Shown here: positions 1-64,000 of the stretch, one piece after another
Layout: each line of letters starts with the position of its first letter
How positions within the stretch are numbered: position 1 is the first letter of the stretch
IMG/VR virus record: IMGVR_UViG_3300043449_002710
Coordinates: 1 to 64,000 of that record
Length of the DNA: 64,000 nucleotides
Strand: one strand, 5' to 3'
The notes under the pieces: model-generated
What the model was told of the DNA's origin: nothing
Seen by the model: only the letters and a program-made list of their open reading frames with translations
Databases searched by the model: none
Translations under genes and position numbers: made by a program

Positions 1-439
1 CGACTGGGGTTGCTAATAATATCGTGGTTCCAAATGCGGGTCTTTTGAATATCACGCTTTTGGCTTCTTCTTACTCGGCAGCTCCTGTTACTCGGCAGCT
101 CCTGGGCTAACTTCTATCCTCGATGCGTCAGCTCAAGGCGCGAATACCGGAAACGGAACGACTAATCCGACGATCAGTTTGACGACGACTGAAAATGGGT
201 GCGCGGTGGTGAGCGTGATTATGGATGCCAATGGAACTTTAACGGCTGGCCAAACAGCATTGTTCTCAGGGGCGGCAGGAGCAGCTACTGACCAATATGG
301 CAGTCAGTATGCCTTACAAGCCACTGCGGGCGCTATCGCCATGAATTGGACGAACGCGACCTCGGCTCGTTGGGCAACTAACGCCGCCGCTTTTAGAGAA
401 ACTTCGCGCAATTCGATGCTGACCGGGGTAGGGTCTTAA
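1..439 (+). pseudogene. C-terminal part of a Gly/Ala/Thr/Asn-rich tail-fibre-like/virion protein, frameshifted by a 17-nt tandem duplication at 71-104
   Basis: The frame from nt 3 reads ...LLASSYSAAP and then hits TAA at 108-110. Removing one copy of TTACTCGGCAGCTCCTG joins it to the frame containing the 179..439 ORF. Confidence 0.55.
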
Positions 440-603
440 AAATTTTCTTGGGTTGTTTATTTTGATCGAGTATGGAAGGTGAATTCACTTAAGGAATCAC
501 CCCATGGAAACTTTTTTCAAAAGCCTGAGATCTCTTTTTAGAGCTTACCGTTATTGGAAGCTCAAAAGACAAAGACAGCAACTGATTCAGATCTAGTATC
601 TGA

Positions 604-930
604 TTACTTAGATTTTTTTCTCAGTTTCCAGACTCGAATCAACCGCGAGTGATTGGTTTTTCGAGCACTTTTCCGAAAGCGGCCTGTCCACGCCCATTCA
701 AATTGGCTTTTGAAAATGCTGCCTGCCGAATTGCCGAGATCAATTCCCATCTCGATCAGACGGGCTTGCACTTGATCGGCATCGCAGGTGTGGTCGGGGG
801 ATTTCAGCGCGATTTCGCGAGCGATCCTCCTGGCGATATCGAGTTCCGCAGTCCTAGAAGTTGCGGCAAAAAGCATCCCGAGTTCTTTAAGTGCTTCACC
901 TTCGGCTAAATCGAAATCTTTTTTATCCAT
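604..930 (-). CDS. hypothetical protein, possible winged-helix DNA-binding protein
   Basis: Clean ORF with a basic C-terminus (HSRLIRVWKL); AGTAAA motif upstream. Confidence 0.6.
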   Translation of the reverse strand: MDKKDFDLAEGEALKELGMLFAATSRTAELDIARRIAREIALKSPDHTCDADQVQARLIEMGIDLGNSAGSIFKSQFEWAWTGRFRKSARKTNHSRLIRVWKLRKKSK

Positions 931-1195
931 GGCTTATGATTTACTGAATTAGCACAAAGACTTTGATCCACAAGAAAGAAGGAAGTAACGCTCAGCATAT
1001 AATTAGTTTTTGTTGCCATTGGTCTAAACTTCTTTTATATTCCGAACTCTCTCAAATTGTAGCAGAAGCATTTGTTCATCACTCGTTTGTTTTGTGTACT
1101 CTGACTTCTCCCTCTTAGGTTTTACGTTTTTTGTTTCCTAAGAGGGAGAATCTCCTAAAAAATCAATCTCATTTCAAAACAGTAAAAACCAGGGG

Positions 1196-2122
1196 ATGAT
1201 CTCCGATAAAATTATTTACTGTTTGAACAGTGCTGCCGTGGGCGATCTCGTGGCTTCTGCCCCGGCTTTGAAATGGGCGATTGAGACTTGTCATAAAAGG
1301 GCCGAATACCGAGTCGCCTTGCTCCCAGAGTTCAGGGAGTTGTTCCCCTTTGTTCCCGGCGACAAAATCATCCCTTTGGCCGAGAAATATGACCCGAATT
1401 TTTCCGTTCGGAAATTGAATCTCGATGGAGGCGGTGGAAACATCACTAGGCTCACGCCTTCTCGGTTCAAGCTCACGCACTATGCTTGTATCGGTCTTTT
1501 GGCTCGGATTATTCCTGACCAGCATTTAAAATACGTGCCTTTGCCTGAGGTGGATATTTCGCGCTACAACGTGGACTTCACGAATGCCGCTGTTTTCATC
1601 GTCACTTACCGAGACATCACTCGTGCTTGGAAAGGCGATGAGATCATCAAAACTGCCGAGCATGTTTATAAAAAAGGCTTCACTCCGATCTTTATCGGAA
1701 AACTCGGCGGCATCTCGATCTGGAAGACACTGGCGGTTTCGGATTTCGTTTACCCGGGCTTCGGCGTGGATCTGACCAATCAGACCACCTTCCTAGAGAT
1801 GGCCACGATCATGAAAAAATCCAAAGTGGTTTTCGGGATGGATTCAGGACCGGTCCATATCGCTTTCTCGACGGACACGTCTGTCATCGCAGGTTACACC
1901 AATGTCGCCCCGCAATTTCGAATCCCGCCTAGGAACCCTGGGATCAAAACGGTGGCAGTCACACCAGGAATTCTTTGCCAGTTCTGTCAGAGCGATTGGA
2001 ATTTGGATTTCTGGAATTTCCAGAAATGCCCAAGAGGCCAAGATGTACCCGATTGTACCAAGGCCATGGTGTCGCAGAGCTTTATTGAGGCCTTTGATAA
2101 ATTACAACTGAGTCTGAGTTGA
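1196..2122 (+). CDS. glycosyltransferase family 9 (ADP-heptose:LPS heptosyltransferase-like)
   Basis: Typical GT9 motifs AVGDLVASAP, DLTNQTTFLE and GMDSGPVHIA, plus the C-terminal CxxC...C cluster. Confidence 0.85.
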   Translation: MISDKIIYCLNSAAVGDLVASAPALKWAIETCHKRAEYRVALLPEFRELFPFVPGDKIIPLAEKYDPNFSVRKLNLDGGGGNITRLTPSRFKLTHYACIGLLARIIPDQHLKYVPLPEVDISRYNVDFTNAAVFIVTYRDITRAWKGDEIIKTAEHVYKKGFTPIFIGKLGGISIWKTLAVSDFVYPGFGVDLTNQTTFLEMATIMKKSKVVFGMDSGPVHIAFSTDTSVIAGYTNVAPQFRIPPRNPGIKTVAVTPGILCQFCQSDWNLDFWNFQKCPRGQDVPDCTKAMVSQSFIEAFDKLQLSLS

Positions 2123-2260
2123 TCGGATCTTCTCATGAAATCCTATGAAGCCAAGTGTCTGAACGAGAGCTGTGATAAAGCCACGTCCCATTCGACAGGT
2201 TATTGTAAAGAGCATAGGCTTCATAAGTGTGAAGTTCCCCCTTGCCCGAGGCGGATCGGG

Positions 2261-2510
2261 CATGAACACAAAAGGTGCCAAAGGCATCGAAAGAAAAAGA
2301 CAGAGGCTTAGCGTGGGCGTCGATCAAGAACTTGAAAAGAGACTCAAGGAAGAGCAAAAAATTACCGCTCAAGTTCTAGAGCTGTGTAAAAAGAAAAAGA
2401 AAAAAACCCCGCTCTCGTTGGAAGCAGCCAAGCAATACTATTTGACTCTGGGGTTTTTAAGCGGAATCAAGTTCGCTTTAAAAATCCTCAAGCAGATCCG
2501 AAAGTTCTGA
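2261..2510 (+). CDS. hypothetical basic protein
   Basis: ORF from ATG 2261; composition only. Confidence 0.5.
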
Positions 2511-2612
2511 GCGATAGATCTCGTAGTGTAGAGACACGCGGGTTCTAATTCATGGCGGAAACGGCCATGAGCAATAATCTGCAAGTGCTAGTCGGAGTCG
2601 CGACCGACCCTC

Positions 2613-3680
2613 TCACACTTCTTCTTCTTCTTCTTTCTTGTAACGCCTTAAGTGTGGCGTCACCCAGATCAGTTTGACTTGAGAGTTCCTAGTTCCGCAT
2701 CTCTGCCATCTCAAGAAGGTTTCGATGAAAGTGGAATCCACATGGTATTGAACCGGCTTGTGATAGTTCCATGAAACCAAGGTCACAGGCACCGAACACT
2801 CGTTGATGGGTTTTCCAGCATCGCGCCTTTCTTTGAGCTGCTTATTGGAAAGGTGATTGGTTGTCGGTGCTTCAATCAAATCTGGGTCAATCGAGTTGAC
2901 GAACAAAACAAGATTGATCAGGGTTCTAAAGACCGTGTTTCGAGCTTCAACTTCCTTTTCACTCATCTGCACGTTAGCGCCGTCGATGAAATCAATCGTC
3001 TTGTATTGGTTTGCTAATTTGGAGAATTTCTCGTTTTTCAACTCGATCAGAAGCTTGGAGATCCCCATGAAATTGAAAAGCCTAGGCACCCCGTTTCGAT
3101 CTGGGCCAAGCATGGCTTTGTATCCTTGCTCTCGCTTGATCTTGTCTTTGCAGACATAAGAAATCCAGATCACTTTTTCGGATTCCACTGCACCGGGTTT
3201 TAAAGTGCTTTCTTCGGCGGGACCAATAAAAACATAAGCCCCTTGAACCTCATCACTGTCATCGAAGATTGCCCCTTCGGCAAAAGAAAAATAGCCAAAG
3301 AACCTCTCGGGCAAAAGATCGACCGGGATCTCTCGGTCCACTTTCATCAAAGCTTGTGTGAAATCCTTGGGGATATGATAGATCTTGGGCTTGGATTTCT
3401 TAGGGAGTTTTAAAAACTCGTGCTTGAATTTCCAAGTTAGGAAAAAATGAGTCGAGAGGTTGGGATCGAAATTTTCCCAAACGGGTATAAATTGCAAAGA
3501 GGGGTTAAACTGTTTCCAGGCAGTATCTTGTTTTTCGATGGGGAGCGCATACGCTGCGAACCTACGCGCTTCCAAGTCATAAGCGATGTTGTTATACAAA
3601 CGCTTATAGATATCGATCATGTCCTTTGGACCCCTTTGGCCCAAAACAATCTCTGGATGTAAAATCTTATTTATTTTCAC
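2613..3680 (-). CDS. hypothetical phage protein
   Basis: 355-aa ORF. The C-terminal RWQRCG...KLIWVTPH segment resembles a motif common in large-phage proteins. Confidence 0.7.
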   Translation of the reverse strand: MKINKILHPEIVLGQRGPKDMIDIYKRLYNNIAYDLEARRFAAYALPIEKQDTAWKQFNPSLQFIPVWENFDPNLSTHFFLTWKFKHEFLKLPKKSKPKIYHIPKDFTQALMKVDREIPVDLLPERFFGYFSFAEGAIFDDSDEVQGAYVFIGPAEESTLKPGAVESEKVIWISYVCKDKIKREQGYKAMLGPDRNGVPRLFNFMGISKLLIELKNEKFSKLANQYKTIDFIDGANVQMSEKEVEARNTVFRTLINLVLFVNSIDPDLIEAPTTNHLSNKQLKERRDAGKPINECSVPVTLVSWNYHKPVQYHVDSTFIETFLRWQRCGTRNSQVKLIWVTPHLRRYKKEEEEEV

Positions 3681-3870
3681 GGCTGTAATTCTCCTGAAGA
3701 GAAACGTTGTGGGTAAAGAAAGCTTGGGCCGATTTGAGGTCGGAGAACTCTTTTTTCAGCTCTTTGTTCTGCAAGAGATTCTTGGCGATCACATAATACC
3801 GCCCTTGATCTTGCGCTAAGGTCAAAACTAACAAAGCTTCGGCATAAGTTTTTTGTTCTAGGATTTTCAT
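3667..3870 (-). CDS. hypothetical protein
   Basis: ATG at 3870 immediately after the upstream stop; overlaps the next gene's start. Confidence 0.55.
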   Translation of the reverse strand: MKILEQKTYAEALLVLTLAQDQGRYYVIAKNLLQNKELKKEFSDLKSAQAFFTHNVSLQENYSRENK

Positions 3871-3871
3871 G

Positions 3872-4486
3872 TCATTCCTTCCGACAACGAATGGACCAGC
3901 CCTCGTTGTTTTTCTCTCGGAGCCCGGGCTCCAATTTTCCACTCCAGCGTTTTAAGATGAGCCCCTCAAAGAGATTCAGACTTTGATACTTCGAGAAAAG
4001 CTCACCCCAGTTGTTTTGAAAATTGGTCGCAACCCAAACTCCCGGGGCCAAAGCTTCAGCGAATTCATAGGGAGTGGAGATTCTTTGGGAGAAGATCTCA
4101 GTGAGAATCTTTTGGCGGTCTTGAACGGTGGTGTTCACAAGCCATTCCCCACGGTAGACCAAGATGTCAAAAACGTAGCAGAGGTTTTTCCAATCCTTGG
4201 TCTGACGATGGATCAGCTCAAAGTTTAAAACGATCGGGGCATAAGCCTTCAAGGATCTGAAAAAATCCTTTTGCTCCTCGGTAAGCTGATGGGCGATTGC
4301 CGCATTGTGCCTATTGAATAGCTCAGGATCGGTATCGATCAGGACCATCTGAGTGTTAGCACCCTTTAACTTCGCTTGAGCAAACCAATCGGAGTCTTGC
4401 TCTAGCTTCTTAAACCAAGAGCCTTGGGGCTGAACCAAACCTGTTTGGGGCCTTGGAGGCCAAATGTATTGCCCTCGGTACTTCAT
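3872..4486 (-). CDS. ATP-dependent DNA ligase/capping-enzyme-like nucleotidyltransferase (adenylation domain only)
   Basis: Motif I QAKLKG, III FELI, IIIa YVFDIL and IV EGLILKR are present; no OB-fold domain. Confidence 0.75.
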   Translation of the reverse strand: MKYRGQYIWPPRPQTGLVQPQGSWFKKLEQDSDWFAQAKLKGANTQMVLIDTDPELFNRHNAAIAHQLTEEQKDFFRSLKAYAPIVLNFELIHRQTKDWKNLCYVFDILVYRGEWLVNTTVQDRQKILTEIFSQRISTPYEFAEALAPGVWVATNFQNNWGELFSKYQSLNLFEGLILKRWSGKLEPGLREKNNEGWSIRCRKE

Positions 4487-4767
4487 GCGGCCCCCTTCAT
4501 GACAATCCAGGTGCTACCGCCGTAGAAGGAAAAATAGTTTTTGACCTTCTGAATCCGATACCCGGTGAAGCCCCGTTGGTATTCGATGACTTCGTGCTCG
4601 GTGTCAAAGATGGGTGAAACCCGGTGACCTGAGGCGTTAACTGCGCAATACCCAAATAGGATCTCGTCTTTGCTTAAGCTTGACGATGTCATTGTTTCCC
4701 TAGCATCATTGGACTTGGAACAAGTGGTTTGTGCCATTTCTATTTTATTCTCCTTTTGCCCGGGCAC
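4483..4767 (-). CDS. hypothetical protein
   Basis: Coupled by ATGA overlap to the downstream ligase-like gene. Confidence 0.55.
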   Translation of the reverse strand: MPGQKENKIEMAQTTCSKSNDARETMTSSSLSKDEILFGYCAVNASGHRVSPIFDTEHEVIEYQRGFTGYRIQKVKNYFSFYGGSTWIVMKGAA

Positions 4768-4805
4768 ACGGACTGCGCCCGGGCATTGTTTTTCAGAGAA
4801 TCAGC

Positions 4806-5402
4806 TCAGCTCGTGCGGATTTGCTGCACCGGCTCAAGAAGTTTGAAGGCCGAGGTTACGAGTTCTTTCTTGCCCTTCGAGGCGATTTCGCTCAGGGCGT
4901 TGTCCTTGACCTTGTACTGCGTTTCAAAGAGGCTCAGAGCTTCCTTGATGCCGAACTCCTTGGCCAAGGCTTGAAGGATGCGCTCTTGGGTCTTGGCATC
5001 CAAGCCATCGCGAAGCTGGATCTGGTCACGCTCGATATACTCGCCCAAGCCCTCAACTTCGAGCACTTGTTTCTTTTCTTCAGAAACGGTTTTAAAATTG
5101 TTTTGAACGATGAAGGTGACCGCTCCGGTGTTGCCGACCAGTTTCAGGTTTTCGAACTGCCCCATCACAGCGCGAGAAGCGTAGAGGTCTTGGCCGATTT
5201 CCTTCACTTCGGAGTTCAGGGAGTTCTTGCGGGCTTCGAGGTCTTTGATTTGAGCGCAGACGGTGCGGTACTCGTCCACGAGTTCGGCTTGGTTGTCTTC
5301 CAAAACGATTTGCGGGTTCTGGGATTTCTTTGCGGGGTTCTTGGTTTCGATCTGATCGAGCAGAGAGGGGATTGAGGCGGCGGACTTCTTTGGCTTAGGC
5401 AT
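4806..5402 (-). CDS. hypothetical coiled-coil protein, likely early and highly expressed
   Basis: Strong codon bias, AAGGAAG RBS-like element and an AT-rich promoter motif upstream. Confidence 0.75.
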   Translation of the reverse strand: MPKPKKSAASIPSLLDQIETKNPAKKSQNPQIVLEDNQAELVDEYRTVCAQIKDLEARKNSLNSEVKEIGQDLYASRAVMGQFENLKLVGNTGAVTFIVQNNFKTVSEEKKQVLEVEGLGEYIERDQIQLRDGLDAKTQERILQALAKEFGIKEALSLFETQYKVKDNALSEIASKGKKELVTSAFKLLEPVQQIRTS

Positions 5403-5542
5403 TTGGGTACTTCCTTGTGAAGCGGGGGTTTGGCGAGGATTTTAATTTCCAGCCGTGTTCCGCTTACAAATCCAGAATACTATAAATATAAATATATTCA
5501 AACAAAAAATATCAAGAATTATTATTCAATGAAATTGAGATA

Positions 5543-5938
5543 TTAGGTCAAATGGGGTGGGATCGAAAGCAAGTGAGCTTGCCCTTCTTTAGTGACTTCC
5601 TGAGCTAAGTCGAGTTCACTGTTTTCTGTGAGGGCGGCTTGGGCTTTCACGACCGGGCAAACGTGCTTGAGGTCGTCGTGGTGGTTTGCACCCTTGGATG
5701 AATAGCCGCTGCCTCCCATATCGCAATAAAGACACGCTGAGTTATCTCCGTCGTGCGGGGATTGTTCGATCAGGAACTTCAAGGCTTCTTGGAACTGGAT
5801 ATGTTTTTCTCGGTAAAAACGTAGACCCGCGAAAAACCCTGCTTTAAAAGAGCCTCGGTCGGGAGTGAACCCTTCGTTGTCTTGGGATGGGTAATCTTCC
5901 CATGCTTTTTTGAACGCTTCAAACTCTTGTTGGGTCAT
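5543..5938 (-). CDS. hypothetical protein with a CxxC...H..C cluster
   Basis: ORF composition. Confidence 0.6.
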   Translation of the reverse strand: MTQQEFEAFKKAWEDYPSQDNEGFTPDRGSFKAGFFAGLRFYREKHIQFQEALKFLIEQSPHDGDNSACLYCDMGGSGYSSKGANHHDDLKHVCPVVKAQAALTENSELDLAQEVTKEGQAHLLSIPPHLT

Positions 5939-5975
5939 GTAGGAAAACTAACCCGCAAATTTTCCGCCGTAAAGT

Positions 5976-6006
5976 AAAAAAGGGGAGCCGGTGTGACCGA
6001 CTCCCT
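5976..6006 (-). terminator. intrinsic terminator
   Basis: Minus strand: GGGAGTCGGT-CAC-ACCGGCTCCC followed by a T-run. Confidence 0.75.
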
Positions 6007-6107
6007 GTGTGGGATTTATTTCAATTCGGAAAGAGGTTGATTCAGCCAAGCGTTGGCGATCCGAGAAGAACCAAAGATGCCGATCAATTTGTTGAGGATG
6101 AAGTCTT

Positions 6108-6654
6108 TCATTCCGTTCGCTTTCTTCCGCGCTGCTGTGTACTGGAATAAATTTTCCACTGTTGTTCTTTGCGTGCTGAAAGTTTTTGAGATGCTACGAA
6201 AAGATCCCACACGTAAATGGACATGGAATAATCTTCAGCGGCAGCTTTCTTGATTTTCGCTTTCAAAAACTGCAAATTCTTTGGGATGTAAAGAGAGAAC
6301 TTCTCATGGATTCCGCCGCGAGAAGGTTTGGATTTTTTCTCTTCTCTTGATTCGGTGGCTTCGATCTCGTCGGGAGAAAGCATCTTTCTTTTTTTCATGT
6401 TTTCTATGATGAGATCAATCAGCACCGAGGACAAAGACTTCTCGCCTTTCGTGGTCGTTTGGTTCAGCAGGTCTTGGAACCAATCCAGTTGGGGCACAAA
6501 GAGCATAATAAAAGGAGTGCTTTTAACTGGAGCTTGTTGTTGCTTGCTAGTGGTCATAGGTGTGGTTTTACTGGATTCCGTTAAGCTAGGCATCTGTTTT
6601 TTTATTTTATTGAGGCACCGGCTTCCAACCCAATAGATCTTTTCCGCGCCATTC
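6108..6654 (-). CDS. hypothetical protein, possibly tandem ribbon-helix-helix DNA-binding domains
   Basis: Two similar units (MLFVP...SLSSVLIDLI and FSLYIP...SMSIYVWDLF); start position uncertain. Confidence 0.5.
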
Positions 6655-6660
6655 ATAAAA

Positions 6661-7272
6661 TTACTCCAGAATGTTGGTGTTCTTGTATTGAAACCCATCG
6701 AAGTGAGAGACTTCATTGTCTTTGATCACTACGCTACAAGAGGAGTAAGGTTGGGTTCTGCAGAAAGGCTGATTCCTGTAATAGAAGATCCATTGATTGT
6801 TGCCCGCATCTAGAACTTGAGTGGGTTCCCCAAAGCGCGCCAAGACTTCGCGTTTAGATAAACCCTTTTCGATCTTTGCTTCTTCTGGAGGAGGAGGGGG
6901 CGAATCTAGCTCGGTCGAATCGTCGTTATCGATTCCTGGAATCGCTTTTGGCACAAACGAAAAGCTCACCATCCTACGGCACTCGACTTTGTCGTTTTTC
7001 TTTTCGCAAGTCGTCCGTTTGGGATCGGCAAAGACAGGTCTTCCTTGGCAATCACTAGAAGCTTGGCAGAGAACATTGAATTCGATCTGAGCGTGAGCAA
7101 GAGCCTTCAGCTTGGCCTCGGATTCATCTGCGCCTAAGCCCACGCCACACGCCTGGATCGTGGTTCCTGACCGACGAGTGGAGGATTCCGTGCAAAGCCA
7201 AGACTCCGAAGCCAGAACTTCAGGGATGGACTGTGCAATCAGAAAGCCTAGGTAAAAAAGAATCGTTCTCAT
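6661..7272 (-). CDS. exported protein with a C-terminal SmpA/BamE-like domain
   Basis: Signal peptide MRTILFYLGFLIA..., Cys-rich N-domain, poly-Pro linker and KGLSKREVLARFGEP...WIFYY; AGGAG RBS. Confidence 0.65.
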   Translation of the reverse strand: MRTILFYLGFLIAQSIPEVLASESWLCTESSTRRSGTTIQACGVGLGADESEAKLKALAHAQIEFNVLCQASSDCQGRPVFADPKRTTCEKKNDKVECRRMVSFSFVPKAIPGIDNDDSTELDSPPPPPEEAKIEKGLSKREVLARFGEPTQVLDAGNNQWIFYYRNQPFCRTQPYSSCSVVIKDNEVSHFDGFQYKNTNILE

Positions 7273-7355
7273 ACATTCACTCCTATTTATATTTATAATA
7301 GGAGTAAATATACTTATAATCAAATCTTTTATTTATTATGCTTAAACTATCGTTT

Positions 7356-7886
7356 TTATTTGATTTTCTTTTTAGGTCGCTTTGTGGCTTTCAGCTTTGC
7401 CCTTGTTTTCTTGGCCACTTTTCTGGGCTTTTTGGCCAAACCGTGGTCGATGGCCCATTGCTGCCTAGTTTCATCCGACCATTGTTTGTAAAGCGGGTAG
7501 ACTTTGGAGATGGGTTGGGGGGATGCCTCGTCGCCGCAGTAGCCTAGCCAAAGATCCTCAGTGTCGCTCGACCAAACCGGCTTTTGTCCTGACTCCTTGA
7601 ATAATTCCAAGGTGCCGTCAAAGAGCTTGGCGACCCTAGCTATGGCGGATTTCTGGTTGTAAATGTCCAGATCCCCATCCCAGACCATCTCTGGCTTTTC
7701 CTCAGGATGTTTTTTAAAATAAAGACGCGAGTTGCAGATGCAAAGCGGTGGGGCCAAGCGCTTGGAAAAAAGCGTAGGCCGATAACCGAGCACCGAAATT
7801 AACACCTCACCCAAAGCGACTTCCTTTTTTGGGCCCTCGACTCGGTGCTGAAAAAAAGGATTTATTTTTTCTTTTTCCTTATCCAT
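7356..7886 (-). CDS. hypothetical protein with a Lys-rich tail
   Basis: Start overlaps the GT2 gene stop. Confidence 0.65.
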   Translation of the reverse strand: MDKEKEKINPFFQHRVEGPKKEVALGEVLISVLGYRPTLFSKRLAPPLCICNSRLYFKKHPEEKPEMVWDGDLDIYNQKSAIARVAKLFDGTLELFKESGQKPVWSSDTEDLWLGYCGDEASPQPISKVYPLYKQWSDETRQQWAIDHGLAKKPRKVAKKTRAKLKATKRPKKKIK

Positions 7887-8610
7887 GAAACGCACCTTGC
7901 TCCAATAATTCTTTAAAAGCTTTTTCGTCTTCTTTAACGATGATTTGAACCTCGTGGTTAATCTCTTTGCTGCCTACTGATTTACTCACGGAGCCGCGCA
8001 CCTTGGCTCCGACATAGCAATAGTGTTGCCCAGGGATTTTGGCGAAAAGATAATTGTCGTTGAAATAGATTCGAATATTGCTTGGGATCTCTGGGTACTT
8101 GCTCTTGAGAAAAAACATGCAGCAGCCAAAAGCAAAGGGAAGATTGTGGATCGGAGAGGCCAGCCTTTTTAAAGGCATCACTTTATCGGAGTGCTCCAAA
8201 TTCGAATAACATCCAGGGTGAAGCCCAATGATCCCTACTTTAGGGTTCATGGCCGCTTCTATAAATTCAAAGGCCTTGGGATCAACCACAATGTCATCGT
8301 TGAGAAGACAAAGCGTTTCGGTCTTGGCTAGGAAAGCCCCTAGGTTCCAAGACTCGCTCACATAAAGATTATGCGGTGGGGTCACGACGAGAAATTTCCC
8401 GAACTTTTCTGTCTGCATCACGCGACCGTGATATTCTAGTTCCCCAGCGTGAGCCAATTCCCCATACTCAGCAAACTCGATGTTCTTAAAATTTTTGCGA
8501 TTGTTGATCACAATCACTTCTTCAACAGCATTGTTGTGCCTAAGCTCGTCACAGCTTCGCTTTAAAACTTCGCTTAGCCAAAGAGTCGGAATAATTGCGG
8601 TGATTTTCAT
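7879..8610 (-). CDS. glycosyltransferase family 2 (GT-A fold)
   Basis: Motifs ITAIIPT, EVIVINN, SESWNLG, LCLLNDDI and GCCMF...YFND. Confidence 0.85.
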   Translation of the reverse strand: MKITAIIPTLWLSEVLKRSCDELRHNNAVEEVIVINNRKNFKNIEFAEYGELAHAGELEYHGRVMQTEKFGKFLVVTPPHNLYVSESWNLGAFLAKTETLCLLNDDIVVDPKAFEFIEAAMNPKVGIIGLHPGCYSNLEHSDKVMPLKRLASPIHNLPFAFGCCMFFLKSKYPEIPSNIRIYFNDNYLFAKIPGQHYCYVGAKVRGSVSKSVGSKEINHEVQIIVKEDEKAFKELLEQGAFHG

Positions 8611-8738
8611 GGAGGCAAAAACTCTATCATCCTAGTTGTTATACACCAAGCATAACGCCCATAGTCAAAACTATTTATTTTGACGCAGAGTAGTTGGTTC
8701 GGTAGACCATTCTAGAAACACAACCAAGGGGTTTTAGG

Positions 8739-11228
8739 GTGATTGTTTTTTCCAGGTTCCGTGTAACCAACGCAGGCCCGTTTAAAAAGATCGATCTTGA
8801 TTTGAACAAACGAGGTTTGGTCCGGTTAACCGGTCCAAACGGTATAGGCAAATCGAGCGCTTTTCATCTTTTCACTCAGACCATCTATTCGACTAATCCC
8901 AACGGGGCCAAGAAAACAGATCTTCAATTTGAGCACGATGAAAATTTTTTAATCGAGATCACCTTCACTAGAAACCAGTCCGAGTACGTGGCGGCGCAAG
9001 CCATCAAGTCAAAATCCCTTTCACCTGAAGGGAAGAAATACGGCACTGGGGTTTATCTTTTCCGAGATGGTCAAGACATCTCCATGCACCGTGACCCAGA
9101 CACTCAAAAGTTGATTCGTCAAACCTTGGGGTGGTCCTTGGAAGAGTGGTACGGGTATGTCTATCTGGCGCAGAAATCCACGCACACTCTGATCGAGGGC
9201 ACTCGTTCGGAGCGGCAAACTTATCTATCCGCGCTGTTTAATCTCACCCCGCTTGATGTGTTGGCCAAGCATTTCTCAGAACAAGAAAAAGAGATTGCTG
9301 AAAAAATCGAGATCGTAGGGCGGTGCAAAGAAGAATATAATACCAAGATCTCTTTGCTAGCCGGGAGAACCCAAACCGCTTTGCAGCAAAAGCTGCAAGA
9401 GCTGGACTCCAACATTGAGCACCTAGAAGAATCCCTGGAAGTTTTCCAAGCCAAACAGGTCAAGTACGAACGCGCACAGAGTTTGCTAAATGAGATTTCA
9501 GATTTTCCCGATACACGTGAAGTACCTTTACTCGATAATCTCCTTTCAGATTTCAGGGGTCTTCAAGCCGAGTATGAAGCTTATCGGAAAATAAAACGGG
9601 GAATGGAGGAAAAGCTCAATGATTTGGTGGAAGTTCCCAACACTCAGATCCCCCTCGACTTTCAGCATATCCTCCGTTCCCCAGATTATGACGAGGTCGG
9701 TCTTAGACAAGAGCTATCGGCTCTGGATCAGATTCAAAAATCTTTACAGGGTGTGCAAGCTCCGACTGACCCACACCTGCCAGAAGATTATGAGTCAGTA
9801 TTAGCTTCACCTGACATCGATTCTGCCGCTGTCCTTAAAACCACGCAGACGATCGAGGGTAGACCCGCTGCTCCAAAAGAACAGCGACCTCTTCCAGAGC
9901 AGATCGAAATTTATAACAGCTTGGTTTTGTCGCTCACGGAATCCATCGCTAGCCTCAAAGCCGAGATCAAGCCTTTAGAGTTTGGGGGCTCAGTCTGCAC
10001 GACTTGTGGAACCCAGCTTGATTGCGAAGACCGGAGCGAAAAGCTTCAGTCTAAAAAAGAAGAGTTGGCTCAATTTCAAATCGATCTGAAAAAGACGCAA
10101 GCGGATCTAAACGACAGTTTAATTCGGGATAGGTCTTGGAGAGCTTACGATGCGCTGGGGCCGGATCGGTCGCACGAACTTCCCGCACTCAAAGTCTCTC
10201 TGGCTTTGTTTGATAAAAAAACCGCTTACAAAAAGCTTCGAGAACAAAAAGAAGCCTTCAAAAAATACGAGCAGAAGCTTGAAGAACTGAAGAAGATCCC
10301 GCCCCTAAAGGAAAAGCTTTCTCTTTATCAGAAGAAAAAGGAATACCTGAAACTTCAAGAGCAAGCGGCTCAATATCAAAAGTATATCGAAGAAAAGACA
10401 AACTTAGAAAACGAGCTTCAAAAGCTTTCTCTTCAAGGGTTGAAAGACCACTCCAAGGAGATCGAAGCTTTGCAGCAAGAGCACACCCAAGCTTTGAAAC
10501 TAGAGCGGATGGAAGCCGAACTTTTAAAGCTCAAGGGATCACGGGATCAGTCCGCAAAGATCCAAGCCGTCAAAACGGAACTTGCTTCCGCGCAGACGCT
10601 CAAAGGGTCCTTGCAGCAAGAGATCACTGAGATTGAAACTCTTTCAACTTCCATTCAAGACCTTCAAGGCAAGATTGACGCAGGCGAGCCTCTTTATGTG
10701 AGGCAAAAGCTTTATCAGATCCTAGCCAAAGGCTACGGCAAAGCCGGGCAGCTTAGAGAAAGGCAGCTTGCCAAGTTTTCCCACTACCTAGAGCAGGCTC
10801 TGTTGGCCCACACGGCTCGCCAGCTCCCCCAGCACCGCTTTAAGATCGTCGTGGATGATGGGATCGATATCTTGGCGAGCAAGAACGGTGGGAAGCCCTA
10901 TGACGTGAAGTTTATGTCAGGCGGCGAGAAAGGGGCCTTGTCGGTCGCTTTCTTGTTTGCCTTAGACGACCTTCTCCCCCCAGACCGAAGAACCTCGATT
11001 AAGATTTGTGATGAAGTCGAAAGCGCTTTTGACAAAGAGCGAAGAGCCGATTTCATTGCCCACACTTTGCCTGAACTCAGGAAAAGGGCTGAGACGGTGA
11101 TTGTCATTTCCCATGCTTCTGAAGCCAACGACTCTTTGTTTGACGCCACCTGGGAAGTGAAAAACGGAAGCATCGTGGAGAAAGTTTCTGAAAGAAGAGA
11201 ATTTGAATTTGAGGAGATGGAATTATGA
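8739..11228 (+). CDS. sbcC: SbcC/Rad50-like (gp46-type) recombination ATPase
   Basis: Walker A GPNGIGKS, coiled coils, zinc hook CTTC, signature MSGGE, Walker B ICDE and H-loop VISH. Confidence 0.9.
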   Translation: MIVFSRFRVTNAGPFKKIDLDLNKRGLVRLTGPNGIGKSSAFHLFTQTIYSTNPNGAKKTDLQFEHDENFLIEITFTRNQSEYVAAQAIKSKSLSPEGKKYGTGVYLFRDGQDISMHRDPDTQKLIRQTLGWSLEEWYGYVYLAQKSTHTLIEGTRSERQTYLSALFNLTPLDVLAKHFSEQEKEIAEKIEIVGRCKEEYNTKISLLAGRTQTALQQKLQELDSNIEHLEESLEVFQAKQVKYERAQSLLNEISDFPDTREVPLLDNLLSDFRGLQAEYEAYRKIKRGMEEKLNDLVEVPNTQIPLDFQHILRSPDYDEVGLRQELSALDQIQKSLQGVQAPTDPHLPEDYESVLASPDIDSAAVLKTTQTIEGRPAAPKEQRPLPEQIEIYNSLVLSLTESIASLKAEIKPLEFGGSVCTTCGTQLDCEDRSEKLQSKKEELAQFQIDLKKTQADLNDSLIRDRSWRAYDALGPDRSHELPALKVSLALFDKKTAYKKLREQKEAFKKYEQKLEELKKIPPLKEKLSLYQKKKEYLKLQEQAAQYQKYIEEKTNLENELQKLSLQGLKDHSKEIEALQQEHTQALKLERMEAELLKLKGSRDQSAKIQAVKTELASAQTLKGSLQQEITEIETLSTSIQDLQGKIDAGEPLYVRQKLYQILAKGYGKAGQLRERQLAKFSHYLEQALLAHTARQLPQHRFKIVVDDGIDILASKNGGKPYDVKFMSGGEKGALSVAFLFALDDLLPPDRRTSIKICDEVESAFDKERRADFIAHTLPELRKRAETVIVISHASEANDSLFDATWEVKNGSIVEKVSERREFEFEEMEL

Positions 11229-11503
11229 AGTTACAAGAGTTTAGAAAACAAGCTTGTGTCGGTCAGAAGTGGGCGATCTACCACCATATCTTGGATAAAA
11301 ATCTTGGCGAGCGAGAAATCTCCAGACTCATTCCTCGCGGTGTGGCTTTTAAAGACGACAAGGGAGAACTCTTGCTCTACTACCCTAAGCCCACCTCCGT
11401 TTACTCCTCTTGGAAATCCGTGGATGAGAATACGTTTCAGATCTATCAGCAAAAGGAATTGGTGATGACTTACAAGAGATTGTGTGGGGACGACCTGCAG
11501 TAG
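11225..11503 (+). CDS. hypothetical protein
   Basis: ATGA-coupled to sbcC. Confidence 0.65.
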   Translation: MKLQEFRKQACVGQKWAIYHHILDKNLGEREISRLIPRGVAFKDDKGELLLYYPKPTSVYSSWKSVDENTFQIYQQKELVMTYKRLCGDDLQ

Positions 11504-11975
11504 GAGGATTGATTTTTTGGGAACAAATTTTTACGTTCGTGGGTTTAAAAGTTCGGATTACCCAGGCGGGCATCTTGGAAAAAGAAGCGCGAGTGGGCTA
11601 TTCTGTTGGACCTGTCAGGTTTCTCTTTTTAAGACAGAGAAAAAATGCTTCCAGTGTGGAGCCGAATACCAAGAGAACTTTGAGGACAGTTCGGTCGGAA
11701 GAGAGCTTGGGTTTAATATAAAACAACCTGCGGTTAAGACGGGTGTGGCCTCTTGCTCTTCTTTCACATGGGCGATTGAACCTGAGGATCTAGAACTTTG
11801 CTTGGAGAAATATGGGGGTGGCCTTACTTGCCCTTGTTGTGACCGAAGGTATGAAGACATCGGCAAAGTGATTGAAGACGAGTACGGTCGTCTTTACTCC
11901 TTGGAGGAGTTCAAGCAAGTGCTGTTAGAGTGTCCGATTGAGTATTTGGATATGGTGGGGAAAGTCTTTTTTTAA
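11484..11975 (+). CDS. hypothetical zinc-ribbon protein
   Basis: CxxC pairs; IEDEYG motif. Confidence 0.65.
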   Translation: MGTTCSRRIDFLGTNFYVRGFKSSDYPGGHLGKRSASGLFCWTCQVSLFKTEKKCFQCGAEYQENFEDSSVGRELGFNIKQPAVKTGVASCSSFTWAIEPEDLELCLEKYGGGLTCPCCDRRYEDIGKVIEDEYGRLYSLEEFKQVLLECPIEYLDMVGKVFF

Positions 11976-11977
11976 AG

Positions 11978-12011
11978 TGGAGCTGGTGATAGGGGTCGAA
12001 CCTACGGCCTG
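11978..12011 (-). pseudogene. 3' fragment of a tRNA (T-arm, acceptor strand and CCA), Thr-like
   Basis: Minus strand reads GTAGGTTCGACCCCTAT-CACCAGC-T-CCA; no matching 5' half upstream. Confidence 0.65.
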
Positions 12012-12068
12012 TCAAAACCCCATAAAATTTTTAGCGTAGAGCACATTTGGTTATTGCCATAAATAAAA

Positions 12069-12154
12069 TGGAGCTACGGGCGAGATTCGAACTCGCGTGG
12101 GCTTTCGCCGCTGGTTTACAAAACCAGTCCAATCAACCACTATGGGACCGTAGC
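12069..12154 (-). tRNA. trnT: tRNA-Thr(UGU) with a long variable arm
   Basis: Acceptor GCTACGG/CCGTAGC-T-CCA, anticodon arm CTGGT-TT(TGT)AA-ACCAG, V-arm GGC-GAAA-GCC, T-arm GCGAG-TTCGAAT-CTCGC. Confidence 0.85.
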
Positions 12155-12230
12155 GATGTGCTAATAGCTTGTATCACAAGATGATTTTAGTAAAGAGCAA
12201 AAAGGCCCATAAGTTTAGACTTGAGTAATT

Positions 12231-12587
12231 ATGAAAGTAAATGAATCGTTCGATCCAGAGTTAAAAGCCGCCATGGAAGAGATAAAACCCATATTGGAAA
12301 AATACGATTGTATGGCTAGTATGGTTCTCATCTCTCCTACCCATAGTGAATTTTTGTATCATCTCACTACTTCATGGTCGGTCATGAAATTGGAATCCGA
12401 GAGTTTGAGATTCAGAAGCAAGAAAGAAGATTGGCCGTCTGTAGAGATTCAAAATGAGGCAACTCAGAGCAGCGTTCACGCGCTCACAACCATTATCGAA
12501 TGGACTCGCAAGACCAATTCGGCATTTAGAAGCATTGTCGAACAACTCGGTAAACACATGAAGATCGCCTGGGAGACTTGGGAATGA
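12231..12587 (+). CDS. hypothetical phage protein
   Basis: Clean 118-aa ORF. Confidence 0.7.
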   Translation: MKVNESFDPELKAAMEEIKPILEKYDCMASMVLISPTHSEFLYHLTTSWSVMKLESESLRFRSKKEDWPSVEIQNEATQSSVHALTTIIEWTRKTNSAFRSIVEQLGKHMKIAWETWE

Positions 12588-12776
12588 TTGTGTCTCACTG
12601 TCCTGAAGAAATTGCCCGCGCCGCGCTGGAAATGATGGAACGCCACTCCGACATACCGTCAATGCAATCTACCGCACCCCATCCCAACGGATGCGCTACG
12701 AGGCTTCCATGATTGACAGTAAGGATGCCGCTATCCGAGCGCTTCGAGCTGCCTTGGGTGGTGAGGTCTTACTGTC

Positions 12777-13019
12777 ATGAAATTCAGAAAGAAGCCAGTC
12801 ATCATCGAAGCCATGCAGTTTGACGGGAGTGATAAAAGCGCCCTAGAAATTTGTTTCTGGTCCGGAATGTCATCTCTTTTCGATGAAGGCACACTAAAGA
12901 TTGAAACTCTTGAAGGAACCCTGACGGCTAGCCCAGGCGATTGGATTATCAAAGGCATCAAAGGGGAATTTTATCCATGCAAGCCGGATATCTTTGAATC
13001 GACCTACGAGGCTGTGTAG
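12777..13019 (+). CDS. conserved small phage protein (RKKPV...TLEG...GDWIIKG...FYPCKPDIF family)
   Basis: Recognisable motif set of a widespread phage family. Confidence 0.85.
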   Translation: MKFRKKPVIIEAMQFDGSDKSALEICFWSGMSSLFDEGTLKIETLEGTLTASPGDWIIKGIKGEFYPCKPDIFESTYEAV

Positions 13020-13332
13020 AGGAGACTCTAAATTGACCTATCGATTCGTGGCTGCAGTCGAGCATTACCCTAATTGCAGGTCGTGTGACTGTGGCTACGC
13101 TTCGGGCCTTCGGTTCTTCAAGTCCCTCCGCGAAGTCCTAGAGTGGGCAAAAGAAAACCGGCGTGACTATGCTTTGTCTGAAGTCTACGGCGTTAAAACC
13201 GGGAGAGTCCGGTTTGAAGTCGGGTACGAACTCGGGAGGCATTGCTGTACTGGGGTTACTTTTAAAGCTAAGGGGCTTTCAATTCGCACCATCGATAACG
13301 GCAAGGGGGATCTGATATGGGCAGCGGAGTAG
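12994..13332 (+). CDS. hypothetical protein
   Basis: ORF in the operon; start uncertain. Confidence 0.45.
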   Translation: MNRPTRLCRGDSKLTYRFVAAVEHYPNCRSCDCGYASGLRFFKSLREVLEWAKENRRDYALSEVYGVKTGRVRFEVGYELGRHCCTGVTFKAKGLSIRTIDNGKGDLIWAAE

Positions 13333-13541
13333 AGAAAAGGATGCCTTGGGACTTAGACCCCCTTCAGCTTAATTGGTTCGGTATGGCTATTGGGGCAGGG
13401 TTTTCCATCACAACCCCTCTCTTTAGGTTGCGTTATGCCGACCCTGAAGTGTATCGTTGTTTCTCTCTTGTGATCCATTTCATGGGATTTCAGCTTTGCA
13501 TCACAATCCCTCTTTGGATCGAGTACAGTGGCATGAGGTGA
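13317..13541 (+). CDS. hypothetical hydrophobic protein
   Basis: ORF in the operon with an AGGGG RBS. Confidence 0.5.
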   Translation: MGSGVEKRMPWDLDPLQLNWFGMAIGAGFSITTPLFRLRYADPEVYRCFSLVIHFMGFQLCITIPLWIEYSGMR

Positions 13542-13548
13542 GGTTCTT

Positions 13549-13622
13549 TGGGGAATCGTCCAATGGCAGGACACCAGATTTTGATTCTGGTTATCTAGGT
13601 TCGAATCCTAGTTCCCCAACCA
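13549..13622 (+). tRNA. trnQ: tRNA-Gln(UUG)
   Basis: Acceptor TGGGGAA/TTCCCCA, anticodon arm CCAGA-TT(TTG)AT-TCTGG, TTCGAAT T-loop and encoded CCA. Confidence 0.95.
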
Positions 13623-13644
13623 ACTGCTCTCATTCTTAGCCACT

Positions 13645-13830
13645 CTAATTCGAAGTAAAGGTTTGGCTAGCTTCATCGTATCTCCAGCCAATATGAGGGA
13701 TAACTTCTAAGTGATCCACTCGGATGCAGTGATCCCAGTCTTTAAACAATTCAAGGACACTAGGATCATCAATGACTATGATGTTTTTAATGACTCCATC
13801 TTTAATTAAAGCGTAGTTCATTTTATTCAA
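13645..13830 (-). CDS. small tail-fibre-associated protein
   Basis: YALIKDGVIKNIIV...IGWRYD...F pattern, typical of the small gene next to Gly-rich fibre genes. Confidence 0.75.
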   Translation of the reverse strand: MNKMNYALIKDGVIKNIIVIDDPSVLELFKDWDHCIRVDHLEVIPHIGWRYDEASQTFTSN

Positions 13831-14743
13831 TCCATTCGATCACGATAAGACCCGCAGAACCTGCGTAGCCCCCACCACCAAGGTAACCGTTGCTTGCGGA
13901 ACCAGCACCGCCAATACCGCCGCCTCCACCGCCCCCACCTCGACCCAAAGTGCCTGCACCAACGCTCGTAGCATCCGCTCCGGTTCCAATCCCATAACCC
14001 GCGCCACCACCTTGACCCCCACCACCGCTTGGGGTTCCCAACCCAAATTGATTAAATGTGTCTACCAACGCAGCCGAACCCCCAGCCCCGCCTGAGGGCT
14101 GAGACCCATTGTTCAGACTCGTAGCTAGGGTGGCTCGACTTCCTCCGAAACGATCATAAACAGAACTGCCACTCAAGGCAGAGCTTCCACCACCTCCGAT
14201 CCCCGTAGCTCCGGCACCGGCTGTTGCGGCTGAAGAAAAAGCCGCAGCTTCTCCGTAATGGTTTGTGTTGGTGCTGCCTGCTGTGCCACCGGTTCCATTA
14301 CCCGCAACGTTACGACTACTTCCCCCAGATCCGCCAGTGCCCCCAGGTGCTCCTACCCCGGTGGAGAAATGACTGAAGGTCACAACGCCTTGAATGCTAC
14401 TGTAACCCCCATTACCCCCATTACCCCCACTACCACCCGAAGTAGGCCCACTATAAGAACCGCTAGAACCATAGCTCCCACCTGTACCGCCAGCCCCGAT
14501 GGTTATGGTGTAGCTTGTGCCGGGTGTAAGAGTGACCGCGACTCTTTGAAGCTGGCAAGAGGCTCCCGCACCGCCACCGCCACCCCCACCGCCATAAGCA
14601 CCACTCACAGACGAACCCCCACCGCCTCCACCGCCTCCACCACCACCCGCACCCGGCCTACCGTAAACAATGTATTCGGTGATGCCTGCTGGGGCAGTGA
14701 AAGTTCCAGAAGACTGAAATATTTTTCTAGTGATCTTACTCAT
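13823..14743 (-). CDS. glycine-rich tail-fibre-like protein
   Basis: SSGTFTAPAG...GAGGGGG...TPGTSYTITIGAGG...GLIVIEW. Confidence 0.85.
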   Translation of the reverse strand: MSKITRKIFQSSGTFTAPAGITEYIVYGRPGAGGGGGGGGGGGSSVSGAYGGGGGGGGAGASCQLQRVAVTLTPGTSYTITIGAGGTGGSYGSSGSYSGPTSGGSGGNGGNGGYSSIQGVVTFSHFSTGVGAPGGTGGSGGSSRNVAGNGTGGTAGSTNTNHYGEAAAFSSAATAGAGATGIGGGGSSALSGSSVYDRFGGSRATLATSLNNGSQPSGGAGGSAALVDTFNQFGLGTPSGGGGQGGGAGYGIGTGADATSVGAGTLGRGGGGGGGGIGGAGSASNGYLGGGGYAGSAGLIVIEWIE

Positions 14744-14748
14744 TGTTG

Positions 14749-15201
14749 TTACACCATGAACCAATCTGTACCGTTACAGATAAAATTCCAAACACCCCAA
14801 TTTGTCCCTAAATACCTATTCGCGTTTACTCCATCTATTTTGTTTGTCCCTGCTGGAACAAGAGTAATGTTATTGGCTGAAGCTGTCCCTATAGAATCTT
14901 TGATTATGACTAGCATCCCAGAAGAGCTAGCAGCACTAGGGAGGTTGATCGTTTTTGCAGAAGATGTATTTACTAAATAGTAGCCTGCGGAAGTAATCCA
15001 ATAAGGGGTTGACGTGACCGAAATCAAGTTAATCGATCCACCCCCGGATAAATTCCCATCCACGATCGCTTGCTTCAGCGTCTTGTTGAGAGAATTGGCT
15101 GTAATAAAGATCTTATCGTCATTAGGTAGATTAGATGCCGTCAGCCCCTGGGACTGAAGTTCTGTGACGCTTTTAATATCTTCATTTTGGATTTTGGACA
15201 T
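14749..15201 (-). CDS. tail-fibre/virion-associated protein
   Basis: TINLPSAA...IIKDS.G.ASANNIT...IDG...W domain typical of phage fibre proteins. Confidence 0.75.
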   Translation of the reverse strand: MSKIQNEDIKSVTELQSQGLTASNLPNDDKIFITANSLNKTLKQAIVDGNLSGGGSINLISVTSTPYWITSAGYYLVNTSSAKTINLPSAASSSGMLVIIKDSIGTASANNITLVPAGTNKIDGVNANRYLGTNWGVWNFICNGTDWFMV

Positions 15202-15255
15202 ATTTATTAAAATAATACCTTTTAGTGCGACTTTTTGCTAACATCTTAAGTAAGA

Positions 15256-15798
15256 ATGATGCTTCAAAATCCCTTAGTGCTCCAAGCGAGAGAGTTTGCC
15301 GAAAGCGCCCATCAAAACCAAAAACGAAAATATACGGGGCTACCTTATTTCACTCATTGTGAGGAAGTCGCTCAGATCGTGGCTTTTCACCAAGGCACCC
15401 CAGAGGAGATCGCGGCAGCCTACTTGCACGATACTGTCGAAGATTGTAATGTGACTTTGGATGAGATCGAAGCCTCTTTCGGAAAAGAGGTCAGAGATCT
15501 CGTCGATCAGCTCACGGATGTCTCTCGGCCCGAGGATGGTAATCGCGCCAAGCGTAAGGCCATGGATCGTGAACACTACCGAAATGCTTCTCCTGGGGCT
15601 TGTACGATTAAGCTTGCGGATCTGATCTCCAACAGCCGCACCCTTGCCGAGCACGACCCGAAATTCGCTAAAGTCTATTTTGCTGAGAAGAAGCAATTGC
15701 TTCCGTTCTTAGCTTCAGGGCACCCGAGCCTTCTGGCTCAGGCTGAGTTTTTGCTCTGGACACACTTGATTATCGATGACGAGGCCCACCATGTCTAA
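15256..15798 (+). CDS. HD-domain (p)ppGpp hydrolase-like protein (small alarmone hydrolase/Mesh1-like)
   Basis: Motifs AH.NQKRK...PYFTH, AAYLHDTVED and IKLADLISN. Confidence 0.9.
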   Translation: MMLQNPLVLQAREFAESAHQNQKRKYTGLPYFTHCEEVAQIVAFHQGTPEEIAAAYLHDTVEDCNVTLDEIEASFGKEVRDLVDQLTDVSRPEDGNRAKRKAMDREHYRNASPGACTIKLADLISNSRTLAEHDPKFAKVYFAEKKQLLPFLASGHPSLLAQAEFLLWTHLIIDDEAHHV

Positions 15799-16033
15799 AA
15801 AGAAAAAAGAAGCCGTGACAGCTCGGTTTGATCAGGGCTATTGGATCTGCGACACCTGCGCCAAAGAGCGCGGCGGCAAATGGCCCGAAGGCCATGTCGC
15901 CACTCTTGCTGTGAAAAAGTGCGGCTACTGCGATGGAAAAAACCACGGCGTCAAAGAGGCAATTGCTCCGTGGGTGGATTATAACTGGACGAATAAAGAA
16001 TTAACTCATATCGCAAAAGTGCGCCGAGACTAA
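15791..16033 (+). CDS. small Cys-containing hypothetical protein
   Basis: CxxC twice; GAGG RBS. Confidence 0.6.
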   Translation: MSKKKKEAVTARFDQGYWICDTCAKERGGKWPEGHVATLAVKKCGYCDGKNHGVKEAIAPWVDYNWTNKELTHIAKVRRD

Positions 16034-16242
16034 AAAACAAAGATCGGATCGAAATTACTGCTCACGTCAAAATGTAATTTCATGTCATCTCGAATGACAA
16101 ATACGTTGCCCGATTCGAGAGCACAGACAAAGCCGTTTCCTTCCTTGTACTGGGATTTGAGATGCTGCACCAAATCCGAAGCAGAGTTGAAAACGTATTG
16201 CTTAAACAGAGAATCCGATTGTTTCTCGAACAACTGAATCAT
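16030..16242 (-). CDS. hypothetical protein
   Basis: AAGGTG RBS. Confidence 0.55.
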   Translation of the reverse strand: MIQLFEKQSDSLFKQYVFNSASDLVQHLKSQYKEGNGFVCALESGNVFVIRDDMKLHFDVSSNFDPIFVF

Positions 16243-16322
16243 ACGGCACCTTTATCTGAGGAGTGAAGATTTAATCTTCAGACAAAAATGGCGCACCGTA
16301 AAGACGGTTGCTGAAATTTATT

Positions 16323-19300
16323 TCACAACAAATCTAGTCCAGATTGAGCACGCTTCTGGTTTAAGATCCCAGCCACGCTCTTTCGATAATCTTCCGTAAG
16401 TTGCAGATCCAAAAGGATTTTGGACAACAGTTCTTGGAAGTCTTGGAAAGTGACGCAGCCCATTGCTTTCCCTTCTTGCTGAAATACCTGAGCGCGTTTA
16501 GCGTCATCTAAACTGAAATCATCGAGGGGGGTTGGGAGAACGTGCTCGGGCAGATCCCAATCTTTCTTCTTGGCGGCCAAAATTTGATGAGCTTCAATCG
16601 GTGTGTGTTCTGGGTAGGTATCTCCGTTAAGCTGAGATAAAGCGCTGAGTTTTTGATCTTCAGGTATCAAGAATCTTTTGGAGTTCGCTACACTTCGAGT
16701 CAAACCACTCAGGGTTGGCGTATCCGAGCTGGAGTAATTGCTCTCGGTTTTCTCGGAGATTTCGAAGCGCTCTAGCCACGCTTTCTCGTTCTCTTGGCGA
16801 GAGGGGTTCGCGCTCGTCGATAGATTTGCTTTCGATGATTTTTCGGTCTTCCATCTTGTCCTCATTCTATCACAAGCGTCTTTTGACGCAACAGCTAATA
16901 AACTTTCGCTATTTTCTAAACAACCGTCTAAATCTTGGACAGCCGCTTGGGTTTTCGATTCCTTAAGGATTTGATCCACCAAGGAAGCTTTGGCTGGCAA
17001 GACCTCTACAACAATCCCGCCTAAGATTTTCTTAGTCCTGCCTTTAATTTTATAAGCCACTTTTTTAGCTAGATTCGAATCCCTGAAATACAGGTGGTGT
17101 TTCAAAACTTGCGCTTTGGGTTTTTTACCGAGCGGAATCAGGATTTGATTTCCACCATCCACGTCTTCTCCGGTAACGAGCACTCCATCAAAGCCTTTCT
17201 TTTTGGCTAGATCTGAAATATCCCAGCCGTCAATCTCACCTTCGAAAAGAGGATTTTTACCTTTGCTAGTAAACTCAGAATCCCAAAGACCTTGGGTATT
17301 TTCGTCGTTGATCTCAGCGAGCCGATTGAAAGTCAGGTTGTACTCCGTGACAATCATCCAATTTTCTGGGTTATCGTCTTCTTCGTAATCTGGATCTGCC
17401 CAATCCATTGTGGTGGGCAAGGCTTCTTCTGCTGGCCGCAGATAGGTTCCTTGGCCCAACACCCCATCTCCTGGGTAGTAGGGATCGGCCTGAGAAATGA
17501 GAATGTCTCGCACAAAGCGCCAAGCCTTCAAGGTCCTAGGCTCGGCTTTGCTTTCGACTTTTCTTTTTTCCCAAAAACGCTTTGCATCCATCGAGCGGTC
17601 TTCGCTAGGTTCCACAGACAGCCCACGATCCTCCTCGACCAGATCCATCATTTTGGACATGAGGCCTTGGCGTCGATAGCTATCGAGAACCCACATATTT
17701 TCAGACGTGAAATGACTCTCGTGCTCACTAAGCCTGAGCCCAGCCACGATATCTTGATCTCGGATGGCAAGCACTCGGAAGCATCGCTCACCCTCGTAAG
17801 AACCGTAGCCACCCACCAAGCGGAAGCCGTTCCAGTTCTCGTCAAAATGGATTTCTGTTATTTCTTCTTCGATGATTTTTTCAAGCCCAGAAAACACACA
17901 CGCAGCCACCACCTCGGGCAAGAGCACCTTCATGTAGTGGTTGAGTTCCTTGAGCTGGTTGCGACAATCGACCAAGGCGTCATGGATGTTTTCCTCGTCG
18001 TAGCCTGCAAGCTCTTTTCTGTCTTCCTTGGCCCCAGTCCGGTGGCGTGCCATGGCTTTCAAGGGGTTGAGATCGAACGTCTCATAGTGGAAGGTGCCCG
18101 GGATTGGCCCCCCATCTCCAATGTCAGCTCGATCCAAAAGGCCATTCTCGTACAAGAAGGCAAGATCTGTGTGAACGCAATCTCCGCAAGGGGTCACCTT
18201 GCCTTTGAGTTCCCCAAGCCAGTCACAGATCTTTTCTTTAGCTTCCCCAGGCTGAAGGTTGGATTCGTTGCAGCGCTCAAAGATATGCTCTAGGTGCTCT
18301 CGGTGGAAATCATTCTCAGGCTTCCCATCGTGTCTGAGGTACAAGACCAAAGGCTCGCCCACCTCTTCGTACTGGTTGTCCTTGAGCTTGAGTTTGAGCA
18401 TCGCGATCTGAAGAAGCTTGTCGCGGCTTGGGATGACGCCTGTCATCTCGCAATCTAGCATCAAGAGATCTTCGGGGAGAAAACCAGACGATGTTTCATC
18501 GAGAGTAGCTGTCGTAGTATATTTTCCAAAAGGACGATTTGGTTGAGCCCACAATTTCTTTGCGTCCTCAGTACGGTCGTCGGATGGGATGAGTTTTCTG
18601 CCAGAAGCTTTCTCGGCATGGAGATACATAGCGGTCGCTATTCCTTGCCGCTGAAAATCTTCTAGAACATAGGTCCCAGCGTCCAAACTAAATTCTATTG
18701 CGTCTTTATCAGAGATGGGTTGAATCGTTTCTTGATCTAAAACCCTAAAAGCAGAGTATCCAACCTCTTTATTTTTAAAATTAGCCCAAACGCAAAATAT
18801 ACCGTTTGTATCTGCTAAAGTATTAAAAAGGTTGTAGCGCCCGTGTTTGGTTTTGATTTTTAATACAGGCTCTTTTTTCTTAGAAATTGCTGCTTTGACT
18901 TTGAGATCGAGATCCTTGAGAAAATACCCTTCGCCGTTAAAAAGAGCGTTGGCCCAAGGAAGGGAAACCACAAACGCATCGATCGTTTTTCTTTTCTTTT
19001 CGTAAGCTGTGATGAGCCTATGCGATCCGTCGAGAACCGAATAGTAATCCCCTACCTTAGCCACGATAATAGGATTTTTTAGGTGTTCTTCTTCGACCCT
19101 TCTACCGTGATCAAAGACTTCGAAATTTTCAGCGACAAACTCCATGGGGAACGAAACGGTTTTTCCAGCCGATACCGCTTTATCCCACTTGTCTCTAAAG
19201 ATAGCCTCTTCTTCTGGGGGAACATTTCCATCGTCGTCCATATCCGCGATCATCAGAAGAACAGAAAAGGCATCTTCCAAATCGGGCTGATAGGGCTTTA

Positions 19301-21260
19301 CCGCTGTTAGAACTGGATCTTTTTTCGATTCGACGTGATCTTCTTCAGTCCAATCGAAAGTCCTGACGGGTTTCACACAGCTCTTATCGTAGACCTCAAA
19401 AGAGATATGCCCGTTGAAGTTCTCGTCTTCCACCGCGCCACAAAACCCCAAGTCTCGAATCACGGTATGAATCAAACTCAGAGCTTCGTCATGAGTGGCT
19501 TGAGGCAACCCCAATGGGCCCTGAGTCAGTTTAGCAACGACATCGGGGCCGAATTTTTCTTCCACAAGCTTCTGATGCTCAGGCTTTCTCATGTCGAGAA
19601 TCCTAGACAGATCGAGATGAAATTCATGGATACGCAGCGCAAACTCTTTGGCAAAATCGAGGCTATCGGTGAAATAAGCGCCCGCATCCCCATCCCCAGA
19701 GGGGATCTGACCTTCAGGCAGGAAGTCTGAACCGTGGTAGACTGTTATCGTAGAGTTTTCTAAGGAAGCTTCCGTAGAGACTCCGTCGATTTTTTTCCAA
19801 AGCTTACGGTAATAAAACTCCGATCCATCACCCAAAGCTTCTGGGCTTTGAATTTGCTTGAGTTCTTTGTATTGGGGATCTTTTTTGAAGACGTGTGGAA
19901 AATCTAAATCGGGATCAAATTGCCTTGCGGTGAAATCATAAAAAGTGTCTTTGATCTTAACAAGAGTATGCCCGATTTCTTCTCCTTGATTTAGTTCACC
20001 GATATCCGATCTAAGGGTAACCTTCGAAGACCAAAGTTTTATTGGTAACCCCATACTCTGAGCCATGTAAACGACAGCGTTGGAAAAGTCGGAGCATTGC
20101 CAGTAAGCTTTATCTGGAAAAGCAAATCCACTCTCAGCCGCAACTTCTTTTACAGTGTTGAGGAACTCATCTATGGGGTTAGATGCTGCAGACATTCTAC
20201 CCATGCCGTGTGACGGGGCGCTGCTTTTTATTGGGGTTAACTCTTCGTATTTTTCAATCGAGTGATCAAAAAATCTTTCAAACTCAAGAACTACGTGGTT
20301 GGGTAGGCTTGAAACCCAGTACCCATTAAAGATCATTCGATAAGTGGATGCCGTGCTGGTTTTCACTTCCACTTTAAATTCGGCGTACCGAACTAAACCT
20401 TCAATCGGATCTTGCTCGGGTTCGTAATTGAGGATTTGACCGTTGGGTACGATCGCTACTTTTGATTCTCCAGAAACTTTAAACGGTGTTGGAGAAACGA
20501 TCCAATTTAAAAACTCTTTTTTAGTTTGTTCAGGCAGGTCAGCGTTTTCGATGAGCGACTTGAGGTTTTGATTTTTCTCGCTCGTCTGAAGCAGAGAGAC
20601 TTCGCTCGATAACGCCTCTTGTAGCGTCAGCTTCTTTCTGCGAGATCTTGCCTTGCTGGAGTAAATCTTTAGTGGCTTTTCCGAATACTCGCTTGAATCG
20701 TTCCAGAATCTGCTTGTTGATAGTGGCGGCCATACTTTCCCCAATATATCATTTTTTTGACTTGACGCAACAAATAAACCACGTTCATTTAAATCTAGGG
20801 ATTCTCTGAACTTCTTTCCGTCTGGGGTTTGCATATCCCCAGGCAAGATTTTCTTGCCCGAGGCTTTCTCGATCTCCTGATACATGAGGGTGGCAAGACC
20901 TTTTCTGCGGTGCGCTTCACCCACCATCAAATCCCATGCCTTCAAATTCTTAGGGTCTTTGACAAGACTTGTGATCGCTTGCTCTTGGATCTCGCTGCAT
21001 CCATTGCCGGTGGCTTTCATCTCTTGAACGAACTGATCGGCAGCTTCGCGAGATTCAAAGACGTAGCGGCCACCGTCAGGCCCATCGTAAACGTCCACGG
21101 CAAACTCTAGATCCCCTTCTTTGGGTTCGAGCATATTGGGGATCGCCCGAGCAAAGCCCACGGACTCGCCTCCAAAGTAAACTTCGGCGTTCCAGTAGTC
21201 GGTGCCGTTTTGTTTGTCTTCCCAAACTTCGATAGTATATCCAGGCGGAAGCTGCTTCAT
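16323..21260 (-). CDS. polyvalent protein, 1645 aa (GNAT, papain-like, ART-like, ParB-like, GNAT, DEDDh exonuclease, GNAT, ART-like)
   Basis: Three R(R/Q)xGxA/M acetyl-CoA motifs (HRRKGLAT, FQRQGIAT, YRRQGLMS); QC..F...GHT...DFTARQF; VYHGS...AYFT; LDGSHRL; LDCEMTG...HDALVD; LGQGTYL...GFDGV. Confidence 0.85.
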   Translation of the reverse strand: MKQLPPGYTIEVWEDKQNGTDYWNAEVYFGGESVGFARAIPNMLEPKEGDLEFAVDVYDGPDGGRYVFESREAADQFVQEMKATGNGCSEIQEQAITSLVKDPKNLKAWDLMVGEAHRRKGLATLMYQEIEKASGKKILPGDMQTPDGKKFRESLDLNERGLFVASSQKNDILGKVWPPLSTSRFWNDSSEYSEKPLKIYSSKARSRRKKLTLQEALSSEVSLLQTSEKNQNLKSLIENADLPEQTKKEFLNWIVSPTPFKVSGESKVAIVPNGQILNYEPEQDPIEGLVRYAEFKVEVKTSTASTYRMIFNGYWVSSLPNHVVLEFERFFDHSIEKYEELTPIKSSAPSHGMGRMSAASNPIDEFLNTVKEVAAESGFAFPDKAYWQCSDFSNAVVYMAQSMGLPIKLWSSKVTLRSDIGELNQGEEIGHTLVKIKDTFYDFTARQFDPDLDFPHVFKKDPQYKELKQIQSPEALGDGSEFYYRKLWKKIDGVSTEASLENSTITVYHGSDFLPEGQIPSGDGDAGAYFTDSLDFAKEFALRIHEFHLDLSRILDMRKPEHQKLVEEKFGPDVVAKLTQGPLGLPQATHDEALSLIHTVIRDLGFCGAVEDENFNGHISFEVYDKSCVKPVRTFDWTEEDHVESKKDPVLTAVKPYQPDLEDAFSVLLMIADMDDDGNVPPEEEAIFRDKWDKAVSAGKTVSFPMEFVAENFEVFDHGRRVEEEHLKNPIIVAKVGDYYSVLDGSHRLITAYEKKRKTIDAFVVSLPWANALFNGEGYFLKDLDLKVKAAISKKKEPVLKIKTKHGRYNLFNTLADTNGIFCVWANFKNKEVGYSAFRVLDQETIQPISDKDAIEFSLDAGTYVLEDFQRQGIATAMYLHAEKASGRKLIPSDDRTEDAKKLWAQPNRPFGKYTTTATLDETSSGFLPEDLLMLDCEMTGVIPSRDKLLQIAMLKLKLKDNQYEEVGEPLVLYLRHDGKPENDFHREHLEHIFERCNESNLQPGEAKEKICDWLGELKGKVTPCGDCVHTDLAFLYENGLLDRADIGDGGPIPGTFHYETFDLNPLKAMARHRTGAKEDRKELAGYDEENIHDALVDCRNQLKELNHYMKVLLPEVVAACVFSGLEKIIEEEITEIHFDENWNGFRLVGGYGSYEGERCFRVLAIRDQDIVAGLRLSEHESHFTSENMWVLDSYRRQGLMSKMMDLVEEDRGLSVEPSEDRSMDAKRFWEKRKVESKAEPRTLKAWRFVRDILISQADPYYPGDGVLGQGTYLRPAEEALPTTMDWADPDYEEDDNPENWMIVTEYNLTFNRLAEINDENTQGLWDSEFTSKGKNPLFEGEIDGWDISDLAKKKGFDGVLVTGEDVDGGNQILIPLGKKPKAQVLKHHLYFRDSNLAKKVAYKIKGRTKKILGGIVVEVLPAKASLVDQILKESKTQAAVQDLDGCLENSESLLAVASKDACDRMRTRWKTEKSSKANLSTSANPSRQENEKAWLERFEISEKTESNYSSSDTPTLSGLTRSVANSKRFLIPEDQKLSALSQLNGDTYPEHTPIEAHQILAAKKKDWDLPEHVLPTPLDDFSLDDAKRAQVFQQEGKAMGCVTFQDFQELLSKILLDLQLTEDYRKSVAGILNQKRAQSGLDLL
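16660..16854 (-). CDS. nested (overprinted) 64-aa gene inside the polyvalent-protein gene
   Basis: Protein-like helical sequence; the host frame here is S/T/K-rich junk; own promoter 9 nt upstream. Confidence 0.7.
   Translation of the reverse strand: MEDRKIIESKSIDEREPLSPRERESVARALRNLRENREQLLQLGYANPEWFDSKCSELQKILDT
16864..16891 (-). promoter_or_regulatory. internal sigma70-type promoter for nested gene 16660..16854
   Basis: TTGCGT-N16-TAGAAT with extended -10 TG. Confidence 0.65.
20539..20733 (-). CDS. nested (overprinted) 64-aa gene inside the polyvalent-protein gene
   Basis: Helical, protein-like sequence; the host frame is S/K-rich; promoter 9 nt upstream. Confidence 0.65.
   Translation of the reverse strand: MAATINKQILERFKRVFGKATKDLLQQGKISQKEADATRGVIERSLSASDEREKSKPQVAHRKR
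20743..20770 (-). promoter_or_regulatory. internal sigma70-type promoter for nested gene 20539..20733
   Basis: TTGCGT-N16-TATATT with extended -10 TG; same TTGCGTCAA as the promoter at 16864-16891. Confidence 0.65.
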
Positions 21261-22678
21261 GTTTTAACCAGCCATTTCTTTTTCAGAAACTCAGCAAATT
21301 CTTTGACGTTCTTGAGCTTTTCTTTTCTTAAGATATCAACTAAATCGGCAATGCCTGCATCGGGATCTTTTTTGTAATTGTGGATATCGGCTAGCAAAGA
21401 AGAGACGAAATCTTGAAAGTACCAAGACAAGCTATAGAGCTTCTTCTGAGCTTCATTGGAAAGCTCTTCTTCTGAAGACTTGTTGTATAGTTCTAGGATT
21501 GGTTCGATGTATTTTCGCTTGGAGCTACTTTGGTATTCGTAAGGGTTTTTGACTTCCAAGTCCAAGGACTCCAATGGAACCGTTTTGGTTTTGTCCAAAA
21601 CCTCAAATGCTTTTTGGTCTTCGTAAAGGTAGATCGGAATGTTTTTCTCTTGAGCAATCGCGTAAGCGTTTTTGATCCAGTTTTTCCAATTATCGTAAGT
21701 CAGATTCTTGAAGTTCACTAGGATATGGATCTCTTTAATGTACTGATCCGCGTTCTTGATCTGAGGCTCGCGAGACCAGAGGCGGTCTTCCATTTCATTT
21801 TTTCTTGGGTCGGCTTTTTTAAATGCAGGTCCCCAGTAATCCACCGCTTCGCCGGGGTATTTCTGGTTTAATTTCTCCCCATCCAAGACGAGTTGAACAT
21901 CGCGGCTTTTGTTGTAGTGCCCGATCTTGGATCGAGACGTGGAGAAGAAGTAGAAATATCCCTCAGGTCTTTTGATGTCGTCCGATGCGGTGCCTAGCAT
22001 CGTTGAAAGTTGGAAGGCGTTTTGGGTCAAGATCTTCTCTAGGCTATGAAGGCTTGTACCATGGTAAAGGATTTTTGAGAGACCGGCTTCTACCGTTTGG
22101 GCATGGGCAGCAGCCCTGCCAGCCTTAGTATCCAAGACTCGATAAGCGATACCCGCTTTCTTGAGCACTTCAATCGCCTCAGGCATCCACTTGGCGTTGT
22201 AGTTAGGAACCGTGGGGTCGTTGAAAAGATCCACCCTGAGGACGTAGGGCTTGATATTGAGGCTATCCATCCCTTCGGGCAGGATCACTGCCTCCTCGGC
22301 CTCTTCTCTGCCTGTGTGGGAAGCTTCTGTCTCTAGGTCGGTGGTCGGCAAAACCTTGTTGTGATTGGAAAGCTTAGTGCCATCGATAACGATCCTAGCG
22401 TTCGCGTTGAAACCCACCTTGTCTTCGTTGGAATAGCCCGCATTGAATTCCAGGCGGGGGTTCCGTGTGAAGGAAAGAAACTTCCGCCCCTCGTAAGGGC
22501 CGTACTGCACTCTTCGTTCACTGAATAGAGCGCCGTTTTTGAAGATCCCGACAATTTGGCCGACTGGGGTGAAATGATAAAGAGTCCCCACTTGCTTGGC
22601 TGAAAGAACCAAGCTCGATTGAGCGGAATCTCCGAACAACTGCTCTACTGCCCATTTAACGCCAGGGTGAATTTTCAT
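21257..22678 (-). CDS. protein with two ADP-ribosyltransferase-like domains
   Basis: LYHFT...LSFTR...EAEE and LYHGT...FSTSR...EMEDRL; ATGA-coupled to the 1645-aa gene. Confidence 0.7.
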   Translation of the reverse strand: MKIHPGVKWAVEQLFGDSAQSSLVLSAKQVGTLYHFTPVGQIVGIFKNGALFSERRVQYGPYEGRKFLSFTRNPRLEFNAGYSNEDKVGFNANARIVIDGTKLSNHNKVLPTTDLETEASHTGREEAEEAVILPEGMDSLNIKPYVLRVDLFNDPTVPNYNAKWMPEAIEVLKKAGIAYRVLDTKAGRAAAHAQTVEAGLSKILYHGTSLHSLEKILTQNAFQLSTMLGTASDDIKRPEGYFYFFSTSRSKIGHYNKSRDVQLVLDGEKLNQKYPGEAVDYWGPAFKKADPRKNEMEDRLWSREPQIKNADQYIKEIHILVNFKNLTYDNWKNWIKNAYAIAQEKNIPIYLYEDQKAFEVLDKTKTVPLESLDLEVKNPYEYQSSSKRKYIEPILELYNKSSEEELSNEAQKKLYSLSWYFQDFVSSLLADIHNYKKDPDAGIADLVDILRKEKLKNVKEFAEFLKKKWLVKT

Positions 22679-22748
22679 GTGATTACCTACGTTAAAAATA
22701 ACACTAAACCAAATTGACTTACTGCGTTATATCTGCCAATCTACTAAG

Positions 22749-23507
22749 ATGATTCGTCAAACCACACCCGCCCAAATTACGGATAAAATCAAAAACTTCT
22801 GCCAGGGCGTGGCTCAGAAAGAACCTTTTTACGTCAAAGTAAAGCCCTCGGGAAAACACCAGGAATGCTTCTTCAACTGCTCTAGGTTCCTATCCACCCA
22901 CCCAGGGTACAAAATCGTTTTTGGTTGGATCATTTGGGAAGCTCCTTGGATATTAGAAATGGAGCAGCACTCTATTATTCAAACTCCAGATGGCGATTTT
23001 TTGGATGTAACGCCACAAGCAGACGGCGAGGAATCCATCTTGTTCCTACCCGATGACTCAGCAGCCCCCTCTTTCATACTCGTGGTGGATCGGCCCGATG
23101 ACATTGTCACTTGCCGTAAAGCCAACATCACATTCCCTAAGACACAGTCAAAAACCCAATGGGTCATTACTAACGTGGGGCTCTCTCAATTCAAAAATTC
23201 TCTTTCTGGGCTGAACGTTCAAGGGCCAAAATCACTCGAAGAAATTAATGCCACCTATGATTCTTTGTCGGGGCGGAAGCTGAACACCTTTTCAGATACG
23301 CTCGAAGACATCGTCTCGATGCTAGAAGGAGGCTCGGTGCTAGGAGGCCGCCACAGCATCAAAAAAACAAACCAGCCGCTTTCTTGTCTCAGCCATTTGT
23401 CGAACCCCAGCAAAGAAAAGCTGCCTAGAAATTCCCCTTGCCATTGTGGGAGCGGTGAAAAATATAAAAAATGCTGTCTCGAAAAAGATTTAAAGGGCTC
23501 AGTTTAA
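22749..23507 (+). CDS. SEC-C motif protein
   Basis: C-terminal RNSPCHCGSGEKYKKCC; N-terminal ECFFN...GWIIW...H...DVTP (transglutaminase/papain-like) domain. Confidence 0.85.
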   Translation: MIRQTTPAQITDKIKNFCQGVAQKEPFYVKVKPSGKHQECFFNCSRFLSTHPGYKIVFGWIIWEAPWILEMEQHSIIQTPDGDFLDVTPQADGEESILFLPDDSAAPSFILVVDRPDDIVTCRKANITFPKTQSKTQWVITNVGLSQFKNSLSGLNVQGPKSLEEINATYDSLSGRKLNTFSDTLEDIVSMLEGGSVLGGRHSIKKTNQPLSCLSHLSNPSKEKLPRNSPCHCGSGEKYKKCCLEKDLKGSV

Positions 23508-26500
23508 GAGCCCAAAATTTCTTTGATCTTCACCCACGCAAAATCCGTGTGCTCATTATTCAAAATGGGATTGAACTTCTCGGCCACCTCGAACAAGAAA
23601 GTCGTGTACTTGAACGAACCCTTTTGAAACACCGTCTTCTTTCCGGTGTCATGGTAGGCAGGGATCATTCCAATCTCCTCCTCAGTCTCCTTCAAAGCCG
23701 AAGCCTTGATATCCGTGGGGTTGCCCTTGGGATCGACGGGCACGGCACCCCCAGGGATGCCCCAGGTATACGGGTCCATGACCCAATGCGAGCGCTTTAA
23801 GAGCAAGATATCATCTTGACACCTGAACATGATGCCCGAGGCCTGAGAACCCCAGAAATCTCCCACGTGCCCTTCGTCTTCGTATTCAGAAGATGACAAG
23901 GTCTCAAATGGATCTGCAGTTGAAAACGCCTCTGCAGGTAAGGGCGTTTTGACTACGAGATATGCGGGAGTTTCTCGGTTCAATTCATCGTCAACGGTAG
24001 GACCAATCCCATCTTCTGGGTCCACGCCAAGTTGTGATTTTTTTACTTTCACTTTTAAGACTGTATTGCAACCACGCTCTTGTGCGAACCAAAGTGCGTT
24101 ATCGTACTCATTTGTAACGTAAAGATACTTACTTTGCCCCCCGTGAGCCCCTGTTGGGCTTTTTCCATTCCACCCACGTTCCAAAAGAGAAGCGGCATTC
24201 TGGTTACAAGTTCCATGGAAAAGTTCCAACACCAGATCCTCGGCAGGGGATGAATGAATGCGATCTCCATCCTTCCACTCGGATAAATAAATGACCTTGG
24301 CAGGGATTGAACCCGGTCGCAGAATAACTTCCGACTCCTCAAGTCTGAGATCAAATAAGCTTGCAAGATCTTCTGGGATAAGATTCAGATCCACTAACAC
24401 CTGTTCGGGAGAAACCGTGGCCTCAAGGATTAAGCCCTTCTGGCAGATCTCATCGCAAGCAAATTCGCTTTGCTTGAGCCAACCCAAATCGGTCGTCCAA
24501 GAACTCGGGCGCGAGTCTCGATAGGTCACGTCTTTCTTTTCAAAAGTGTCTAGACCCAAAGAGCGCAAAAGATGGCCTTCATGCCCACCTTCGGAAGCTC
24601 TGAGACCTCGGTAGATTGTCACGGGGGCTTTTGGTCGATACTGGCTTAAAAAAGCTTCCACTTCAGGGTATTTCGAATACTGATCCGCTTTTTCGTTACC
24701 CCAGTAATCCCAGGACCGAAAGAAGTTGATGATATGCCTAGAAATTCCGTTGATATCTTCTTTTTCACCGCTCGGAATATCATCCGAGTAGTCGGAGCTT
24801 TCCTCCTTAAAAGACGCCTGAACGGTGGGTGAAAGCCTTTTAATGAGCCATCCGTTTTCTAAGCTCGAATCCAGACCGTAGTATCTTTCACCTTTTTGAA
24901 GCTTAACAAGTCTCTCGGTTGTGATTTTAAAATCGAGTGGCAAAACCTTCACTCGCACAGTCTCATCGCCATTGACAATGACCTGTAATAGTCTGTGGTG
25001 CCCATCAGACACGACGAATTTGTTCTTGTAGGGATAGACCTCGATGGGGTCCTGAGTTTGCGCCAACATGCCCTTGTGTAAAGAGTCCACAGCAACTTCC
25101 ATGTTGTTTTTGTCAGGCCAGATTTTGTCTATGGCTACTTCTCTCGTTGTGGGGGATTTAGAAGACTGAACCCCAAAAGGCCGATTGGGCTGATCCCAAA
25201 GCAAACGCCCTTCTCGACTTTTCGACAGATTCGGGGCAAACTTCATCCCAGTCTCTTTTTCCACGAAAACATAAAGAGCGTTGGCGAGACCTTGTCTGCG
25301 AAACTCAGGCTCAATGTAGGTATCTGTCGAGACTAAAAACCCAGGCTTATTCCAGGCCGCCCCATAAAGGAGCTGACCTACGGGTTTATCGCCTAGAAGA
25401 ACAAAAGCGCGGCCCTCTCGGATCGAGTCATTATCCCCACGCATGGTGATTTGGTTTTCAAACTTGAACTCTTCATGAGTTTTTGGATTATCGAGAACAT
25501 TATCCTTATTTGTTGCTGTGGTTGCGTAAACCACTGACGAGAGCGTCGTATTCGGCTTGCCCGTGCTGCTGAATAATTCTTGCTTTGAACTCAGGCTGTT
25601 CGAGTCGGTGAAGGGCTTTTTCGAAATCCCGGGTGTCAGGCTCTGGGAGTTCCTTAAGCTTTTTGTCGATGATTTGGTCAGCCAGTTTTTCTTTTTCGTC
25701 CATACAGCGCCTTTATAAAAGCTCTCGATGACCAGCGATGACGAGGTCGTAATTTTCTTTGCCGTACATTTGGATATATTTTTCTGGATTAGCGAGCATG
25801 TCTCTATACTCGGCTCGCTCCTCTTCGAGGATATCTCGGTTGGCAAGCCCGTATTCATCGACAACATCTTTGTCGAGGAGTTCATCGAGGGCTTCGCTAT
25901 GAGGTTTGAGTTTTTTGTCCATACAGCGCCTTTATTATATTTATTTGGATTAAAAAAGTCAAGATTATCCAAGTCGTTGAAACTAGACAATATTATTTCG
26001 TTTTCGATCTCAGAGAAAGGAACTCCTTGGTCCATGTCCGAATCTTGATCTTCTGGTATCTTGCCTAAGATCTCGAATTGGCTGCCTGGGATTTTCCCTT
26101 CTTTTCTGACAAAGACGGTATAGCCCGCACCATCGTCTTCAATCTCGATGTCTTTTTCGGTCGGAAAGAATTCTAGGATCGTATCGCCATAGCCAGAATA
26201 GACCTTGTCTCGACCCACCCACATCAAAGTCCAGTCGGTTCCGAAATGACTTTTAATTACGTCCCTGAAAAATCGAGCACGATCTTGTTCACTCAAGTCG
26301 TCATCATGCAAAGTTTTCTGAAGCTCTTTGACTTCCTCGTCTGAAAAAAGCTCAAAAAACAAGTGATAGTAATTGAACCAATCGTGAAGGATCGAGTCGT
26401 CGCTGAAAGAGAATCGATTTTTGCCATCGTACCATTCAGCCCCTCGGGTGTGACTGAACCCATTTCTCAAAATTTCTTTTGCTGCTTTCTCAGTGGTGAC

Positions 26501-29500
26501 GTGAAAATACCTTGGCAGACTCGCTGCCAAAGTCTTGGTCGAACCCCAGTCTTTCTTGAGGACATCTCGGTCTTTGAACTGAAGGGGCAACACCTTCACG
26601 CGAAGATCCCCCGGGAGAAGCTTCTCCTCTTTCACTCTTTCCCAAATATCATCCGACACCGTGATATGGGGACGGTAGGTGGGATAGTCGTCCTTACGCA
26701 CAACTTCCAAGGCGTTGTGCATGTCCTCGATTCGAGAAGGCAAGCCCTTCAATTCAAGAACACGCACCTTCCCGTTTTGTTTGGAGTCAAACTCGACAGG
26801 CTCCCAAGTGAAGCTTGTGGGTGGGCTTAAGTCTTTACCTTTCAAGATCTCCTCGATCTTGTCTACTGTCACAGGCTCTTCGCCAAAGAACTTGACTGTG
26901 ATGTGCGCTTCATCCACGCCTTCCATCTCTACTGGGTAGTAGAGGAAAGAAGTGGTGTTGGCGTACTTGTCTCGGATCTCTTCTTTGGTTGCCTCTTCCA
27001 CTTTGGAAGCTTTTATCTTTTTGCTGACATCGACTAGCAAGACTTTTGGTGTCACCCCTAAGATGAAAGCCGCGTCCAAGCGAGTGTTTCCGCTCAAGAC
27101 CTGATAGCCCTCGGGGGTTTTTAAAACGATCGGGTAGGGAATAGGATCGTTGTTTTCAAACCCTTTCACAATCCGTTTCACGTCGCGAGGAAACGAGTAG
27201 CCAGAAACCAACTCTTCGAGTTCTTCAATCGAGTCCGTATGGCTTCTCATTCGAGTCTGGTGATCAAGATCTGGAGTCCAAGTAACGGCCTGGGATTTAT
27301 TGACGGACTTTTTAAAGTCCTCGATGTCTTCAAAGTATTCTGGAATCCATCCCTTTTTGACCTGCTTGATGACTTCCCATTCCCACTCTTGCTCGATCTG
27401 TTTTGTAGTGAGATTCACCCAGTTGGTGAATTCATAGGCCGCTGCCCCGAGCGATAAGCGGTAGACTTTAGAGTCTGGTTCATTTTCTTCTCTAGGGCCC
27501 CACTCAATGACATCTGGATTAAAGATGATGAGCTGGTCGGGCTCTCCACTATAGATAATTTCTTGATCATCTTCGATGCCATCGATCCCGAGATCTTTCC
27601 AAAACTGAGTGAATTTTTTTCTATCGTGGAAATAAGAGCGAAGGGTTGTAAACCAAAGGTAATCGCTAGGACCGTCCCCGAGCGCTTTTTGAATATCTTC
27701 TTCAGTTGGGTCATTGATGTTTCCGCCACTATTTTCAAGAAAGCTATTCCACTCGGAGATATCTTTTCTTTGCTTGGCGGCATTGAAAGCATCTAAACCT
27801 GTCTTGATTCCGGCTTTTTTCCAAATCTCCCACTTTTCAGTAGAGGTAAAACCACTGAGAAGTTTAATCTTGGTACCGGGCTTCAGCTTGGCATCCCAAC
27901 GGTATTTCTTGGCAGACCACTCGCTTACATCGATGTAAGTTCCCTTTTTGAAGAGATAGATTCCCTCGGGGTCAAAATAAATACGACCCGATTCCGAGTG
28001 AACACTTGGTATCTCTGGGTGATTGGAGACATGGAAATAGGGGTAATCCACGTCCTTGATTCCAGCGGTATTCTTCTGACTAGACGTAGCCAAATCGTCT
28101 TTTAAAACTTTTTTGAGCTTCAGGTTCTGAACGGTGGTCACATCAAAGACCACCTGATCTTCGTAGTCGGTGTTGTGGTAGGCTTTCACTGCATAAGGCA
28201 CCGTGAATTCAAAAAGATTGGGCCCGTATTTCAAAGACATTTCTTCAATATCTTTTTTGGTCTTGATATCTTTTTTCTCAAAAGCAAACGCTAGATCTCC
28301 GTGCCCAGCATACTCATGGTGAGTGAGTCCCAATCTTTCTGGTGCTTTTCCTTTGAACCCGGTTTTTAATACTTCATCTGGCTTTGCGGGGGTGAATCGA
28401 TAGAGGGTGGTTCTTCCTAAGATTTTAGGGTTTTCAAAGTAGACTAAAGACGAATCTTCATCTTCTTCCTTTTGTTGGATGTATTGCGTCTCAAAGTAGG
28501 CGAGTCTTTTTTGTCTTCTTTTTTCAGGGGAAAGCTTTTTCAGTTCTTCCAGATACTCTTCGTAATCCCAGTTAGCTTGGTGGAAATAAAGTTCGATATC
28601 TCCGTCGATCGTCTCGTCGTCTAAATTCTCGAATTCTTCTTTAGCCTCTTCCAGCCATTGCTTTTCGTTTTCTTGGCGGTCGGCCATGTAATAGAACGTT
28701 AAAAGCTCGGGGCTGTTTTTGAGTTTCTCTTCTGGTGATATTTTCTTGGCCGCCTCGATTTCCAAGTCGGCCCTGGCTTGCTTGGGCAATTCAATCTCAA
28801 GCTGAGTTTCCCCGGGCTTGAGAATCTGGATGGGTTCGATCTTGGCTCTAGGCTTTAATTCGAACTCGCGTTCGTTCTCAAAGTGGTCGTACCCTCTCCA
28901 GACAAGCTTTCTAAGAGTCTTTCCAAAATTGATGGATTGAAAGGGAACCCGAGCCTTGACGATCCAAAGAGGCAGATGCGAGTTTCTGCCTGAGTAGTTA
29001 TCGGCTTTGTGGTAGTCCCAGGTCCAATAAATGCCAAGCTTTTTAAAATCGATTGTGTCTGGGCTCTCTGCGCTGATCCCACGGTACAAGAGAACTGCAT
29101 CTCCGTCGAACTCGCCCGAGTATTCTAGCTCTTGCATCCAGCGCGGATAGTCTTCTTGGAAGGCTCGGTCCAAGACAAATTCTTTTTGGGCTTCCTTGTT
29201 TACTAAATTATCAGGCAGATCCTGCCAGTTCATCGTGTCGCTTAAGATCAAGTCTTGGACTTTTTTATCTCGCATCGCAGCCGCGAAATGCTCGTTTAAT
29301 TTGCCCAAGAAGGCCGCTTCGACGGGTATTAAGTTTGAAGTGATCTCCGCTTTAAAGTCTTCGTATGTGTCGTCATACCGGCACTTTAGAGCAACTAATT
29401 TCTCAAGAACAAATCTATTAACTTGTTGCCCGCGAGTGTCTCGGTAAATCCACTTCCCAAAAACGAACAAACGTAATGGGGTTTGGAATTTATTTAGCTT

Positions 29501-30859
29501 TATTCTAAAATATCCACGCTCGACAACACCTTCCAGCCGCGTTAAACCGGAAACTTGCTCAATATCTAATTTGGCTAGGTTCTTCGTAGATAGTGCCCCA
29601 GTTAATTCTTCGTGGCACTTGGCAATTTTTTTGCTGCTGTATTGTTCGCTACCCTTCAGATTCAGAGGTGGAAGCGGCGGTTGGAATAGACCCGTAAAGC
29701 TTTTTATAGCGAGCGAGGAGATCGTCGTAAACATCTTGTCCGAGGGCTTCGATGTAGGCTTGTGGGTTGGATACCATGCGGGCGTAACTTTCCCGGTCAT
29801 CGGTTTCCCATTGTCCGCTGAATTCTTTTTTGAATTCCTCGTCCAAGAGTCTATCGTATTTAGATTCATCTCTTGCCATACATCTCCTATGCTATCAAAG
29901 TTTATGCCGCTGTGCAACACGGGACTTGAGTCGTAACCAATTGGAACTAATTGTGTTTTATTTTCTACACGATTGGAGTCATCCGCCCAAACGGTATCCA
30001 TCGTTTTTTTGACAGTCTTCTCTAGCTCCTTCATGTCCATGGGCTTTTTATCCGCGCCCCGACCAAAGCGTTCGATCGATTCACCGACACTGTAATTAAA
30101 GCGGTGGCTGCCAGAGTAGTAGACGGATATCTCAGAGGGACGAGCCTGATTTAAATCGTGTGCTCTCGGGGATACCTTCCAGCTTGCATAATGGCCGGTG
30201 TAGGGCTTAGGACCATCGTAGACATGGACAATCCCTTCAAAGGTCTTCACACCCCATTCGGTTTTCCTTCGAGGCAAGACAAAATCGACTTTGCCATAGG
30301 GGGCGACCAATTCCTTGATCCGCTCCATGACCTTGATGGTATCCTCGTAACCCGTATCTTTGAGATCGATTCTTTTGACCACCTTGATTTTGGTCGGATC
30401 TAAAACCAAAAGCTGCTCTTCCCAAGCATGGATGACTTCGATGTCATCGAACACAGCGTCATAACCGAGATTACGCAGCGCCTTATTCCAGGCCCCTGCA
30501 CTTCGGTAGCCTTTCAAGATGAAATGATTCTTCATCAGCTCCCAAAACGAATCAATTGAGAGCGTGAATTCTTTCTCTGGGATTTCAATTTCAAGCTGCC
30601 TTAAGATTTCTTTAGCCTGATCCAAAGTCAATCGGCCCAAATCCAAGATTCGAAGCGATGGGTCAATCTCCACCTCAAACTTGTAGGGCATGACTTGCCA
30701 GAAGGGCGCAGGGTTGAAGTCACTAGGGAACAAATAGATCCCGGCAGGGTCTTGATGAAACCCCTTAGGATTGATTGTGACCTGGGGTACTTTGGAATAG
30801 TGGACCCAAATCTTATCGTTAGCGTGCTCTGAGAAGTCTGCAAAGGTGAGAGTAGCCAT
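23504..30859 (-). CDS. polyvalent protein, 2451 aa (multiple ART-like domains, two ParB-like, 2H phosphoesterase, GNAT, C-terminal NUDIX)
   Basis: PAGIYLF/PEGIYLF...G.D...DD units; LYRGI..IYWT..EREF; IYRGL..SSWT..ESEV; LFHGT; LSGNTRL and SDGHHRL; HITV twice; FRRQGLA; WGIPGG...ALKETEEEIG; AGGAG RBS. Confidence 0.88.
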   Translation of the reverse strand: MATLTFADFSEHANDKIWVHYSKVPQVTINPKGFHQDPAGIYLFPSDFNPAPFWQVMPYKFEVEIDPSLRILDLGRLTLDQAKEILRQLEIEIPEKEFTLSIDSFWELMKNHFILKGYRSAGAWNKALRNLGYDAVFDDIEVIHAWEEQLLVLDPTKIKVVKRIDLKDTGYEDTIKVMERIKELVAPYGKVDFVLPRRKTEWGVKTFEGIVHVYDGPKPYTGHYASWKVSPRAHDLNQARPSEISVYYSGSHRFNYSVGESIERFGRGADKKPMDMKELEKTVKKTMDTVWADDSNRVENKTQLVPIGYDSSPVLHSGINFDSIGDVWQEMNLNTIDSWTRNSKKNSADNGKPMTGKVTPAWYPTHKPTSKPSDKMFTTISSLAIKSFTGLFQPPLPPLNLKGSEQYSSKKIAKCHEELTGALSTKNLAKLDIEQVSGLTRLEGVVERGYFRIKLNKFQTPLRLFVFGKWIYRDTRGQQVNRFVLEKLVALKCRYDDTYEDFKAEITSNLIPVEAAFLGKLNEHFAAAMRDKKVQDLILSDTMNWQDLPDNLVNKEAQKEFVLDRAFQEDYPRWMQELEYSGEFDGDAVLLYRGISAESPDTIDFKKLGIYWTWDYHKADNYSGRNSHLPLWIVKARVPFQSINFGKTLRKLVWRGYDHFENEREFELKPRAKIEPIQILKPGETQLEIELPKQARADLEIEAAKKISPEEKLKNSPELLTFYYMADRQENEKQWLEEAKEEFENLDDETIDGDIELYFHQANWDYEEYLEELKKLSPEKRRQKRLAYFETQYIQQKEEDEDSSLVYFENPKILGRTTLYRFTPAKPDEVLKTGFKGKAPERLGLTHHEYAGHGDLAFAFEKKDIKTKKDIEEMSLKYGPNLFEFTVPYAVKAYHNTDYEDQVVFDVTTVQNLKLKKVLKDDLATSSQKNTAGIKDVDYPYFHVSNHPEIPSVHSESGRIYFDPEGIYLFKKGTYIDVSEWSAKKYRWDAKLKPGTKIKLLSGFTSTEKWEIWKKAGIKTGLDAFNAAKQRKDISEWNSFLENSGGNINDPTEEDIQKALGDGPSDYLWFTTLRSYFHDRKKFTQFWKDLGIDGIEDDQEIIYSGEPDQLIIFNPDVIEWGPREENEPDSKVYRLSLGAAAYEFTNWVNLTTKQIEQEWEWEVIKQVKKGWIPEYFEDIEDFKKSVNKSQAVTWTPDLDHQTRMRSHTDSIEELEELVSGYSFPRDVKRIVKGFENNDPIPYPIVLKTPEGYQVLSGNTRLDAAFILGVTPKVLLVDVSKKIKASKVEEATKEEIRDKYANTTSFLYYPVEMEGVDEAHITVKFFGEEPVTVDKIEEILKGKDLSPPTSFTWEPVEFDSKQNGKVRVLELKGLPSRIEDMHNALEVVRKDDYPTYRPHITVSDDIWERVKEEKLLPGDLRVKVLPLQFKDRDVLKKDWGSTKTLAASLPRYFHVTTEKAAKEILRNGFSHTRGAEWYDGKNRFSFSDDSILHDWFNYYHLFFELFSDEEVKELQKTLHDDDLSEQDRARFFRDVIKSHFGTDWTLMWVGRDKVYSGYGDTILEFFPTEKDIEIEDDGAGYTVFVRKEGKIPGSQFEILGKIPEDQDSDMDQGVPFSEIENEIILSSFNDLDNLDFFNPNKYNKGAVWTKNSNLIAKPSMNSSTKMLSMNTGLPTEISSKRSEPSIETCSLIQKNISKCTAKKITTSSSLVIESFYKGAVWTKKKNWLTKSSTKSLRNSQSLTPGISKKPFTDSNSLSSKQELFSSTGKPNTTLSSVVYATTATNKDNVLDNPKTHEEFKFENQITMRGDNDSIREGRAFVLLGDKPVGQLLYGAAWNKPGFLVSTDTYIEPEFRRQGLANALYVFVEKETGMKFAPNLSKSREGRLLWDQPNRPFGVQSSKSPTTREVAIDKIWPDKNNMEVAVDSLHKGMLAQTQDPIEVYPYKNKFVVSDGHHRLLQVIVNGDETVRVKVLPLDFKITTERLVKLQKGERYYGLDSSLENGWLIKRLSPTVQASFKEESSDYSDDIPSGEKEDINGISRHIINFFRSWDYWGNEKADQYSKYPEVEAFLSQYRPKAPVTIYRGLRASEGGHEGHLLRSLGLDTFEKKDVTYRDSRPSSWTTDLGWLKQSEFACDEICQKGLILEATVSPEQVLVDLNLIPEDLASLFDLRLEESEVILRPGSIPAKVIYLSEWKDGDRIHSSPAEDLVLELFHGTCNQNAASLLERGWNGKSPTGAHGGQSKYLYVTNEYDNALWFAQERGCNTVLKVKVKKSQLGVDPEDGIGPTVDDELNRETPAYLVVKTPLPAEAFSTADPFETLSSSEYEDEGHVGDFWGSQASGIMFRCQDDILLLKRSHWVMDPYTWGIPGGAVPVDPKGNPTDIKASALKETEEEIGMIPAYHDTGKKTVFQKGSFKYTTFLFEVAEKFNPILNNEHTDFAWVKIKEILGS
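25506..25703 (-). CDS. nested 65-aa gene (second of a nested pair), paralogue family G...YD.L
   Basis: Same shifted frame; leader TAAAGGCGCTGTATGGAC is identical to that of 25713..25922. Confidence 0.8.
   Translation of the reverse strand: MDEKEKLADQIIDKKLKELPEPDTRDFEKALHRLEQPEFKARIIQQHGQAEYDALVSGLRNHSNK
25713..25922 (-). CDS. nested 69-aa acidic gene, paralogue of 29649..29879
   Basis: YRDMLANPEKYIQMYGKENYD aligns with YARMVSNPQAYIEALGQDVYD; near-consensus promoter upstream. Confidence 0.85.
   Translation of the reverse strand: MDKKLKPHSEALDELLDKDVVDEYGLANRDILEEERAEYRDMLANPEKYIQMYGKENYDLVIAGHRELL
25934..25962 (-). promoter_or_regulatory. near-consensus sigma70 promoter embedded in the polyvalent CDS
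   Basis: TTGACT-N17-TATAAT, 11 nt upstream of the ATG at 25922. Confidence 0.85.
29649..29879 (-). CDS. nested 76-aa acidic gene
   Basis: AGGAG immediately upstream, own promoter, and paralogy to 25713..25922. Confidence 0.85.
   Translation of the reverse strand: MARDESKYDRLLDEEFKKEFSGQWETDDRESYARMVSNPQAYIEALGQDVYDDLLARYKKLYGSIPTAASTSESEG
29889..29917 (-). promoter_or_regulatory. internal sigma70-type promoter for nested gene 29649..29879
   Basis: TTGCAC-N17-TAGCAT with extended -10 TG. Confidence 0.7.
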
Positions 30860-30935
30860 CTCCTAAAAAATAACTCCAGGTGTTGGAATAAAATATGAAT
30901 ATAGCGGGGGCTTAACTACTGGCTTGGAGAAATTT

Positions 30936-31214
30936 ATGGAACGCACACTAGCTAACGTATTAGGTCAAAGAGTTGAACGTGAACGTCCTACTCGAATCAC
31001 AAAAGAAGAATTAAAATGCACAGTTGGATTTAATTCTTATTTAACCGTTTTTTCGATCCAATTAGTGCATCGATTTCCTGTCGTTACTGATTTAACTGGA
31101 ATTCCTTACGATGAAGTGCAAAAAATAGCTGATTTTTCTGCAGCAAGCTCTTTGATTGCTTTAGAAACTTGGGGGCGAGTGACTGAAGAGCAATACAAGC
31201 AGCAAGCAGCGTAA
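30936..31214 (+). CDS. hypothetical protein
   Basis: GGAG RBS; followed by a terminator. Confidence 0.65.
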   Translation: MERTLANVLGQRVERERPTRITKEELKCTVGFNSYLTVFSIQLVHRFPVVTDLTGIPYDEVQKIADFSAASSLIALETWGRVTEEQYKQQAA

Positions 31215-31218
31215 AATT

Positions 31219-31253
31219 TAGCGGAGATGGGAAACCGTCTCCGCTATTTTTTT
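31219..31253 (+). terminator. intrinsic terminator
   Basis: GCGGAGATGG-GAAA-CCGTCTCCGC followed by TATTTTTTT. Confidence 0.85.
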
Positions 31254-32020
31254 AATAGGGTCAGTATTAAAAGTTTTAACGCACACCAAAAACCAACTCT
31301 GCCTACCTGAATCAAATCCTCGCCGTGCGCGTAATCGAGCCAGTAGAGGCAAAAAAGGTTGACGTTTTGGTCAGGATAGCGGGGAAGTTTCCTTAGGTCC
31401 GTCTCAAACCCCATCTCTTTACTCTTAGAAGTCAGAACAAAACGTTTTTTATCAAATGTGTTTTTCCCAGAGAAATACTTTTCCACGTAGCGTTTGAAGA
31501 CTAGCTCCGCGATCTCCACATATTTTTTGGGGGGCTTAAGCTGATTGGCTTTGTCGCTCGGCCAAACCTGCGTGTAAAGATCCGTGAAGGTCCCAATGAT
31601 CGATGGCGTGGAGGAGATGTTGGTGTAATAATAAGAACCAAACTCTTTCCACTGGTAGTAACTCAGGTAGCTGTAAGGGATGCTTAAAAGATCCACCCCT
31701 TTGTTTTTGGTGATCAATACCAAACCAGCATGGATCACGACATCCGGTATGATTTGAAGAATGACGTTGTAAAAGAAACCGATGGCTTCATTTGTATTGT
31801 CATAGATCAAACAGATGTTTGCAGATTGAAAAAACTCGATCAGCTCAGTGCAAGAGATCTCGGGATCTAAAATACCGTAGGAGAGATTCCTTTTAGAAGA
31901 TTCGTTGATGTATTGTATTTCTTCTTTCAGCCAATTCAGTTCGGCTGATTTCATCCAGAGCCCCGGGCGGAATAAATAGTGTAGGGTGTAACCCTTGTAG
32001 CTTTTAGTTATCCGTTTCAC
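31244..32020 (-). CDS. conserved hypothetical protein, GNAT-like fold suspected
   Basis: RPGLW...VIHAGLVLI...LDY..GEDLIQVG pattern; overlaps the kinase stop. Confidence 0.6.
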   Translation of the reverse strand: MKRITKSYKGYTLHYLFRPGLWMKSAELNWLKEEIQYINESSKRNLSYGILDPEISCTELIEFFQSANICLIYDNTNEAIGFFYNVILQIIPDVVIHAGLVLITKNKGVDLLSIPYSYLSYYQWKEFGSYYYTNISSTPSIIGTFTDLYTQVWPSDKANQLKPPKKYVEIAELVFKRYVEKYFSGKNTFDKKRFVLTSKSKEMGFETDLRKLPRYPDQNVNLFCLYWLDYAHGEDLIQVGRVGFWCALKLLILTLLKK

Positions 32021-33188
32021 TCACCTGAAATAACAAGGGGCCGGTTGTGATTTTAATGATCGCACCGCCTTCAGGGTGATTTGCAAACTTCATTTTTTGA
32101 CCTCTTGCTTCCACAAGATTCTGAATCAGAAATAACCCAATTGAATTTCCCTGAGCCTTGGTGGTTTGAATCCATTTCCCAGAATTCAATTTTTGAATCT
32201 GCTCTTTTTGAAACCCATTTCCATTGTCTCGAATAAACAAACAACTGTCTTTAATACCGATCTCAATTCTGCTTGCCTTTATTTCCACGGCATTGATGAT
32301 CAGATTGTATAGAATTTTTGTGATCAAGTTTTTGTTTCCGACAACCACAGAATCCTTTTCAAGTACGATTTCCGCGCCTTGGAGCTGAGATCTCAATATG
32401 ATTTTTAAGCTCTCTAGAATCTCGGAGAGCTTAAAATTTTCGGTCGTATTGTATGGCTTACTCAGACGGTTGATCTCTTCGATATAGGCCAACAAAAACT
32501 TGGAATCTCGATATAAAATCTCTATCAATTTTTTATTGTTGTCGTTATTTTCTAATCTCTTTAACAAGAAAATGGCATTGATCGGTGAGGTTAAAAGATT
32601 TTTAAAGTCGTGAAGAATGAGACTAGAGTGACAACCGATGTCCAAGAATTTTTCTGCGAGCGCGTCTTTTTGCTTTCGGGTGATGCTAACAAAGTTGTAC
32701 CCGACAAAGGATAACAAGGTGGTGATAAGCACCCCGGCTGTGGCATCAAAGTGAAATTTACTAATAGCAGCAAGGTTAGTTGTTTCATAGACCGAAGCTG
32801 GGCTTAGAAAAATCATCGTAATCATTCCAGCCGCTGAGACGCCCATCGAAGGGTAAAAAACTTTTTTGGGGGCCATGAAAAAGATCCCAATCGGGATCAC
32901 AGCTTCCATGTAGGCCAAGTAGTAGCAAGGAAAATAATATTGACCGTGAATCGAATAAGCTGCAATCGTCAGTAAAAACCCCGGCAGATGCCATTGACGA
33001 TATTTTTTAAAATGGATTTGAACAATGATGACCAGACAAATGAACGCTGTTAAAACTCTCCCCAAAACATAAGAAAATCTCAAATAGTCTGGTAACTGGG
33101 GAGTATCCAAGAAAATCATGACCAGTGGTATGACAAGACCGAAATAAGTAACCGCTTTTAATGTTTTAGGTTCATAATCTAACATCAT
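32004..33188 (-). CDS. membrane sensor histidine kinase
   Basis: About 6 TM helices; H-box LHDFKN, N-box NLIINA, G1 DNGNG and G2 GNSIGL. Confidence 0.9.
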   Translation of the reverse strand: MMLDYEPKTLKAVTYFGLVIPLVMIFLDTPQLPDYLRFSYVLGRVLTAFICLVIIVQIHFKKYRQWHLPGFLLTIAAYSIHGQYYFPCYYLAYMEAVIPIGIFFMAPKKVFYPSMGVSAAGMITMIFLSPASVYETTNLAAISKFHFDATAGVLITTLLSFVGYNFVSITRKQKDALAEKFLDIGCHSSLILHDFKNLLTSPINAIFLLKRLENNDNNKKLIEILYRDSKFLLAYIEEINRLSKPYNTTENFKLSEILESLKIILRSQLQGAEIVLEKDSVVVGNKNLITKILYNLIINAVEIKASRIEIGIKDSCLFIRDNGNGFQKEQIQKLNSGKWIQTTKAQGNSIGLFLIQNLVEARGQKMKFANHPEGGAIIKITTGPLLFQVSETDN

Positions 33189-33239
33189 TTATATTTATAA
33201 AATACCTAACTTTATTACTCAAGAAAATTAAGGGAATTT

Positions 33240-33977
33240 ATGTTTTCTAGAAATTGGTTGTTTATTTCCGAGGCGACCCAAAAAACTCTTTCAGACCAGA
33301 TGGTTCTGATCGTGGGGACTGGGCTTGGCAGTAAAATAGCGGAGTTAGCTGTAAGAACAGGCTTTAAAAAATTCATTATTGCGGATGGGGATCAAGTAGA
33401 ATTGTCGAATTTAAACCGACAGAATTTCAATCTAGAATCCGTAGGGCAAAACAAAGCGGCGGCCACCAAAGAGGCCCTGCTGAAAATCAACCCAGACGCT
33501 CAGATTCTCGATTTGCCTGCTTTCTTCGACCAAGAGGATCTAGAGCGTTGGGTTCCGAGAGCCAACTTCGTTATCAACACGATTGACTTCGAAAACGACA
33601 GCTTCCGGCACTGCAGCCAGATTTGTCGTAAGTACGAAAAGATTGAACTCTTCCCTACCAATTTAGGCTTTGGGGGGTCTTTGGTCGCCTTCAATTCGAA
33701 GAGCCCTACTTTCAGTGAGTTCTTTAAGACCGAGGATTCCGTTGTCTTGAAAAAGAAGATTCTAGAGTATTTGATCCTCAACAAAAAGGCCCCGACCTAC
33801 ATGAAGGAGGCTTACTCTCGATACCTTCTTCAGAAAGTGGGTAAACCCGACCCACAACTTGGGATCGGCGCAGCCATGACCTCGGCTTTGACGGTAACCA
33901 CGATGGTCCGAGTTGTGTCTGGGGAAACCATTAAAACATTTCCCCAGGATTTTTATTACGTGGATGGCTCCTATTAG
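33240..33977 (+). CDS. ThiF/E1-like adenylyltransferase
   Basis: GTGLGS, DGDQVELSNLNRQ, GQNKA and INTID motifs; no C-terminal CxxC pair. Confidence 0.9.
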   Translation: MFSRNWLFISEATQKTLSDQMVLIVGTGLGSKIAELAVRTGFKKFIIADGDQVELSNLNRQNFNLESVGQNKAAATKEALLKINPDAQILDLPAFFDQEDLERWVPRANFVINTIDFENDSFRHCSQICRKYEKIELFPTNLGFGGSLVAFNSKSPTFSEFFKTEDSVVLKKKILEYLILNKKAPTYMKEAYSRYLLQKVGKPDPQLGIGAAMTSALTVTTMVRVVSGETIKTFPQDFYYVDGSY

Positions 33978-35227
33978 AGCAGCCCGATTTTAGTCAGGGT
34001 GTTCATCAATAGTGCATTCGATCCCACCGAAGAGATCTTGTAGGTGTAGTTATACATATTGCGGTAGGAGTAGCTTCTGCCCGCATAGGTGCCCACACCT
34101 CTGGCTTTTCGCACGTAAGCCATTTTGGCTGGGCCGATCTGCTTGTTGAACTCATCCATCATCCGAGAGGCTGCAGAATCCAAACCAGACGCCCGGCTCA
34201 CGCTCAAAGTGACGCTTTGGCCCGAGAAGGAGAAATCGAGTTCAGTTTCCAGAATGCTTTGAGCCTGAAGCGCATACCAGCCAGCGGCCAAAAGCACCAA
34301 AGGCTGAAAGTCATCTGGGCATTGATCCATAATGTAAGTCGTGGTCGGGTAGGAAAGATTCACCATCCGCAAGCCCTGCGAGATGTACTCCAAGAGATCG
34401 GAGTCTTCATACGCTTGAAGACGGCCCAAGCGCTTTTGAAACTTGTCGATTAGCATTCTGAGATAGGTGATCAGAGGCAAGATGTTGGTGGAAACGGCAA
34501 TCAGAATTTGAAACTGGGTGACTGGGATCGAGAACTCGGTTTCTTGAATCTTCCAAAGCGGAAGGTAGGCCGTATTCTTTTGGGTGACCCCCTGAGCCAC
34601 GTCTTTGTAGATGACATAGCTGTCGCCATCTCGCCCGATCTTTAATCCGCCTTGTAAGGGCCCTGGCGGCTGCGTGGAGTCGTAAAAATCCACGACCACA
34701 GGGTTATCCTCATTCCCGCGCACGATCATCTTAAAATCGACTCTGTAAGGGATGACCGACGAGCGGTACATGACGCGGACGGCATCGCCCGCCATCGTCA
34801 TATACTTGAGTTCTCTGCTCTGGCTTTGAGTGATGGCCGTATCCCTGACATCAAACTCTTCGACAAACGAGACTTGGAAATTCTCCGCCGTCAGCATGAC
34901 CCATTCGATTCGGTAGCGCGAATCGTTAGCTGAGAGGGGTTGGCCTTGCCCCTCGTTTCCATAGCGCTGGGGGGCCTGCTGAAAGTAAGAGAGCGGGGCA
35001 TCTTTAGGAACTAAGAAATCAGCAGCATAGTTGCCCGCACTTCTCAGAGTCCCAGTGCCTGTTTGAATTGGAGTGCCTTCCAAGTTGTAGATTGTGTAGG
35101 CCGGGTAGCTTGGGTCGATAGGAACAAGAGCCTCGGTCTTGGCTTCATCAGCAAAAAACCCCACACGAAACTGAGTGGTTTCGCCGCGAGTTAAAATCCT
35201 AGGTGTTTGTTGCGAATCGGTTGCCAT
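33974..35227 (-). CDS. putative virion neck/head-tail adaptor protein
   Basis: Beta-rich N-domain; C-terminal LRMLID...DSDLLEYI...FSFSGQSVTLSVSR resembles adaptor proteins (inference). Confidence 0.55.
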   Translation of the reverse strand: MATDSQQTPRILTRGETTQFRVGFFADEAKTEALVPIDPSYPAYTIYNLEGTPIQTGTGTLRSAGNYAADFLVPKDAPLSYFQQAPQRYGNEGQGQPLSANDSRYRIEWVMLTAENFQVSFVEEFDVRDTAITQSQSRELKYMTMAGDAVRVMYRSSVIPYRVDFKMIVRGNEDNPVVVDFYDSTQPPGPLQGGLKIGRDGDSYVIYKDVAQGVTQKNTAYLPLWKIQETEFSIPVTQFQILIAVSTNILPLITYLRMLIDKFQKRLGRLQAYEDSDLLEYISQGLRMVNLSYPTTTYIMDQCPDDFQPLVLLAAGWYALQAQSILETELDFSFSGQSVTLSVSRASGLDSAASRMMDEFNKQIGPAKMAYVRKARGVGTYAGRSYSYRNMYNYTYKISSVGSNALLMNTLTKIGLL

Positions 35228-35265
35228 GAGCCCCTCAAATTCTGTCGAATTAGTAAAAATCTTTC

Positions 35266-35997
35266 GTGTCTGACTCGTCTGCTTATATAAAAATAATCGA
35301 CAAGCTCGACCAGTACGAGGTTTTATCCGTATTGGAGCGCAAGGACTTGCTTTTGGATATCCAAAAGGTAGCCGAGCTGCATTTGGAACCCGAGGTTATT
35401 GAGCCTGATTCGGTTTGTCCGGTAACCAAGCAAGAGGTCATCATCCCGTGTCAGCTCACCCAATGCCGCTATTGGGTGGAACATCAGTGGACTAAAAACT
35501 GTGCTTTGAATTTTATGGCATCCCAAGAAGTCGATCAGCTCTCAGTTGAGCAAGTGAGCTTCTTGTATCGGAAGTCCGTGGAGCGAGTGAACTCCATCTA
35601 TAATCGCTCGTTCAAGGTCTTGCAGCGCCACTACTTGCGAGACATGCTTAGGAACAAAGGGGTGCCTCAGTTTTCTTTTGTTCCAGGGTTTTGTGTCTCT
35701 TGCCAAAGCAAACTCTGGGAAGAAGATCTAGCCGATGGGAACCTCAGGCTGACCGACCAATTCGGCTATTGCTCGGTGGAGTGCAAGAAACAGCTACCCC
35801 CGCAATACTTTGAGATCGAGCATTTCTTTCAAGCCGATTTTTATGAGATCGTTAAGCTCGGGTCGGAGCTTTTTAACTTTTACTATCTAGAAGACATCTT
35901 GGGATTTCAGCCCAACGTGCTACGCAATCGCTTAGAAAAACTTCGAGACTCTTCCGAATCTAACGACAATAAAAAGAAAAAAAAGAAAGCCTTTTAA
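35266..35997 (+). CDS. Cys-rich protein with a sigma-region-4-like HTH
   Basis: LSVEQVSFLYRKSVERVNSIYNRSFKVL; several CxxC and YCSVEC. Confidence 0.55.
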   Translation: MSDSSAYIKIIDKLDQYEVLSVLERKDLLLDIQKVAELHLEPEVIEPDSVCPVTKQEVIIPCQLTQCRYWVEHQWTKNCALNFMASQEVDQLSVEQVSFLYRKSVERVNSIYNRSFKVLQRHYLRDMLRNKGVPQFSFVPGFCVSCQSKLWEEDLADGNLRLTDQFGYCSVECKKQLPPQYFEIEHFFQADFYEIVKLGSELFNFYYLEDILGFQPNVLRNRLEKLRDSSESNDNKKKKKKAF

Positions 35998-36059
35998 GCC
36001 TGCACGTTTTTTATCAGCCAGTGCAAAGAGTCCCATTGTGCTGGGGTCATTTCCTGGTG

Positions 36060-36130
36060 ACTCGACGCAGTTAAGCCTTGTAAGGTAAGCTCGCTACGTT
36101 TTTAATGTCATCATTCTGAATCTTGGACAT
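36060..36130 (-). pseudogene. degenerate 5' fragment paralogous to 14749..15201
   Basis: Reads MSKIQNDDIKNVA then, after a 1-nt shift, ELTLQGLTAS; the intact gene reads MSKIQNEDIKSVTELQSQGLTAS. Confidence 0.7.
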
Positions 36131-36171
36131 AAGCTAATGCAAATACTTCAAACCCCTATTATTTTCATAGT

Positions 36172-37572
36172 ATGAAGCGCTCCAAGAAACTGTACGTTGC
36201 CAGAAGAAGCTCCTCCGTATTAAGTCGATTCATGCTCTCCCCGCGCAAACGCTTCGTGCGGTCTTCTTTGTACGAGGGCTTTCCTACCTTAGCTGAAGTG
36301 ATCTTGGCCCGTAATGTTGCCAATACAACAGAGATTGAAAAGTTTCTGAATGACTTCCACGTGGAAGACTTGCCCAACTTGAATGAGTGGCTCGATTCCA
36401 CCATGCGCAAATACCTGATCAATAAATATGACAGAACCCGAGGTTATACCCCTAAGGCTTCTGACCCAGATTGGATGCAAGGCAAGACGGATCTTGAAAC
36501 GGTCATCTTGGACAACGCGCTCACGGATAAGCTTCAGCATTTAGTAGATTTTTTAAAGAACAAAATGACCACTGAACCTAACTTCAACCTCAAGTCTTTC
36601 CAGGCCGAAGAGGCCATGAAGCAATCTCAAGAATGGCTCGATCGACTCAAAAAGAAAAAGAGCGAAGAAGAGCAAGAGGGTGTGGATTACAAAGTCCTGA
36701 TGGACTTAGGCAACGGCTGGAAGTGGGTGGATCTGATTTCTCAGAACGCCTTAACCCGCGAAGGTCAGAAAATGGGCCATTGCGTAGGCGGTTATTGGGA
36801 TCGGGTCAAAACCGGAAGAGAAAAGATCTTCTCACTCAGGGATTCTGATAACCAACCTCATGCCACTATCGAATACGTCCCAGGCCAAGCTTCCATCGAT
36901 CAGATCAAAGGCAAACAGAACAAAGGCGTGATCCAAGAGTACATGCCTTATGTTTTGGCGTTCTTGAAGTCCCCGCCTGTCAAAGTCAAAAAGATCAACG
37001 ATTACGAATTGAACTTAAACGGTCTTTTGAAAACCAATGATGGATACATTTCAGTCAGTTTGATTCCAGAAGGAACCATCTTAGATCAGAACTTGGATCT
37101 CAAGAAATTTGATGACATTAAGCTTCCCAAGAATCTCACCATCAAAGGCGATCTCATTGTTCCATCGGGTCAGGAATCCTTGCCTGAAAACTTAACTGTC
37201 ACGGGCACTTTGAACTTGGCAAAAACTCTGATTCGAGAACTCCCCACGGGCATGAAAGTGGGCTCTTTGAATCTCTTTGGCTTGAGCAGGCTGACTTCCT
37301 TGCCCGCAGACATTCAGATCACCAAGGATCTCAACGCAGAGTTCTCAGGTTTGGAGTCGATCCCGCCTCTGAAATTAAAAGGCGATCTCGTTTTAAGTGA
37401 CACAGATATTCAGTCTCTCCCAGAAGGTTTGAGCGTGGGTGGCGAACTCGATATCATGAACACCGCGATCAAGACTCTGCCTAAGAAGTTGAAAGTAGGA
37501 ACCGCCATCTTCGTGGATGACGTGGATGCTTTTGAAGGGGTTTCACCAGCTCTGAAAGCGCTTTTACACTAA
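36172..37572 (+). CDS. PcfJ-like domain plus leucine-rich-repeat-like protein
   Basis: EGQKMGHCVG...IFSLRD...PHATIE...QIKGKQN, followed by LPxxLxVxGxLxL repeats. Confidence 0.85.
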   Translation: MKRSKKLYVARRSSSVLSRFMLSPRKRFVRSSLYEGFPTLAEVILARNVANTTEIEKFLNDFHVEDLPNLNEWLDSTMRKYLINKYDRTRGYTPKASDPDWMQGKTDLETVILDNALTDKLQHLVDFLKNKMTTEPNFNLKSFQAEEAMKQSQEWLDRLKKKKSEEEQEGVDYKVLMDLGNGWKWVDLISQNALTREGQKMGHCVGGYWDRVKTGREKIFSLRDSDNQPHATIEYVPGQASIDQIKGKQNKGVIQEYMPYVLAFLKSPPVKVKKINDYELNLNGLLKTNDGYISVSLIPEGTILDQNLDLKKFDDIKLPKNLTIKGDLIVPSGQESLPENLTVTGTLNLAKTLIRELPTGMKVGSLNLFGLSRLTSLPADIQITKDLNAEFSGLESIPPLKLKGDLVLSDTDIQSLPEGLSVGGELDIMNTAIKTLPKKLKVGTAIFVDDVDAFEGVSPALKALLH

Positions 37573-37581
37573 GGGGGACTT

Positions 37582-38943
37582 GTGGAAGATATCAAACTTT
37601 CCGATGTCCAGAAAAACGAGATCGTTAAGCTCCTGAACGAGCGATACGCGAGAACAGCTCCGGAATACGCCCGCCCGAGACACGAGGATTTTAAATTTGG
37701 CAATAAAGCCAAAGAAAAATTCAAAGGCAAGATTCGAACTTTTCTTTCCAAAGCAAAGAGTTTGCCTGCCCCAAAAGAGGAAAGTGAAGATTCCCAACTG
37801 AGCTTGCTTCCGGCAGCTACACCGATCGAGATTTACTCTTCCTTGGAACATCTGCTTGGCCCAGAAAAGATGGGGAAATTTGTGGGCTCTTTTGTTCACT
37901 CTGAGATCAAAGATAGTCCTGAGCCTGAAGAAAATACTTTTTTCACAATCGAAGGCCCCAATGAAAAAGAAATTTACATGAGCGTTGCGGGTTGGGACTT
38001 GAGTACAGTCTCTGAGATTACAACAGATCACCCCGAGACCAAATACGGCAATTTTTTAGACTACATTTCCGATGAAGACCGAAACGATATCGTTTCTAAA
38101 CTCGATTTTGATGCTGAGTGGAAACAGTACAGTGATAAAAGCGGGTACGCGCTTCATGTCAAGGCCCCTCTTACTAAAGGCTATTTGACCTATTCTTTTA
38201 ATCTTCCAGAGTTTATTGACGCTGCCAAGAAACGATTGGCAAGAGAGCAGTCTACTCAAGATATCGACAGAGACGAACTGATTGAAAAGATCGCTGAAAT
38301 CATCGATCGCTACGCCGAGCAGGAATCGGAATACCAAAAATCAGACGAAGCTAGGCTAGAAGACGCGGATAATTACCCAGCCGAAGATGCTGCTAATAAT
38401 AGCCTGCCGGAGATGAAAAGAAATTTAGATGACGAGATTGTCGAGTATATCGATAAGCTCGAATCCTTTGGCGTGGATGAAGACGATATCAAAGAGGCTT
38501 TGATCGATTCTGGTGAAAATGAAGTGACTGGAATTTATCGAGTCGATAATGCGATTGGCTCTTATTCTTGTCGCAGTGAAGATCAAATCGATTGGAGCGA
38601 CCATAGGACTCCAGAGGACTGGTTAAAAGAAGCGGGCCTCCCCTATACTGAAAGCCTCAATGACAACATCGCTCTTCTTGATGACGACGAAGTCGAGAAA
38701 TTAAAAAAATCTTTGAGAGAATGCAGCGCTCGCATCGAGTGGGATAACTCTTTGGACGGGTACAGTCTCAGGTATGTCGATATCTGGTTGGGAGATAACG
38801 ACTCCGTTTCTCTGATTGTAGATCCGCAGAAATTCATCTCTAAAGCCAAGAGAATGATCAAAGATAAAAAGCTTGAGAAAAAGGCCGATACTTCTTACTC
38901 AACTCTTTCGAAAATTTTAGGTAATAACTATGGCTCTCACTAG
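37582..38943 (+). CDS. acidic hypothetical protein, paralogue of the next gene
   Basis: Shared blocks with 38930..40810 (SLLPAA.P.EIYSSLE.LLGPEKMG, KLDF.AEWKQY.DKSGYALH, VDPQ.FISKAKR). Confidence 0.85.
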   Translation: MEDIKLSDVQKNEIVKLLNERYARTAPEYARPRHEDFKFGNKAKEKFKGKIRTFLSKAKSLPAPKEESEDSQLSLLPAATPIEIYSSLEHLLGPEKMGKFVGSFVHSEIKDSPEPEENTFFTIEGPNEKEIYMSVAGWDLSTVSEITTDHPETKYGNFLDYISDEDRNDIVSKLDFDAEWKQYSDKSGYALHVKAPLTKGYLTYSFNLPEFIDAAKKRLAREQSTQDIDRDELIEKIAEIIDRYAEQESEYQKSDEARLEDADNYPAEDAANNSLPEMKRNLDDEIVEYIDKLESFGVDEDDIKEALIDSGENEVTGIYRVDNAIGSYSCRSEDQIDWSDHRTPEDWLKEAGLPYTESLNDNIALLDDDEVEKLKKSLRECSARIEWDNSLDGYSLRYVDIWLGDNDSVSLIVDPQKFISKAKRMIKDKKLEKKADTSYSTLSKILGNNYGSH

Positions 38944-40810
38944 AAAACAAAAACAAGAAGTGATTGATACTCTCAATAAGAAGTACAAAAAGGAAGCCAA
39001 AGACGAGAGACAAGTTTCTTTTATTGATTTTAATATCGACAAAGAAAACAGTAAATTCAAAGGTAAGATTAAGTCTTTTTTGTCCAAGCTTCCTTCGTTA
39101 CCACCTGCGCCCAGCGAAGAATCACAGCAGAGTCTGCTTCCGGCAGCAGCTCCCCTTGAGATCTACTCTTCTTTGGAGTCCCTTCTGGGCCCAGAAAAAA
39201 TGGGAGCTTTTGTTGGTGGTTTTGTTCAGAGACAGGTTGAGAACAAGATACCCAAAGATGACCAGAATGTTTTCTTCACTATTGAAAGCCCAAAAGAAAA
39301 AGAAATTACAGTACCGCTTTACGGTTGGGAATTGAGCTGGCTGGAAAATGCGCCTACTAATTACACTAAAGATTTTTTAAAAACCATTTCTGCCTCCGAC
39401 AGAAAAGATATTATCTCTAAGCTCGATTTTGCTGCGGAATGGAAACAATACGGTGACAAAAGTGGCTATGCACTACACACGAAAATTTCCACTGCAAAAG
39501 CCTACTTGGTTTACACTTTCCAATTGCCTGAGTTTTTAGAAGCCGCCAAAAAAAGGCTTGCTCGTGAAAATTTTGAATTGGGAATGGACAGAGAAGATCT
39601 CGTCGAAAAACTTGCTGAAGTCCTCGATGCTTATGCTGAAAAAGAGCATGAATATTATTCTTCTGACGACTATCTTTTAGAGTCCGCTGACGAATATCCA
39701 GCAGAAGATGCTAGGAACGAAGATTTTGAAATAGTCAAAAAAGAACTAGATGAAGAAATTATCGACTATATCGATCAGCTTGAATCCATAGGTATGGAGG
39801 AAGATGACATCGTCGAGATGCTCATCGATTCTGGGGAATATGAAGTCGCTAGCTATTACACCGTGGATAACGAGATCGGTTCCTACATCGCTTCGAGCGA
39901 TCACCAAATAGATGACTTGGATTGGTCGATGCAGGGTTTTGAGCCTTTTAAAAACTCAGGATTGCCTTACACGGATAAAATCAACGACAATGTTCATCTT
40001 CTAACTGAAGAAGAGGCTAAGGAACTCAAACACGCTGTCAGTGAATGTCACCTGTATGTGCAATGGTCGAATGAGGCGGATGGCTACGAAATTAGGTATA
40101 TGACCGTCTACACTTCAGACAATGACCGCGTGGTCTTAGTAGTCGATCCCCAGACTTTCATTTCGAAAGCCAAACGAAAAATCAAAGACAGAAAACTAGA
40201 AGTAAACCAGAAAAAAATCGGCAAGAAAAAGGCCGCAAGCTTAGAGGGTGAGAAGATGAAAAAGTATTCGGCTTTGTCGAAGGTTCTGGCTTCCAAGGTT
40301 CAAGCAGATGCCGACATCATGAAAAAGACGGAAAACCTTCCGCCTGTGGCCAAGCGCGAGATGATTGCCACCCTCTATGAAGCCATCGCACGAAATGTCC
40401 TCCCCATGGATGAAAATAGAATCCAGTGGATGGTTCACTACATTCACAACAACATGAGCGACAACGAGATCAACTCGGAATGGGAGTTCATCCGTAAGGG
40501 CCATGTTCAAAAGCTTGTGAAGCTCTTCAAACAGCTTGAAGCCCCGGGCATGATGGAAAAGCACGCCGACAAAATGTTAGACCTGCAAAGGCTTCATCAG
40601 GAGATCTCCGAAGGCATCATGCGGACCAAGGAAGCTGGCTCAGAAGTCGATCCCAAGACCTTTGATGCAATCGAAAAGATTGTCATAGACTTCGCTGATG
40701 ACTTCGCTGATGAAATCGCTGGTAAGAAAAAGCTTCCTGGAGGAAAGAAACAAACTCTTCTTAAAGGCTATTCGGCTCTTTCTAAGGTATTAGATAAGAA
40801 GGGCAACTAA
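38930..40810 (+). CDS. acidic hypothetical protein (paralogue of the previous gene) fused to an extra C-terminal domain
   Basis: Paralogy as above; possible internal start at 40256 (GAGGGTG..ATG, MKKYSALSKVLAS). Confidence 0.85.
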   Translation: MALTRKQKQEVIDTLNKKYKKEAKDERQVSFIDFNIDKENSKFKGKIKSFLSKLPSLPPAPSEESQQSLLPAAAPLEIYSSLESLLGPEKMGAFVGGFVQRQVENKIPKDDQNVFFTIESPKEKEITVPLYGWELSWLENAPTNYTKDFLKTISASDRKDIISKLDFAAEWKQYGDKSGYALHTKISTAKAYLVYTFQLPEFLEAAKKRLARENFELGMDREDLVEKLAEVLDAYAEKEHEYYSSDDYLLESADEYPAEDARNEDFEIVKKELDEEIIDYIDQLESIGMEEDDIVEMLIDSGEYEVASYYTVDNEIGSYIASSDHQIDDLDWSMQGFEPFKNSGLPYTDKINDNVHLLTEEEAKELKHAVSECHLYVQWSNEADGYEIRYMTVYTSDNDRVVLVVDPQTFISKAKRKIKDRKLEVNQKKIGKKKAASLEGEKMKKYSALSKVLASKVQADADIMKKTENLPPVAKREMIATLYEAIARNVLPMDENRIQWMVHYIHNNMSDNEINSEWEFIRKGHVQKLVKLFKQLEAPGMMEKHADKMLDLQRLHQEISEGIMRTKEAGSEVDPKTFDAIEKIVIDFADDFADEIAGKKKLPGGKKQTLLKGYSALSKVLDKKGN

Positions 40811-40811
40811 T

Positions 40812-40985
40812 ATGAAACAAAAATACCCTGCTTTAGCAAAAGTTTTAGCCCAGGCTTCTATTGAGATAGACGGCAAGCCCTACTCTCTTGAGCAGTTAAA
40901 TGCGATGGATGAGATTGAAGTAAGGGGAGTTTTCGTTTGCCTTCTTGGAAACCCCCAGGTTAAATCGGCTCCCCATGCCACCTAA
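40812..40985 (+). CDS. 57-aa ORF beginning with the shared tag (MKQKYPALAKVLAQAS); possibly truncated
   Basis: Below the ORF-track cutoff; translated manually. AAGGG RBS. Confidence 0.65.
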   Translation: MKQKYPALAKVLAQASIEIDGKPYSLEQLNAMDEIEVRGVFVCLLGNPQVKSAPHAT

Positions 40986-43900
40986 TAAACTGTATCTAAA
41001 ACCGCTTGGAGGTTTGCCCTTTAGCTGCCAAGCCAAGAGCTGCCCCAAGAAGCAAGACTCTTATGATCTCAGACTCTTTCGAGATGCGAACCTGAACTTT
41101 GATACTTTCAAGCCTCAGGGCTGCATGGAATATAAAACTCATGTCGTCGGGGCATGGACCCAGGTTTTATCCCAAGACGAATGGGAGCAGGCCCCTCTGA
41201 TTGGCTGCATCTTGCCTTGCCCAGATGCTACCGGAGCACAAGGCTCAGCGGGGGGTTTCGGCGCTGGCAAAGACATTCTGATCGATGCTTTAGTGCGCGA
41301 GTTCAATCAGCCTGTTCGGATCGCTTTTTTCTTTCTCACGCGAGGCTATAGCTTCAGCAAAGCCACCCGAGGGGATATTGTTCAACAGCCTGTGAACAAG
41401 GCCGCTATCTCCAACTGCTACCCTTATCTTTTGAATGACTTGGAAAAGCTCAAGCCTACGAAGCTTTTGCTCTGTGGGCAGGAAGCATGTGAAACCTTTT
41501 TCAAAGGTTCCGTCGATGTGCCCACCTTGAGAAGAAAAAAGGGACTCTCGGTTCGGATTGGAAACAAGAGTTATCCCATTCAAGTCACCTACTCTCCGCA
41601 TTACGCCATCATGATGCCTGTTTACATCCAGTCGATCCGAGAGGATGCGGGCAAGCTTGCAGGCAAGGGCTATACTTTTCAAGGCGGCAGCGCACGAATC
41701 CTAAAGACCTTAGATGAAACCTTAGATTACTTGGATTTCTTATCCGAGCACGAAGGGTTCATCGCGTTTGACACCGAGACTGAAAACCTCAACCGCAAGG
41801 CCCCAAACAAATTGGGAACCTTGCAGTTTGCCACCGACGATCAGCTTGGGGTGGTTTTGCCCTATCAGCACAAAGAAACACCGTTTGGTCCAGATGAGCT
41901 GGTGCTGATCAAAAAAAGGCTCAGCCTTCTTTTTTCAAAAAAGATCAAAGCCGCAGGCTGGGTGATCCACAACGCCAAATTCGAACACACCGTGTGTAAG
42001 AACCACTTCGGAACGTTCGTGGATTCAGCTCCGGTCTTTGACACGCAAGCCATGGCGTTTCTTTTGGACGAGACTAGATCTGAAAGGAAGATGGACATCC
42101 CCAAGGGCACTCGCGGGATCTATTCTTTAAAAGCCCTCTCACGCGATTACTTAGGCTTCTCTGGCTACGACCAAGGAGTTCTCCAAGCGCGAGAAGAAGG
42201 CACCTTGATGGATCTCACCTTGGATAACTTGGCTGACTATGGGTGCTTTACAAAAGGAAATAAGGTCTTATTAGCTGGAGGTAGAGTCAAAGACATTTCC
42301 GAAGTTAAAGTTGGGGATTTAGTAGTCACACATAAAAATAGATTAAGAAAAGTGGTAAAAACTTGGGTGAAACCATACCAAGGAAAACTTTATAATCTCT
42401 ATTTTAAAAATGGGTTTAGTATTGAGGGGGTTACTCCAAACCACCCCATTTTAGTGCAAACAGAATCTGGGCAGAAATGGTCTCGTGTGGATGAATTAAA
42501 CTTAGGATGCTTGTGTTTTAAACAAGGGGACAACACACAAATTCCCCAAAAAGAGGCTTGGTTAGAAATTCTAAATACAGCTAAGAATATTTTAATTGAA
42601 GAAAATAAACAAAAAAGTGCCCGCGCCAGATCCCAATCCTGTAGCGCAGATCAAATAGATGCCCTAGCTTCACACTTTGAACATCCCGATTTTTGGTGGT
42701 TTTTGGGGCTATGTTTGGCAGAGGGTTCCGTAAGGCACAAGCTGCGGGGCGGCCTTAGGGTCGCCGCAGCTTTGAGCCTAGCTTTACATCAAAAAGAATT
42801 AGAAGAGGCTAAGAAAATAATAGGCGAAATTTTCCCAGGCATACATCTCTCTATAGTGGGAAGAAAAAATAACCTGGGAGTTGAAATCGTTATTTGCAAT
42901 AGGGCTTTAGCTATAGTTTTTGACGTTTTATTACAGACAATGAATAAAGTAGAAAAAAAAGCATCTACTATAGTACATCTTCATCCCAGTCTTTTTTATT
43001 CGTTATCCAAAGGCCAAGCTTGCGAGGTGTTGAGTGGATACTTTGACGGAGATGGTCACTTCAAAATAACGACCCAAGATGCTATCCAAGCTATTTCTAA
43101 CACTACAAGTATAAACCTATCAACTCAGTTACAATTATTACTTCAAAAGGTGGATTCGCACTACACTAAGAAAACTATTTTTCATGGAACCAAATACGGG
43201 AAATGCAAAGCCCAAAAAAATACCAGCTATTGGCTTACAATATTTGGGGGATCTTGTTTCTGGTGGAATTCTCGTTTTGATAAAATCAAAAAAAAGCCAA
43301 GCGCTTTACTCGCAAAAAAACATAGTCCTTATTTAGAACTCGACTACATTGAAACTTGCGAGGCTGATACCGAAGTTTATAATTGCGAAGTTGAAGAAGA
43401 TAACTCTTACGTCTGTAACGGGATTCGCGTACACAATTCCATGGATGCCTATGTGACTTTTGCCCTGTACGAAAGAATTCAAGAATTGGCCTCCGAGCAA
43501 GGCTACCTCAAGCAGCTTATGAAGCTCACGGAGCATTACTATAGTCCTGCTATTCGCTTGATTGCTCTTGTCGAGATGACGGGCTTTAAAACCGATCTCA
43601 AACAGCTCAGGCTATTGGCTAGCCGCAGAGGGCCCCTTGAAACCAAGATCATGGCTTTGGAAGAAAAGATGAAAGCCATGCCCGCTTTCCAAGAAGCCAA
43701 CTTAAAAGCAGTCAAAAGAAGGAACGCCAACCATACGATGGGCGCTCGCGGCAACGTCCCTTGGGTCTTTGACTTCGCCAAAGACGAGGACAAAAAGACC
43801 GTGTTCTTTAACGTGTTAGGCTTAGAGCCTGTGAGCTTTTCAGAAAAAACCGGGCAGCCTGCCATCGATGACGAGTTCTTCGAAGAGTACAGCGAGGAGA

Positions 43901-45039
43901 ACCCCGAGGTCGCGGCTTACGCGGAGTACACTGAAGCCAAAAAGATGCGCGACACATTTATCAGCAAAATGCTTGAGCGCGTCGATCCTGAGACGGGCGA
44001 CCCCGACTGCAAGCTGGATCAAAGAATTAGGTCCAATATCTGGTACGCAAGGCTTGTGACCGGGCGCTGGGCGATGACTGAGCCCAATATGCACGCCATC
44101 CCAAAAGCCGAGGAAGGCGGTTCTGAAACAGACTTCTTGGTCAGAAAATCCGTCAAAGACATCTTCACCGTCGATCCTGGCTATGCGCTGATGCAAGTGG
44201 ATTACAAGGTCAACGAAGTGAGGTGGGCTGGGATTTTATCTCAAGACAAGGCGTTGGCTAAGATCTTCAACGATGCCGATTTGCTGATGAAAGAAGCAAG
44301 ACTGTCTGAAGATCCCGCAAGATTGAAGGACGCTGCCTTCAAAGAAGACATCCATAGAAACACAGCGAGTGAAACTTTCGGAGTGCCTTTGAGTCAGGTC
44401 TCAAAAGCGCAGAGACAAGCGAGCAAAAGTATTACTTTCGGAATTATGTTCCAAAGCTCGGCTAACTCGATTGCGACTTCCCTTGGGATCGAGCTGCAGC
44501 AAGCCGAGGAGTACATCAAAAAGTTCTTCAATAAGATGTCGGGAGTGGACTCTTGGATCAAACGGATCAAGTTTTTTGCCGCTCAAAATGGGTATGTGGA
44601 AACTCCAACCGGAAGACGGCGCAGGTTTTGGTCTTACGAGCTGCCTGAATCCTATAGAAATAAAAGATCCCACACCGCTCGGAACGATCGGCAATCGGTG
44701 AATGCCCCAATTCAAGGCATCGCCAACGATGGCAGTATGCTGGGCGGGGCCTGCTCGCTGCATGACTACATTGAAGCGCACCAGAAGGACTGGAAGATTC
44801 AGAATCTGGTTCATGACTCTTGCTTGATTCAAATGCCGATTGAAGACGTAGCCGATGCGATTTTAGCCATGGAATCCATCTTTGTGGATCAGGCAATGAG
44901 AAGGCTTGAGAAGCTTGGGGTTCAATTCAACCTGCCTTTGGCTATTGATGTCGAAGTGGGCTTTAACTGGGGCAGCTTGAATAAGTGGTCAGGCACCCGA
45001 TCTCACGCCTTTGAGTTACAACAGTCTCTCCGCAAATAG
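40975..45039 (+). CDS. polA: family A DNA polymerase with a UDG-like N-domain, 3'-5' exonuclease and intein
   Basis: ExoI FDTET, ExoII HNAKFE, ExoIII Y...D split by the intein; TGRW...PN; motif A DYKVNE; motif B RQASKSITFG; motif C VHDS. Likely start is ATG 40975. Confidence 0.93.
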   Translation: MPPNKLYLKPLGGLPFSCQAKSCPKKQDSYDLRLFRDANLNFDTFKPQGCMEYKTHVVGAWTQVLSQDEWEQAPLIGCILPCPDATGAQGSAGGFGAGKDILIDALVREFNQPVRIAFFFLTRGYSFSKATRGDIVQQPVNKAAISNCYPYLLNDLEKLKPTKLLLCGQEACETFFKGSVDVPTLRRKKGLSVRIGNKSYPIQVTYSPHYAIMMPVYIQSIREDAGKLAGKGYTFQGGSARILKTLDETLDYLDFLSEHEGFIAFDTETENLNRKAPNKLGTLQFATDDQLGVVLPYQHKETPFGPDELVLIKKRLSLLFSKKIKAAGWVIHNAKFEHTVCKNHFGTFVDSAPVFDTQAMAFLLDETRSERKMDIPKGTRGIYSLKALSRDYLGFSGYDQGVLQAREEGTLMDLTLDNLADYGCFTKGNKVLLAGGRVKDISEVKVGDLVVTHKNRLRKVVKTWVKPYQGKLYNLYFKNGFSIEGVTPNHPILVQTESGQKWSRVDELNLGCLCFKQGDNTQIPQKEAWLEILNTAKNILIEENKQKSARARSQSCSADQIDALASHFEHPDFWWFLGLCLAEGSVRHKLRGGLRVAAALSLALHQKELEEAKKIIGEIFPGIHLSIVGRKNNLGVEIVICNRALAIVFDVLLQTMNKVEKKASTIVHLHPSLFYSLSKGQACEVLSGYFDGDGHFKITTQDAIQAISNTTSINLSTQLQLLLQKVDSHYTKKTIFHGTKYGKCKAQKNTSYWLTIFGGSCFWWNSRFDKIKKKPSALLAKKHSPYLELDYIETCEADTEVYNCEVEEDNSYVCNGIRVHNSMDAYVTFALYERIQELASEQGYLKQLMKLTEHYYSPAIRLIALVEMTGFKTDLKQLRLLASRRGPLETKIMALEEKMKAMPAFQEANLKAVKRRNANHTMGARGNVPWVFDFAKDEDKKTVFFNVLGLEPVSFSEKTGQPAIDDEFFEEYSEENPEVAAYAEYTEAKKMRDTFISKMLERVDPETGDPDCKLDQRIRSNIWYARLVTGRWAMTEPNMHAIPKAEEGGSETDFLVRKSVKDIFTVDPGYALMQVDYKVNEVRWAGILSQDKALAKIFNDADLLMKEARLSEDPARLKDAAFKEDIHRNTASETFGVPLSQVSKAQRQASKSITFGIMFQSSANSIATSLGIELQQAEEYIKKFFNKMSGVDSWIKRIKFFAAQNGYVETPTGRRRRFWSYELPESYRNKRSHTARNDRQSVNAPIQGIANDGSMLGGACSLHDYIEAHQKDWKIQNLVHDSCLIQMPIEDVADAILAMESIFVDQAMRRLEKLGVQFNLPLAIDVEVGFNWGSLNKWSGTRSHAFELQQSLRK
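42244..43437 (+). mobile_element. intein (398 aa) with a LAGLIDADG homing endonuclease
   Basis: Starts CFTKG, has block B VTPNHP, LAGLIDADG-like LGLCLAEG and LSGYFDGDG, and ends VHN|S. More AT-rich than the flanks. Confidence 0.93.
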
Positions 45040-45124
45040 TTGACCTGACTAAACTGTTAAACGTGGAACATTCGCCTCAGGTGAAAACACGCATTCTGCC
45101 GCTCGAATCAGTAAAAGCGGAGTA

Positions 45125-45676
45125 ATGCGCAAAACTAGGTTGATGGAAATTGCTGAGCGTTATGGGGATCACGGGGCTGGGGCTTTAAATCCAAGAACCA
45201 TCGACGCGGTGGTGTATCAGATCACCGAACTTGGAGAGCAGGCTTTTGGGCCCAAGTTCACCGAAGCCTTGGAAGAAGACATTTCACTAACTGAAGCAAG
45301 CTACCCTAAGAGCAAAGCTTTGGAGTTTCTCGCTTCAGCTTTTGTTCAAAAGTATGTCTCTCAGGCTTTGAATCGAAATCAGATCGAATTGGGCCAGAGG
45401 GTAGGGAATCTTCCGCCTCTGACTCGCGATACCTACGTCGATTACTTCATGGCGCTCACGACTTTGGAGCGGGCTACCTTCAGGACCCCCCTTCAGAACA
45501 CCGCAGTCAATGTCCAGGCTGTCTTGGCGGGCTACTCCACCGAGACGAGCTACCCTGTTTGTGAAGGAATTGTGAAGTTCTTCAAAGACACCAAAAACCA
45601 AGTGGGCCTTTACCTTCTGATCAAGGCGCTTTGCGAAAAGATCAAACGCGAGTCCAAACCTCATGACCACGAGTAA
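45125..45676 (+). CDS. hypothetical protein
   Basis: Clean ORF with a GGAG RBS. Confidence 0.7.
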   Translation: MRKTRLMEIAERYGDHGAGALNPRTIDAVVYQITELGEQAFGPKFTEALEEDISLTEASYPKSKALEFLASAFVQKYVSQALNRNQIELGQRVGNLPPLTRDTYVDYFMALTTLERATFRTPLQNTAVNVQAVLAGYSTETSYPVCEGIVKFFKDTKNQVGLYLLIKALCEKIKRESKPHDHE

Positions 45677-46622
45677 GCTCAAAAACTTTGTCAAAAAGTT
45701 CAAAAACAAGAAGGTCTTGGTGCTCGGAGATATCGGGGTAGATCGGTATCTCCTGGGCAAGGTGGAGAGAATCTCACCTGAAGCCCCAGTGCCTGTATTT
45801 GAGCCCACGGGCTTCGAAGACAGGCTTGGGCTAGCCTCCAACGTGGCCAACAACATCAGAGCCTTTGGCGGGCATCCTGTGCTGTTATCGATCATCGGGG
45901 CCGATGCTATGGGGGAAAGAGTCAAAGTCCTTTTGGATCAAGCTCGGATTGAACATCACCTTCTGATGGATGCGGATCGGAAGACGACTTTGAAGACGCG
46001 CTTTGTCGTAGATAAGCATTTCTTACTTCGGATGGACGAAGAAAGCACGGAAGCCGTCCCAGGCCGGTTGGTCGGAGAAGTGATTGAGTTTTTAGATCAA
46101 AGGCTCTCTGACTTTGATGCGGTGATCTTTGAGGACTACGGTAAAGGTTTCTTAAGTTACGCCGTGGTGGAGATGACCTTAAGAAAAGCTAAGGACAAGC
46201 TCACGATCTTAGATCCAACATCTAAGACGAACATGCACCCGTATGCCGGGCTCAAGTACATGACGCCTAATTGCAAAGAGGCGGTGGCACTCACCGGGTT
46301 TTTAAGTTCCGACCCGATCTTGCTTGCGATGGAGCTTTTGAGAAAGTTCTCGTTGGAGGGATCGGTTCTGACCTTAGGCGGCAATGGGATCATGGTCTGT
46401 GAAAAGAATAGTAAGATATCCCACCACATTGAGGCGCAAGAAAAGCAGGTCTTTGACGTATGCGGAGCTGGCGACACGGTGGTTGCGGCGATGACTTTGG
46501 CTTTGTGCGCTGGAGCTAGTTTGATCGAAGCGTGCGAGATCGCCAACGTAGCAGCAGGAATTCAGGTCAGTAAATTTGGGACCGCCACGGTATCTACCGA
46601 CGAGCTATTACGCGAGCTGTAA
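45663..46622 (+). CDS. rfaE1: D-glycero-D-manno-heptose-7-phosphate kinase (RfaE/HldE domain I, PfkB family)
   Basis: VLVLGD..VD.Y..G.VERISPEAPVPV, EDYGKG and VFDVCGAGDTV. Confidence 0.92.
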   Translation: MTTSKLKNFVKKFKNKKVLVLGDIGVDRYLLGKVERISPEAPVPVFEPTGFEDRLGLASNVANNIRAFGGHPVLLSIIGADAMGERVKVLLDQARIEHHLLMDADRKTTLKTRFVVDKHFLLRMDEESTEAVPGRLVGEVIEFLDQRLSDFDAVIFEDYGKGFLSYAVVEMTLRKAKDKLTILDPTSKTNMHPYAGLKYMTPNCKEAVALTGFLSSDPILLAMELLRKFSLEGSVLTLGGNGIMVCEKNSKISHHIEAQEKQVFDVCGAGDTVVAAMTLALCAGASLIEACEIANVAAGIQVSKFGTATVSTDELLREL

Positions 46623-46629
46623 TATTACA

Positions 46630-47037
46630 TTACATCAAGCTTTTAGCCTGCTCGGTTTTTAAGAACTCCAGAAGCTTTTCGAGGGAACCTTCAAAAAGAA
46701 GGTCGTCTGTCATCATTCCTTCGGAGTCTAAGGCGTAGGCTTCAAACCTGTCGGGCCAAACGTAAACAAGCAGCCTGCCTTTAGTGGCAGAAGCCGTCTC
46801 GTCGTTGGCCCAAGAAGTATCGGTGAACCCTAAATCGACCAGCTCTTGTGGGAACAAGATATGCGAGTGTTCCTTGAAAGGCACTCCCTTAGAAGCCTGA
46901 ACGCCCTTGCACCAATTGGAGTGCATGTCACTCCCAGTGGAGGTTGCCCCACAGTCGCATTGTCCCTTTGGGACAGACTTATTGATGTAACTCAGCACCT
47001 GAGAGAGCTTTGGGAATTTCTTTGAGTTTAATTTCAC
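46630..47037 (-). CDS. hypothetical protein with the N-terminal tag FPKLSQVL
   Basis: GGGGAG RBS and GTG start. Confidence 0.7.
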   Translation of the reverse strand: MKLNSKKFPKLSQVLSYINKSVPKGQCDCGATSTGSDMHSNWCKGVQASKGVPFKEHSHILFPQELVDLGFTDTSWANDETASATKGRLLVYVWPDRFEAYALDSEGMMTDDLLFEGSLEKLLEFLKTEQAKSLM

Positions 47038-47065
47038 AGCTTAATCTCCCCGGCAACGTTACAGA

Positions 47066-47230
47066 CTTTTCTCACATCTTCTTCTGTGAACTGCTTGCGG
47101 TTATGGGAGCAATAAAAGTTTTCACCCACTTCTTTGGGTGCGCCTTCAAGCGAAGTAAGTCGATTGGAAGAACAAAAACTGGGCTACTAGATTGTGCTTT
47201 AGGCGACATTCTGTAATCCTCTCAGGGGTT
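47066..47230 (-). ncRNA. putative TnpB omegaRNA/right end with adjacent guide
   Basis: Non-coding stretch after tnpB with hairpin CACCCA-AAGAAG-TGGGTG, ending GCAGTTCAC at 47086 as in IS200/IS605-type right ends; boundaries inferred. Confidence 0.45.
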
Positions 47231-48248
47231 TTATCGCCTTCTTACGAAGGCTCTCCTGACCCTTCCGAGCTATATTGATGCTGGCGTTATAGTCAGCATT
47301 CAATTCCTTTTTACAGGACGAGCACTTAAAGGTGCTCTGATTCACTCGACTTTGCTTGTCTGTAACACCACAGCGAGAACAAGTAATTGAGGTATATGCG
47401 GGGTTAACCCAGATAGTATACACTCCAAACTCACTGGCTCTTTCTGAGGCTCGATTTGCAAAGTAAGACCTAGCCCAACGATCTAGCCTAAGGTTGGATA
47501 GGACTTTCGGGTGCTCAACTACTAGATTCCATCCCCTGAGCTTACAACGTGTAAGAACTCTGGTGACTTCAGTATCTAGCTGTTGCTTTAATTTTGTTTT
47601 AAATGGTTTTTTCAGATGTTTCTGGCGACTGCGTTCTCTTTGTGAGTCACGCTCCGCTTGCATAATCTTTTTCAGGGATTTTCCGAGGTATTTATCGGAT
47701 CTTGTAACTCCGTGAGCTATTCCTACATCAATACCTATGAAGTGAGGCTTGGGGGTTGGGATCTCTATTTCTTTAGAAACAAATACCCTCACCTGCCATG
47801 TCCCGTTCTTGGCTTGAACCACTTCGCAGTGCTTTGAAAGCTCAAACCCTTCTCGGAGTCTTTCATTGAGTTTTCGATGAGAACGAGCTGGGATCAGGAT
47901 ACGGTTTTTCCACTGAGAAGTGACCGTGACCCAGTAATCAAAAGTCGTATGTTTGGATTCTGAAATTGAAGCCGGACAACTATTGAATTTAATCTCAGGA
48001 CAGTTGGATTTTTCTCCGGTTGCCCTAATTCCTTTCACAATCCCCATAGCCTGTTTCTGAGCTTTGTTGGCTAATGCTCCCATGCCTTGAGTCGAGAAGA
48101 ATTTGATAGAGGGTTTGAAATAAAGCTGGGTAGTAAAGTGCTGGAGAAAAAGTCTGTACCTAGACGCTGAATACCTCAAATCTTCCAACTTTTGAAAGTT
48201 GGGATCAATACTGAGGTGATAAGCTCGGGTAATGACTTTCGTTTTCAT
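47199..48248 (-). mobile_element. tnpB: TnpB RNA-guided endonuclease (IS200/IS605 family), no tnpA nearby
   Basis: RuvC-I IGIDVG, RuvC-II VVE, VNPAYTS, zinc finger CSRC/CSSC and RuvC-III NADYNAS.NI. Confidence 0.9.
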
Positions 48249-48499
48249 TTTTCAGGTATTCTAGCACACAATCTTTTTCAACGATCAATTTCAAAAACTC
48301 AGAACAGTTCGGTTGAACGCAAATCAACTTCTAGAAGAAATGGTTCAAAAATTTCTTCCGGGTTTTTTGAGGTAAAAAAGAATATCAATTCTATCAAATT
48401 TTACTTGCTAATACTAGACTATTGTGGTATGGTATTATAAAGCAGGGCGAAGTCAGCGGAAACTAAACTTTAACCGATTGAAAAAGCGAAGGGACCGGA

Positions 48500-48784
48500 A
48501 TGGCTGATATTAATTTTACCAAGTTTGTTAAACTGGCCAAGTTGGAAGGTAAGAAGTTTTTGATCGTGGAGATCCAAGAGGGTGGGGAATCCAAGGTTTA
48601 TACTACCGAAAGCGTTTCCAAATTTGCCATTATGATGGGCTCTGCTTTGGCTGGATTGTCCAATGCAGTTTACTTATCCTCATCAGCGATTAAAAAATAT
48701 AGCCCCTCCGATATTCTTAATGCCATGCTCTTTACCGCAGTTCCTTTGGCTGAAAAGGAATTGAAAAACAAAGACGCAGCGTAA
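48500..48784 (+). CDS. hypothetical protein
   Basis: Promoter-like sequence and RBS upstream, terminator downstream. Confidence 0.7.
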   Translation: MADINFTKFVKLAKLEGKKFLIVEIQEGGESKVYTTESVSKFAIMMGSALAGLSNAVYLSSSAIKKYSPSDILNAMLFTAVPLAEKELKNKDAA

Positions 48785-48796
48785 CTTCTAATCGAG

Positions 48797-48829
48797 GCCC
48801 CGGGAGTTTTCTCCCGGGGCTTATTTTTT
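48797..48829 (+). terminator. intrinsic terminator
   Basis: GCCCCGGGAG-TTTT-CTCCCGGGGC followed by TTATTTTTT. Confidence 0.85.
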
Positions 48830-48860
48830 AGGTTATTGTTACTAAATGAGGAAACCTATT

Positions 48861-49334
48861 ATGAAACTAAAAAAATATCCAACAGTTACTAAAATTTTAG
48901 CTTCAAAGGGGGGCGCTAGAAAAATTTTGGTAATGGATTTTCTTCGAGACCACGCTAAGCATTTTGGGTTTTTACCCATGGAAGTTGAAATCGATGGGGA
49001 AATATTATCTTGGGATGATTGGCAGGCTTTATTAACGGAGCAAGACCACCAGGAATTGGATCAAATCGAAGCCGCTGCTAAAAATAAAAGAATAGACTGG
49101 TCAAATAAATTAAGCGGAGAAAAGAAAAAAGGTTATATTGATTTACACGACGAAAAGGGAACACCGATTTATAAGTCATCCGTTCCCATTGGTGGACATA
49201 AAAAAGAAATGCACGAAGCTGGACAGAAGTGGTTTAAAAAACTGTCTAAAAAAGAGCAACAAGAATATATTGAATTACACCCACATTCAAGATATAGAAC
49301 ACAAGCCTCCACTTCCGGTTTCCCAAACGACTAG
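48861..49334 (+). CDS. hypothetical protein with the N-terminal tag YPTVTKILAS
   Basis: GAGG RBS before ATG 48861; C-terminal WF..LS.KEQQEYI..HP.S motif. Confidence 0.75.
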   Translation: MKLKKYPTVTKILASKGGARKILVMDFLRDHAKHFGFLPMEVEIDGEILSWDDWQALLTEQDHQELDQIEAAAKNKRIDWSNKLSGEKKKGYIDLHDEKGTPIYKSSVPIGGHKKEMHEAGQKWFKKLSKKEQQEYIELHPHSRYRTQASTSGFPND

Positions 49335-49338
49335 CAGA

Positions 49339-49791
49339 TTAATATTGCCCCAAGAACCGAGAGATTTCTTTTTTCAGAGTTTCCTCAATCGCAGGGATCG
49401 GAACTTGAATCGTGAGTTGGATCGTGAACTCAATCGACGCATCGGTTAAACCAGCTAAGCTTGCGGGCTCTTCGTAATCAATAGAGACATCCACTTTCAC
49501 TGAAGAAAACCCTTGGGAAAACTTTTCACCCAGGGACTCACTCAGCTCTTTTTTGATCTTCTTTTCTTCCGCGTATTTAAAGCTATCAATCGCTAGGATC
49601 TGATCTTCCTCGCTCAAATCCGAGATGTCTTGGTCAAATGCCTTGCTCAAATTCACGTGGCTTTTTTTGTAAGTGACATCGAGAACAATGCTCTCGTCGT
49701 CTTCGTGAAGCCTTAAAGACGGGCTAAAAAAAGTATCGAGATCTTTTTCTGGGAAAGCAGAAAGGATGGTTTCACTTAGCGGATAGCGCAT
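49339..49791 (-). CDS. acidic hypothetical protein (variant tag MRYPLSETILSA)
   Basis: ORF with a TTATTATT motif upstream. Confidence 0.7.
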   Translation of the reverse strand: MRYPLSETILSAFPEKDLDTFFSPSLRLHEDDESIVLDVTYKKSHVNLSKAFDQDISDLSEEDQILAIDSFKYAEEKKIKKELSESLGEKFSQGFSSVKVDVSIDYEEPASLAGLTDASIEFTIQLTIQVPIPAIEETLKKEISRFLGQY

Positions 49792-49890
49792 AAGTTAATA
49801 ATAACCAAGCTCACAACGACATCTATCCGACTCTCGCGGATATGCTGCGTTGGAAATTGGGTCTTCCTAACCGCAGAAAGTAATCTGTTT

Positions 49891-49922
49891 GGGGCTGATA
49901 GAAATATCAGCCCCTTTATTTT
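49891..49922. terminator. hairpin/terminator
   Basis: GGGGCTGATA-GAAA-TATCAGCCCC followed by TTTATTTT. Confidence 0.7.
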
Positions 49923-50122
49923 TCGTCGCTGAAAAGCTTTTGAGGCTCAATCCAGCGAGAGAAATCGACTTGGATCTCAACGATCCCGCAAGAATCCCAG
50001 CAGCTTCGATCGGCCTTTAATTCTTCAAGGCTAGAATAAAAGGGCATCTTCCCTTCAATATCCGCAGCTTCCCCGATTTCGTAAAGCCAATCCACCCCAC
50101 AAACGTACATAGTCTTCATCAT
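49916..50122 (-). CDS. hypothetical phage protein
   Basis: VDW..E.G.A...Y.S.E.L...C..CGIVE pattern. Confidence 0.65.
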   Translation of the reverse strand: MMKTMYVCGVDWLYEIGEAADIEGKMPFYSSLEELKADRSCWDSCGIVEIQVDFSRWIEPQKLFSDEK

Positions 50123-50140
50123 ACTTATAGATTAACTAAA

Positions 50141-50746
50141 TTAATCTAATTTTTTTCTGCGAATAGCTTCCGCCCATTGGCACGCGACTGCCGCCACCTG
50201 GACTAATTCCACGTACAGTTTATTGGGGTCACTCTCGGCTAAAGCCTCATGAAACTCTTCTGCGAGAATATGCCGCCAAGTCAAATTCCCAATCTTAGTT
50301 TCGAAGTCGCAGATCCGCTTGGCCTGAGCCGCGAATTCAATATCGTCTTCTGACCCGGTTCCGTTGGGCCAGTTCTGAACGCCCCATTTTGCGTGCTGTC
50401 TTCGACGCTCAGTAAAGATATCATTAAGCACGTTGCGGCAATCGGATTCCCAGTTTTTTCTCAAGAAAAAGTCTGGGGGGTCTAAAACAAAATGATACTC
50501 ATAGCCCAAGGCGTATTTGGCAAGATCCTCTTTTAAGAACTCCAAGTCGGAGCTGATCCAGCCGCCCAGGAAAGCGCCTTTCTCTGAATAGACCGAACCG
50601 GACACATCTCCGTTTAGATACTCTCGGATTGGAAACCCATAAGCTTTCATAGCTTCCACATCAAAAGAATGAACAAAAAGGTTGGCACTAAAAAGGAAAC
50701 CCAAAGAGTGGCCGAGGAGAATTCCATCATTTTTTAATTTTACCAA
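50141..50746 (-). CDS. protein with a C-terminal MazG-like NTP pyrophosphohydrolase domain
   Basis: ERRRQ..KWG...ILAEEFHEA...ELVQVAAVA. Confidence 0.65.
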   Translation of the reverse strand: MVKLKNDGILLGHSLGFLFSANLFVHSFDVEAMKAYGFPIREYLNGDVSGSVYSEKGAFLGGWISSDLEFLKEDLAKYALGYEYHFVLDPPDFFLRKNWESDCRNVLNDIFTERRRQHAKWGVQNWPNGTGSEDDIEFAAQAKRICDFETKIGNLTWRHILAEEFHEALAESDPNKLYVELVQVAAVACQWAEAIRRKKLD

Positions 50747-50930
50747 ACAGTTTGGGTAACTTCTTATGCAAGTCTTGAATTTCTAGGGTGCCTGGGAAAT
50801 GCTTCAAGTGATCCAAAGCCAGTTGTCGAATCTCTTTTGGGACTCTAGGCGTTTTCTTAGGGTCGTTCAGATCCAAAAGAAATTGTCTCACTTTGAGTAA
50901 AGACCGCGTTCTCTCGTCTGGTAATGTCAT
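50727..50930 (-). CDS. BPSL0761-family protein
   Basis: MTLPDERTRSL...FLLDL...PRVPKEIRQ.A...LKHFP. Confidence 0.8.
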   Translation of the reverse strand: MTLPDERTRSLLKVRQFLLDLNDPKKTPRVPKEIRQLALDHLKHFPGTLEIQDLHKKLPKLFGKIKK

Positions 50931-51214
50931 AGGCTCCCTTGCAGGCCCTCGCGATTCAATCTTCCGATTTTGTGGGATTCCAACCAGCTCAAGCGTTTGT
51001 AAGTATCGGCAGCAATGGTTCTCGTTTTTTCTACGGTCCAATCTTGCCGCAAGGTGATTCTAGCCAGTTCGCATCGGGCATCTGCTAAAGCGCTTTGCAG
51101 TGCCAAGATTTCGTCCACTAAAGTTTGAACTTCATCATTGGTTAAAATCGAAGGCAAAGTTCTTTCCGAGTAGGGATAGGCGGTGGCTTTATTTACGATC
51201 TCTTTAATTTTCAT
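50927..51214 (-). CDS. hypothetical protein
   Basis: GAGG RBS; ATGA overlap with the next gene. Confidence 0.6.
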   Translation of the reverse strand: MKIKEIVNKATAYPYSERTLPSILTNDEVQTLVDEILALQSALADARCELARITLRQDWTVEKTRTIAADTYKRLSWLESHKIGRLNREGLQGSL

Positions 51215-51231
51215 AGTAATACCTCTTAAGA

Positions 51232-51786
51232 CTAGCCGACAGAAATACCGGCGTTTGTGACGGAGAAAAGAAAGTCTGGTTTTACCCCAAGCTTTTCCTG
51301 GGTCCAGATCCAAGGCTGACTGCCGCCTGAGATCACCCAGATCGCAGCTCCATGCGGCGAGCGTACCCAGCGCCGCACGTAGTGGGTTAAAGCATCGTCT
51401 TGAGTATGAGCGCCTAAAAGGATGTAAAGATCTTTCACTTTCTCAGGGTCCTTGGGAATGCTTTCTTGGGGAGAGACAAATTCAAAGCGGGTAAATCCGT
51501 TTTTGTGATGGTGCTTTAAAAGTTCACACACGCATTGCAATGCCCATTGATCTGTCGGGGAAGAATGAAACAAGGCAAAGTGCTGATTCTCGGGTGGGGT
51601 TTTTTGAAACTCGTCGTGCATCTTGCGCTGAACCCCAACGGATAAAACCCCTTTGGATACTTTTTCACTTTTGAAATCCAATTTCTCAGACGGGGTTTTC
51701 AAAAACTGTACTGGCATTCCCGTCAGGTACAAGACCTTCAAATGCGTAGGCAATTTATGAAATTGAGTATCCTTGCGCGGAATCAT
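51232..51786 (-). CDS. hypothetical protein
   Basis: ORF in the helicase operon. Confidence 0.7.
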   Translation of the reverse strand: MIPRKDTQFHKLPTHLKVLYLTGMPVQFLKTPSEKLDFKSEKVSKGVLSVGVQRKMHDEFQKTPPENQHFALFHSSPTDQWALQCVCELLKHHHKNGFTRFEFVSPQESIPKDPEKVKDLYILLGAHTQDDALTHYVRRWVRSPHGAAIWVISGGSQPWIWTQEKLGVKPDFLFSVTNAGISVG

Positions 51787-51794
51787 ACCCGCAC

Positions 51795-51974
51795 CTATTT
51801 CATGTCGGGCGGAGGGGTGTCAAGCTGCTCGATAGACTCTTCTTTTTTCTTTTTCTCGTTTTCTAGATGCTTCAAAATATCGTCAAAGACTTCAGCCTCG
51901 GTGACAATATCCCCAGTGATAACTACTTTAGGCTGCATATCTCGAATTCGTTTCTTTAAAATCGTTTTTGCCAT
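51795..51974 (-). CDS. small hypothetical protein
   Basis: ATG directly after the helicase stop. Confidence 0.55.
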   Translation of the reverse strand: MAKTILKKRIRDMQPKVVITGDIVTEAEVFDDILKHLENEKKKKEESIEQLDTPPPDMK

Positions 51975-51975
51975 G

Positions 51976-53463
51976 TCAGAAAGTGGTGCTGTCCACAGCA
52001 CTCCCTAAATCGAGTTGGTTTTTCTTTTCTTGAGACGCAAGATACGATTTTACCACGGCTCCAAGTTTCGTGTAGGTCTTTTTCCGTCTTCCAAGTGTGG
52101 CATAGCCTATAGCGCAATTATCCACAAAATCTCGAACAATTCCGCACTTTTTCCCAGGGTGGGGCGTGAGTACCCGAGTGCATTGCTGCTCGTATCCGCC
52201 ACCGCCTTCGTATTCCCCCTCTTCTGCGACAGAATTGGCCGAAGGAAGCAGGTTGTAAAAGCAATCGGCTGCCGGAATGTCTAACCCCGTACACATTCCG
52301 CGCATGACAATCAGAACCTTGGTATCGCCATGCCGAATCCCGCCTAAGATTTTTTTTCTTAAATGCCGATCCGACACCGTGCCATTGAAGACCTCGGCAA
52401 CAATTCCTCGTTCACGCAGTTTGTCTCGCAAGTAGACTCCGTGAGGCTTTCGATCTGTGACCGCGATAATCCGGTGACCCTCGCTTACGTCCTTTTGCAT
52501 CCAGCCTAGAATCAGTTCGTTTCGAGCCTCGTGCTGAGAGAGGTAGGATAAGGCTCGGACAAACTGAGTGTCTTTTTTAGGCAAGGTGACATCGGTACTG
52601 ATCGTGGTGACTTCCATCGGAACACAGCCGATCTCAGAGCGCGTGATCTTATGGATAATCCCTCCTAAGATCCCATCCACTACGATATGCAGATTGTCTT
52701 TTCTTCTCGGGGTGGCGGTGACCCCTTGCCGGATTCGGGAATGAAATCGATTGATGAGCTGAGAATAGACTTCTCCCCCAACATAATGCGCTTCGTCAAC
52801 GTAGACTGCCCCAAAGAGTTTCTGAACAACTCTAGCTTTGGATCGATTGATAATATTGTCGAACGTCTGCTTGGTACAAAGAGCAACATCGAGAGTCTCA
52901 AAGTCTTCCATGGACTCTGGGAAGCCCACCACCGGACAGTGGGAAGTTTTGATTTCATTCAGGTTAGTAAACTCCTCGAATGTATCAAAGAGCTGCAAAA
53001 GAAGATCCGTCTGATGAGCAAAGACAATCGCTTTTTCTCGGTTCATGCAGATTGCGGCTGCGATCAAAAGGGTCTTGCCCGACCTCGGCGGAGCTTCCAA
53101 GATTCCATGCTCTTTTTCAGTCATCGCCATCACGGCATCAGGCTGATAGCTGCGCCAAGACTTGCCTGGGTTAAACCTAATTTTCAGAGAGGCTTTCATC
53201 GGAATTGAAATCCGCTGATCAACGATCTCGAAATTAGAAAACACCCGCTGCATCTTGTCCAAGTCGCCTCGGTTAAAAGCGATCATGGATTCGTCGTGGC
53301 TGATCTGAATCCGCTCGTAATGACAAATTTTGCTATAGATCGGTTCCTTCGTGTACGGGTCGGTGCCGATCATAAAAGGCACTTCGTACTCAGAAAGCAT
53401 ATCGTCGGTGACGTAAGCTTCGTTCACATAGAGACGATCCGTAAGTAAAGCTTTAGGATTCAA
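51976..53463 (-). CDS. superfamily 2 helicase (UvsW/DExH-like)
   Basis: Q motif RSYQ, Walker A PRSGKT, DEAH, TATP and GLDIP. Confidence 0.9.
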   Translation of the reverse strand: MNPKALLTDRLYVNEAYVTDDMLSEYEVPFMIGTDPYTKEPIYSKICHYERIQISHDESMIAFNRGDLDKMQRVFSNFEIVDQRISIPMKASLKIRFNPGKSWRSYQPDAVMAMTEKEHGILEAPPRSGKTLLIAAAICMNREKAIVFAHQTDLLLQLFDTFEEFTNLNEIKTSHCPVVGFPESMEDFETLDVALCTKQTFDNIINRSKARVVQKLFGAVYVDEAHYVGGEVYSQLINRFHSRIRQGVTATPRRKDNLHIVVDGILGGIIHKITRSEIGCVPMEVTTISTDVTLPKKDTQFVRALSYLSQHEARNELILGWMQKDVSEGHRIIAVTDRKPHGVYLRDKLRERGIVAEVFNGTVSDRHLRKKILGGIRHGDTKVLIVMRGMCTGLDIPAADCFYNLLPSANSVAEEGEYEGGGGYEQQCTRVLTPHPGKKCGIVRDFVDNCAIGYATLGRRKKTYTKLGAVVKSYLASQEKKNQLDLGSAVDSTTF

Positions 53464-53902
53464 AACTCACTCCTCCGATAGGTAACTTCCCATATCGGCT
53501 AAAAACCAACTGATTGATCGCTTCATTGACATGATGGTGTGCGACCCGAAGTTCTAAGATTCTAGCTAAGATTTTTTTAGACCTACCCGACAAATAGATG
53601 ACCTGTTTATTGTGAATGCCGATTCCAACCACCCAATGGCAAGAACCGATGTATTTACGTTCTTTGTATTGAAAAAGATTCAACCGATCCAGCTCATCTA
53701 GAATTTTTTCATAATCTGCAGGCTTAGGTCGATAAGATAATTGCTGGGAGTGAAATTTTCCTTCCACCCCGGCTAAATAGATATCGGTTAAGTCCACGCT
53801 TTGAATCTGGGTACGGATGTTTTGAAAGACCACGTAATCCCCAGGCGCAGGTTTCCAAAGGATGCGAACAAACTGTTCGGCAATATGGATTTTTTTGCTC
53901 AT
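53453..53902 (-). CDS. hypothetical protein
   Basis: ORF in the operon. Confidence 0.65.
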   Translation of the reverse strand: MSKKIHIAEQFVRILWKPAPGDYVVFQNIRTQIQSVDLTDIYLAGVEGKFHSQQLSYRPKPADYEKILDELDRLNLFQYKERKYIGSCHWVVGIGIHNKQVIYLSGRSKKILARILELRVAHHHVNEAINQLVFSRYGKLPIGGVSFES

Positions 53903-53909
53903 GAACTAC

Positions 53910-55847
53910 CTACTTGGTTGGATTCGAGCTGGTTTGGCGATCCTTTACCGCACAAGATTGAATAATGACACCGCTGGTATCTGGGTTGCCCGTTTTATCT
54001 GGTCTTTCATAAATCGCGTTGTACGAGATGGGCATCGCCTCGCCACCAGCAATCGTTTGGTACTCGATTTTGCTGTTCTTTAAAAGAGGTGTTTTAACGC
54101 AGTTCAAACTCACTGAAATTGCAGGACTTTGATCATAGCTTGGCAAAGAAAGTCTGACCGAAGTGATTCTCCCCACCCGGTTTTTTTCTTGATGTAATAA
54201 AGGGCGGTTGGGGCGAAGGTAGGGCCGATAGGTAAACGTCATGGAGAGTTTATTCGCATCGGCTAATCGTTTTGAGAACTCAATGGCGCTGATCTTCTCT
54301 AAGGCTTGCAAATTGGCCACACCTGTAAAAGTCTGGTTAGCTAATTTGACCCCATATTTGCTCGCAAGTACGTTGGAATAAACTACGGCCCGAACAGGAA
54401 GATCGTAGGTGAGTTGCCCCAAAACAGCTTGGGCTTGGGCGGCTTGGGCAAAGGGTTTCATCATTTCGCCTTGAACCAAAGAAGGAGAAAGACTCTGCGA
54501 CTCTAAGCCTGAGATGACCTCGCCTTCTTCTTCAGAGATCATGTCGCTTTCTAGGTGCTTTTCCACGGTATAAACCGTGTTATGTCCACCGAAGTTTTCT
54601 GGGAGAAAATCATACATGGGAAATTCAAAAATGATATCCCCGTTCCCAGTGACACTCCATTCGTAATCAATCTGCTGGCAGACCTTTGAGATCAAACTGA
54701 ACCGATCCGTCCAATCGGGGGTCGCCATGATGTTGTTCAAGCCCTCAAAACTTGTTCGGATCATGCCAGAGATTTGAAGACCCGAGGCAGGGATGAGAAA
54801 GTGCATCTGTCCGTGTAACGGAGAATGTTTATCCTGCCAGAACGAATTCTCCCCGATAGAGACGCATTCTTTTTTAGTCCAGAAATCACTCTTGGTTCCA
54901 AACAAACAAAGATTATCCCAAGACTCCAAACTGCCGACTTTCCCACTTTCAATCGCTTGAGTGTTCTTTGGGTTGGAATATTTAATAACTTTGCCTGGGC
55001 TGAAAAATCCTGTGCCTTGCCCACCCACCACACCATTGGGACCAGATTTTGATTTTGAGGAGGGGCTTACCCAGTTGTACCGACCCGTGACAATCAGAGA
55101 AACCATATCCACAAAAGAAAACCCAGAGAAGATATGGTCTGTTCCCGCTACACGCTGATTGTTTGTGGGGTAATAATCTTTGAAAAATCCAGCAGCGTCT
55201 GAATCGATAAAGATGGTATTTTTTTTACCACCTTCACTCGTCTGCCACATCGAGTTGTTAAAACCATTCACCGCGATACGCATCCCTGTCATCGTGGCGC
55301 GAATATCGTAACAATGAAGCGAAACCGAACTAGCTCCGGTGACATAGTTGGATGTAACCGGCCTATTTCCGATAGTTCCAGTAAAGGCTGGAATCCAGCG
55401 ATCCGTTGACGGAGAATCATAAGGGTTTTTAATGAAGATCTTTACCGTGTCAAACTTAGAAAAAATACAAGATCCTGGCCCAAACGAGTAGCGTCTCTGA
55501 AAATCTTCCATCGCGCTTTTCGGATCTTTCGAGGACTTATGCCGACTCGTATTATAACGAATGAAAAATTGTTGGGAGAGTTCTTGTTTTCTATTGTAGA
55601 TTTTTAGTTTGGCCTTCTCAGAAAACCTGTCATTTGTGTTTCTGTAGATATTATTGAAATTATCCGAAGTCAAAATCCATTGATTGAACGGATTGGTCAA
55701 AACAATGTCCGCAGATCCAGGCCCGTTTCGATCCGTGTAGGTAATCTCAAGGCTTTGAACCCATGGCGAAATATCCACGCCACAGACAAAAACCATGTAG
55801 TCGTGGTAAAGAACCGTTCTTTGCTGTTCTTTAAAAGAAATAGCCAT
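53910..55847 (-). CDS. putative baseplate hub/tail protein
   Basis: ADIVLTN..., FTG.I, IIFEFPMYD, KYG and RPYLRPNRP motifs fit gpD/gp27-like hubs (inference). Confidence 0.6.
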   Translation of the reverse strand: MAISFKEQQRTVLYHDYMVFVCGVDISPWVQSLEITYTDRNGPGSADIVLTNPFNQWILTSDNFNNIYRNTNDRFSEKAKLKIYNRKQELSQQFFIRYNTSRHKSSKDPKSAMEDFQRRYSFGPGSCIFSKFDTVKIFIKNPYDSPSTDRWIPAFTGTIGNRPVTSNYVTGASSVSLHCYDIRATMTGMRIAVNGFNNSMWQTSEGGKKNTIFIDSDAAGFFKDYYPTNNQRVAGTDHIFSGFSFVDMVSLIVTGRYNWVSPSSKSKSGPNGVVGGQGTGFFSPGKVIKYSNPKNTQAIESGKVGSLESWDNLCLFGTKSDFWTKKECVSIGENSFWQDKHSPLHGQMHFLIPASGLQISGMIRTSFEGLNNIMATPDWTDRFSLISKVCQQIDYEWSVTGNGDIIFEFPMYDFLPENFGGHNTVYTVEKHLESDMISEEEGEVISGLESQSLSPSLVQGEMMKPFAQAAQAQAVLGQLTYDLPVRAVVYSNVLASKYGVKLANQTFTGVANLQALEKISAIEFSKRLADANKLSMTFTYRPYLRPNRPLLHQEKNRVGRITSVRLSLPSYDQSPAISVSLNCVKTPLLKNSKIEYQTIAGGEAMPISYNAIYERPDKTGNPDTSGVIIQSCAVKDRQTSSNPTK

Positions 55848-56527
55848 TAGACATTTGCGACCAGATAATTAAAAAGTTCCTTGGAAAGGATGACTGCTTT
55901 AGGCGAACCGCTCAAGTCATCTAGCGCATAAACACAATGCCGGATGCTTTGACAAACCAGTTCAACAGTCACGCCATCGGCAATCGGCAACCCGGTGTCT
56001 TCTAAAGAGACAACCCCAAGTTGAAGGTCAACGGTGGTGACGGTTAAAGCTCCCCCAGGTTTCCGAGCCGAAACCGATTCGGACGAATCGATTGGGTAGT
56101 TGGCGATGACAGCCCCACCACTTGAAACCTTGGTAGTAACTAAATCGGCAAGTTGGCGTCCTTCTAACCTGAGCTTTTTTTCCACCCCAGTCACTCCCAA
56201 AGAAGGGGCATTGGGGTCAGAGCCCGGGTAATAAGAGAGCCCTGCCACCAAGTGGTAGAGTTCTTCCATCCGCAAAGCGGCTTGAGTGATATCGATGGTC
56301 AAATTGTTGATCAAAACAGGCAACGAAAGAGCCGGATTCAAAGCTCCGAGCATTGCGTTGTAGTGAGACAGGCTCATCAGCTTCATTTCCGCAGAACCTA
56401 CCCACAGTTTCGAGATGTCGTAGATTTTGGTGGGGTTTTTAGCCACATCTCGTACCGCTTTCACTAAGTTGTACGGAATCTTAGCTTCAGATAGAGATAG
56501 TTTCATGGGTTTTTGAATCAAAATCAT
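55847..56527 (-). CDS. putative virion structural protein
   Basis: Between baseplate-like genes; AGGAG RBS and late-type motif. Confidence 0.55.
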   Translation of the reverse strand: MILIQKPMKLSLSEAKIPYNLVKAVRDVAKNPTKIYDISKLWVGSAEMKLMSLSHYNAMLGALNPALSLPVLINNLTIDITQAALRMEELYHLVAGLSYYPGSDPNAPSLGVTGVEKKLRLEGRQLADLVTTKVSSGGAVIANYPIDSSESVSARKPGGALTVTTVDLQLGVVSLEDTGLPIADGVTVELVCQSIRHCVYALDDLSGSPKAVILSKELFNYLVANV

Positions 56528-56554
56528 ACGAGTCTCCTACAGTATAAAATAACT

Positions 56555-57451
56555 TTAAAAGCCATTGGCATTGAAAGCGTTCAGCAAAGTCGCAAAGGAA
56601 TTGGCATTCAACTGCGGCGTCATAGAATAAACCGTGAAATTGGCTGACCACGAGTTCACGGTATTGGGATTGCTTGAGTCATCTAAAAACTGGACCGTGA
56701 CCTGGGGGTCAAAGAAACCCGTGAGTGTGATGGCTGGGAAAATCCTCGACCGATACAAGATATGGATCACGTTGGCTTCACCTTTGGCGGTAAGCTTTGG
56801 CTGATCCACGAGCTGTAGAAACTTATAGAAGTCGCTTAGGCCAGGGGCGATCTTGAGCTGATCTGCTGTCCGATCTTTCCAAAGCTTATCGGGATTGGAG
56901 ACATCATCGACGGTAGGCAAGATGGACCCCGTTTGAAACTGAAAGGTCAGCTTCGGGTCGTCATAATCAGAATTTCGGTATGAGTCGCGGTACACGTGAA
57001 GAACGCTACCTGACTTGTTCTTGGCCTCAGATCCCCTCTGGGAGATGCTCCATTGCACGCTTTTGGGGTTTGTGGACCAGACGATGCTCTTTTCCCCCAA
57101 CGCTTTGCTAGCGTTAATCGTGGTGATTTGATCGGCTGTCGCGTTAAAAAAGTTTATCCCACCGTAATTGGTGATGTCTTCAAAAGTAGCAAAGATCCAA
57201 GGTTCGCGCCTGACATAGTAAGGGCTTCTCGTGCCATTGGAGGCCTCATCCATTAAATTTTTCCTGGCAGTCTTGGCTTCGAGGCTTTCGGCAATCGCCT
57301 CGAATTGCGATTGACCTACATTCACGATCCTAGGCTTCTCAGGGTTGCTCAGGCCGAAGAACGAGGAGATCTCCGAGACTTTCCCCTGGCTGATCATCTT
57401 TTGCCAGTCGCCAGTGGCAACACTTACGTCAAGAGGTTTGGTTTCCGCCAT
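56555..57451 (-). CDS. putative tail-tube initiator/baseplate protein
   Basis: NPKSVQW...LTFQFQTG...LTGFF...WSANFTV pattern typical of tube-like folds. Confidence 0.55.
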   Translation of the reverse strand: MAETKPLDVSVATGDWQKMISQGKVSEISSFFGLSNPEKPRIVNVGQSQFEAIAESLEAKTARKNLMDEASNGTRSPYYVRREPWIFATFEDITNYGGINFFNATADQITTINASKALGEKSIVWSTNPKSVQWSISQRGSEAKNKSGSVLHVYRDSYRNSDYDDPKLTFQFQTGSILPTVDDVSNPDKLWKDRTADQLKIAPGLSDFYKFLQLVDQPKLTAKGEANVIHILYRSRIFPAITLTGFFDPQVTVQFLDDSSNPNTVNSWSANFTVYSMTPQLNANSFATLLNAFNANGF

Positions 57452-57544
57452 GTCTTAAATAATAAACCCCAAAGACCAAAATTTTTGCGAGCTTTTAGTA
57501 AATTAAAATTCACCGCCACAATGGCGGATAAAAGGAGAAATAAA

Positions 57545-57748
57545 ATGCCTGCAAAAAAGAAAACAACTAAGGCCAAGACCAAAAAAACCGCTGCTAAAAC
57601 CAAAGCTACGAAAGCCACAAAAGTTAAGAAAGCTACAAAAGCTAAAGCTAAGGCCAAGACCAAAGCTAAAGCTCCTCGCGCCAAGCGGGCTATCAAAAAG
57701 GCTGCTGTTGCGCCTATGGTGTCTGCTTGTGAAGCGACAACCGCTTAA
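57545..57748 (+). CDS. histone H1-like Lys/Ala-rich DNA-binding protein
   Basis: MPAKKKTTKAKTKK... repeats; AAGGAG RBS; terminator after. Confidence 0.8.
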   Translation: MPAKKKTTKAKTKKTAAKTKATKATKVKKATKAKAKAKTKAKAPRAKRAIKKAAVAPMVSACEATTA

Positions 57749-57760
57749 TTTAAGGTTTTG

Positions 57761-57790
57761 AGGTGCGGGGGCTTTTAGGCCCCCGTGCTC
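57761..57790. terminator. hairpin between convergent genes
   Basis: GCGGGGGC-TTTTAG-GCCCCCGT. Confidence 0.65.
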
Positions 57791-59476
57791 TTAGTAGTGA
57801 CTCGTGGCCTTATAGATCGACTCTAAGAACCACTCTGGGAAATGCTGTCTTGCTCGGTTCATGAAAGGCAAAAACCCGGGGTCGATAAAATAGGTCGTGG
57901 CAAAATCGGTTTCAGATCTCACCCCTCGCCCGGGAGATTGCACCACGGTCATAGCGGTTCGGTAACTGTACCAATGGGGGTTGGCTTCCATCCGCGCTTT
58001 TACCACCGGGTTATTCATTGGCAGATAAGGAACCTTGCACAAAACAGCGAAACGGCAGAGATCTTCCTTCAAATCGACTCCTTCGGTCATACTCGGAGAA
58101 AGAAGGACCGTGTCGGTGGATCGTTCGTGTTCTCGAAGCATCGCGTTTTGTTCGGATGCGTTCTTAGGGTAAAGAAACCTTCTGCCGTATTTTGGACCTA
58201 GCTTTTCTCGGATCGCTTCGGCGATAGCGTAGGTATGGGTATGGATAATCCCTCGTTCATTGGGATGCCGCGCTAAGATCTCATCGATTCTAGCCAAGAG
58301 GTTGGGCATTTCGGACGACAGGTTTTGATAGTTCAAACCTCTAGCCCCGTTTCGCCACCAAAAATAGATGGGGCGGTTCTTGGCTGGAAAAGGGGAATCC
58401 AAACTAAACCAGCCTGTGGTCTCTGGATCAATTCCAATCATTGAGCAAAATCCTTCTCGCGACAGCAAGGTGGCCGAAAGAAACAGAGTAGGAAATTCAA
58501 AAGTGTTTTTGAAAATCGCGTGAACCTGAAGGGGTTTGATCTCAACCTTGTCTAGTTTGTTCTTTTCTGGGCAACTCACATATTGAATTCCAGAATTGAT
58601 GTTACTCAAGGTAAGCCTGAGCTTTTGCTGCAAGCTCTCTAACCGTTTGTATTTTTTCGAATTGCGATCCTGGGGTGGAACTTGGGCCTCAAACTCCATG
58701 TCTGACTCTAGAGACTGCTGAAGTTTTTTCATCCCTCCAATGACAGCCTCGATGTCTTCGATATCCGTGAAGTATCGCTCAAAACGGTGATCAATCGCGG
58801 ACAAAGTTCTGGCATCAATCGAGACAGAGGCTTCTCCGTCTAAGGCGTTTTCAATCCCATGCCCTTCGTCGTAGATGATGAGCAAAGGTTTTGGAAAAGA
58901 TCCGTTACGCAACAAGGTAAGCGCTTTGGCTGCATTTAAAAGAAGAATGGGAGCATTTTTGGCTGCCTCAGTCACCTGATCGTACTCACAAGCGCGAGAG
59001 CAATATTCAGGTGGTTTCCATTGGGTTTTTTTGTCGGGGGCTCGTAAGCGTGCGCAGCGGGATTGTCCGCAGCTCGCATCGTCGTGATAGCAGCGGTAGT
59101 TATCCAAGCCGCGCAGATCAAACAAGTCTTTTTCGAAGTCGCGGTTATATTGGTCCTGCAGCATTTTGTTCTGGGTGATAATCCAGATCTGAAAACCTTC
59201 TGGCGGATCGGGCAGTTCTTGCGCCAAGGAGATAATAGATTTGGCAATCCCCACCGCCATAGGGCTTTTGCCGGTGCCTGTCGGAGAGTCGATTCCAAAG
59301 TAGCTCGCTTTAAAACCGTCTTTGAAAATCTGTTTCAGCCAAGGTGCGACCGCTTCAAACGCATCAAGCTGTCCTGGGCGAATGCTCGGAAAGGGAAAGT
59401 TCTCTCTCAAATGCTTCAGAATCAATTCGTTTGTCATCATGCACCGAAGGTAAACGATGCGATGCGCTTTCTCCAA
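57791..59476 (-). CDS. DinG/XPD-like ATP-dependent helicase
   Basis: RPGQ, PTGTGKS, Fe-S Cys cluster, DEGH, LSATL, EGVD and QSPGRGVRS. Confidence 0.9.
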   Translation of the reverse strand: MEKAHRIVYLRCMMTNELILKHLRENFPFPSIRPGQLDAFEAVAPWLKQIFKDGFKASYFGIDSPTGTGKSPMAVGIAKSIISLAQELPDPPEGFQIWIITQNKMLQDQYNRDFEKDLFDLRGLDNYRCYHDDASCGQSRCARLRAPDKKTQWKPPEYCSRACEYDQVTEAAKNAPILLLNAAKALTLLRNGSFPKPLLIIYDEGHGIENALDGEASVSIDARTLSAIDHRFERYFTDIEDIEAVIGGMKKLQQSLESDMEFEAQVPPQDRNSKKYKRLESLQQKLRLTLSNINSGIQYVSCPEKNKLDKVEIKPLQVHAIFKNTFEFPTLFLSATLLSREGFCSMIGIDPETTGWFSLDSPFPAKNRPIYFWWRNGARGLNYQNLSSEMPNLLARIDEILARHPNERGIIHTHTYAIAEAIREKLGPKYGRRFLYPKNASEQNAMLREHERSTDTVLLSPSMTEGVDLKEDLCRFAVLCKVPYLPMNNPVVKARMEANPHWYSYRTAMTVVQSPGRGVRSETDFATTYFIDPGFLPFMNRARQHFPEWFLESIYKATSHY

Positions 59477-59499
59477 AGAAATTAATTTGACGCTATGAG

Positions 59500-59835
59500 C
59501 TAAGTTCGTAAGACCTTGGAAACGGTCGGGTATTCTTCTAAGGATGACTTAGTGGCGTGCGGTAGTTTATTGCGTAACCGTTCTGGGATTTTTTTGAGAA
59601 CATCCCAGTCACGTAAAGTGAAGGCTTGAAAAAGAGTCAGCAGCGTATAGATATCTTCTCCTTTCACTTCTGTTTTAGGTAAGACTTTTTTAAGATCGTC
59701 TTCTAAGGCTTTCAAAAAATTAGGATATCTTTCGCCTTCACTACTTAATTTGTCGTTAAAAATTTCTTTAAAATTGGGCTCTTTAGCGTTGGCTAGGGCG
59801 TATTCGACCAAGTTTTTAAGCTTCTGTATATTCAT
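59500..59835 (-). CDS. hypothetical protein with the C-terminal tag YPTVSKVL
   Basis: ORF carrying the tag motif. Confidence 0.7.
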   Translation of the reverse strand: MNIQKLKNLVEYALANAKEPNFKEIFNDKLSSEGERYPNFLKALEDDLKKVLPKTEVKGEDIYTLLTLFQAFTLRDWDVLKKIPERLRNKLPHATKSSLEEYPTVSKVLRT

Positions 59836-59951
59836 ATTTTTTCTCTGCCCAATTTTTAGACGGCCTAGGAATAATTGTCCCAGGTTTCATATACTTAAAA
59901 ATAATTACTTTTTCTGTTGGTAGTAGAACTATTTATATTTATAATAGAAGC

Positions 59952-60536
59952 ATGATTAGATGGAAACCAGTTGTTCTACCGAATGTTCATGGCCAAGCTT
60001 ATACGGACAATTTGACTTACATGAACTCCAAGCAAACCCCTTCGCTGGCGCAGATTCAGGCCATGCCTAAAAAGACGCCTATCAGCTTCGTGGACGCTCT
60101 GAAACTGACCCGGTCGGAATTCAACAAGGTGACTTCCTCGGACTACACCCGAGATCAATACCGACAAGCTTTAAAGACCCTGATGGAAGATTGGACCGAT
60201 TGGCTTTCTAATCAAGGCTATCACGTGGAGTTGACAGGAACTGAGTACGAAGTGCTCGCAGATCCGATCGCTGAACTTGCTCAAGCTCAAGATGTTAAAC
60301 CGATCTGGATTCAAGTTTTATCACAAAAGATTTTGACCACCGACAAGCGCCCACCGATTCAATCTGCGCAATGGGTGGACTCAGATCATATCGAGCTGCG
60401 TTATGTGACGGGCGAGAAAGAAATCGCTCGGAAGCTTGTGGCTTCCGATGGTGTGATCTTTGTCCTTTCGAATCTTTTTTCTGAGCGTTTTCTAGGACAG
60501 TCTGAAGCCATCCAAGCCTTTAAGTGGGCTGCCTAA
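59952..60536 (+). CDS. hypothetical protein
   Basis: TATAAT 6 nt upstream of ATG (leaderless-like). Confidence 0.7.
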   Translation: MIRWKPVVLPNVHGQAYTDNLTYMNSKQTPSLAQIQAMPKKTPISFVDALKLTRSEFNKVTSSDYTRDQYRQALKTLMEDWTDWLSNQGYHVELTGTEYEVLADPIAELAQAQDVKPIWIQVLSQKILTTDKRPPIQSAQWVDSDHIELRYVTGEKEIARKLVASDGVIFVLSNLFSERFLGQSEAIQAFKWAA

Positions 60537-60656
60537 TGATTTCAGTCTATTTCGTTAAACGATTTGGAAGGAAGAAAGAGTGGCAGCAGATCGACCTGGC
60601 AATCAAAAAGTTTTCGGGGATCAAACCCTAAAGCGAAAGTTCAAGGGCTTGCTAAA

Positions 60657-60959
60657 TTAAGGAAGAATAAGCCCACTTTTTTTTACGCCCATTTTTTCTC
60701 GAAAGCCATCCAAGGTCTTCTCGATGGCGTCCATCGTTTCTGGTGAAAAAACATTTTCATCCGTGGAGGAAGCGACCTTGTAAAAGTAGTCATTAAAACC
60801 CTTGAGCATCGCAGCTTTGACAATCTCTGAAGTGCCGATTGGAATCTCCAGAAGCAGATCCTCGGTAGCGATTCCGTCCGCAGAATTGGAGAAGTTCACG
60901 ATCTTGATGTGCTCGATTTTTTTGGTTCTGTTCTGCTGCATAATAAAACCATAGCTCAA
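60657..60959 (-). CDS. hypothetical protein
   Basis: ORF only. Confidence 0.55.
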   Translation of the reverse strand: MSYGFIMQQNRTKKIEHIKIVNFSNSADGIATEDLLLEIPIGTSEIVKAAMLKGFNDYFYKVASSTDENVFSPETMDAIEKTLDGFREKMGVKKSGLILP

Positions 60960-61030
60960 TCTTTGGTTGACTTCTAGTCCATTTGGCTGTTCGTTTTGGT
61001 AAAAAGAGATCCTTTAGGGGGGGATATGAA

Positions 61031-61288
61031 ATGAAGAAACCTATTCAGAATCCAACAGCCAAGGTTGCAACCGTTGTAGATGTATCTCCACAAATTCTTC
61101 GCGAGTTTGCGGATCGCTTAGACCAAGCTGCAAAAGTCGCTCGCGTGAAACACGGATCTAATGTGCTGGTGGATTTTACGGATGAGATCACTTTCAGGTT
61201 TAATCCAGAAGTTCCCCTTTCCAAAATGATGAACGGATTCACCGATACAGAAGTAGTACAGCATCTCGATTTTGTGGAAGAGAAATAG
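61031..61288 (+). CDS. hypothetical protein
   Basis: GGGGG RBS-like element. Confidence 0.6.
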   Translation: MKKPIQNPTAKVATVVDVSPQILREFADRLDQAAKVARVKHGSNVLVDFTDEITFRFNPEVPLSKMMNGFTDTEVVQHLDFVEEK

Positions 61289-61375
61289 GGTAATCCTCTT
61301 AAAAATGGGGTAATTTGCTACTATGCGTTACCCTATTTAGTAATATCTTTAAGCGTTTCAACAACTTAAAAATCA

Positions 61376-61410
61376 TTGACTCTCGTTACATTTATATTTA
61401 TATTTATAAT
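61376..61410 (+). promoter_or_regulatory. early-type promoter with ATTTAT repeats
   Basis: TTGACT followed by ATTTATATTTATATTTATAAT, upstream of a run of small genes. Confidence 0.7.
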
Positions 61411-61413
61411 AAT

Positions 61414-61620
61414 ATGAAGAATGTTTTGCAAATTGATGACGTTTTTACTCCAGAACAACTGCAGTTGGCTTCAAAACTTCAGACTGCGAATCTTATTTAC
61501 GAACAGCTCACCAAGCCGTACATCGAGCAGATCAACGAAAAAACCCAGCAAGAAAACGACCCCAAGTATTGGGCTTACCTTTTGGAGTCGGTCTTTTATT
61601 TTCAAGGGAGGAAAAAATGA
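61414..61620 (+). CDS. small hypothetical protein
   Basis: First gene of a small-ORF operon. Confidence 0.65.
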   Translation: MKNVLQIDDVFTPEQLQLASKLQTANLIYEQLTKPYIEQINEKTQQENDPKYWAYLLESVFYFQGRKK

Positions 61621-61844
61621 GCTTTCTTCGAATCTATGTCAAAAACCCTCGGGAATGGGCAGCCAGGATGTGGGATTCTTATGGGTTCGACTACGACATG
61701 GAAAATTTTGGAACCAACTCGGTTTACGCTTGGCCGTTGGAAGGATCGGATCTTTCCGAACTGAAGACTGCGCTTGATGCAGACGGCATCGACTATGACG
61801 ATACCGTGGATATTTACTTTGGGGGCAAGAATGTCGCAGGATGA
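61617..61844 (+). CDS. small acidic hypothetical protein
   Basis: GGAGG RBS and ATGA overlap. Confidence 0.7.
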   Translation: MSFLRIYVKNPREWAARMWDSYGFDYDMENFGTNSVYAWPLEGSDLSELKTALDADGIDYDDTVDIYFGGKNVAG

Positions 61845-62064
61845 TCAGATTCAAGAATTGAAGGCCGTGCTCCAATGGATTATCGAGCGCATTGAGTTTG
61901 AGGCTGAAAAGTCTCGCAGCAGGCAGAAACCCGACTGGAAAAAAGCCGCGCACACGAGTCCGTGGAGGAGGCGTATGCGGCTATTTCAGTTGTGGAGGAG
62001 TGGGAAAAAATCCGCCGCCAATCCAGCGAATAGACTGAGTTTTTATCCTGAATTTTTTTGTTGA
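61831..62064 (+). CDS. small hypothetical protein
   Basis: GGGGG RBS. Confidence 0.5.
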   Translation: MSQDDQIQELKAVLQWIIERIEFEAEKSRSRQKPDWKKAAHTSPWRRRMRLFQLWRSGKKSAANPANRLSFYPEFFC

Positions 62065-62105
62065 TAAATATATTTATATTGATAATATCTTGATAAGGAG
62101 TCGCT

Positions 62106-62366
62106 ATGAGAAACAAAGCCTTTATTGAGTACGTTTTAAGCTTTTATGGTCCTGCTGGGATCTATGGGCGCGAGTTGATTTTTGGCGGGGGAGTTTCCGA
62201 AGAGGAAGTCGTGGCAGCCCTTAAAGTTCGGAAGAAGAACAAGAAGGTTCCTTTTGACGGGGACTCGTTGGATCGCGAGATTGTGCGCGATATCATGCTT
62301 TATCTCCGAGGCAAAAAACACGATCTAGAATATTCCATGAAGCCCTATTTTAGGGGCGCGAAATAA
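62106..62366 (+). CDS. hypothetical phage protein
   Basis: AAGGAG RBS; FIEYV.SFYG..GIY...FDGDS.DRE.VRD motif. Confidence 0.75.
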   Translation: MRNKAFIEYVLSFYGPAGIYGRELIFGGGVSEEEVVAALKVRKKNKKVPFDGDSLDREIVRDIMLYLRGKKHDLEYSMKPYFRGAK

Positions 62367-62379
62367 TCAGGGAGGAAAG

Positions 62380-62691
62380 ATGAAAAAATCATCGTTAAAA
62401 AAAATCATAAGGCTCAAGGCCGACTTCATCGTCCAAGCCGCCAAGATGGAAGGCATCGACCTCCCGCAGTATATGCGCCAGATCGACGAACTAGCCAACA
62501 AGGCACAGCAAATGCCTACCCGGGGCTTCAAGCAACGCGAGCGCAGAGACGCTGTTTACGCAGAGATTGATCAGAAGATCAAAAAACTCATTCTCCGCCT
62601 CGGTAACGCTGTGCTCGATTCTTATCATTTCTGCGGAGCCAACGAGGCGTTGTTGTCAGATGAACAAGTGAAAGAGCTTTTTGGGAAATGA
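62380..62691 (+). CDS. hypothetical protein
   Basis: GGAGG RBS. Confidence 0.7.
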   Translation: MKKSSLKKIIRLKADFIVQAAKMEGIDLPQYMRQIDELANKAQQMPTRGFKQRERRDAVYAEIDQKIKKLILRLGNAVLDSYHFCGANEALLSDEQVKELFGK

Positions 62692-63047
62692 CCATGAAGG
62701 TTTTTGTCTACAAGAACTTGAACAGAGATTGCTGGAGTATCCGCTCCGTGGAAAGCGGGCTTGTCGTTTCTTACCGGCATAAAGTTCTTCTGCGCGATTG
62801 CGTCTTCAAGGTCGGTGAAGGGGGTAGGCAAAGAGTCGTCAAACTCAAATCCAAGTTCGTTCATGCGGGGGTCCAAGGTTTTGTCACCACCTCGCAGGTT
62901 GAAGAAAAAAATTGGGTTCGGATCAATTACAATCCCTATAAGGGTCCTGACTTTTATGAAGTTGAAACTGGCAAACCGATTGTCTCAGCCAAGTTTGTTC
63001 AGTTCCGAGAAGATGGCGTTTATGCCATCGGTTTAGAGTGGAGGTAA
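62688..63047 (+). CDS. conserved phage protein (VY.NL...WS...GRQRV....K.VHA...YNPY family)
   Basis: Recognisable widespread phage motif set. Confidence 0.8.
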   Translation: MTMKVFVYKNLNRDCWSIRSVESGLVVSYRHKVLLRDCVFKVGEGGRQRVVKLKSKFVHAGVQGFVTTSQVEEKNWVRINYNPYKGPDFYEVETGKPIVSAKFVQFREDGVYAIGLEWR

Positions 63048-63185
63048 AATGTTTATTTTGCTGTTTTTCATACTTTTTTACGGAGCCCTTTTTGGAGTAG
63101 CCGTATTTCTTTGGGAAATTCATCCCATCCTCGGAATCATGTTCGCGATTTGGTTTTATCACGATTTGCAGAAGGGAAAGAAAAA

Positions 63186-63404
63186 ATGAAATACTATTGG
63201 GCTGTCGGATTGAACTTTGATTACGATATTCTGCTGCTCGAAGCAGGGGATGAACCCTCGTCTCAAGCGCACGCTTCGATCAAAGGCCCTTTTAAAAATC
63301 TCTCTGACGCAAAAAAACAAGTGAGGGAATGGATCTCTAGTGACCGAAGCCATCTTCAAGACCAGCTTGAAAACATTAACAGCCTAAAAAAAGATTCATT
63401 TTAA
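63186..63404 (+). CDS. hypothetical protein
   Basis: RBS-like purine run before the ATG. Confidence 0.55.
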   Translation: MKYYWAVGLNFDYDILLLEAGDEPSSQAHASIKGPFKNLSDAKKQVREWISSDRSHLQDQLENINSLKKDSF

Positions 63405-63749
63405 AGCTTCAAACTCTTCTTTAGGCAATCTAAAAAGCCTCAACAGGCTTTGAACCTTGATTGTGTACTTTCCAAAATCCGGGTGCGGCAGGTCGATCCA
63501 ATAAAAGACCAGAAGCTCTTGGGTCAGAGTCCTCAAATGCAATAATGCGCTTGGGTCGCACTCTGGGATTTTTGGAAATTGCGTGGGATACATCTCTTGG
63601 ATCTGAAGCGTGAGATCCAAAATATCGTAGCATTCGACAAATTTTTTGACTGGTTCTACTTTGTAACAAGACCGAATCAGGCCCATCGTATCTTGTTTTA
63701 AGTCCTTCAATATCGTCTTCTCATCCATGAGTTTGACAATCTGAGCCAT
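63396..63749 (-). CDS. hypothetical protein
   Basis: AGGAG and AGTAAA motifs upstream. Confidence 0.65.
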   Translation of the reverse strand: MAQIVKLMDEKTILKDLKQDTMGLIRSCYKVEPVKKFVECYDILDLTLQIQEMYPTQFPKIPECDPSALLHLRTLTQELLVFYWIDLPHPDFGKYTIKVQSLLRLFRLPKEEFEALK

Positions 63750-64000
63750 ATCTTCAATTTTTACTCCTACCTATTTTTAACAATAATCTGAAAACGGTAA
63801 AATCAAAGATAGACTCTTATTATCTAGGTTGAGGTGTGTACTTGTGCCGACCATCCATTTTAAAGATTGTTCCATTCAAGGGGATCTCGCGCAGGCGGTC
63901 TTGGACTTGGAACAACAAATTGGAGATATTGCCAAAGAACTGATCGAGCAGATTCAGTCTATCCCAGTGGACACGAGTTTGATCCCGTCTGGTCATGACA

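Follow-up and report, generated by a model that had tools for sequence, protein, structure and literature searches.

What do three very large genes of an uncultured jumbo phage from freshwater encode, and what would proteins of this kind do for the phage? The genes lie in the window analysed here, which covers the opening 64 kb of a 223-kb phage record in IMG/VR. A first-pass annotation, made from the letters alone, had read into them roughly ten ADP-ribosyltransferase (ART)-like domains, four GNATs, three ParB-like domains and papain-like, DEDDh and NUDIX domains, and had likened them to polyvalent proteins. We located each module (Table 1), graded the evidence for it and compared the arrays with known systems.

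The locus and its phage

SbcC-like, DNA polymerase, helicase and connector-like genes, together with tRNAs, identify the record as phage. Its DNA polymerase shares about 29% identity with those of jumbo Erwinia and Pseudomonas phages. GenBank phages gave no megablast match, and tblastn matches to P0003 were restricted to its ParB-like and NUDIX pieces. The three long minus-strand open reading frames were found as annotated, P0002 and P0001 overlapping by 4 nt. Calling them three adjacent genes was slightly inexact, because a plus-strand gene with a SEC-C motif (E 8e-8) separates P0003 from P0002. Further neighbours are SbcC-like, HD, histidine-kinase-like, ThiF, PcfJ-like and DNA polymerase genes. 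A promoter and terminator scan did no better than shuffles. A search for RNA sequencing runs containing the locus found none, and the only sequencing run with this DNA was the probable source metagenome.

Table 1. Genes and modules of the locus. Residues are those of the protein named, positions those of the window.
Feature	Residues	Positions	Strand	Assignment and basis
P0001	1645 aa	16323-21260	minus	GNAT x3, papain-like (?), ART-like x2, ParB-like, DEDDh, C-terminal module
GNAT 1	P0001 ~7-160	20781-21242	minus	Pfam, BLAST to P0003 GNAT, local profile
Possible papain/transglutaminase-like domain	P0001 365-495	19776-20168	minus	unproven
ART-like J	P0001 495-640	19341-19778	minus	divergent ART-PolyVal, weak
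ParB-like of P0001	P0001 660-780	18921-19283	minus	PHROG 3264, 17560; local profile E 1.3e-8
GNAT 2	P0001 785-920	18501-18908	minus	Pfam, BLAST
DEDDh 3'-5' exonuclease	P0001 927-1115	17916-18482	minus	RNase T/oligoribonuclease-like
GNAT 3	P0001 1139-1236	17553-17846	minus	best Pfam stretch 1158-1232
ART-like K	P0001 1250-1410	17031-17513	minus	weak, without clear strand-1 His
C-terminal module, ~75 aa	P0001 1568-1643	16332-16559	minus	conserved
P0002	473 aa	21257-22678	minus	two tandem Tpt1/DarT-like ART modules and helical tail
ART H	P0002 32-153	22220-22585	minus	paralogue of I
ART I	P0002 195-362	21593-22096	minus	predicted Tpt1/DarT-like ART fold
SEC-C motif gene		22749-23507	plus	between P0002 and P0003
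P0003	2451 aa	23504-30859	minus	7 ART-fold modules, 2 ParB-like, 2H, GNAT, NUDIX
ART A	P0003 7-171	30347-30841	minus	ART-PolyVal type
Linker repeat, third copy	P0003 325-395	29675-29887	minus	
ART B	P0003 577-695	28775-29131	minus	R-S-E type
ART C	P0003 801-925	28085-28459	minus	divergent ART fold
ART D	P0003 932-1125	27485-28066	minus	second ART-PolyVal copy, local profiles
ParB-like 1 of P0003	P0003 1147-1278	27026-27421	minus	local profile
2H phosphoesterase	P0003 1287-1445	26525-27001	minus	Acb1 / 2'-5' RNA-ligase-like
ART-like E	P0003 1450-1602	26054-26512	minus	weak support
Linker repeat, ~70 aa, S/T/K-rich, two copies	P0003 1644-1789	25493-25930	minus	local profile, alignment, composition
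GNAT of P0003	P0003 ~1800-1900	25160-25462	minus	43% identical to P0001 GNAT 2
ParB-like 2 of P0003	P0003 1905-2010	24830-25147	minus	PHROG 1033 and 17560; D-G-H-H-R block
ART F	P0003 2039-2190	24290-24745	minus	putative R-S-E type, by sequence
ART G	P0003 2206-2317	23909-24244	minus	~110-aa H-Y-E mini-ART, Tpt1/PARP-like by profile
NUDIX hydrolase domain	P0003 2341-2448	23516-23839	minus	Pfam over cut-off; PHROG 1198

Eleven ART-like modules from at least five families

We located 11 ART-like candidates: seven in P0003, two in P0002 and two in P0001. Each has some independent support, and none is a mere coincidence of motifs. We graded the support as strong for A and D (ART-PolyVal by profile), G (Tpt1/PARP-like by profile), I (predicted structure) and H (paralogue of I), and as moderate for B and C (ART fold by predicted structure) and F (residue pattern and hhalign match to B). 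The count of about ten largely holds; three of the 11 (E, J and K) are weakly supported. Probably all 11, and at least eight, are ART-fold modules, and by sequence they fall into five or more distinct families. A and D, and probably J and K, are of the ART-PolyVal H-Y-E type; B and F are of the cholera-toxin-like R-S-ExE type; C is a divergent type of its own; G, and probably E, are Tpt1/PARP-like mini-ARTs; and H and I are Tpt1/DarT-like.

The whole-protein scan of the three proteins gave no Pfam ART family at E up to 1, and Pfam and PHROG scans of whole proteins and ten cut-out segments added only one weak match, of J to ART-PolyVal (PF18760; E 0.011 in a six-frame search, 0.067 for the segment). 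At 13.9 bits this was the best PF18760 match in the genome and fell short of the curated cut-off (31.2 bits). The Pfam models DarT (PF14487), PARP, Macro, NAPRTase and ParB_N had no match in the genome, and no DarG-like partner with a macro domain was found. Pfam scans of members of the E, F and I families returned no ART family, PDB sequence-profile searches with the F and E families returned only chance-level rows, and all-against-all BLAST of the three proteins linked the GNATs only. A 78-row MAFFT alignment of domain fragments from P0003 residues 1450-2320 stacked different families and was not used for folding.

A and D were reached only through a profile built from relatives that pass or approach the PF18760 cut-off. 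A profile seeded with PF18760 segments that Pfam itself recognises picked up A (hhalign 100%), and D aligned to A, again at 100%. Both carry the His, Tyr and acidic residues of ART-PolyVal, conserved in the family alignment (H20, Y42 and E147 in A; H943, Y968 and E1106 in D) and mapped by alignment, the strands not being modelled. A is followed by a conserved extension (aa 176-291). For J, the Atlas language-model look-alikes at 0.93-0.94 were ART-PolyVal clusters. K aligned to the ART-PolyVal profile at 65% by hhalign, with Atlas look-alikes at 0.88-0.89.

Predicted structures showed an ART fold for B and C (Z 5.6-6.9) and for I (Z 11.4). In the AF2 model of B and C (pLDDT 80; 85-95 for B), all 50 matches listed in the structure comparison were ART folds, and conserved R, S/T and E-x-E residues lie on strands 1, 2 and 5. 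The VIA matches of B were TreTu (Z 6.9), TreX (6.5), LT-IIb (6.2) and cholera A1 (5.8); those of C were Scabin (5.6-5.9), Tre23 (5.5), diphtheria toxin (5.0) and KptA (4.9), all middling scores below 8. An Atlas shape search found only unnamed viral clusters (TM ~0.5). The R-S-E residues of B (R593, W612-T613, E663-x-E665) fall on predicted strands, and those of F are invariant columns (alignment A4: R2084, S2120-W2121, E2175-x-E2177), F aligning to B at 96.4% by hhalign. C, whose family has five members, keeps T823 and E900-x-Q902.

Module I (H206-x-T208, S246, R249, E295-x-E297-D-R) matched yeast Tpt1 (E 3.9e-4) and DarT (E 0.02) in Foldseek. In VIA its top score was to Tpt1 (rmsd 2.3 Å, 113/120 residues), followed by DarT (Z 8.5 and 8.4), and nearly all of the 50 matches listed were ARTs. 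H aligned to I by local profile (E 2e-26) and hhalign (99.9%); P0002 residues 17-152, which cover most of H, were modelled at pLDDT <50. When predicted structures of viral proteins were searched with the P0002 type, 20 matched (E up to 0.001), some of them from phage G, SP-15, Atu_ph07 and JA11. The G family (H2215, Y2247, D2280-P-E-D; alignment A5) was closest to Tpt1 by PDB profile (E 5e-4), then to cholix toxin, diphtheria toxin and PARP10. Of its 39 members, 13 have hits to Pfam PARP, and Arr, ART-PolyVal or ExoA are hit by others; among the 150 representatives listed, about 100 match G. E (H1453, Y1498, E1563; alignment A3) aligned to the G family at 81% by hhalign and had no Pfam or PDB sequence match.

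The positions that would bind and activate NAD+ are filled in nine of the 11 modules, all but C and K, and are conserved where relatives exist. The ART count had also been called unusually high. It is high, with seven in one polypeptide and 11 in three genes, but not unprecedented, a Pseudomonas prophage protein having 12 ART copies (PMC5512222) and Bacillus phage G at least 10 ARTs (PMC9503650). What is unusual is the diversity of the ART families, most of them without a matching Pfam model, not their number.

Accessory enzymes

The four GNATs were recovered by Pfam Acetyltransf_1, three in P0001 (59 bits over three stretches) and one in P0003 (E 0.0024), and all four matched one another by BLAST. 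The oligoribonuclease-like DEDDh domain passed the Pfam RNase_T cut-off (28 bits against 24, P0001 934-1105) and is 67-70% identical in the relatives P0011 and P0013. The NUDIX domain likewise scored above its Pfam cut-off (27.1 bits against 21.1).

The three ParB/Srx-like domains drew support from PHROG 'ParB-like' matches (E 1e-4 to 3e-4) and from one local profile that joins P0003 1147-1278, P0003 1915-1973 and P0001 723-766, but these matches are weak and Pfam ParB_N found none of the domains. The D-G-H-H-R block shows no or almost no variation across the family alignment (A9), and the first P0003 copy matched Rhodothermus phage RM378 by tblastn (38% identity). The profile matched Spo0J weakly (E 0.19).

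A 2H phosphoesterase domain, absent from the first-pass list, was found in P0003 by PHROG 755 (E 4.2e-6). It carries two H-x-T-x motifs (H1319 and H1398), about 80 residues apart as in the 2H superfamily. Pfam matches to Acb1 (E 0.006) and 2_5_RNA_ligase2 (E 0.043) fell below the cut-offs, and since Acb1 scored 16.7 bits against a cut-off of 27, the evidence supports membership of the 2H superfamily only. The papain-like C-H-D domain was not confirmed. Transglut_core (E 0.22) was its single match, a PDB sequence-profile search gave chance-level rows only, and of the three residues C389 and D442 are kept in three sequences and the His in two of the three.

Relatives share the modules in other orders

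The closest relatives are metagenomic proteins of 2100-3000 aa (P0010-P0016 for P0003). Together with P0017 and P0022 they hold the same modules in other orders, combining Pfam ART-PolyVal (PF18760), over its cut-off, with GNAT, NUDIX, RNase_T, SprT and 2H domains. A search of viral contigs for loci related to P0003 alone found none; with the N-terminal alignment, one viral and 12 metagenomic loci were recovered. The ~75-aa module at the end of P0001 forms the extreme C-terminus of five proteins that differ in architecture.

Comparison with known systems

By the definition of Iyer et al. 2017, the products of all three genes are polyvalent proteins, a diverse new example of an established concept. 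The likeness drawn in the annotation is borne out by the phage record, the shuffled ART-PolyVal relatives with their shared domain network, and the domain repertoire (PMC5512222). P0003 holds at least 13 modules of six kinds and P0001 at least nine, so that each polypeptide combines several unrelated effector domains. Described polyvalent proteins are likewise giant single polypeptides with many freely shuffled, unrelated effector domains; ART is their most common protein-modifying domain, often beside GNAT and in up to 12 copies, and ParB-like, 2H and NUDIX-type domains occur in them too (PMC5512222). Roles for ART, GNAT, ParB, 2H and NUDIX domains have been proposed (PMC5512222, PMC7824862, PMC9503650). 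The arrays differ from the described proteins in two respects. No hub domain of the kind that links the latter to virions or conjugation (MuF, MPTase/peptidase, lysozyme, ArdC, SNF2, methylase) turned up here, and the ARTs of the described proteins belong to one clade (H-Y-D, Tox-ART-HYD2), whereas the present ones fall into at least five unrelated families, including R-S-ExE and Tpt1/DarT-like types.

The best structural neighbours of B and C are Rhs/T6SS ART toxins (TreX, TreTu, Tre23, RhsP2), cholera/LT-type toxins and Scabin. They share a minimal ART core of ~110 residues, and B has the Arg, Ser/Thr and Glu-x-Glu positions of these toxins. With Z of 5-7 and identities of 10-16%, this is likeness of fold, not family membership, and unlike the toxins B and C come without an immunity gene or delivery domain. 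Tpt1/KptA and DarT rank first among the structural neighbours of I and also stand closest to the G family by sequence profile; common to them, I and G is a compact NAD-binding lobe of H-Y-E type.

T4 Alt, ModA and ModB are single-domain ARTs of R-S-E type whose targets are host RNA polymerase and further proteins; Alt is packaged and injected. The T4 enzymes have no detectable sequence similarity to the modules here, and by analogy Alt may serve as a functional model for B and F. The accessory modules match anti-CBASS Acb1/phage 2H, oligoribonuclease/RNase T and phage NUDIX families at weak to adequate scores, and these families are known or proposed degraders of nucleotide immune signals.

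Proposed function and alternatives

These genes likely encode polyvalent effector proteins with which the jumbo phage disables host defence and redirects host machinery early in infection. To our knowledge, polyvalent proteins are thought of as a phage's first-strike toolkit and almost none has been tested. The arrays would be built like beads on a string, small, independently folding enzymes joined by S/T/K-rich linkers. Using NAD+, each ART module would modify a host macromolecule of its own by ADP-ribosylation. Proteins, for instance of the transcription or translation machinery, may be the targets of the R-S-E and PolyVal types, in the manner of T4 Alt, and nucleic-acid ends or bases those of the Tpt1/DarT-like types. 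The GNATs may acetylate host proteins; the 2H, DEDDh and NUDIX enzymes may destroy nucleotide-based immune signals or ADP-ribose derivatives; and the ParB-like modules may nick DNA or bind nucleotides. Acting together early in infection, the modules could switch off defence and redirect the host. By analogy solely with other polyvalent proteins and T4 Alt, the proteins may be packed into the capsid and injected along with the DNA.

As a genomic finding, then, the locus fits an established concept. It gathers compact, separable ART modules of ~110-170 aa, drawn from no fewer than five families, together with putative signal-degrading enzymes, and several of these ART families have many metagenomic and jumbo-phage relatives with neither annotation nor a matching Pfam model. 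Targets for even a few modules would annotate many phage 'hypothetical proteins' and could bring to light further means by which bacterial defence or transcription is shut down.

Delivery is where the nearest alternative departs. It is possible, if somewhat unlikely, that the arrays are not virion cargo but takeover enzymes that the infected cell produces in the early or middle phase, like T4 ModA and ModB and not Alt, the repeated linkers possibly serving as sites where they are cleaved into single modules. The genes flanking the arrays are mostly for replication or metabolism, with no obvious head module, no fusion to MuF, portal, peptidase or lysozyme domains was detected in the three proteins, and P0002-like (~290 aa) and G-like (~120 aa) forms are free-standing in many phages, all of which would suit such enzymes. 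A giant multi-effector fusion is nevertheless the hallmark of packaged or injected polyvalent proteins (PMC5512222), the conserved N-terminal head (A and its extension) and C-terminal tag recur among relatives as expected of an assembly or targeting signal, and a conserved neighbour, the sole structural hint nearby, matches a PHROG 'head-tail connector'. A role for part of the array in RNA repair, restoring tRNAs cut by host anticodon nucleases, seems quite unlikely. There, 2H would open 2',3'-cyclic phosphates, E, G, H and I would remove the 2'-phosphate with NAD+, and NUDIX would clear ADP-ribose products. The order of the modules suits this scheme, 2H standing directly upstream of E and NUDIX directly after G, as does the closeness of G and I to Tpt1/KptA; the pathway has been described for jumbo phages (PMC7824862, PMC9503650). 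Against it, only the NAD lobe of Tpt1 aligned to I (yeast Tpt1 residues 106-230), and the N-terminal RNA-binding lobe is missing from the modules here. That lobe bears most of the catalytic Arg-His-Arg-Arg tetrad of Tpt1. Pfam PTS_2-RNA (PF01885) moreover misses the three genes and has its sole genome match at 198645-198815, in a gene at 198.6 kb that may itself encode the true KptA. Neither an RNA ligase nor a polynucleotide kinase turned up in the scanned window genes, and the 2H domain matches anti-CBASS Acb1 no less well.

That many of the ART-like modules are dead relics of duplication, serving as binding, decoy or spacer segments, so that active ARTs number far below eleven, is rather unlikely. 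K has no clear strand-1 His or Arg, and C has Ala or Phe at the expected strand-2 Tyr/Ser position and, at 821, Arg that is His in a paralogue, so some modules may indeed be inactive; H, J and K, too, have few or no detectable relatives. The triads of A, B, D, E, F, G and I, however, are invariant or nearly so across relatives only 25-45% identical, which points to selection on the active site. Chance motif matches in long, fast-evolving proteins without ART folds are a largely refuted and extremely improbable explanation: besides the Pfam results above, it could appeal to Foldseek against the PDB, which with the B/C model gave no row at E up to 0.001, but independent profile and structure evidence exists for at least eight modules and the structural-neighbour lists consist almost purely of ARTs. 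A more specific reading, which we regard as unlikely, takes the locus for a phage ART library with families outside Pfam, in which at least four modules (H, I, G and E) are a nucleic-acid-modifying Tpt1/DarT branch put to offensive use. They would ADP-ribosylate the ends of host DNA or RNA, or cap the phage's own, mirroring the host DarTG defence; and the N-terminal head, C-terminal tag and S/T/K-rich linker would make up an undescribed scaffold for loading and releasing modules.

Organization and carrier of the locus

The region 16323-30859 is occupied by three long minus-strand ORFs, encoding the giant proteins P0003, P0002 and P0001 (coordinates of all features are tabulated below). P0002 and P0001 share a four-base overlap and are probably co-translated. 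The first-pass annotation had described three adjacent genes; the three ORFs stand, but not as an uninterrupted block, since a plus-strand SEC-C gene separates P0003 from P0002 (its 3' end overlaps the P0003 end by 4 nt), giving two transcription units. A divergent pair, consisting of a connector-like gene and a partner, is kept beside P0003-like genes in three other contigs (L016, L003 and L004; 52-68% identity) and may be a functional partner. In L016, a single small gene separates the polyvalent gene from a 416-aa connector-like gene upstream of it. Relative to L016, the genes at 31244-33977, between P0003 and these syntenic neighbours (the 258-aa ORF and the kinase-like and ThiF/E1-like genes), look like an insertion. 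A perfect hairpin with a 12-bp stem and a T run behind it, possibly a terminator, sits in the intergenic space upstream of P0003, where the 258-aa ORF has its 3' end. The locus is flanked by HD_4 and PcfJ-like genes, domain types that recur in conflict systems and mobile elements.

Coordinates of the genes and other features in and around the locus
Feature	Position	Strand	Length	Remark
tRNA-Thr(TGT)	12069-12154	-		upstream of locus
tRNA-Gln(TTG)	13549-13622	+		upstream of locus
HD_4 gene	15256-15798	+		RelA/SpoT-type HD; flanks locus
P0001	16323-21260	-	1645 aa	
C-terminal module of P0001	16332-16559		~75 aa	P0001 aa 1568-1643
P0002	21257-22678	-	473 aa	
SEC-C gene	22749-23507	+	252 aa	C-terminal SEC-C zinc-binding motif, Pfam E 8e-8
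P0003	23504-30859	-	2451 aa	
Linker copies in P0003	29675-29887; 25493-25930			
Hairpin and T run	31219-31246			
Unmatched ORF	31244-32020	-	258 aa	
Histidine-kinase-like gene	32004-33188			HATPase_c + HisKA
ThiF/E1-like gene	33240-33977			
Connector-like gene	33974-35227	-	417 aa	PHROG 'head-tail connector' E 6e-14
Partner of connector-like gene	35266-35997	+	243 aa	no match
PcfJ-like gene	36172-37572	+		flanks locus

The source is a single IMG/VR virus record of 223,260 bp (CheckV completeness 81%), of which the window covers the first 64 kb. No RNA runs containing the locus were found among public runs, and its DNA was present in one public sequencing run only, a freshwater metagenome that is probably the source sample. 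Phage-type genes in the window encode an SbcC-like nuclease, a helicase, the connector-like protein and a 1364-aa DNA polymerase with ~29% identity to polymerases of jumbo Erwinia and Pseudomonas phages, and no DNA-level similarity to the locus was found among GenBank phages. On the phage genes, the polymerase likeness, the lack of a GenBank DNA match and the freshwater run, we identify the record as an uncultured freshwater jumbo phage. Relatives of the polyvalent genes also occur on other very large metagenomic contigs (L015, 232 kb; that of P0037, 332 kb), which suggests a jumbo-phage clade sharing this toolkit; L015 clusters two giant polyvalent genes (1726 and 3007 aa) with an RNase_T+2H gene.

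Identification of ADP-ribosyltransferase modules

The translations yielded eleven candidate ADP-ribosyltransferase (ART) stretches, A-G in P0003, H-I in P0002 and J-K in P0001; relatives, profiles and two structure predictions served to test them. Pfam ART families gave no match to the three proteins at E up to 1, and a six-frame search of the whole genome with ART-PolyVal (PF18760) gave one weak match (13.9 bits, P0001 505-560). A few metagenomic proteins, 1400-3000 aa long (P0010-P0016), came up in word-index searches; their shared segments are 25-73% identical and scrambled in order. In these relatives Pfam recognized ART-PolyVal at up to 44.7 bits (cut-off 31.2) alongside GNAT, NUDIX, RNase_T, SprT-like and 2H domains. 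An exhaustive HMMER search with P0003:1450-2320 added the families of E, F, G and the ParB-like stretches, and a local database was built from thirteen loci and two flanking contigs. Pfam ART models matched no members of the E, F and I families.

P0002 itself matched nothing in Pfam or PHROGs and only six relatives by word search. Its AF2 model was good over residues 200-375, and Foldseek placed module I with yeast Tpt1 (E 3.9e-4, probability 1.00) and DarT (E about 0.02). A search independent of Foldseek returned Tpt1 at Z 11.4 (rmsd 2.3 A over 113 of 120 residues) and the DarT proteins of M. tuberculosis (Z 8.5) and E. coli (DarT1, Z 8.4), with ARTs making up nearly all 50 listed rows. The invariant residues H206-x-T208, S246, R249 and E295-x-E297-D-R lie on or beside predicted strands 1, 2 and 5. 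Module H (P0002 32-153) had no usable fold (AF2 pLDDT <50) and is a paralogue of I (local profile E 2e-26, hhalign 99.9%). The P0002 type matched twenty predicted viral structures with E no higher than 0.001. Nearly all are unnamed or labelled 'uncharacterized'; the twenty include proteins from Dickeya phage JA11, Agrobacterium phage Atu_ph07 and the Bacillus phages SP-15 and G.

Modules B and C were modelled together (P0003:540-935, mean pLDDT 80); their Foldseek list was dominated by ARTs but held no row at E up to 0.001. In a wide search, every row for B (model residues 38-156) was an ART-fold protein (TreX Z 6.5, Arr 6.2, RhsP2, PltA, LT, IcmQ, KptA and CARDS toxin), and C (residues 264-385) retrieved Scabin (5.6), Tre23 (5.5), mouse Tpt1 (4.9), the RCD1 PARP domain, Tne2 and one protein of unknown function. 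When Foldseek's best 1000 chains were searched again, 50 of 50 rows were ARTs, led by TreTu (Z 6.9), LT-IIb (6.2) and cholera A1 (5.8) for B, and Scabin (5.9), ScARP (5.5) and diphtheria toxin (5.0) for C. Such Z values are intermediate, in a range (Z <8) that according to the tool's warning can reflect a common arrangement; we accept both folds because the neighbour lists are exclusively ART, rather than for the size of Z. B shows the R-S-ExE pattern: R593, W612-T613 and E663-x-E665 are invariant in its family and map on or next to strands 1, 2 and 5. C carries R821 (His in one paralogue), T823 and E900-x-Q902, with Ala/Phe at the expected Tyr/Ser position, and may be atypical or inactive. 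The predicted structures uphold the anticipated fold in B, C and I, and the catalytic residues in B and I but not fully in C. Module F, with invariant R2084, S2120-W2121 and E2175-x-E2177, matches B at 96.4% (hhalign).

A profile seeded solely from the Pfam-positive ART-PolyVal segments of the relatives reached P0003 27-160 (A) and 961-1119 (D), which form one family (hhalign 100%) and keep its conserved His, Tyr and Glu (H20/Y42/E147 in A, H943/Y968/E1106 in D). In most P0003-like proteins the N-terminal head consists of A and a conserved extension (aa 176-291). G (~110 aa) is the most widespread module: of the 150 representatives listed, about 100 match it, and many of these are stand-alone proteins of ~120 aa. 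Its invariant residues are a His (Y-H-G-T), a Tyr (Y-L-Y) and a D-P-E-D block. Pfam PARP touches 13 of 39 family members, others touch Arr, ART-PolyVal or exotoxin A, and the G profile reaches Tpt1/KptA (E 5e-4), then Chelona, cholix and diphtheria toxins and PARP10. In E, H1453, Y1498 and E1563 are invariant, and the module matches G at 81% (hhalign). J gave weak PF18760 matches, and its language-model look-alikes at 0.93-0.94 are ART-PolyVal clusters; K matched the ART-PolyVal profile at 65% and ART-PolyVal clusters at 0.88-0.89, with no clear strand-1 His.

Accessory domains

Four GNATs, three of them in P0001 and the other in P0003, were located by Pfam and PHROGs and match one another by BLAST. 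A DEDDh exonuclease of the RNase T/oligoribonuclease type (P0001 934-1105) and a NUDIX domain (P0003 2341-2448) exceeded their Pfam cut-offs. The GNAT, DEDDh and NUDIX assignments of the first-pass annotation were confirmed. Its three ParB-like domains fared less clearly: the stretches at P0003 1147-1278, P0003 1915-1973 and P0001 723-766 are joined by one local profile with an invariant or nearly invariant D-G-H-H-R block, but were matched by PHROGs only (E about 1e-4). Since Pfam ParB_N did not match them and the family profile reached Spo0J at just E 0.19, the label 'ParB/Srx-like' is reasonable from sequence but not proven. The proposed papain-like C-H-D domain is still unproven: the candidate stretch (P0001 about 365-495) matched Transglut_core at E 0.22 and nothing in the PDB, with Cys and Asp conserved and His present in two of three relatives. 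Overlooked at first was a 2H phosphoesterase (P0003 1287-1445; PHROG 755, E 4e-6), which retains both diagnostic H-x-T-x motifs (H1319 and H1398) and matches Pfam Acb1 and 2'-5' RNA ligase, both below cut-off.

Comparison with described polyvalent proteins

Against the roughly ten ART-like domains counted originally, eight modules (A, B, C, D, F, G, H and I) are well or moderately supported as ART folds and three (E, J and K) weakly. At least five groups can be told apart among the eleven, with marginal or no sequence similarity between them, and the ART profiles picked up no additional copies in the rest of the genome. Outside the window, the phage has an additional ART-fold gene, a 527-aa ORF with a Pfam PTS_2-RNA (KptA/Tpt1) match at 198645-198815 (+; E 6.8e-6, just under cut-off), which may encode its genuine RNA 2'-phosphotransferase.

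The three proteins are built like the polyvalent proteins described by Iyer et al. (PMC5512222), in which ART is the commonest protein-modifying domain, typically beside GNAT, and ParB-like, 2H and other nucleotide-directed domains also occur. This agreement, with the shuffling of modules among relatives, bears out the proposed polyvalent identity. Described polyvalent proteins can carry multiple ART copies, at the extreme 12 in one Pseudomonas prophage protein (PMC5512222), and at least 10 ARTs are known from Bacillus phage G (PMC9503650); the present count, judged unusually high at first, is therefore high but not a record. Unlike those described, this locus mixes ART clades (H-Y-E PolyVal, R-S-ExE and Tpt1/DarT-like). 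It is a real, well-populated and unusually diverse polyvalent-protein locus of an already known type.

Possible roles of the modules

Our observations include fold and family assignments, conserved NAD-site residues and domain shuffling among relatives. Judging from described systems, the modules would act early in infection, on different host targets (PMC5512222, PMC7824862, PMC9503650). For the ARTs and GNATs the targets would be host proteins, possibly RNA polymerase; the Tpt1/DarT-like ARTs may target nucleic acids and the ParB-like modules would target DNA. Nucleotide immune signals or ADP-ribose products would be the substrates of the 2H, DEDDh and NUDIX modules; a rival reading takes the 2H, Tpt1-like and NUDIX trio as RNA repair.

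Packaging and injection of the proteins are proposed purely by analogy. The described proteins are tied to virions or conjugation by hub domains (MuF, peptidase, lysozyme, ArdC and SNF2; PMC5512222), whereas none of these was detected in this locus, and the proteins could instead be made inside the infected cell and act there without packaging. The array could also be in part catalytically dead.

Repeated linkers and a C-terminal module

An S/T/K-rich linker of ~70 aa occurs three times in P0003 (aa 325-395, 1644-1714 and 1717-1789) and also three times in the relative P0012. The repeated linker of P0001 is a different one and shorter (aa 160-195 and 1455-1490). Such linkers could serve as flexible tethers or as processing sites. 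The C-terminal module of P0001 is found solely at the extreme C-terminus of five proteins of otherwise different domain content (P0001, P0011, P0031, an L003 ORF and the L015 RNase_T+2H protein). Its sole Pfam hints are weak (YjhX_toxin and TacA1), and it may be a targeting or assembly tag.

Follow-up and report, generated by a model that had tools for sequence, protein, structure and literature searches.

Polyvalent proteins occur widely in phages and plasmids. In the accessible part of the survey by Iyer and colleagues (PMC5512222) they are described as phage and plasmid polypeptides that each join 2–15 biochemically disparate conflict-related domains. The same sections already propose processing into separate domains, draw the analogy with RNA-virus polyproteins, and assign the release to embedded metallopeptidases or to a C-terminal assemblin-like domain, with no site motif given there. 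A question standing since 2017 is whether such proteins act uncut or only after their pieces are released, and which enzyme would do the releasing.

Several capsid-associated processing systems are suitable for comparison. In phage T4 the ADP-ribosyltransferase Alt enters the capsid, is shortened by the prohead protease, and is then injected, and Alt together with the internal proteins carries an L/I-X-E site and a capsid-targeting sequence (PMC9026906); the cut is made after Glu, and each substrate is a single-domain protein from which a short propeptide is removed. In phiKZ-type jumbo phages a mass of ejection proteins is processed, sometimes at several sites per protein (PMC10052503, PMC5694885), at the motif S/A/G-X-E or A-X-E, where cutting again follows Glu and mostly removes an N-terminal propeptide; the SPN3US ejection proteins are cut at A-X-E (PMC10052503). 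In PaBG, a cultured relative of the phage described here, virion proteins are also proteolytically processed (PMC7412058). Assemblins belong to eukaryotic viruses, where the enzyme cuts itself and its scaffold partners, the substrate being a protease-scaffold fusion and not an effector array. The release/maturation consensus of herpesvirus assemblin is (V/L/I)-X-A|S. In pseudorabies virus the sites YLQA|T and VQA|S are reported (PMC4498786).

The window analysed here is the whole stretch of 64,000 nucleotides (positions 1 to 64,000 of IMG/VR record IMGVR_UViG_3300043449_002710) from the 223-kb genome of an uncultured jumbo phage with a PaBG-like capsid protein. Its minus strand carries three ORFs, P0001 (1645 aa; 16323..21260), P0002 (473 aa; 21257..22678), and P0003 (2451 aa; 23504..30859), which belong to the polyvalent proteins as Iyer and Aravind (2017) defined them. 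Each is a row of autonomous modules with anti-host enzymes, freely exchanged by recombination among related phages, and the module types are GNAT, ADP-ribosyltransferase-like (ART-like), ParB-like, DEDD exonuclease, 2H phosphoesterase, and NUDIX. Pfam and PHROG matches in P0001 and P0003 include several GNAT copies, RNase_T, NUDIX, 2H/Acb1-like, and ParB-like domains, so that each of these two polypeptides unites many disparate conflict-related domains, and both bear the marks of mosaic evolution via domain shuffling. The likeness to the proteins of PMC5512222 extends to the giant chains, to the ART, GNAT, NUDIX, ParB-like, and nuclease domains, and to the extreme shuffling, and the homologs of the window's proteins carry PF18760 ART-PolyVal and SprT-like metallopeptidase modules. 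Homologs P0004–P0007 pass or approach the PF18760 cut-off, while in the window's own proteins this family is only sub-threshold (E 0.13, P0001 505–560); an atlas lead also hints at ART-PolyVal for P0003 1–300 (0.88).

According to the translations, Pfam and PHROG matches, and homolog breakpoints, P0003 begins with an ART-PolyVal-like module, followed by an R-S-E ART-like module at about 516–700, a helical part with a second ART-like copy (703–1139), a ParB-like module (1144–1280), a 2H/Acb1-like phosphoesterase (1285–1445), and then an ART-like module. Further on are a Ser/Thr/Lys-rich low-complexity stretch (about 1620–1790), GNAT (about 1790–1898), ParB-like (about 1930–1985), R-S-E ART-like (2024–2193), ART-like (2210–2312), and NUDIX (2322–2451) modules. 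The ART-like assignments in P0003 are putative and come from H-x-[ST] and Y-R-G style signatures and sub-threshold hits. The same sources give for P0001 a GNAT, a low-complexity and an unassigned part, a Cys-His transglutaminase-like lead (about 370–470), an ART-like module (about 505–660), ParB-like (714–766), GNAT (790–918), DEDD RNase_T exonuclease (934–1105), and GNAT (1119–1236), then an unassigned part, a low-complexity stretch, and a conserved C-terminal module (1538–1645). P0002 consists of a 26-residue leader ending in L-V-L-S-A and two ART-like modules joined at T-V-E-A-G (195–199); its residues 192–468 are homologous to P0005 1100–1396, where the motif is kept as L-V-E-A-G.

Shared modules occur in permuted order among P0001–P0011 and the proteins of further related loci, and module boundaries were mapped independently of the motif as BLAST breakpoints against the shuffled homologs P0004–P0011. 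Large ORFs in two loci (L022 and L025) that adjoin distant copies of the N-terminal module share no family modules and were excluded. Megablast of the polyprotein region against cultured phages gave no matches, and tblastn of the polyproteins against them gave single-domain matches only. No related locus was found in viral contigs when whole P0001, whole P0003, or the capsid protein alone was the query. On the same strand a 417-aa gene of a head-tail-connector-like family (33974..35227, minus strand; PHROG phrog_17327, atlas score 0.96) heads the gene run; in all of the relatives examined its place is immediately upstream of the polyvalent gene, and the polyvalent genes are co-oriented behind it throughout.

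The sequence-only reading had cited 14 peptides as cleavage sites at domain junctions, and all 14 are present in the three ORFs, at residues 495, 787, 1117, and 1436 of P0001, 23 and 195 of P0002, and 512, 700, 1137, 1281, 1443, 1896, 2012, and 2200 of P0003. Their position at junctions was confirmed for 12 of the 14, which lie within about 12 residues of an independently mapped breakpoint, and some are directly on one (P0001 1119/1121; P0003 516, 702, 1135–1142, 1281–1283, 1443–1445, and 1896). All sites below are on the minus strand. In P0001, T-E-A-S (496–499; 19764..19775) has its nearest breakpoint at 514, with an ART-like module starting at about 505; V-K-A-A (788–791; 18888..18899) is close to breakpoint 785 and is T-E-S-A in the aligned homolog P0004; V-V-A-A (1117–1120; 17901..17912) separates RNase_T from GNAT at breakpoints 1119 and 1121; and T-Q-A-A (1437–1440; 16941..16952) is near breakpoint 1432. 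P0002 carries V-L-S-A at the end of its leader (24–27; 22598..22609), with the shape seen in V-L-A-S tag ends, and the junction motif V-E-A-G (196–199; 22082..22093).

In P0003 the series starts with V-E-A-A (513–516; 29312..29323; breakpoints 503 and 516), I-E-A-A (701–704; 28748..28759; breakpoint 702), and L-G-A-A (1137–1140; 27440..27451; breakpoints 1135, 1142, and 1149). The 2H phosphoesterase is flanked by I-K-A-S directly ahead (1282–1285; 27005..27016; breakpoints 1281, 1283, and 1287) and L-A-A-S directly behind (1444–1447; 26519..26530; breakpoints 1436, 1443, and 1445). V-Q-S-S (1897–1900; 25160..25171) directly follows GNAT at breakpoints 1896–1904, and P0004 has V-T-S-S at the aligned place. 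V-Q-A-S (2013–2016; 24812..24823; breakpoint 2024) has the form of the pseudorabies assemblin M-site V-Q-A|S (PMC4498786), and I-H-S-S (2201–2204; 24248..24259) falls between breakpoints 2193 and 2210. One further site, missing from the original list, is T-L-S-S directly ahead of NUDIX (2320–2323; 23891..23902), a position at which 7 of 9 homologs show [VIL]-x-[AS]. Some junctions offer nothing but relaxed forms, for example V-E-N and T-S-S-G: V-E-N ends the N-terminal module of P0003 (298–300; 29960..29968; breakpoints 292–302), where homologs have A-V-E-S within a linker variable in length and sequence (alignment A1), and V-E-S lies behind the third GNAT of P0001 (1235–1237; 17550..17558), as placed by homolog breakpoints.

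The junctions tend to keep (V/I/T/L)-x-(A/S)-(A/S/G) inside an otherwise variable linker. Ahead of the RNase_T module the motif is present in all 7 contexts in which that module is fused, with x free to vary, and in one locus (L014) this module begins its own ORF where other phages carry the motif. In an AF2 model of P0003 490–1470 the sites at 512, 700, and 1443 fall in low-confidence dips between confident domains: V-E-A-A is at the edge of a low-pLDDT stretch ahead of a confident domain, I-E-A-A is within a dip (685–729) with confident domains on both sides, and L-A-A-S is in an 11-residue dip flanked in the same way. According to this model the junction sites are likely to lie in linkers. 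The suggestion that unconstrained linkers host nested genes is not supported: the internal ORFs lie for the most part over folded domains, and in view of this and of their low-quality translations the supposed nested genes (17292–18293, 19335–19730, 26363–26830, and others) are treated as antisense artefacts.

Statistically, [VILT]x[AS][AS] is concentrated within 6 residues of breakpoints. In the window's proteins 12 of 33 matches fall there where 4.6 were expected (p 8e-4), and in the homologs 42 of 89 where 14.7 were expected (p 2e-12); these p-values are optimistic because the homologs share ancestry. With non-redundant windows and residues shuffled within each window, 16 matches were observed against 4.5 in the own proteins and 42 against 19.1 in the homologs, and none of 3000 shuffles reached the observed count in either set. 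In a scan of class patterns, from which P0010 was left out (86% identical to P0011), the proposed motif was 5th of 7,485 patterns of the same form for junction enrichment, and ranks 1–15 were all its variants. The motif is therefore enriched at mapped boundaries beyond linker composition. Its density is 0.72 per 100 aa in the polyproteins and 0.69 in the remaining proteome, which is equal, and therefore most motif matches cannot be sites; the non-random feature in the polyproteins is placement only. The original list had picked 12 of the 33 matches, and only about one-third of breakpoint windows (50/137) contain the motif. The reversed pattern is mildly enriched too (29 against 19.1), so part of the signal may be a general gradient from strand end to linker start. 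All 3 runs of a de novo Gibbs search returned the forward motif; its information content is within the shuffled-window range and not significant alone, and for that reason it is not counted as support.

The genome encodes, outside the window at 192702–193469, a Ser/His head-maturation protease of the assemblin/T4 gp21 fold, as identified by PHROG, BLAST, and fold match. It matches phrog_18299, head maturation protease (E 3e-42), and, by BLAST, the Afa-NA1 phage protein annotated as prohead core protease (E 7e-23). H118, H131, and S175 are invariant in 38 close homologs, whose contigs are up to 235 kb long. The best structural match of the predicted model is T4 gp21 (5jbl_B; Z 10.1, rmsd 3.1 over 128 aa), followed by herpesvirus assemblins/proteases (Z 7–8.8). 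The Pfam families S77, S78, S78_2, and S21 gave no match in the genome, all four missing this protein, and no protease was found when the surroundings of the capsid gene and the tail block were scanned with PHROG and Pfam; it was reached from the capsid-protein match to phage Afa-NA1 through the annotated protease of that phage and back to the genome. The N-terminus of the protease in this genome, which is poorly ordered, contains a conserved [FCL]-[VI]-[LVI]-A-x of the same shape as the junction motif. A complex prediction of protease 44–255 with P0003 1262–1301 scored 0.00 and is uninformative either way.

At least nine small, otherwise unrelated proteins of the genome share an N-terminal leader ending in V/I-L-A-S, with the consensus [KR]-[YF]-P-x-[LVI]-x-[KR]-[VIL]-L-A, and both tag ends that had been noticed earlier, VLAS and VLAQAS, are present. 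One leader protein (48846..49334, plus strand) has its leader starting at an internal Met (48861) and ending in I-L-A-S, and a 57-aa ORF identified by leader match (40812..40985, plus strand) carries the leader ending in V-L-A-Q-A-S and overlaps, in a different frame, the beginning of the DNA polymerase ORF (1364 aa). The leader is kept in relatives, one of which (L030) has four leader genes directly behind the protease gene, with a variable residue following L-A. As in capsid-targeting sequences, this is a short shared N-terminal leader that ends in the putative protease motif; it is absent from P0001 and P0003, a point against the proposed loading of these two into the prohead. The capsid protein itself has V-E-A-G directly ahead of a conserved block, where 30 distinct relatives keep A-[LVI]-[AS]-S.

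With a capsid-maturation protease of the corresponding fold in the same genome, the motif is a credible, though unproven, mark for dividing the giants into individual effectors. The best explanation as a whole, to which we give slightly less than an even chance, is that the junction motif is recognized by the capsid-maturation protease that the phage itself encodes. On this view the polyproteins would enter the prohead, where the protease would cut the chains at the junction signal into single modules, and the pieces would leave with the DNA at infection; the leader family, for which we infer a targeting role, may act as a T4-type capsid-targeting sequence removed by the same protease. Cleavage, packaging, the acting enzyme, and the scissile bond are likewise what we infer. 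In a more extensive form, which is doubtful and rather unlikely, a gp21-fold protease with (V/I)-x-A|S specificity would dice the giants and P0002 in the capsid and close the tags on at least nine cargo proteins. The giants of 187 and 280 kDa and P0002 would thereby yield about 25 separate anti-host enzymes within the capsid, and module order would be free to recombine because every junction would bear its own release signal. The earlier prohead-protease interpretation is overall partly supported, since the motif does mark junctions, an enzyme of matching fold is encoded, the leader proteins are genuine, and virion proteins of the relative PaBG are processed; its link to nested genes is not supported.

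For the scissile bond, a cut between the two small residues is modestly preferred over a cut after Glu/Gln. The preferred register would place the aliphatic residue at P3 and Ala/Ser at P1, as in herpesvirus assemblin, while the alternative would cut after the Glu/Gln at position x, as in T4, phiKZ, and SPN3US. All 14 peptides fit the assemblin-type site (aliphatic P3, free P2, Ala/Ser P1, small P1'), and so do the leaders and the N-terminus of the protease; this is a match of shape only. A pattern scan without bias returns [V/I/A/L]-x-[ASG]-[ASG]. The peptides are not one homogeneous site: Glu/Gln stands at the second position, x, in only 7 of the 14, although it is the commonest residue there in homologs, and it is missing from the leaders, the protease N-terminus, the capsid-protein relatives, and half of the junctions; a cut after Glu would also put the aliphatic residue at P2 instead of P3. 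The preferred register clashes with T4 gp21, because this closest structural relative cuts after Glu.

The proposed system resembles that of T4 in the protease fold and in the small proteins with a short conserved N-terminal leader, but unlike T4 it keeps an aliphatic and two small residues with Glu optional, and the presumed substrates are multi-module chains of 1,645 and 2,451 aa with many internal cuts. With phiKZ, 201phi2-1, and SPN3US (PMC10052503, PMC5694885) it shares a jumbo phage, a gp21-like protease, and a three-residue motif, while the lineage is a different one, with a capsid protein like that of PaBG and a DNA polymerase at only about 29% identity. Herpesvirus assemblin has the same protease fold family and a motif of the same shape. 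As in RNA-virus polyproteins, a single translation product would be divided into many enzymes at brief, recurring motifs between them; however, the proteases and domains are unrelated, and the proposed enzyme is a dsDNA-phage capsid-maturation protease inside the prohead. Compared with the release proposed in PMC5512222, the window's proteins are without an embedded metallopeptidase and have a defined junction motif, and the candidate is a separate prohead protease.

The motif and the candidate protease reduce the question of polyvalent deployment to a simple peptide-plus-enzyme test. If the proposal is true, it would account for the free shuffling of modules, widen prohead-protease biology from propeptide trimming to the dicing of effector arrays, and establish a dsDNA-phage polyprotein strategy; a gp21-fold phage enzyme would be capable of assemblin-like specificity, and a natural tag-and-release route for putting foreign cargo in phage heads would be available. 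The list of modules (Acb1-like 2H phosphoesterase, NUDIX, many ADP-ribosyltransferase-like, GNAT) is a catalogue of candidate anti-defence enzymes.

The motif could instead be a structural property of linkers, with nothing cut and the polyproteins acting intact, as does the N4 virion RNA polymerase: domains would tend to terminate in a beta-branched residue, and linkers would tend to open with small ones. The roughly 2-fold enrichment of [AS][AS] alone at junctions, the mild enrichment of the reversed pattern and of [^VILT]x[AS][AS], the equal motif density in the remaining proteome, and the Gibbs motif no stronger than in shuffled windows are in line with this explanation, and some polyvalent proteins are known to reach the host unprocessed (PMC5512222). 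We nevertheless regard it as unlikely, though with appreciable weight, since the forward motif beats 3000 of 3000 within-window shuffles and outranks about 7,480 other patterns, stays fixed though the surrounding linker varies in length and sequence, and has its shape repeated at the ends of at least nine leaders and at the protease N-terminus, neither of which is a domain junction.

Quite unlikely is the explanation that the sites are genuine cleavage sites of another enzyme, namely a peptidase embedded in the polyproteins, a small metallopeptidase that the phage makes as a separate protein, or, once injection has taken place, a protease of the host. This is the release model proposed by Iyer and colleagues (PMC5512222). 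Homologs P0006–P0009 carry SprT-like HExxH metallopeptidase modules, which could do the cutting instead, and near the capsid gene the genome has one stand-alone HExxH protein of 167 aa (134623–135126) and a Peptidase_C92 protein (133916–134533); however, P0001–P0003 contain no HExxH motif. The Cys/His signature of P0001 370–470 is accompanied by a faint Transglut_core hit (E 0.21), which is far below threshold. The motif shape fits assemblin-fold enzymes and not what is known for zincins, and the leader genes adjoin the prohead protease gene in L030; both points speak against another enzyme. Heavy module shuffling between related phages would also suit a junction that is a DNA-level linker promoting module recombination and carries no protein signal, an explanation rejected here as highly improbable: four residues (12 nt) are too short for homologous recombination, and the peptide varies at position x. 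The codons at the 14 sites differ, using all Ala, Val, and Ser synonyms with no common nucleotide string, which indicates selection on the peptide and not on DNA.

Three large minus-strand ORFs of the window, P0001 (16323-21260, 1645 aa), P0002 (21257-22678, 473 aa) and P0003 (23504-30859, 2451 aa), were found by Pfam and PHROG scans to hold several GNAT domains, one DEDD RNase_T exonuclease, one NUDIX domain, a 2H/Acb1-like phosphoesterase and three ParB-like segments. Word-based searches yielded eight metagenomic homologs of 1,400–2,700 aa, whose common modules are 40–67% identical to those of the window proteins and permuted in order, and which bear PF18760 (ADP-ribosyltransferase of polyvalent proteins) and, in some, SprT-like metallopeptidase modules; five additional family members were obtained from metagenome loci. 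By this domain content, the permuted module order and PF18760 in the homologs, P0001–P0003 are, as judged from sequence, polyvalent proteins in the sense in which Iyer et al. 2017 (PMC5512222) use the term. Many other segments may be ADP-ribosyltransferases, as suggested only by H-x-[ST] or Y-R-G type signatures and sub-threshold matches. Wherever context is available in a relative, its polyvalent gene lies directly behind a 416–418-aa head-tail-connector-like gene (window 33974-35227). Long low-complexity stretches, rich in Ser, Thr, Lys and Asn and lacking homologs, occur at window 25490-26000 (P0003 ~1620-1790), P0003 ~303-450, and P0001 ~160-240 and ~1440-1535, one stretch including a short internal repeat, Y-N-K-G-A-V-W-T-K followed by Y-K-G-A-V-W-T-K.

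The sequence-only reading had cited 14 peptides at supposed domain junctions, summarized as [VILT]-x-[AS]-[AS]. All were found at their positions, and when module boundaries were set independently of the motif, from the points where BLAST alignments among shuffled homologs stop (breakpoints), 12 of the 14 sites lay within about 12 residues of a breakpoint and several exactly on one. The expected enrichment at linkers was borne out by breakpoint counts, shuffles and a pattern scan. Within 6 residues of breakpoints fell 12 of 33 matches in the window proteins (4.6 expected) and 42 of 89 in the homologs, which that reading had not seen (14.7 expected), while control patterns (aliphatic-Glu followed by a non-small residue, aromatic-Glu-small and aliphatic-Asp-small) gave no enrichment there. 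Composition is excluded as the cause, because residue shuffling within non-redundant junction windows gave 4.5 motifs against 16 observed in the window proteins and 19.1 against 42 in the homologs, and none of 3000 shuffles attained the observed count in either set. Out of 7,485 similarly built patterns the motif ranked fifth, the best 15 all being variants of [V/I/A/L]-x-[ASG]-[ASG]. The enrichment p-values are optimistic, since the homologs have common ancestry; the motif is present in just about one-third of breakpoint windows, the reversed pattern is mildly enriched at junctions too, and a Gibbs sampler retrieved the same motif no higher than in shuffled controls. As motif frequency in the polyproteins is no greater than in the remaining proteome, the signal is one of placement, not of abundance.

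The N-terminal module ends in V-E-S in four homologs, A-E-S in a fifth and V-E-N in P0003; the linker preceding V-E-S differs among homologs in both length and composition of residues, and what lies downstream is unrelated in sequence. Directly upstream of the NUDIX module [VIL]-x-[AS] stands in 7 of 9 proteins, and upstream of the RNase_T module in all 7 fused copies, with E, Q, I, N, S, T, K, V or A at position x (the second residue). At locus L014 the RNase_T module opens its own ORF exactly where the fused copies have the motif, which shows that polyvalent modules can work as separate polypeptides. An AF2 structure prediction of P0003 490-1470 was only partly confident (mean pLDDT 57.5); it agreed with the proposed boundaries at sites 512, 700 and 1443, which lie in low-confidence dips between confident domains, but was uninformative at 1137 and 1281, because the ParB-like segment that they flank is absent from the model.

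No assemblin-clan Pfam family matched anywhere in the genome. The capsid protein, however, matched that of Alcaligenes phage Afa-NA1, in which an annotated prohead core protease lies nearby; this protease matches genome 192702-193469 (E 7e-23), as confirmed by phrog_18299, head maturation protease (E 3e-42). H118, H131 and S175 are invariant across 38 metagenomic homologs (64–80% identity). For the AF2 model (mean pLDDT 80, ~90 in the core) T4 gp21 ranks first among PDB matches (Z 10.1, rmsd 3.1 over 128 residues), with herpesvirus proteases next (Z 7–8.8), and the poorly ordered N-terminus of the protease contains a conserved [FCL]-[VI]-[LVI]-A-x.

At least nine small ORFs, otherwise unrelated to each other, have a common N-terminal leader, [KR]-[YF]-P-x-[LVI]-x-[KR]-[VIL]-L-A-S, which is kept in relatives. 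Two lie in the window (40812, 48846), three near the capsid gene and two 3 kb from the protease gene; besides 48846, leader-bearing proteins are located at genome 86134, 125379, 126652, 127074, 188969, 189556 and 200230 (pieces L004, L006, L009 and L010). In the relative L030 (10770-12037) four leader genes directly follow the protease gene, the residue after L-A being variable. The capsid protein has V-E-A-G immediately ahead of its conserved block, and 30 distinct relatives have A-[LVI]-[AS]-S at the corresponding place. The 57-aa leader ORF at window 40812-40985 (+) runs, in a different frame, into the beginning of the DNA polymerase ORF (40945-45039, +; 1364 aa), which extends ~400 aa further at its N-terminus than relatives' polymerases (965–969 aa); the two could be joined by a frameshift, or by an indel from assembly, close to a G run, which would place the leader on the polymerase ORF.

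On the best reading, junction motif and leader end would be substrates of the prohead protease, in a system that would load, trim and eject proteins as T4 does and, in this phage, would also dice polyvalent proteins internally. In T4, Alt and the internal proteins carry a targeting sequence 10 residues long and the site L/I-X-E (PMC9026906), in SPN3US ejection proteins are cut at A-X-E (PMC10052503), and in PaBG proteolytic processing affects the capsid protein as well as other virion proteins, and the particle contains a 221-kDa protein (PMC7412058). The earlier claim of prohead-protease sites is partly supported, by the motif at junctions, an encoded protease of matching fold and leaders ending in the motif, while the cutting itself is inferred. 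The proposed system would be a variant of two known kinds, polyvalent proteins and prohead-protease-processed cargo, and the proposal is experimentally testable. A cut after Glu or Gln agrees with the gp21 relatives and with how often Glu occupies position x, whereas cleavage separating the two small residues agrees with all 14 sites, leaders, protease N-terminus and capsid relatives, and with conservation ending right behind the first small residue. The latter is modestly favoured as the putative register; it puts an aliphatic residue at P3, as in T4 sites and the pseudorabies assemblin sites YLQA|T and VQA|S (PMC4498786).

The motif could instead be purely an effect of linker structure, which we consider rather unlikely, or another enzyme could do the cutting, a model already in the literature but less probable still. 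Candidates for the latter are the SprT-like modules of the homologs, a host protease, a faintly transglutaminase-like Cys/His segment of P0001, and the stand-alone, sole HExxH protein of the genome (167 aa, genome 134623-135126, +, phrog_1233; L006), a few kb from the capsid gene. The 14 sites use diverse codons, so it is the peptide that is under constraint, and a DNA-level recombination linker is rejected. The linkers had also been thought to host nested genes, a view that is not supported, as the internal ORFs lie mostly over folded domains and resemble antisense noise.

The P0001 segment (370-470, window ~19850-20150) shows a Cys...His...Asp signature, matched faintly by Transglut_core (E 0.21), and may represent a papain/transglutaminase-like peptidase or effector embedded in the polyprotein. 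Genome 133916-134533 (-, L006), likewise a few kb from the capsid gene, encodes a permuted papain-like protein of family Peptidase_C92, and L030 has a C92 homolog near its protease gene.

The source, represented by a virus record of 223,260 bp (completeness estimate 81%) of which the window is the first 64 kb, is placed by sequence as an uncultured jumbo phage at the edge of the PaBG-like group, because its DNA polymerase shares ~29% identity with the enzymes of Erwinia phage Yoloswag and Pseudomonas phage PaBG, and the major capsid protein (genome 130661-131770, phrog_2522) shares ~36% with its PaBG counterpart. The capsid gene adjoins a Mom-like DNA-modification domain fused to a GIY-YIG/HNH-type homing endonuclease (genome 128809-130566, -; L006:10809-12566). 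In PaBG and Afa-NA1 the capsid gene is preceded by a "virion structural protein" and an "ATPase"; their homologs, the one of the ATPase being a weak match, lie here ~6 kb from the capsid gene (genome 137837-140703, -, L007), and a 690-aa protein of this region has three motif matches close to its C-terminus. Between P0002 and P0003, the opposite strand encodes a 252-aa protein (window 22749-23507, +) whose C-terminus holds a SEC-C metal-binding motif; the end of its gene overlaps the P0003 stop codon. The connector-like gene is flanked by genes for a histidine-kinase-like ATPase (HATPase_c and a weak HisKA match; window 32004-33188, -), a ThiF/E1-like protein (33240-33977, +) and a PcfJ-like protein (36172-37572, +). 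A 1220-aa multi-module protein with a GNAT-like segment and acidic low-complexity runs (genome 183122-186784, -; L009:11122-14784) is probably another polyvalent protein and has five motif matches (V-Q-A-A, I-E-A-S, T-Q-A-S twice and V-E-S-S).

What the first reader, a model, noticed from the sequence alone, without database searches (positions are those of the whole stretch)
30936..33977. Phage-borne ThiF adenylyltransferase, membrane histidine kinase and GNAT-like gene: possible signal synthesis/sensing cassette
Seen: an AT-rich 6-TM histidine kinase gene overlapping a GNAT-like conserved gene is transcribed divergently (51-nt gap containing the ATTTATATTTATAA motif) from a ThiF enzyme that lacks a zinc-binding tail. 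No response regulator is in the window. Inference: the enzymes make a small acyl/adenylated or peptide signal read by the kinase, either for phage communication or to hijack a host two-component system. Alternatively it is a captured host island.
Basis: inference. Interest (0 to 1): 0.6.

Follow-up and report, generated by a model that had tools for sequence, protein, structure and literature searches.

The report
Phage copy of ThiF-GNAT-kinase cassette
A large freshwater phage carries three intact genes (a new GNAT-fold enzyme, a six-helix membrane histidine kinase and a minimal ThiF-type adenylating enzyme) that form a conserved but unstudied signalling cassette in Bdellovibrionota bacteria, so the phage has probably captured host signalling machinery whose chemistry is still unknown.

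Summary
Window 31244-33977 encodes three genes:
- a 258-aa protein with no family hit but a confident GNAT fold;
- a 394-aa histidine kinase with six TM helices and an intact catalytic core, overlapping the GNAT gene by 17 nt;
- a divergently transcribed 245-aa ThiF enzyme with all ATP/Mg residues, no zinc CxxC pairs and no conserved Cys.

The window is the start of a 223-kb IMG/VR virus record.

The genes do co-occur elsewhere.
- GNAT-fold and ThiF genes are paired in Bdellovibrionota, Vibrio and Flammeovirga.
- In 12 of 12 strong-match Bdellovibrionota species loci, a histidine kinase sits beside the pair.
- The nearest bacterial relatives have a four-gene cassette: GNAT, ThiF, 6TM kinase and REC-kinase.
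- The phage GNAT gene nests inside that bacterial clade.
- An otherwise unrelated 10.9-kb contig has the same three-gene layout.

The phage lacks the REC-kinase gene. It does encode one CheY-like receiver, 125 kb away.

Functional coupling of the enzymes to two-component signalling, and host origin, are well supported. That the enzymes make the ligand the kinase reads is only one of two comparably likely models. The other is that the kinase pathway controls the enzymes as an output.

This is a good lead to an uncharacterised module, not a demonstrated phage communication system.

The parts
31244..32020 (-). GNAT-fold enzyme of an undescribed family (258 aa, GTG start). It has an ~80-residue insertion between beta6 and beta7 that holds most of the invariant residues. 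The pyrophosphate-loop position reads K-N-x-G-x-D.
   Evidence: There are no family hits. The word search found 38 proteins at E<=0.001, 34-61% identical among the 34 aligned. The AF2 model has pLDDT 94. Fold matches are all GNATs: Foldseek and VIA-wide, Z 9-11.2.
32004..33188 (-). Sensor histidine kinase, 394 aa. A six-helix membrane sensor (aa 1-~170, nt ~32680-33188) is joined directly to the DHp and CA domains (nt 32004-~32680). There is no periplasmic, HAMP or PAS domain.
   Evidence: Pfam HATPase_c. Alignments A3 and A6 show invariant H193, D194, K196, N295, N299, D321, N322 and G351, plus sensor residues G82, Q83, Y89 and D148. The sensor aligns with the 6TM bundles of membrane adenylyl cyclases and ImcA: Z 14.5 (rmsd 2.7, 196 aligned), 13.5 (3.1, 174) and 13.2 (3.1, 163).
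33189..33239 (.). A 51-nt divergent intergenic region. The genome-specific motif ATTTATATTTATAA lies at 33187-33200 and is oriented toward ThiF.
   Evidence: Sequence. Motif enrichment is 7 copies against 0.01 expected. Genome-wide copies mostly lie 4-40 nt upstream of start codons on the same strand. The motif is absent from the equivalent gap of L061.
33240..33977 (+). Minimal ThiF/E1-type adenylyltransferase, 245 aa. Only the Rossmann-type adenylation domain is present. There is no zinc site, no catalytic Cys, no rhodanese domain, no E2 domain and no peptide-clamp domain.
   Evidence: PF00899 at 1.8e-33. Invariant residues are R4, G26, G28, D49, D51, N59, R60, Q61 and K72; N113 and D116 are near-invariant. 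The nearest solved structures are 9EGB/9EGC/9EGD, matched over the full length at E 1.4e-30.
31219..31246 (.). A 12-bp GC-rich hairpin between the convergent GNAT gene and the 92-aa ORF. It overlaps the GNAT stop codon. A run of seven T follows on the + strand and TTTT on the - strand, so it is a likely terminator for both.
30936..31214 (+). It has a GGAG six nt upstream of the ATG and the terminator hairpin five nt after its stop. It has no homologue in any fetched cassette locus, so it is probably not part of the cassette.
   Evidence: (GC3 0.25, unlike its neighbours; no tblastn hits).

Best explanation
This is a signalling cassette of bacterial (Bdellovibrionota) origin carried by a jumbo phage.

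SHOWN
- The GNAT-fold protein and a Cys-less minimal ThiF enzyme form a conserved gene pair.
- In Bdellovibrionota the pair always lies beside a histidine kinase.
- In the phage's closest bacterial relatives the unit has four genes: GNAT, ThiF, a 6TM kinase and a REC-HisKA-HATPase relay protein.
- The phage keeps the first three, all with intact catalytic residues. ThiF sits behind a phage-specific promoter-like motif.

INFERRED (mechanism I commit to)
- ThiF uses ATP to adenylate a carboxylate.
- The GNAT-fold enzyme performs an acyl transfer onto an amine, giving a small amphiphilic N-acyl product.
- The hexahelical membrane sensor has conserved polar residues inside the bundle. Its design matches CqsS-type quorum receptors and adenylyl-cyclase membrane anchors. 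It binds that product or a related membrane-borne cue.
- The kinase then phosphorylates or dephosphorylates the host's REC-kinase relay protein, or the phage's own CheY-like receiver.
- This lets the phage read or impose a host signalling state during infection.

My likelihoods for the layers
- Conserved cassette of host origin: about 0.85.
- Enzymes functionally tied to two-component signalling: about 0.75.
- The enzymes' product is the kinase's ligand: about 0.3.
For: Co-occurrence
- Four-gene cassettes occur in L003, L004/5, L006/7, L041-L043 and the contig carrying P0006.
- The GNAT-ThiF pair is adjacent in Pseudobacteriovorax, Vibrio coralliilyticus and Flammeovirga.
- A kinase lies next to the pair in 12 of 12 strong-match species loci. 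Pfam confirmed four representative kinases: three from those loci (L044, L045, L050) plus L064.
- L061 has the same GNAT<-HK<-|->ThiF layout at 54%, 48% and 60% identity, with no other similarity to the phage.

Origin
- The phage gene nests in a 27-row cassette clade, SH-aLRT 99.
- Named relatives are Oligoflexia, Bacteriovoracaceae and Bdellovibrionia.

Intact enzymes.

Sensor
- Six TM helices run into DHp with no other domain.
- The fold resembles adenylyl-cyclase 6TM anchors. A published domain swap showed these share the 6TM design of the lipid-autoinducer receptor CqsS (PMC4821796).

GNAT-fold enzymes include autoinducer synthases; RpaI matched at Z 9.4.

Assembly: an independent Logan contig of 73.7 kb spans the cassette and both flanks without differences.
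Against: - Kinases beside the pair carry three unrelated sensor domains: the 6TM type, a soluble 220-aa N-terminal type and another multi-TM type. That fits a link to the kinase pathway better than one shared ligand.
- The pair occurs without a kinase in Vibrio and Flammeovirga.
- More distant members of the 6TM kinase family are ordinary kinase/OmpR pairs with no ThiF or GNAT.
- The cassette holds no exporter and no DNA-binding regulator.
- The phage ThiF belongs to a different ThiF subfamily (22-25% identity) from the ThiF in the cassettes whose GNAT is closest. The trio is therefore mosaic.
- The GNAT fold match is generic, no closer to signal synthases than to sugar or ribosomal-protein acetyltransferases.
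- No substrate, product, donor or phosphotransfer partner has been identified.
- The adjacency counts include related genomes and are not independent events. I estimate about 4-6 independent contexts.
Confidence: 0.4

Rival explanations
1. Output model. The kinase pathway controls the two enzymes, which are the effector and not the signal source. ThiF and GNAT modify a cellular target such as a tRNA base, a protein or a lipid head group. The phage uses a membrane-sensing kinase to time that modification.
For: - The pair is a self-contained unit that also exists without kinases.
- Different sensor domains are swapped in beside the same pair, as expected if different inputs drive one output.
- The nearest solved relative of the cassette-type ThiF is the tRNA-modifying TcdA, E 2e-18.
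- Top GNAT fold matches are sugar-nucleotide and ribosomal-protein acyltransferases.
Against: - The cassette has no transcription-factor response regulator. The REC-kinase protein has no DNA-binding domain, so the route from kinase to enzymes is unknown.
- The TcdA match covers only the common N-terminal half.
Confidence: 0.3
2. The enzymes covalently modify the signalling proteins themselves. This would be E1-like adenylation plus acyl transfer onto the kinase or a receiver domain. The analogy is Cap2 priming of CD-NTases in CBASS, or acetylation of CheY.
For: - Linkage follows the kinase core and not any one sensor domain.
- ThiF shows generic similarity to Cap2 E1 domains.
- Several bacterial GNAT homologues carry disordered C-terminal tails ending in -KAA or -QAA, a possible E1 substrate end.
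Against: - There is no E2 domain, no JAB protease and no conserved Cys for a thioester.
- The phage GNAT protein lacks the tail.
- Kinase C-termini are not conserved.
Confidence: 0.1
3. Passenger DNA. The three genes are a recently captured host fragment with no role in the phage life cycle.
For: - The locus has lower GC than its surroundings: 0.40-0.42 against about 0.46.
- The fourth cassette gene is missing.
- No other IMG/VR contig carries the GNAT or ThiF family.
- A transposase gene lies 13 kb away.
Against: - All three ORFs are intact, with every catalytic residue kept at 48-60% identity to the nearest relatives. That is long divergence under purifying selection.
- The same trio in the same layout recurs in an unrelated contig.
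- ThiF lies behind a motif shared with other genes of this phage.
- A terminator closes the operon.
Confidence: 0.1
4. RiPP or ubiquitin-like pathway. ThiF activates the C-terminus of a peptide or small protein (as MccB, PaaA, GrcB or ThiF/ThiS do), and the GNAT enzyme decorates or detoxifies the product.
For: - ThiF-like adenylyltransferases make microcin C, pantocin A and thiolactone peptides. Some of these clusters sit beside quorum-sensing genes or contain acetyltransferases (PMC12250964).
- MccB and PaaA appear among the sequence matches, E 1e-8 to 2e-6.
Against: - At 245 aa the enzyme has no N-terminal peptide-clamp/RRE domain. Matches to MccB and PaaA cover only the Rossmann core.
- No conserved intergenic small ORF of 15 aa or more exists in 16 cassette loci.
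- There is no transporter, no GG-ended beta-grasp gene and no conserved Cys.
- Peptides under 15 aa were not examined.
Confidence: 0.07

Closest known systems
CqsA/CqsS (Vibrio CAI-1) and LqsA/LqsS (Legionella) alpha-hydroxyketone quorum sensing
   Same: An autoinducer-synthase gene lies beside a histidine kinase whose only sensor is a six-helix membrane bundle joined directly to the DHp helix. The phage sensor model superposes on the adenylyl-cyclase 6TM anchors (Z 13.2-14.5). A published domain swap shows those anchors share the CqsS design (PMC4821796).
   Different: - The synthase there is one PLP-dependent acyl-CoA transferase. Here it would be ThiF plus a GNAT-fold enzyme.
- CqsS is a hybrid kinase feeding LuxU/LuxO. 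Here the relay partner is a separate REC-kinase protein, and the phage lacks it.
- Sequence homology to CqsS was not tested.
- Z values of this size can arise from helical-bundle geometry alone.
ThiF/MoeB/E1 adenylyltransferase superfamily (ThiF, MoeB, TcdA, MccB, PaaA, Cap2) and the unpublished structures 9EGB/9EGC/9EGD
   Same: The Rossmann-type ATP site is fully conserved (GxGxxG, DxD, NRQ, K72, D116). The length matches TcdA and ThiF. There is a full-length match to the 264-aa 9EGB-D protein, E 1.4e-30.
   Different: - No zinc tetra-Cys site, catalytic Cys or rhodanese domain.
- No ThiS/MoaD partner gene, peptide clamp or E2 domain.
- All NCBIfam equivalog scores are far below their cut-offs.
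- I found no paper describing 9EGB-D.
GNAT acyltransferase superfamily (for example FdhC, RimJ/RimI, NatD; LuxI-type AHL synthases share the fold)
   Same: The core beta-alpha fold matches, with Z up to 11.2 over 164-176 residues. All of the listed top hits are GNATs. There is a loop at the CoA-pyrophosphate position.
   Different: - No sequence-profile match to any GNAT Pfam family.
- At 258 aa it has an ~80-residue insertion and two extra N-terminal strands.
- The loop reads K-N-x-G-x-D in place of Q/R-x-x-G-x-G/A.
- The acyl donor is unknown.
Phage-encoded communication and host-signalling hijack (arbitrium peptides; phage receptors for host autoinducers)
   Same: A phage carries a sensor, and possibly a signal-making enzyme.
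   Different: - Arbitrium uses a secreted peptide and an intracellular receptor.
- Here the parts are a two-component kinase and two small-molecule-type enzymes taken from the host lineage.
- No signal has been shown.
- Kinase-like families already exist in PHROGs (phrog_857, phrog_10912), so a phage kinase alone is not unprecedented.

Membership tests
ThiF/E1 adenylyltransferase superfamily (PF00899) | Profile match above the curated cut-off, with the nucleotide-binding GxGxxG loop | tested here: met
   The score is 116.1 bits against a cut-off of 28.1. G26, G28 and G30 are invariant or near-invariant.
ThiF/E1 adenylyltransferase superfamily (PF00899) | Catalytic Arg/Asn-Arg-Gln, Lys and Mg-binding Asp residues | tested here: met
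   R4, D49, D51, N59, R60, Q61 and K72 are invariant, and D116 is near-invariant, in 54 sequences.
ThiF/MoeB proper (sulfur-carrier activating enzymes) | Structural zinc site of two CxxC pairs, and (for ThiF) a catalytic Cys | tested here: not met
   The protein has only C125 and C129 (CxxxC). No Cys column is conserved across both subfamilies.
ThiF/MoeB proper (sulfur-carrier activating enzymes) | Partner beta-grasp protein ending in Gly-Gly encoded nearby, and an equivalog-level score | tested here: not met
   No conserved small ORF exists in 16 loci. The best NCBIfam equivalog scores 89.5 bits against a cut-off of 159.
HisKA-type sensor histidine kinase | Phospho-acceptor His box plus the N, G1 and G2 boxes of the ATP-binding domain | tested here: met
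   H193-D-F-K-N; N295 and N299; D321-N-G-N-G; G351. All lie in invariant columns. HATPase_c scores 43.2 bits against a cut-off of 26.4.
HisKA-type sensor histidine kinase | HisKA profile above the gathering score | tested here: inconclusive
   The score is 19.3 bits against a cut-off of 26.9. The model shows a two-helix DHp hairpin, 139-212 and 216-243.
Classical two-component system (kinase with cognate regulator) | Response-regulator gene adjacent to the kinase gene | tested here: not met
   There is no receiver domain in the window. The only one in the 223-kb record lies 125 kb away. The bacterial cassettes have a REC-HisKA-HATPase gene instead.
GNAT superfamily | GNAT core fold | tested here: met
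   The AF2 model has pLDDT 94. 124 solved chains score Z>=8, and all 50 listed are GNATs. Foldseek agrees.
GNAT superfamily | Sequence-profile membership and the Q/R-x-x-G-x-G/A CoA-binding motif | tested here: inconclusive
   There is no Pfam or NCBIfam hit. The loop at 105-110 reads K-N-K-G-V-D, with N106 invariant and G108 near-invariant. CoA binding was not tested.
LuxI-type acyl-homoserine-lactone synthase | Autoinducer-synthase profile match, or a specific structural closeness | tested here: not met
   There is no Pfam hit. The AHL synthase RpaI ranks 43rd at Z 9.4, below many ordinary acetyltransferases.
MccB/PaaA-type RiPP adenylyltransferases | N-terminal peptide-clamp (RRE) domain and an adjacent precursor peptide gene | tested here: not met
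   The 245-aa protein aligns only to residues ~110-225 of MccB. No conserved small ORF of 15 aa or more was found. Shorter peptides were not examined.
CBASS Cap2 / E1-E2 defence proteins | E1 fused to an E2 domain, with CD-NTase and effector genes nearby | tested here: not met
   PADLOC matches cover only ThiF residues ~10-120, against models of about 430-780 positions. No other cassette protein matches PADLOC.
CqsS/LqsS-type 6TM quorum receptors | Six-helix sensor joined directly to DHp | tested here: met
   This is the topology of the AF2 model. The fold resembles adenylyl-cyclase 6TM anchors.
CqsS/LqsS-type 6TM quorum receptors | Sequence homology to CqsS and binding of an alpha-hydroxyketone | not tested
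   No CqsS sequence was available through the tools. The Vibrio genome behind L065 is not held.

The most novel reading that the evidence does not exclude
The phage runs its own small-molecule signalling circuit. A ThiF plus GNAT 'synthase' of a chemistry not seen in any known autoinducer pathway makes a membrane-active signal. The phage's 6TM kinase detects it. This would allow phage-phage or phage-host communication through a two-component kinase, in a phage that probably infects Bdellovibrionota.
Probability: 0.12. Interest if true: 0.85.

Novelty: new variant of a known kind. Interest (0 to 1): 0.55.

Why it matters
Three things would matter if this holds up.

1. It defines an uncharacterised enzyme pair. 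The GNAT-fold family has no Pfam model. Its partner is a Cys-less minimal ThiF, for which a solved but apparently unpublished structure exists. The pair is conserved across at least three phyla and is genetically tied to histidine kinases in Bdellovibrionota. That gives a concrete handle on an unknown piece of signalling or modification chemistry.

2. It is an example of a jumbo phage keeping a complete membrane sensor kinase together with its associated enzymes, while dropping the relay partner. That suggests the phage plugs into a host phosphorelay.

3. The nearest relatives of all three genes point to Bdellovibrionota (Oligoflexia, Bacteriovoracaceae) as donor and possibly as host. To my knowledge, few phages of these bacteria have been described.

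Tried and rejected
- Complex prediction of ThiF with the GNAT-fold protein gave no verdict (score 0.00, controls not run). It counts neither for nor against binding.
- Four scans of IMG/VR found no other viral contig with the family: single proteins, the GNAT alignment and the ThiF alignment. blastn of the locus against GenBank phages found nothing.
- Terminase profiles PF17289, PF03237 and PF03354 were not found in the record. PHROG scans of 20 large ORFs gave replication and recombination genes and one transposase, but no structural genes. The viral nature therefore rests on IMG/VR/CheckV, a helicase whose best hits are jumbo phages and a tail-fibre-like gene.
- No paper mentions 9EGB, 9EGC or 9EGD. 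No paper links ThiF, GNAT and histidine kinase neighbourhoods.
- The HMM profile of the GNAT family found no solved structure by sequence.
- The first alignment was too diverse for the genome-contig scan; a narrower one worked.
- A search for conserved small ORFs gave only alternate-frame artefacts inside the large genes.
- Rfam found nothing in 30000-36500.
- The 6TM sensor profile found nothing in the Flammeovirga genome. The Vibrio and Pseudobacteriovorax genomes are not held.
- The only sequencing run holding the locus is a freshwater metagenome that may be its source. There is no RNA run, so expression is untested.
- The 92-aa ORF at 30936-31214 was considered as a ThiF substrate because it ends in -QAA. 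I rejected it as a cassette member because no cassette locus has a homologue.
- I did not run the large representative-protein search. The word search and genome searches already gave relatives for all three proteins.


Full report
WHAT IS THERE

The window is the first 64 kb of a 223,260-bp linear IMG/VR virus record with a CheckV completeness of 81%.

| Coordinates | Strand | Size | Identity |
|---|---|---|---|
| 30936-31214 | + | 92 aa | small ORF, unknown |
| 31244-32020 | - | 258 aa | GNAT-fold protein |
| 32004-33188 | - | 394 aa | histidine kinase |
| 33240-33977 | + | 245 aa | ThiF |

The flanking genes do not belong to the unit. One is a 2451-aa protein with a C-terminal NUDIX domain (23504-30859). 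The other is a 417-aa protein with a weak 'head-tail connector' PHROG match (33974-35227). An independently assembled 73.7-kb Logan contig from a freshwater metagenome spans 29800-35500 without a single difference, so the junctions are not the artefact of one assembler. That run may be the source sample.

THE THREE PROTEINS

ThiF
- It matches PF00899 at 1.8e-33.
- In an alignment of 54 relatives the ATP/Mg site is invariant or nearly so: R4, G26, G28, D49, D51, N59-R60-Q61, K72 and D116.
- No cysteine is conserved and there are no CxxC pairs.
- Every NCBIfam equivalog score is far below its cut-off.
- The best solved relatives are the 264-aa entries 9EGB/9EGC/9EGD, matched over the whole length at E 1.4e-30. 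I found no publication for them.

Kinase
- It has a significant HATPase_c domain and a sub-threshold HisKA match.
- Its H, N, G1 and G2 boxes fall in invariant columns, so it does not look catalytically dead.
- The AF2 model (pLDDT 82) has six TM helices, and the last continues directly into the DHp helix.
- The membrane domain carries conserved polar residues. G82, Q83, Y89 and D148 are conserved across the wider set. Y40, R44, Y78 and H81 are also conserved in the nine closest sequences.
- The membrane domain superposes on the six-helix anchors of membrane adenylyl cyclases and on ImcA: Z 14.5 (rmsd 2.7, 196 aligned), 13.5 (3.1, 174) and 13.2 (3.1, 163).
- The tool warns that helical bundles reach such values easily. 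This is a resemblance, not proof of homology.

GNAT-fold protein
- The 258-aa protein matches no Pfam, NCBIfam, PHROG or PADLOC model.
- Its AF2 model has pLDDT 94.
- Every listed top structural match is a GNAT acyltransferase, with Z up to 11.2. The Atlas search agrees.
- Its first 22 residues are conserved in homologues and form two strands of the fold. The GTG at 32020 is therefore the start, and the 17-nt overlap with the kinase gene is real.

DO THE GENES BELONG TOGETHER?

Yes. The word search found 38 proteins at E<=0.001, including the window's own gene call; the 33 relatives aligned are 34-61% identical to the GNAT-fold protein.

- On long bacterial contigs they lie in a four-gene cassette. 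Its genes are the GNAT-fold protein, ThiF (~266 aa), a ~400-aa 6TM kinase homologous to the phage kinase over its full length, and a ~360-aa REC-HisKA-HATPase protein.
- Named records are Oligoflexia, Bacteriovoracaceae and Bdellovibrionia MAGs.
- In a sample of 401 Bdellovibrionota species genomes, 29 carry the family.
- In all 12 strong-match loci, ThiF is in the same cluster and a kinase gene lies directly beside the pair. Pfam confirmed three representative kinases from those loci (L044, L045, L050) plus the L064 kinase.
- Among eight weaker, paralogous matches the linkage decays: one is adjacent, two have ThiF about 4 kb away and five have none.
- The phage ThiF belongs to a second ThiF subfamily. 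Its members in Pseudobacteriovorax, Vibrio coralliilyticus and Flammeovirga each also sit next to a GNAT-fold homologue. The enzyme pair is therefore the core unit and spans at least three phyla.
- A 10.9-kb metagenome contig (L061) has the phage's exact layout, GNAT<-kinase<-|->ThiF, at 54%, 48% and 60% identity. Nothing else on it resembles the phage.
- A 5.3-kb contig (L063) has ThiF, a kinase and an OmpR-type regulator, and it begins only 60 nt before ThiF.

ORIGIN

- In a tree of 51 family members the phage protein groups with L061 and P0005. Together they nest inside a 27-row clade of bacterial cassette genes, SH-aLRT 99.
- One close neighbour, P0006, lies in a bacterial four-gene cassette.
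- The locus is somewhat AT-richer than the phage average.
- The phage has no homologue of the REC-kinase gene.
- Its only receiver domain is a 113-aa CheY-like protein at 157540-157881 with the usual acidic pocket, Thr and Lys. It lies between a Toprim gene and a tail-fibre-like gene.

HOW IT PROBABLY WORKS

Two layers are well supported:
- the cassette is of bacterial origin and has been kept intact in the phage;
- the enzyme pair is functionally tied to two-component signalling.

The chemistry is inference. It is attractive for four reasons:
- the sensor is a bare hexahelical bundle with buried polar residues;
- this is the design of the lipid-autoinducer receptor CqsS, which was shown to be interchangeable with an adenylyl-cyclase anchor (PMC4821796);
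- in that system the synthase gene is likewise adjacent;
- GNAT-fold enzymes include autoinducer synthases.

Three observations weigh against it:
- Kinases beside the pair carry three unrelated sensor domains, one of them soluble.
- The pair exists without kinases in two other phyla.
- More distant members of the 6TM kinase family are ordinary kinase/OmpR pairs with no such enzymes.

These facts fit equally well a model in which the kinase pathway controls the enzymes as an output. I put the signal model at about 0.3 and the output model at about 0.3. Modification of the signalling proteins themselves, a neutral passenger, and a peptide or ubiquitin-like pathway each get about 0.1 or less.

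The peptide route is disfavoured for three reasons. ThiF lacks a peptide-clamp domain. There is no conserved small ORF. There is no transporter.

One detail may matter for the phage. The three phage-clade kinases (the window, L061 and L062) read H-D-F-K-N at the phospho-acceptor site, whereas the bacterial cassette kinases read H-D-x-K-G. In HisKA kinases the E/D-x-x-T/N motif after the His is associated with phosphatase activity (general knowledge of the family, not tested here). The phage kinase might therefore act mainly to dephosphorylate a host relay protein.

REGULATION

- The 14-nt motif in the divergent gap occurs 7 times in the window (one mismatch allowed) against 0.01 expected, and 10 times in the genome.
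- Copies mostly lie 4-40 nt upstream of start codons on the same strand, here facing ThiF.
- The motif is absent from the equivalent gap in L061.
- I read it as a promoter or operator element of this phage, which means ThiF has been wired into the phage's own programme.
- A 12-bp hairpin at 31219-31246 closes both the GNAT-kinase operon and the convergent 92-aa ORF.

COMPARISON AND NOVELTY

The parts belong to known superfamilies (E1/ThiF, GNAT, HisKA kinases). The cassette fails the defining tests for ThiF/MoeB proper, MccB-type RiPP enzymes, Cap2, LuxI synthases and a classical kinase-regulator pair (see the membership table). It works most like a synthase-plus-6TM-receptor system of the Cqs/Lqs kind, with different enzymes.

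I found no description of the GNAT-ThiF pair or of its kinase linkage in the searchable literature. A comparative survey of 224 jumbo phages does not mention such a system. Kinase-like families do exist in PHROGs.

I rate it a new variant of a known kind, with moderate interest. The conserved, unstudied module is the real finding. The phage communication reading is possible but unproven.

CAVEATS

- Viral identity rests on IMG/VR/CheckV, phage-type replication genes and a tail-fibre-like gene. No terminase or capsid gene was recognised.
- Adjacency counts include related genomes. I estimate about 4-6 independent contexts.
- No expression data exist.

Noticed in passing
window 5480-5493, 7285-7298, 33187-33200, 59931-59944, 61390-61409, 62072-62085; also G000:C1 143280-143299 and 170212-170225: The AT-rich motif ATTTATATT(T/G)ATAA, usually preceded by ATAT and followed by T, recurs 10 times in the genome. 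Most copies lie a few to 40 nt upstream of start codons on the same strand. It is a likely promoter or operator of this phage. Some downstream genes would have very short or no leaders.
   Followed up: partly
window 30936-31214 (+) and hairpin 31219-31246: A 92-aa ORF has a good Shine-Dalgarno sequence and a strong terminator, but GC3 of only 0.25 against 0.45-0.62 in its neighbours. It has no homologue in any fetched locus. It ends in -KQQAA.
   Followed up: partly
alignment A1 (bacterial homologues P0011, P0012, P0015, P0017, P0020, P0021, P0023, P0026): Many bacterial GNAT-fold homologues carry a variable, low-complexity C-terminal tail that ends in -KAA, -QAA, -KVA or -KSA. The phage protein lacks the tail. 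It could be a degradation tag or a substrate end for an E1-like enzyme. This is unexplained.
   Followed up: no
window 40945-45039 (+); G000:C1 95171-97549 (+) and 149931-153035 (+): The family-A DNA polymerase is interrupted by an intein with a LAGLIDADG endonuclease. A UvsX-like recombinase also carries a LAGLIDADG insert, and so does a 1034-aa protein. The genome is rich in inteins or homing endonucleases.
   Followed up: no
window 16323-21260 (-) and 23504-30859 (-): Two giant proteins are present: one of 1645 aa with an RNase_T exonuclease plus a classical GNAT domain, and one of 2451 aa with a C-terminal NUDIX domain. They resemble the multidomain 'polyvalent' proteins described in jumbo phages and conjugative elements. 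A PcfJ-like protein lies at 36172-37572.
   Followed up: no
window 47199-48248 (-): A transposase-like gene (phrog_506, 2.6e-25) lies inside the phage replication region, 13 kb from the cassette.
   Followed up: no
alignment A3, column of H193+4: The phage-clade kinases (window, L061, L062) have Asn four residues after the phospho-acceptor His, giving H-D-F-K-N. The bacterial cassette kinases have Gly there. The D-x-x-N form is the one linked to phosphatase activity in HisKA kinases.
   Followed up: no
G000:C1 66000-98000: Nine of ten large ORFs in this block have no PHROG match at all. No terminase Pfam profile matches anywhere in the record. The phage is very distant from described phages; its helicase is under 30% identical to that of phage G.
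   Followed up: partly
L044-L049 (Bdellovibrionota species genomes): The kinase beside the ThiF-GNAT pair in this group is a 465-aa protein with a soluble ~220-aa N-terminal domain that matches no Pfam family. It is a second uncharacterised sensor domain linked to the same enzymes.
   Followed up: no
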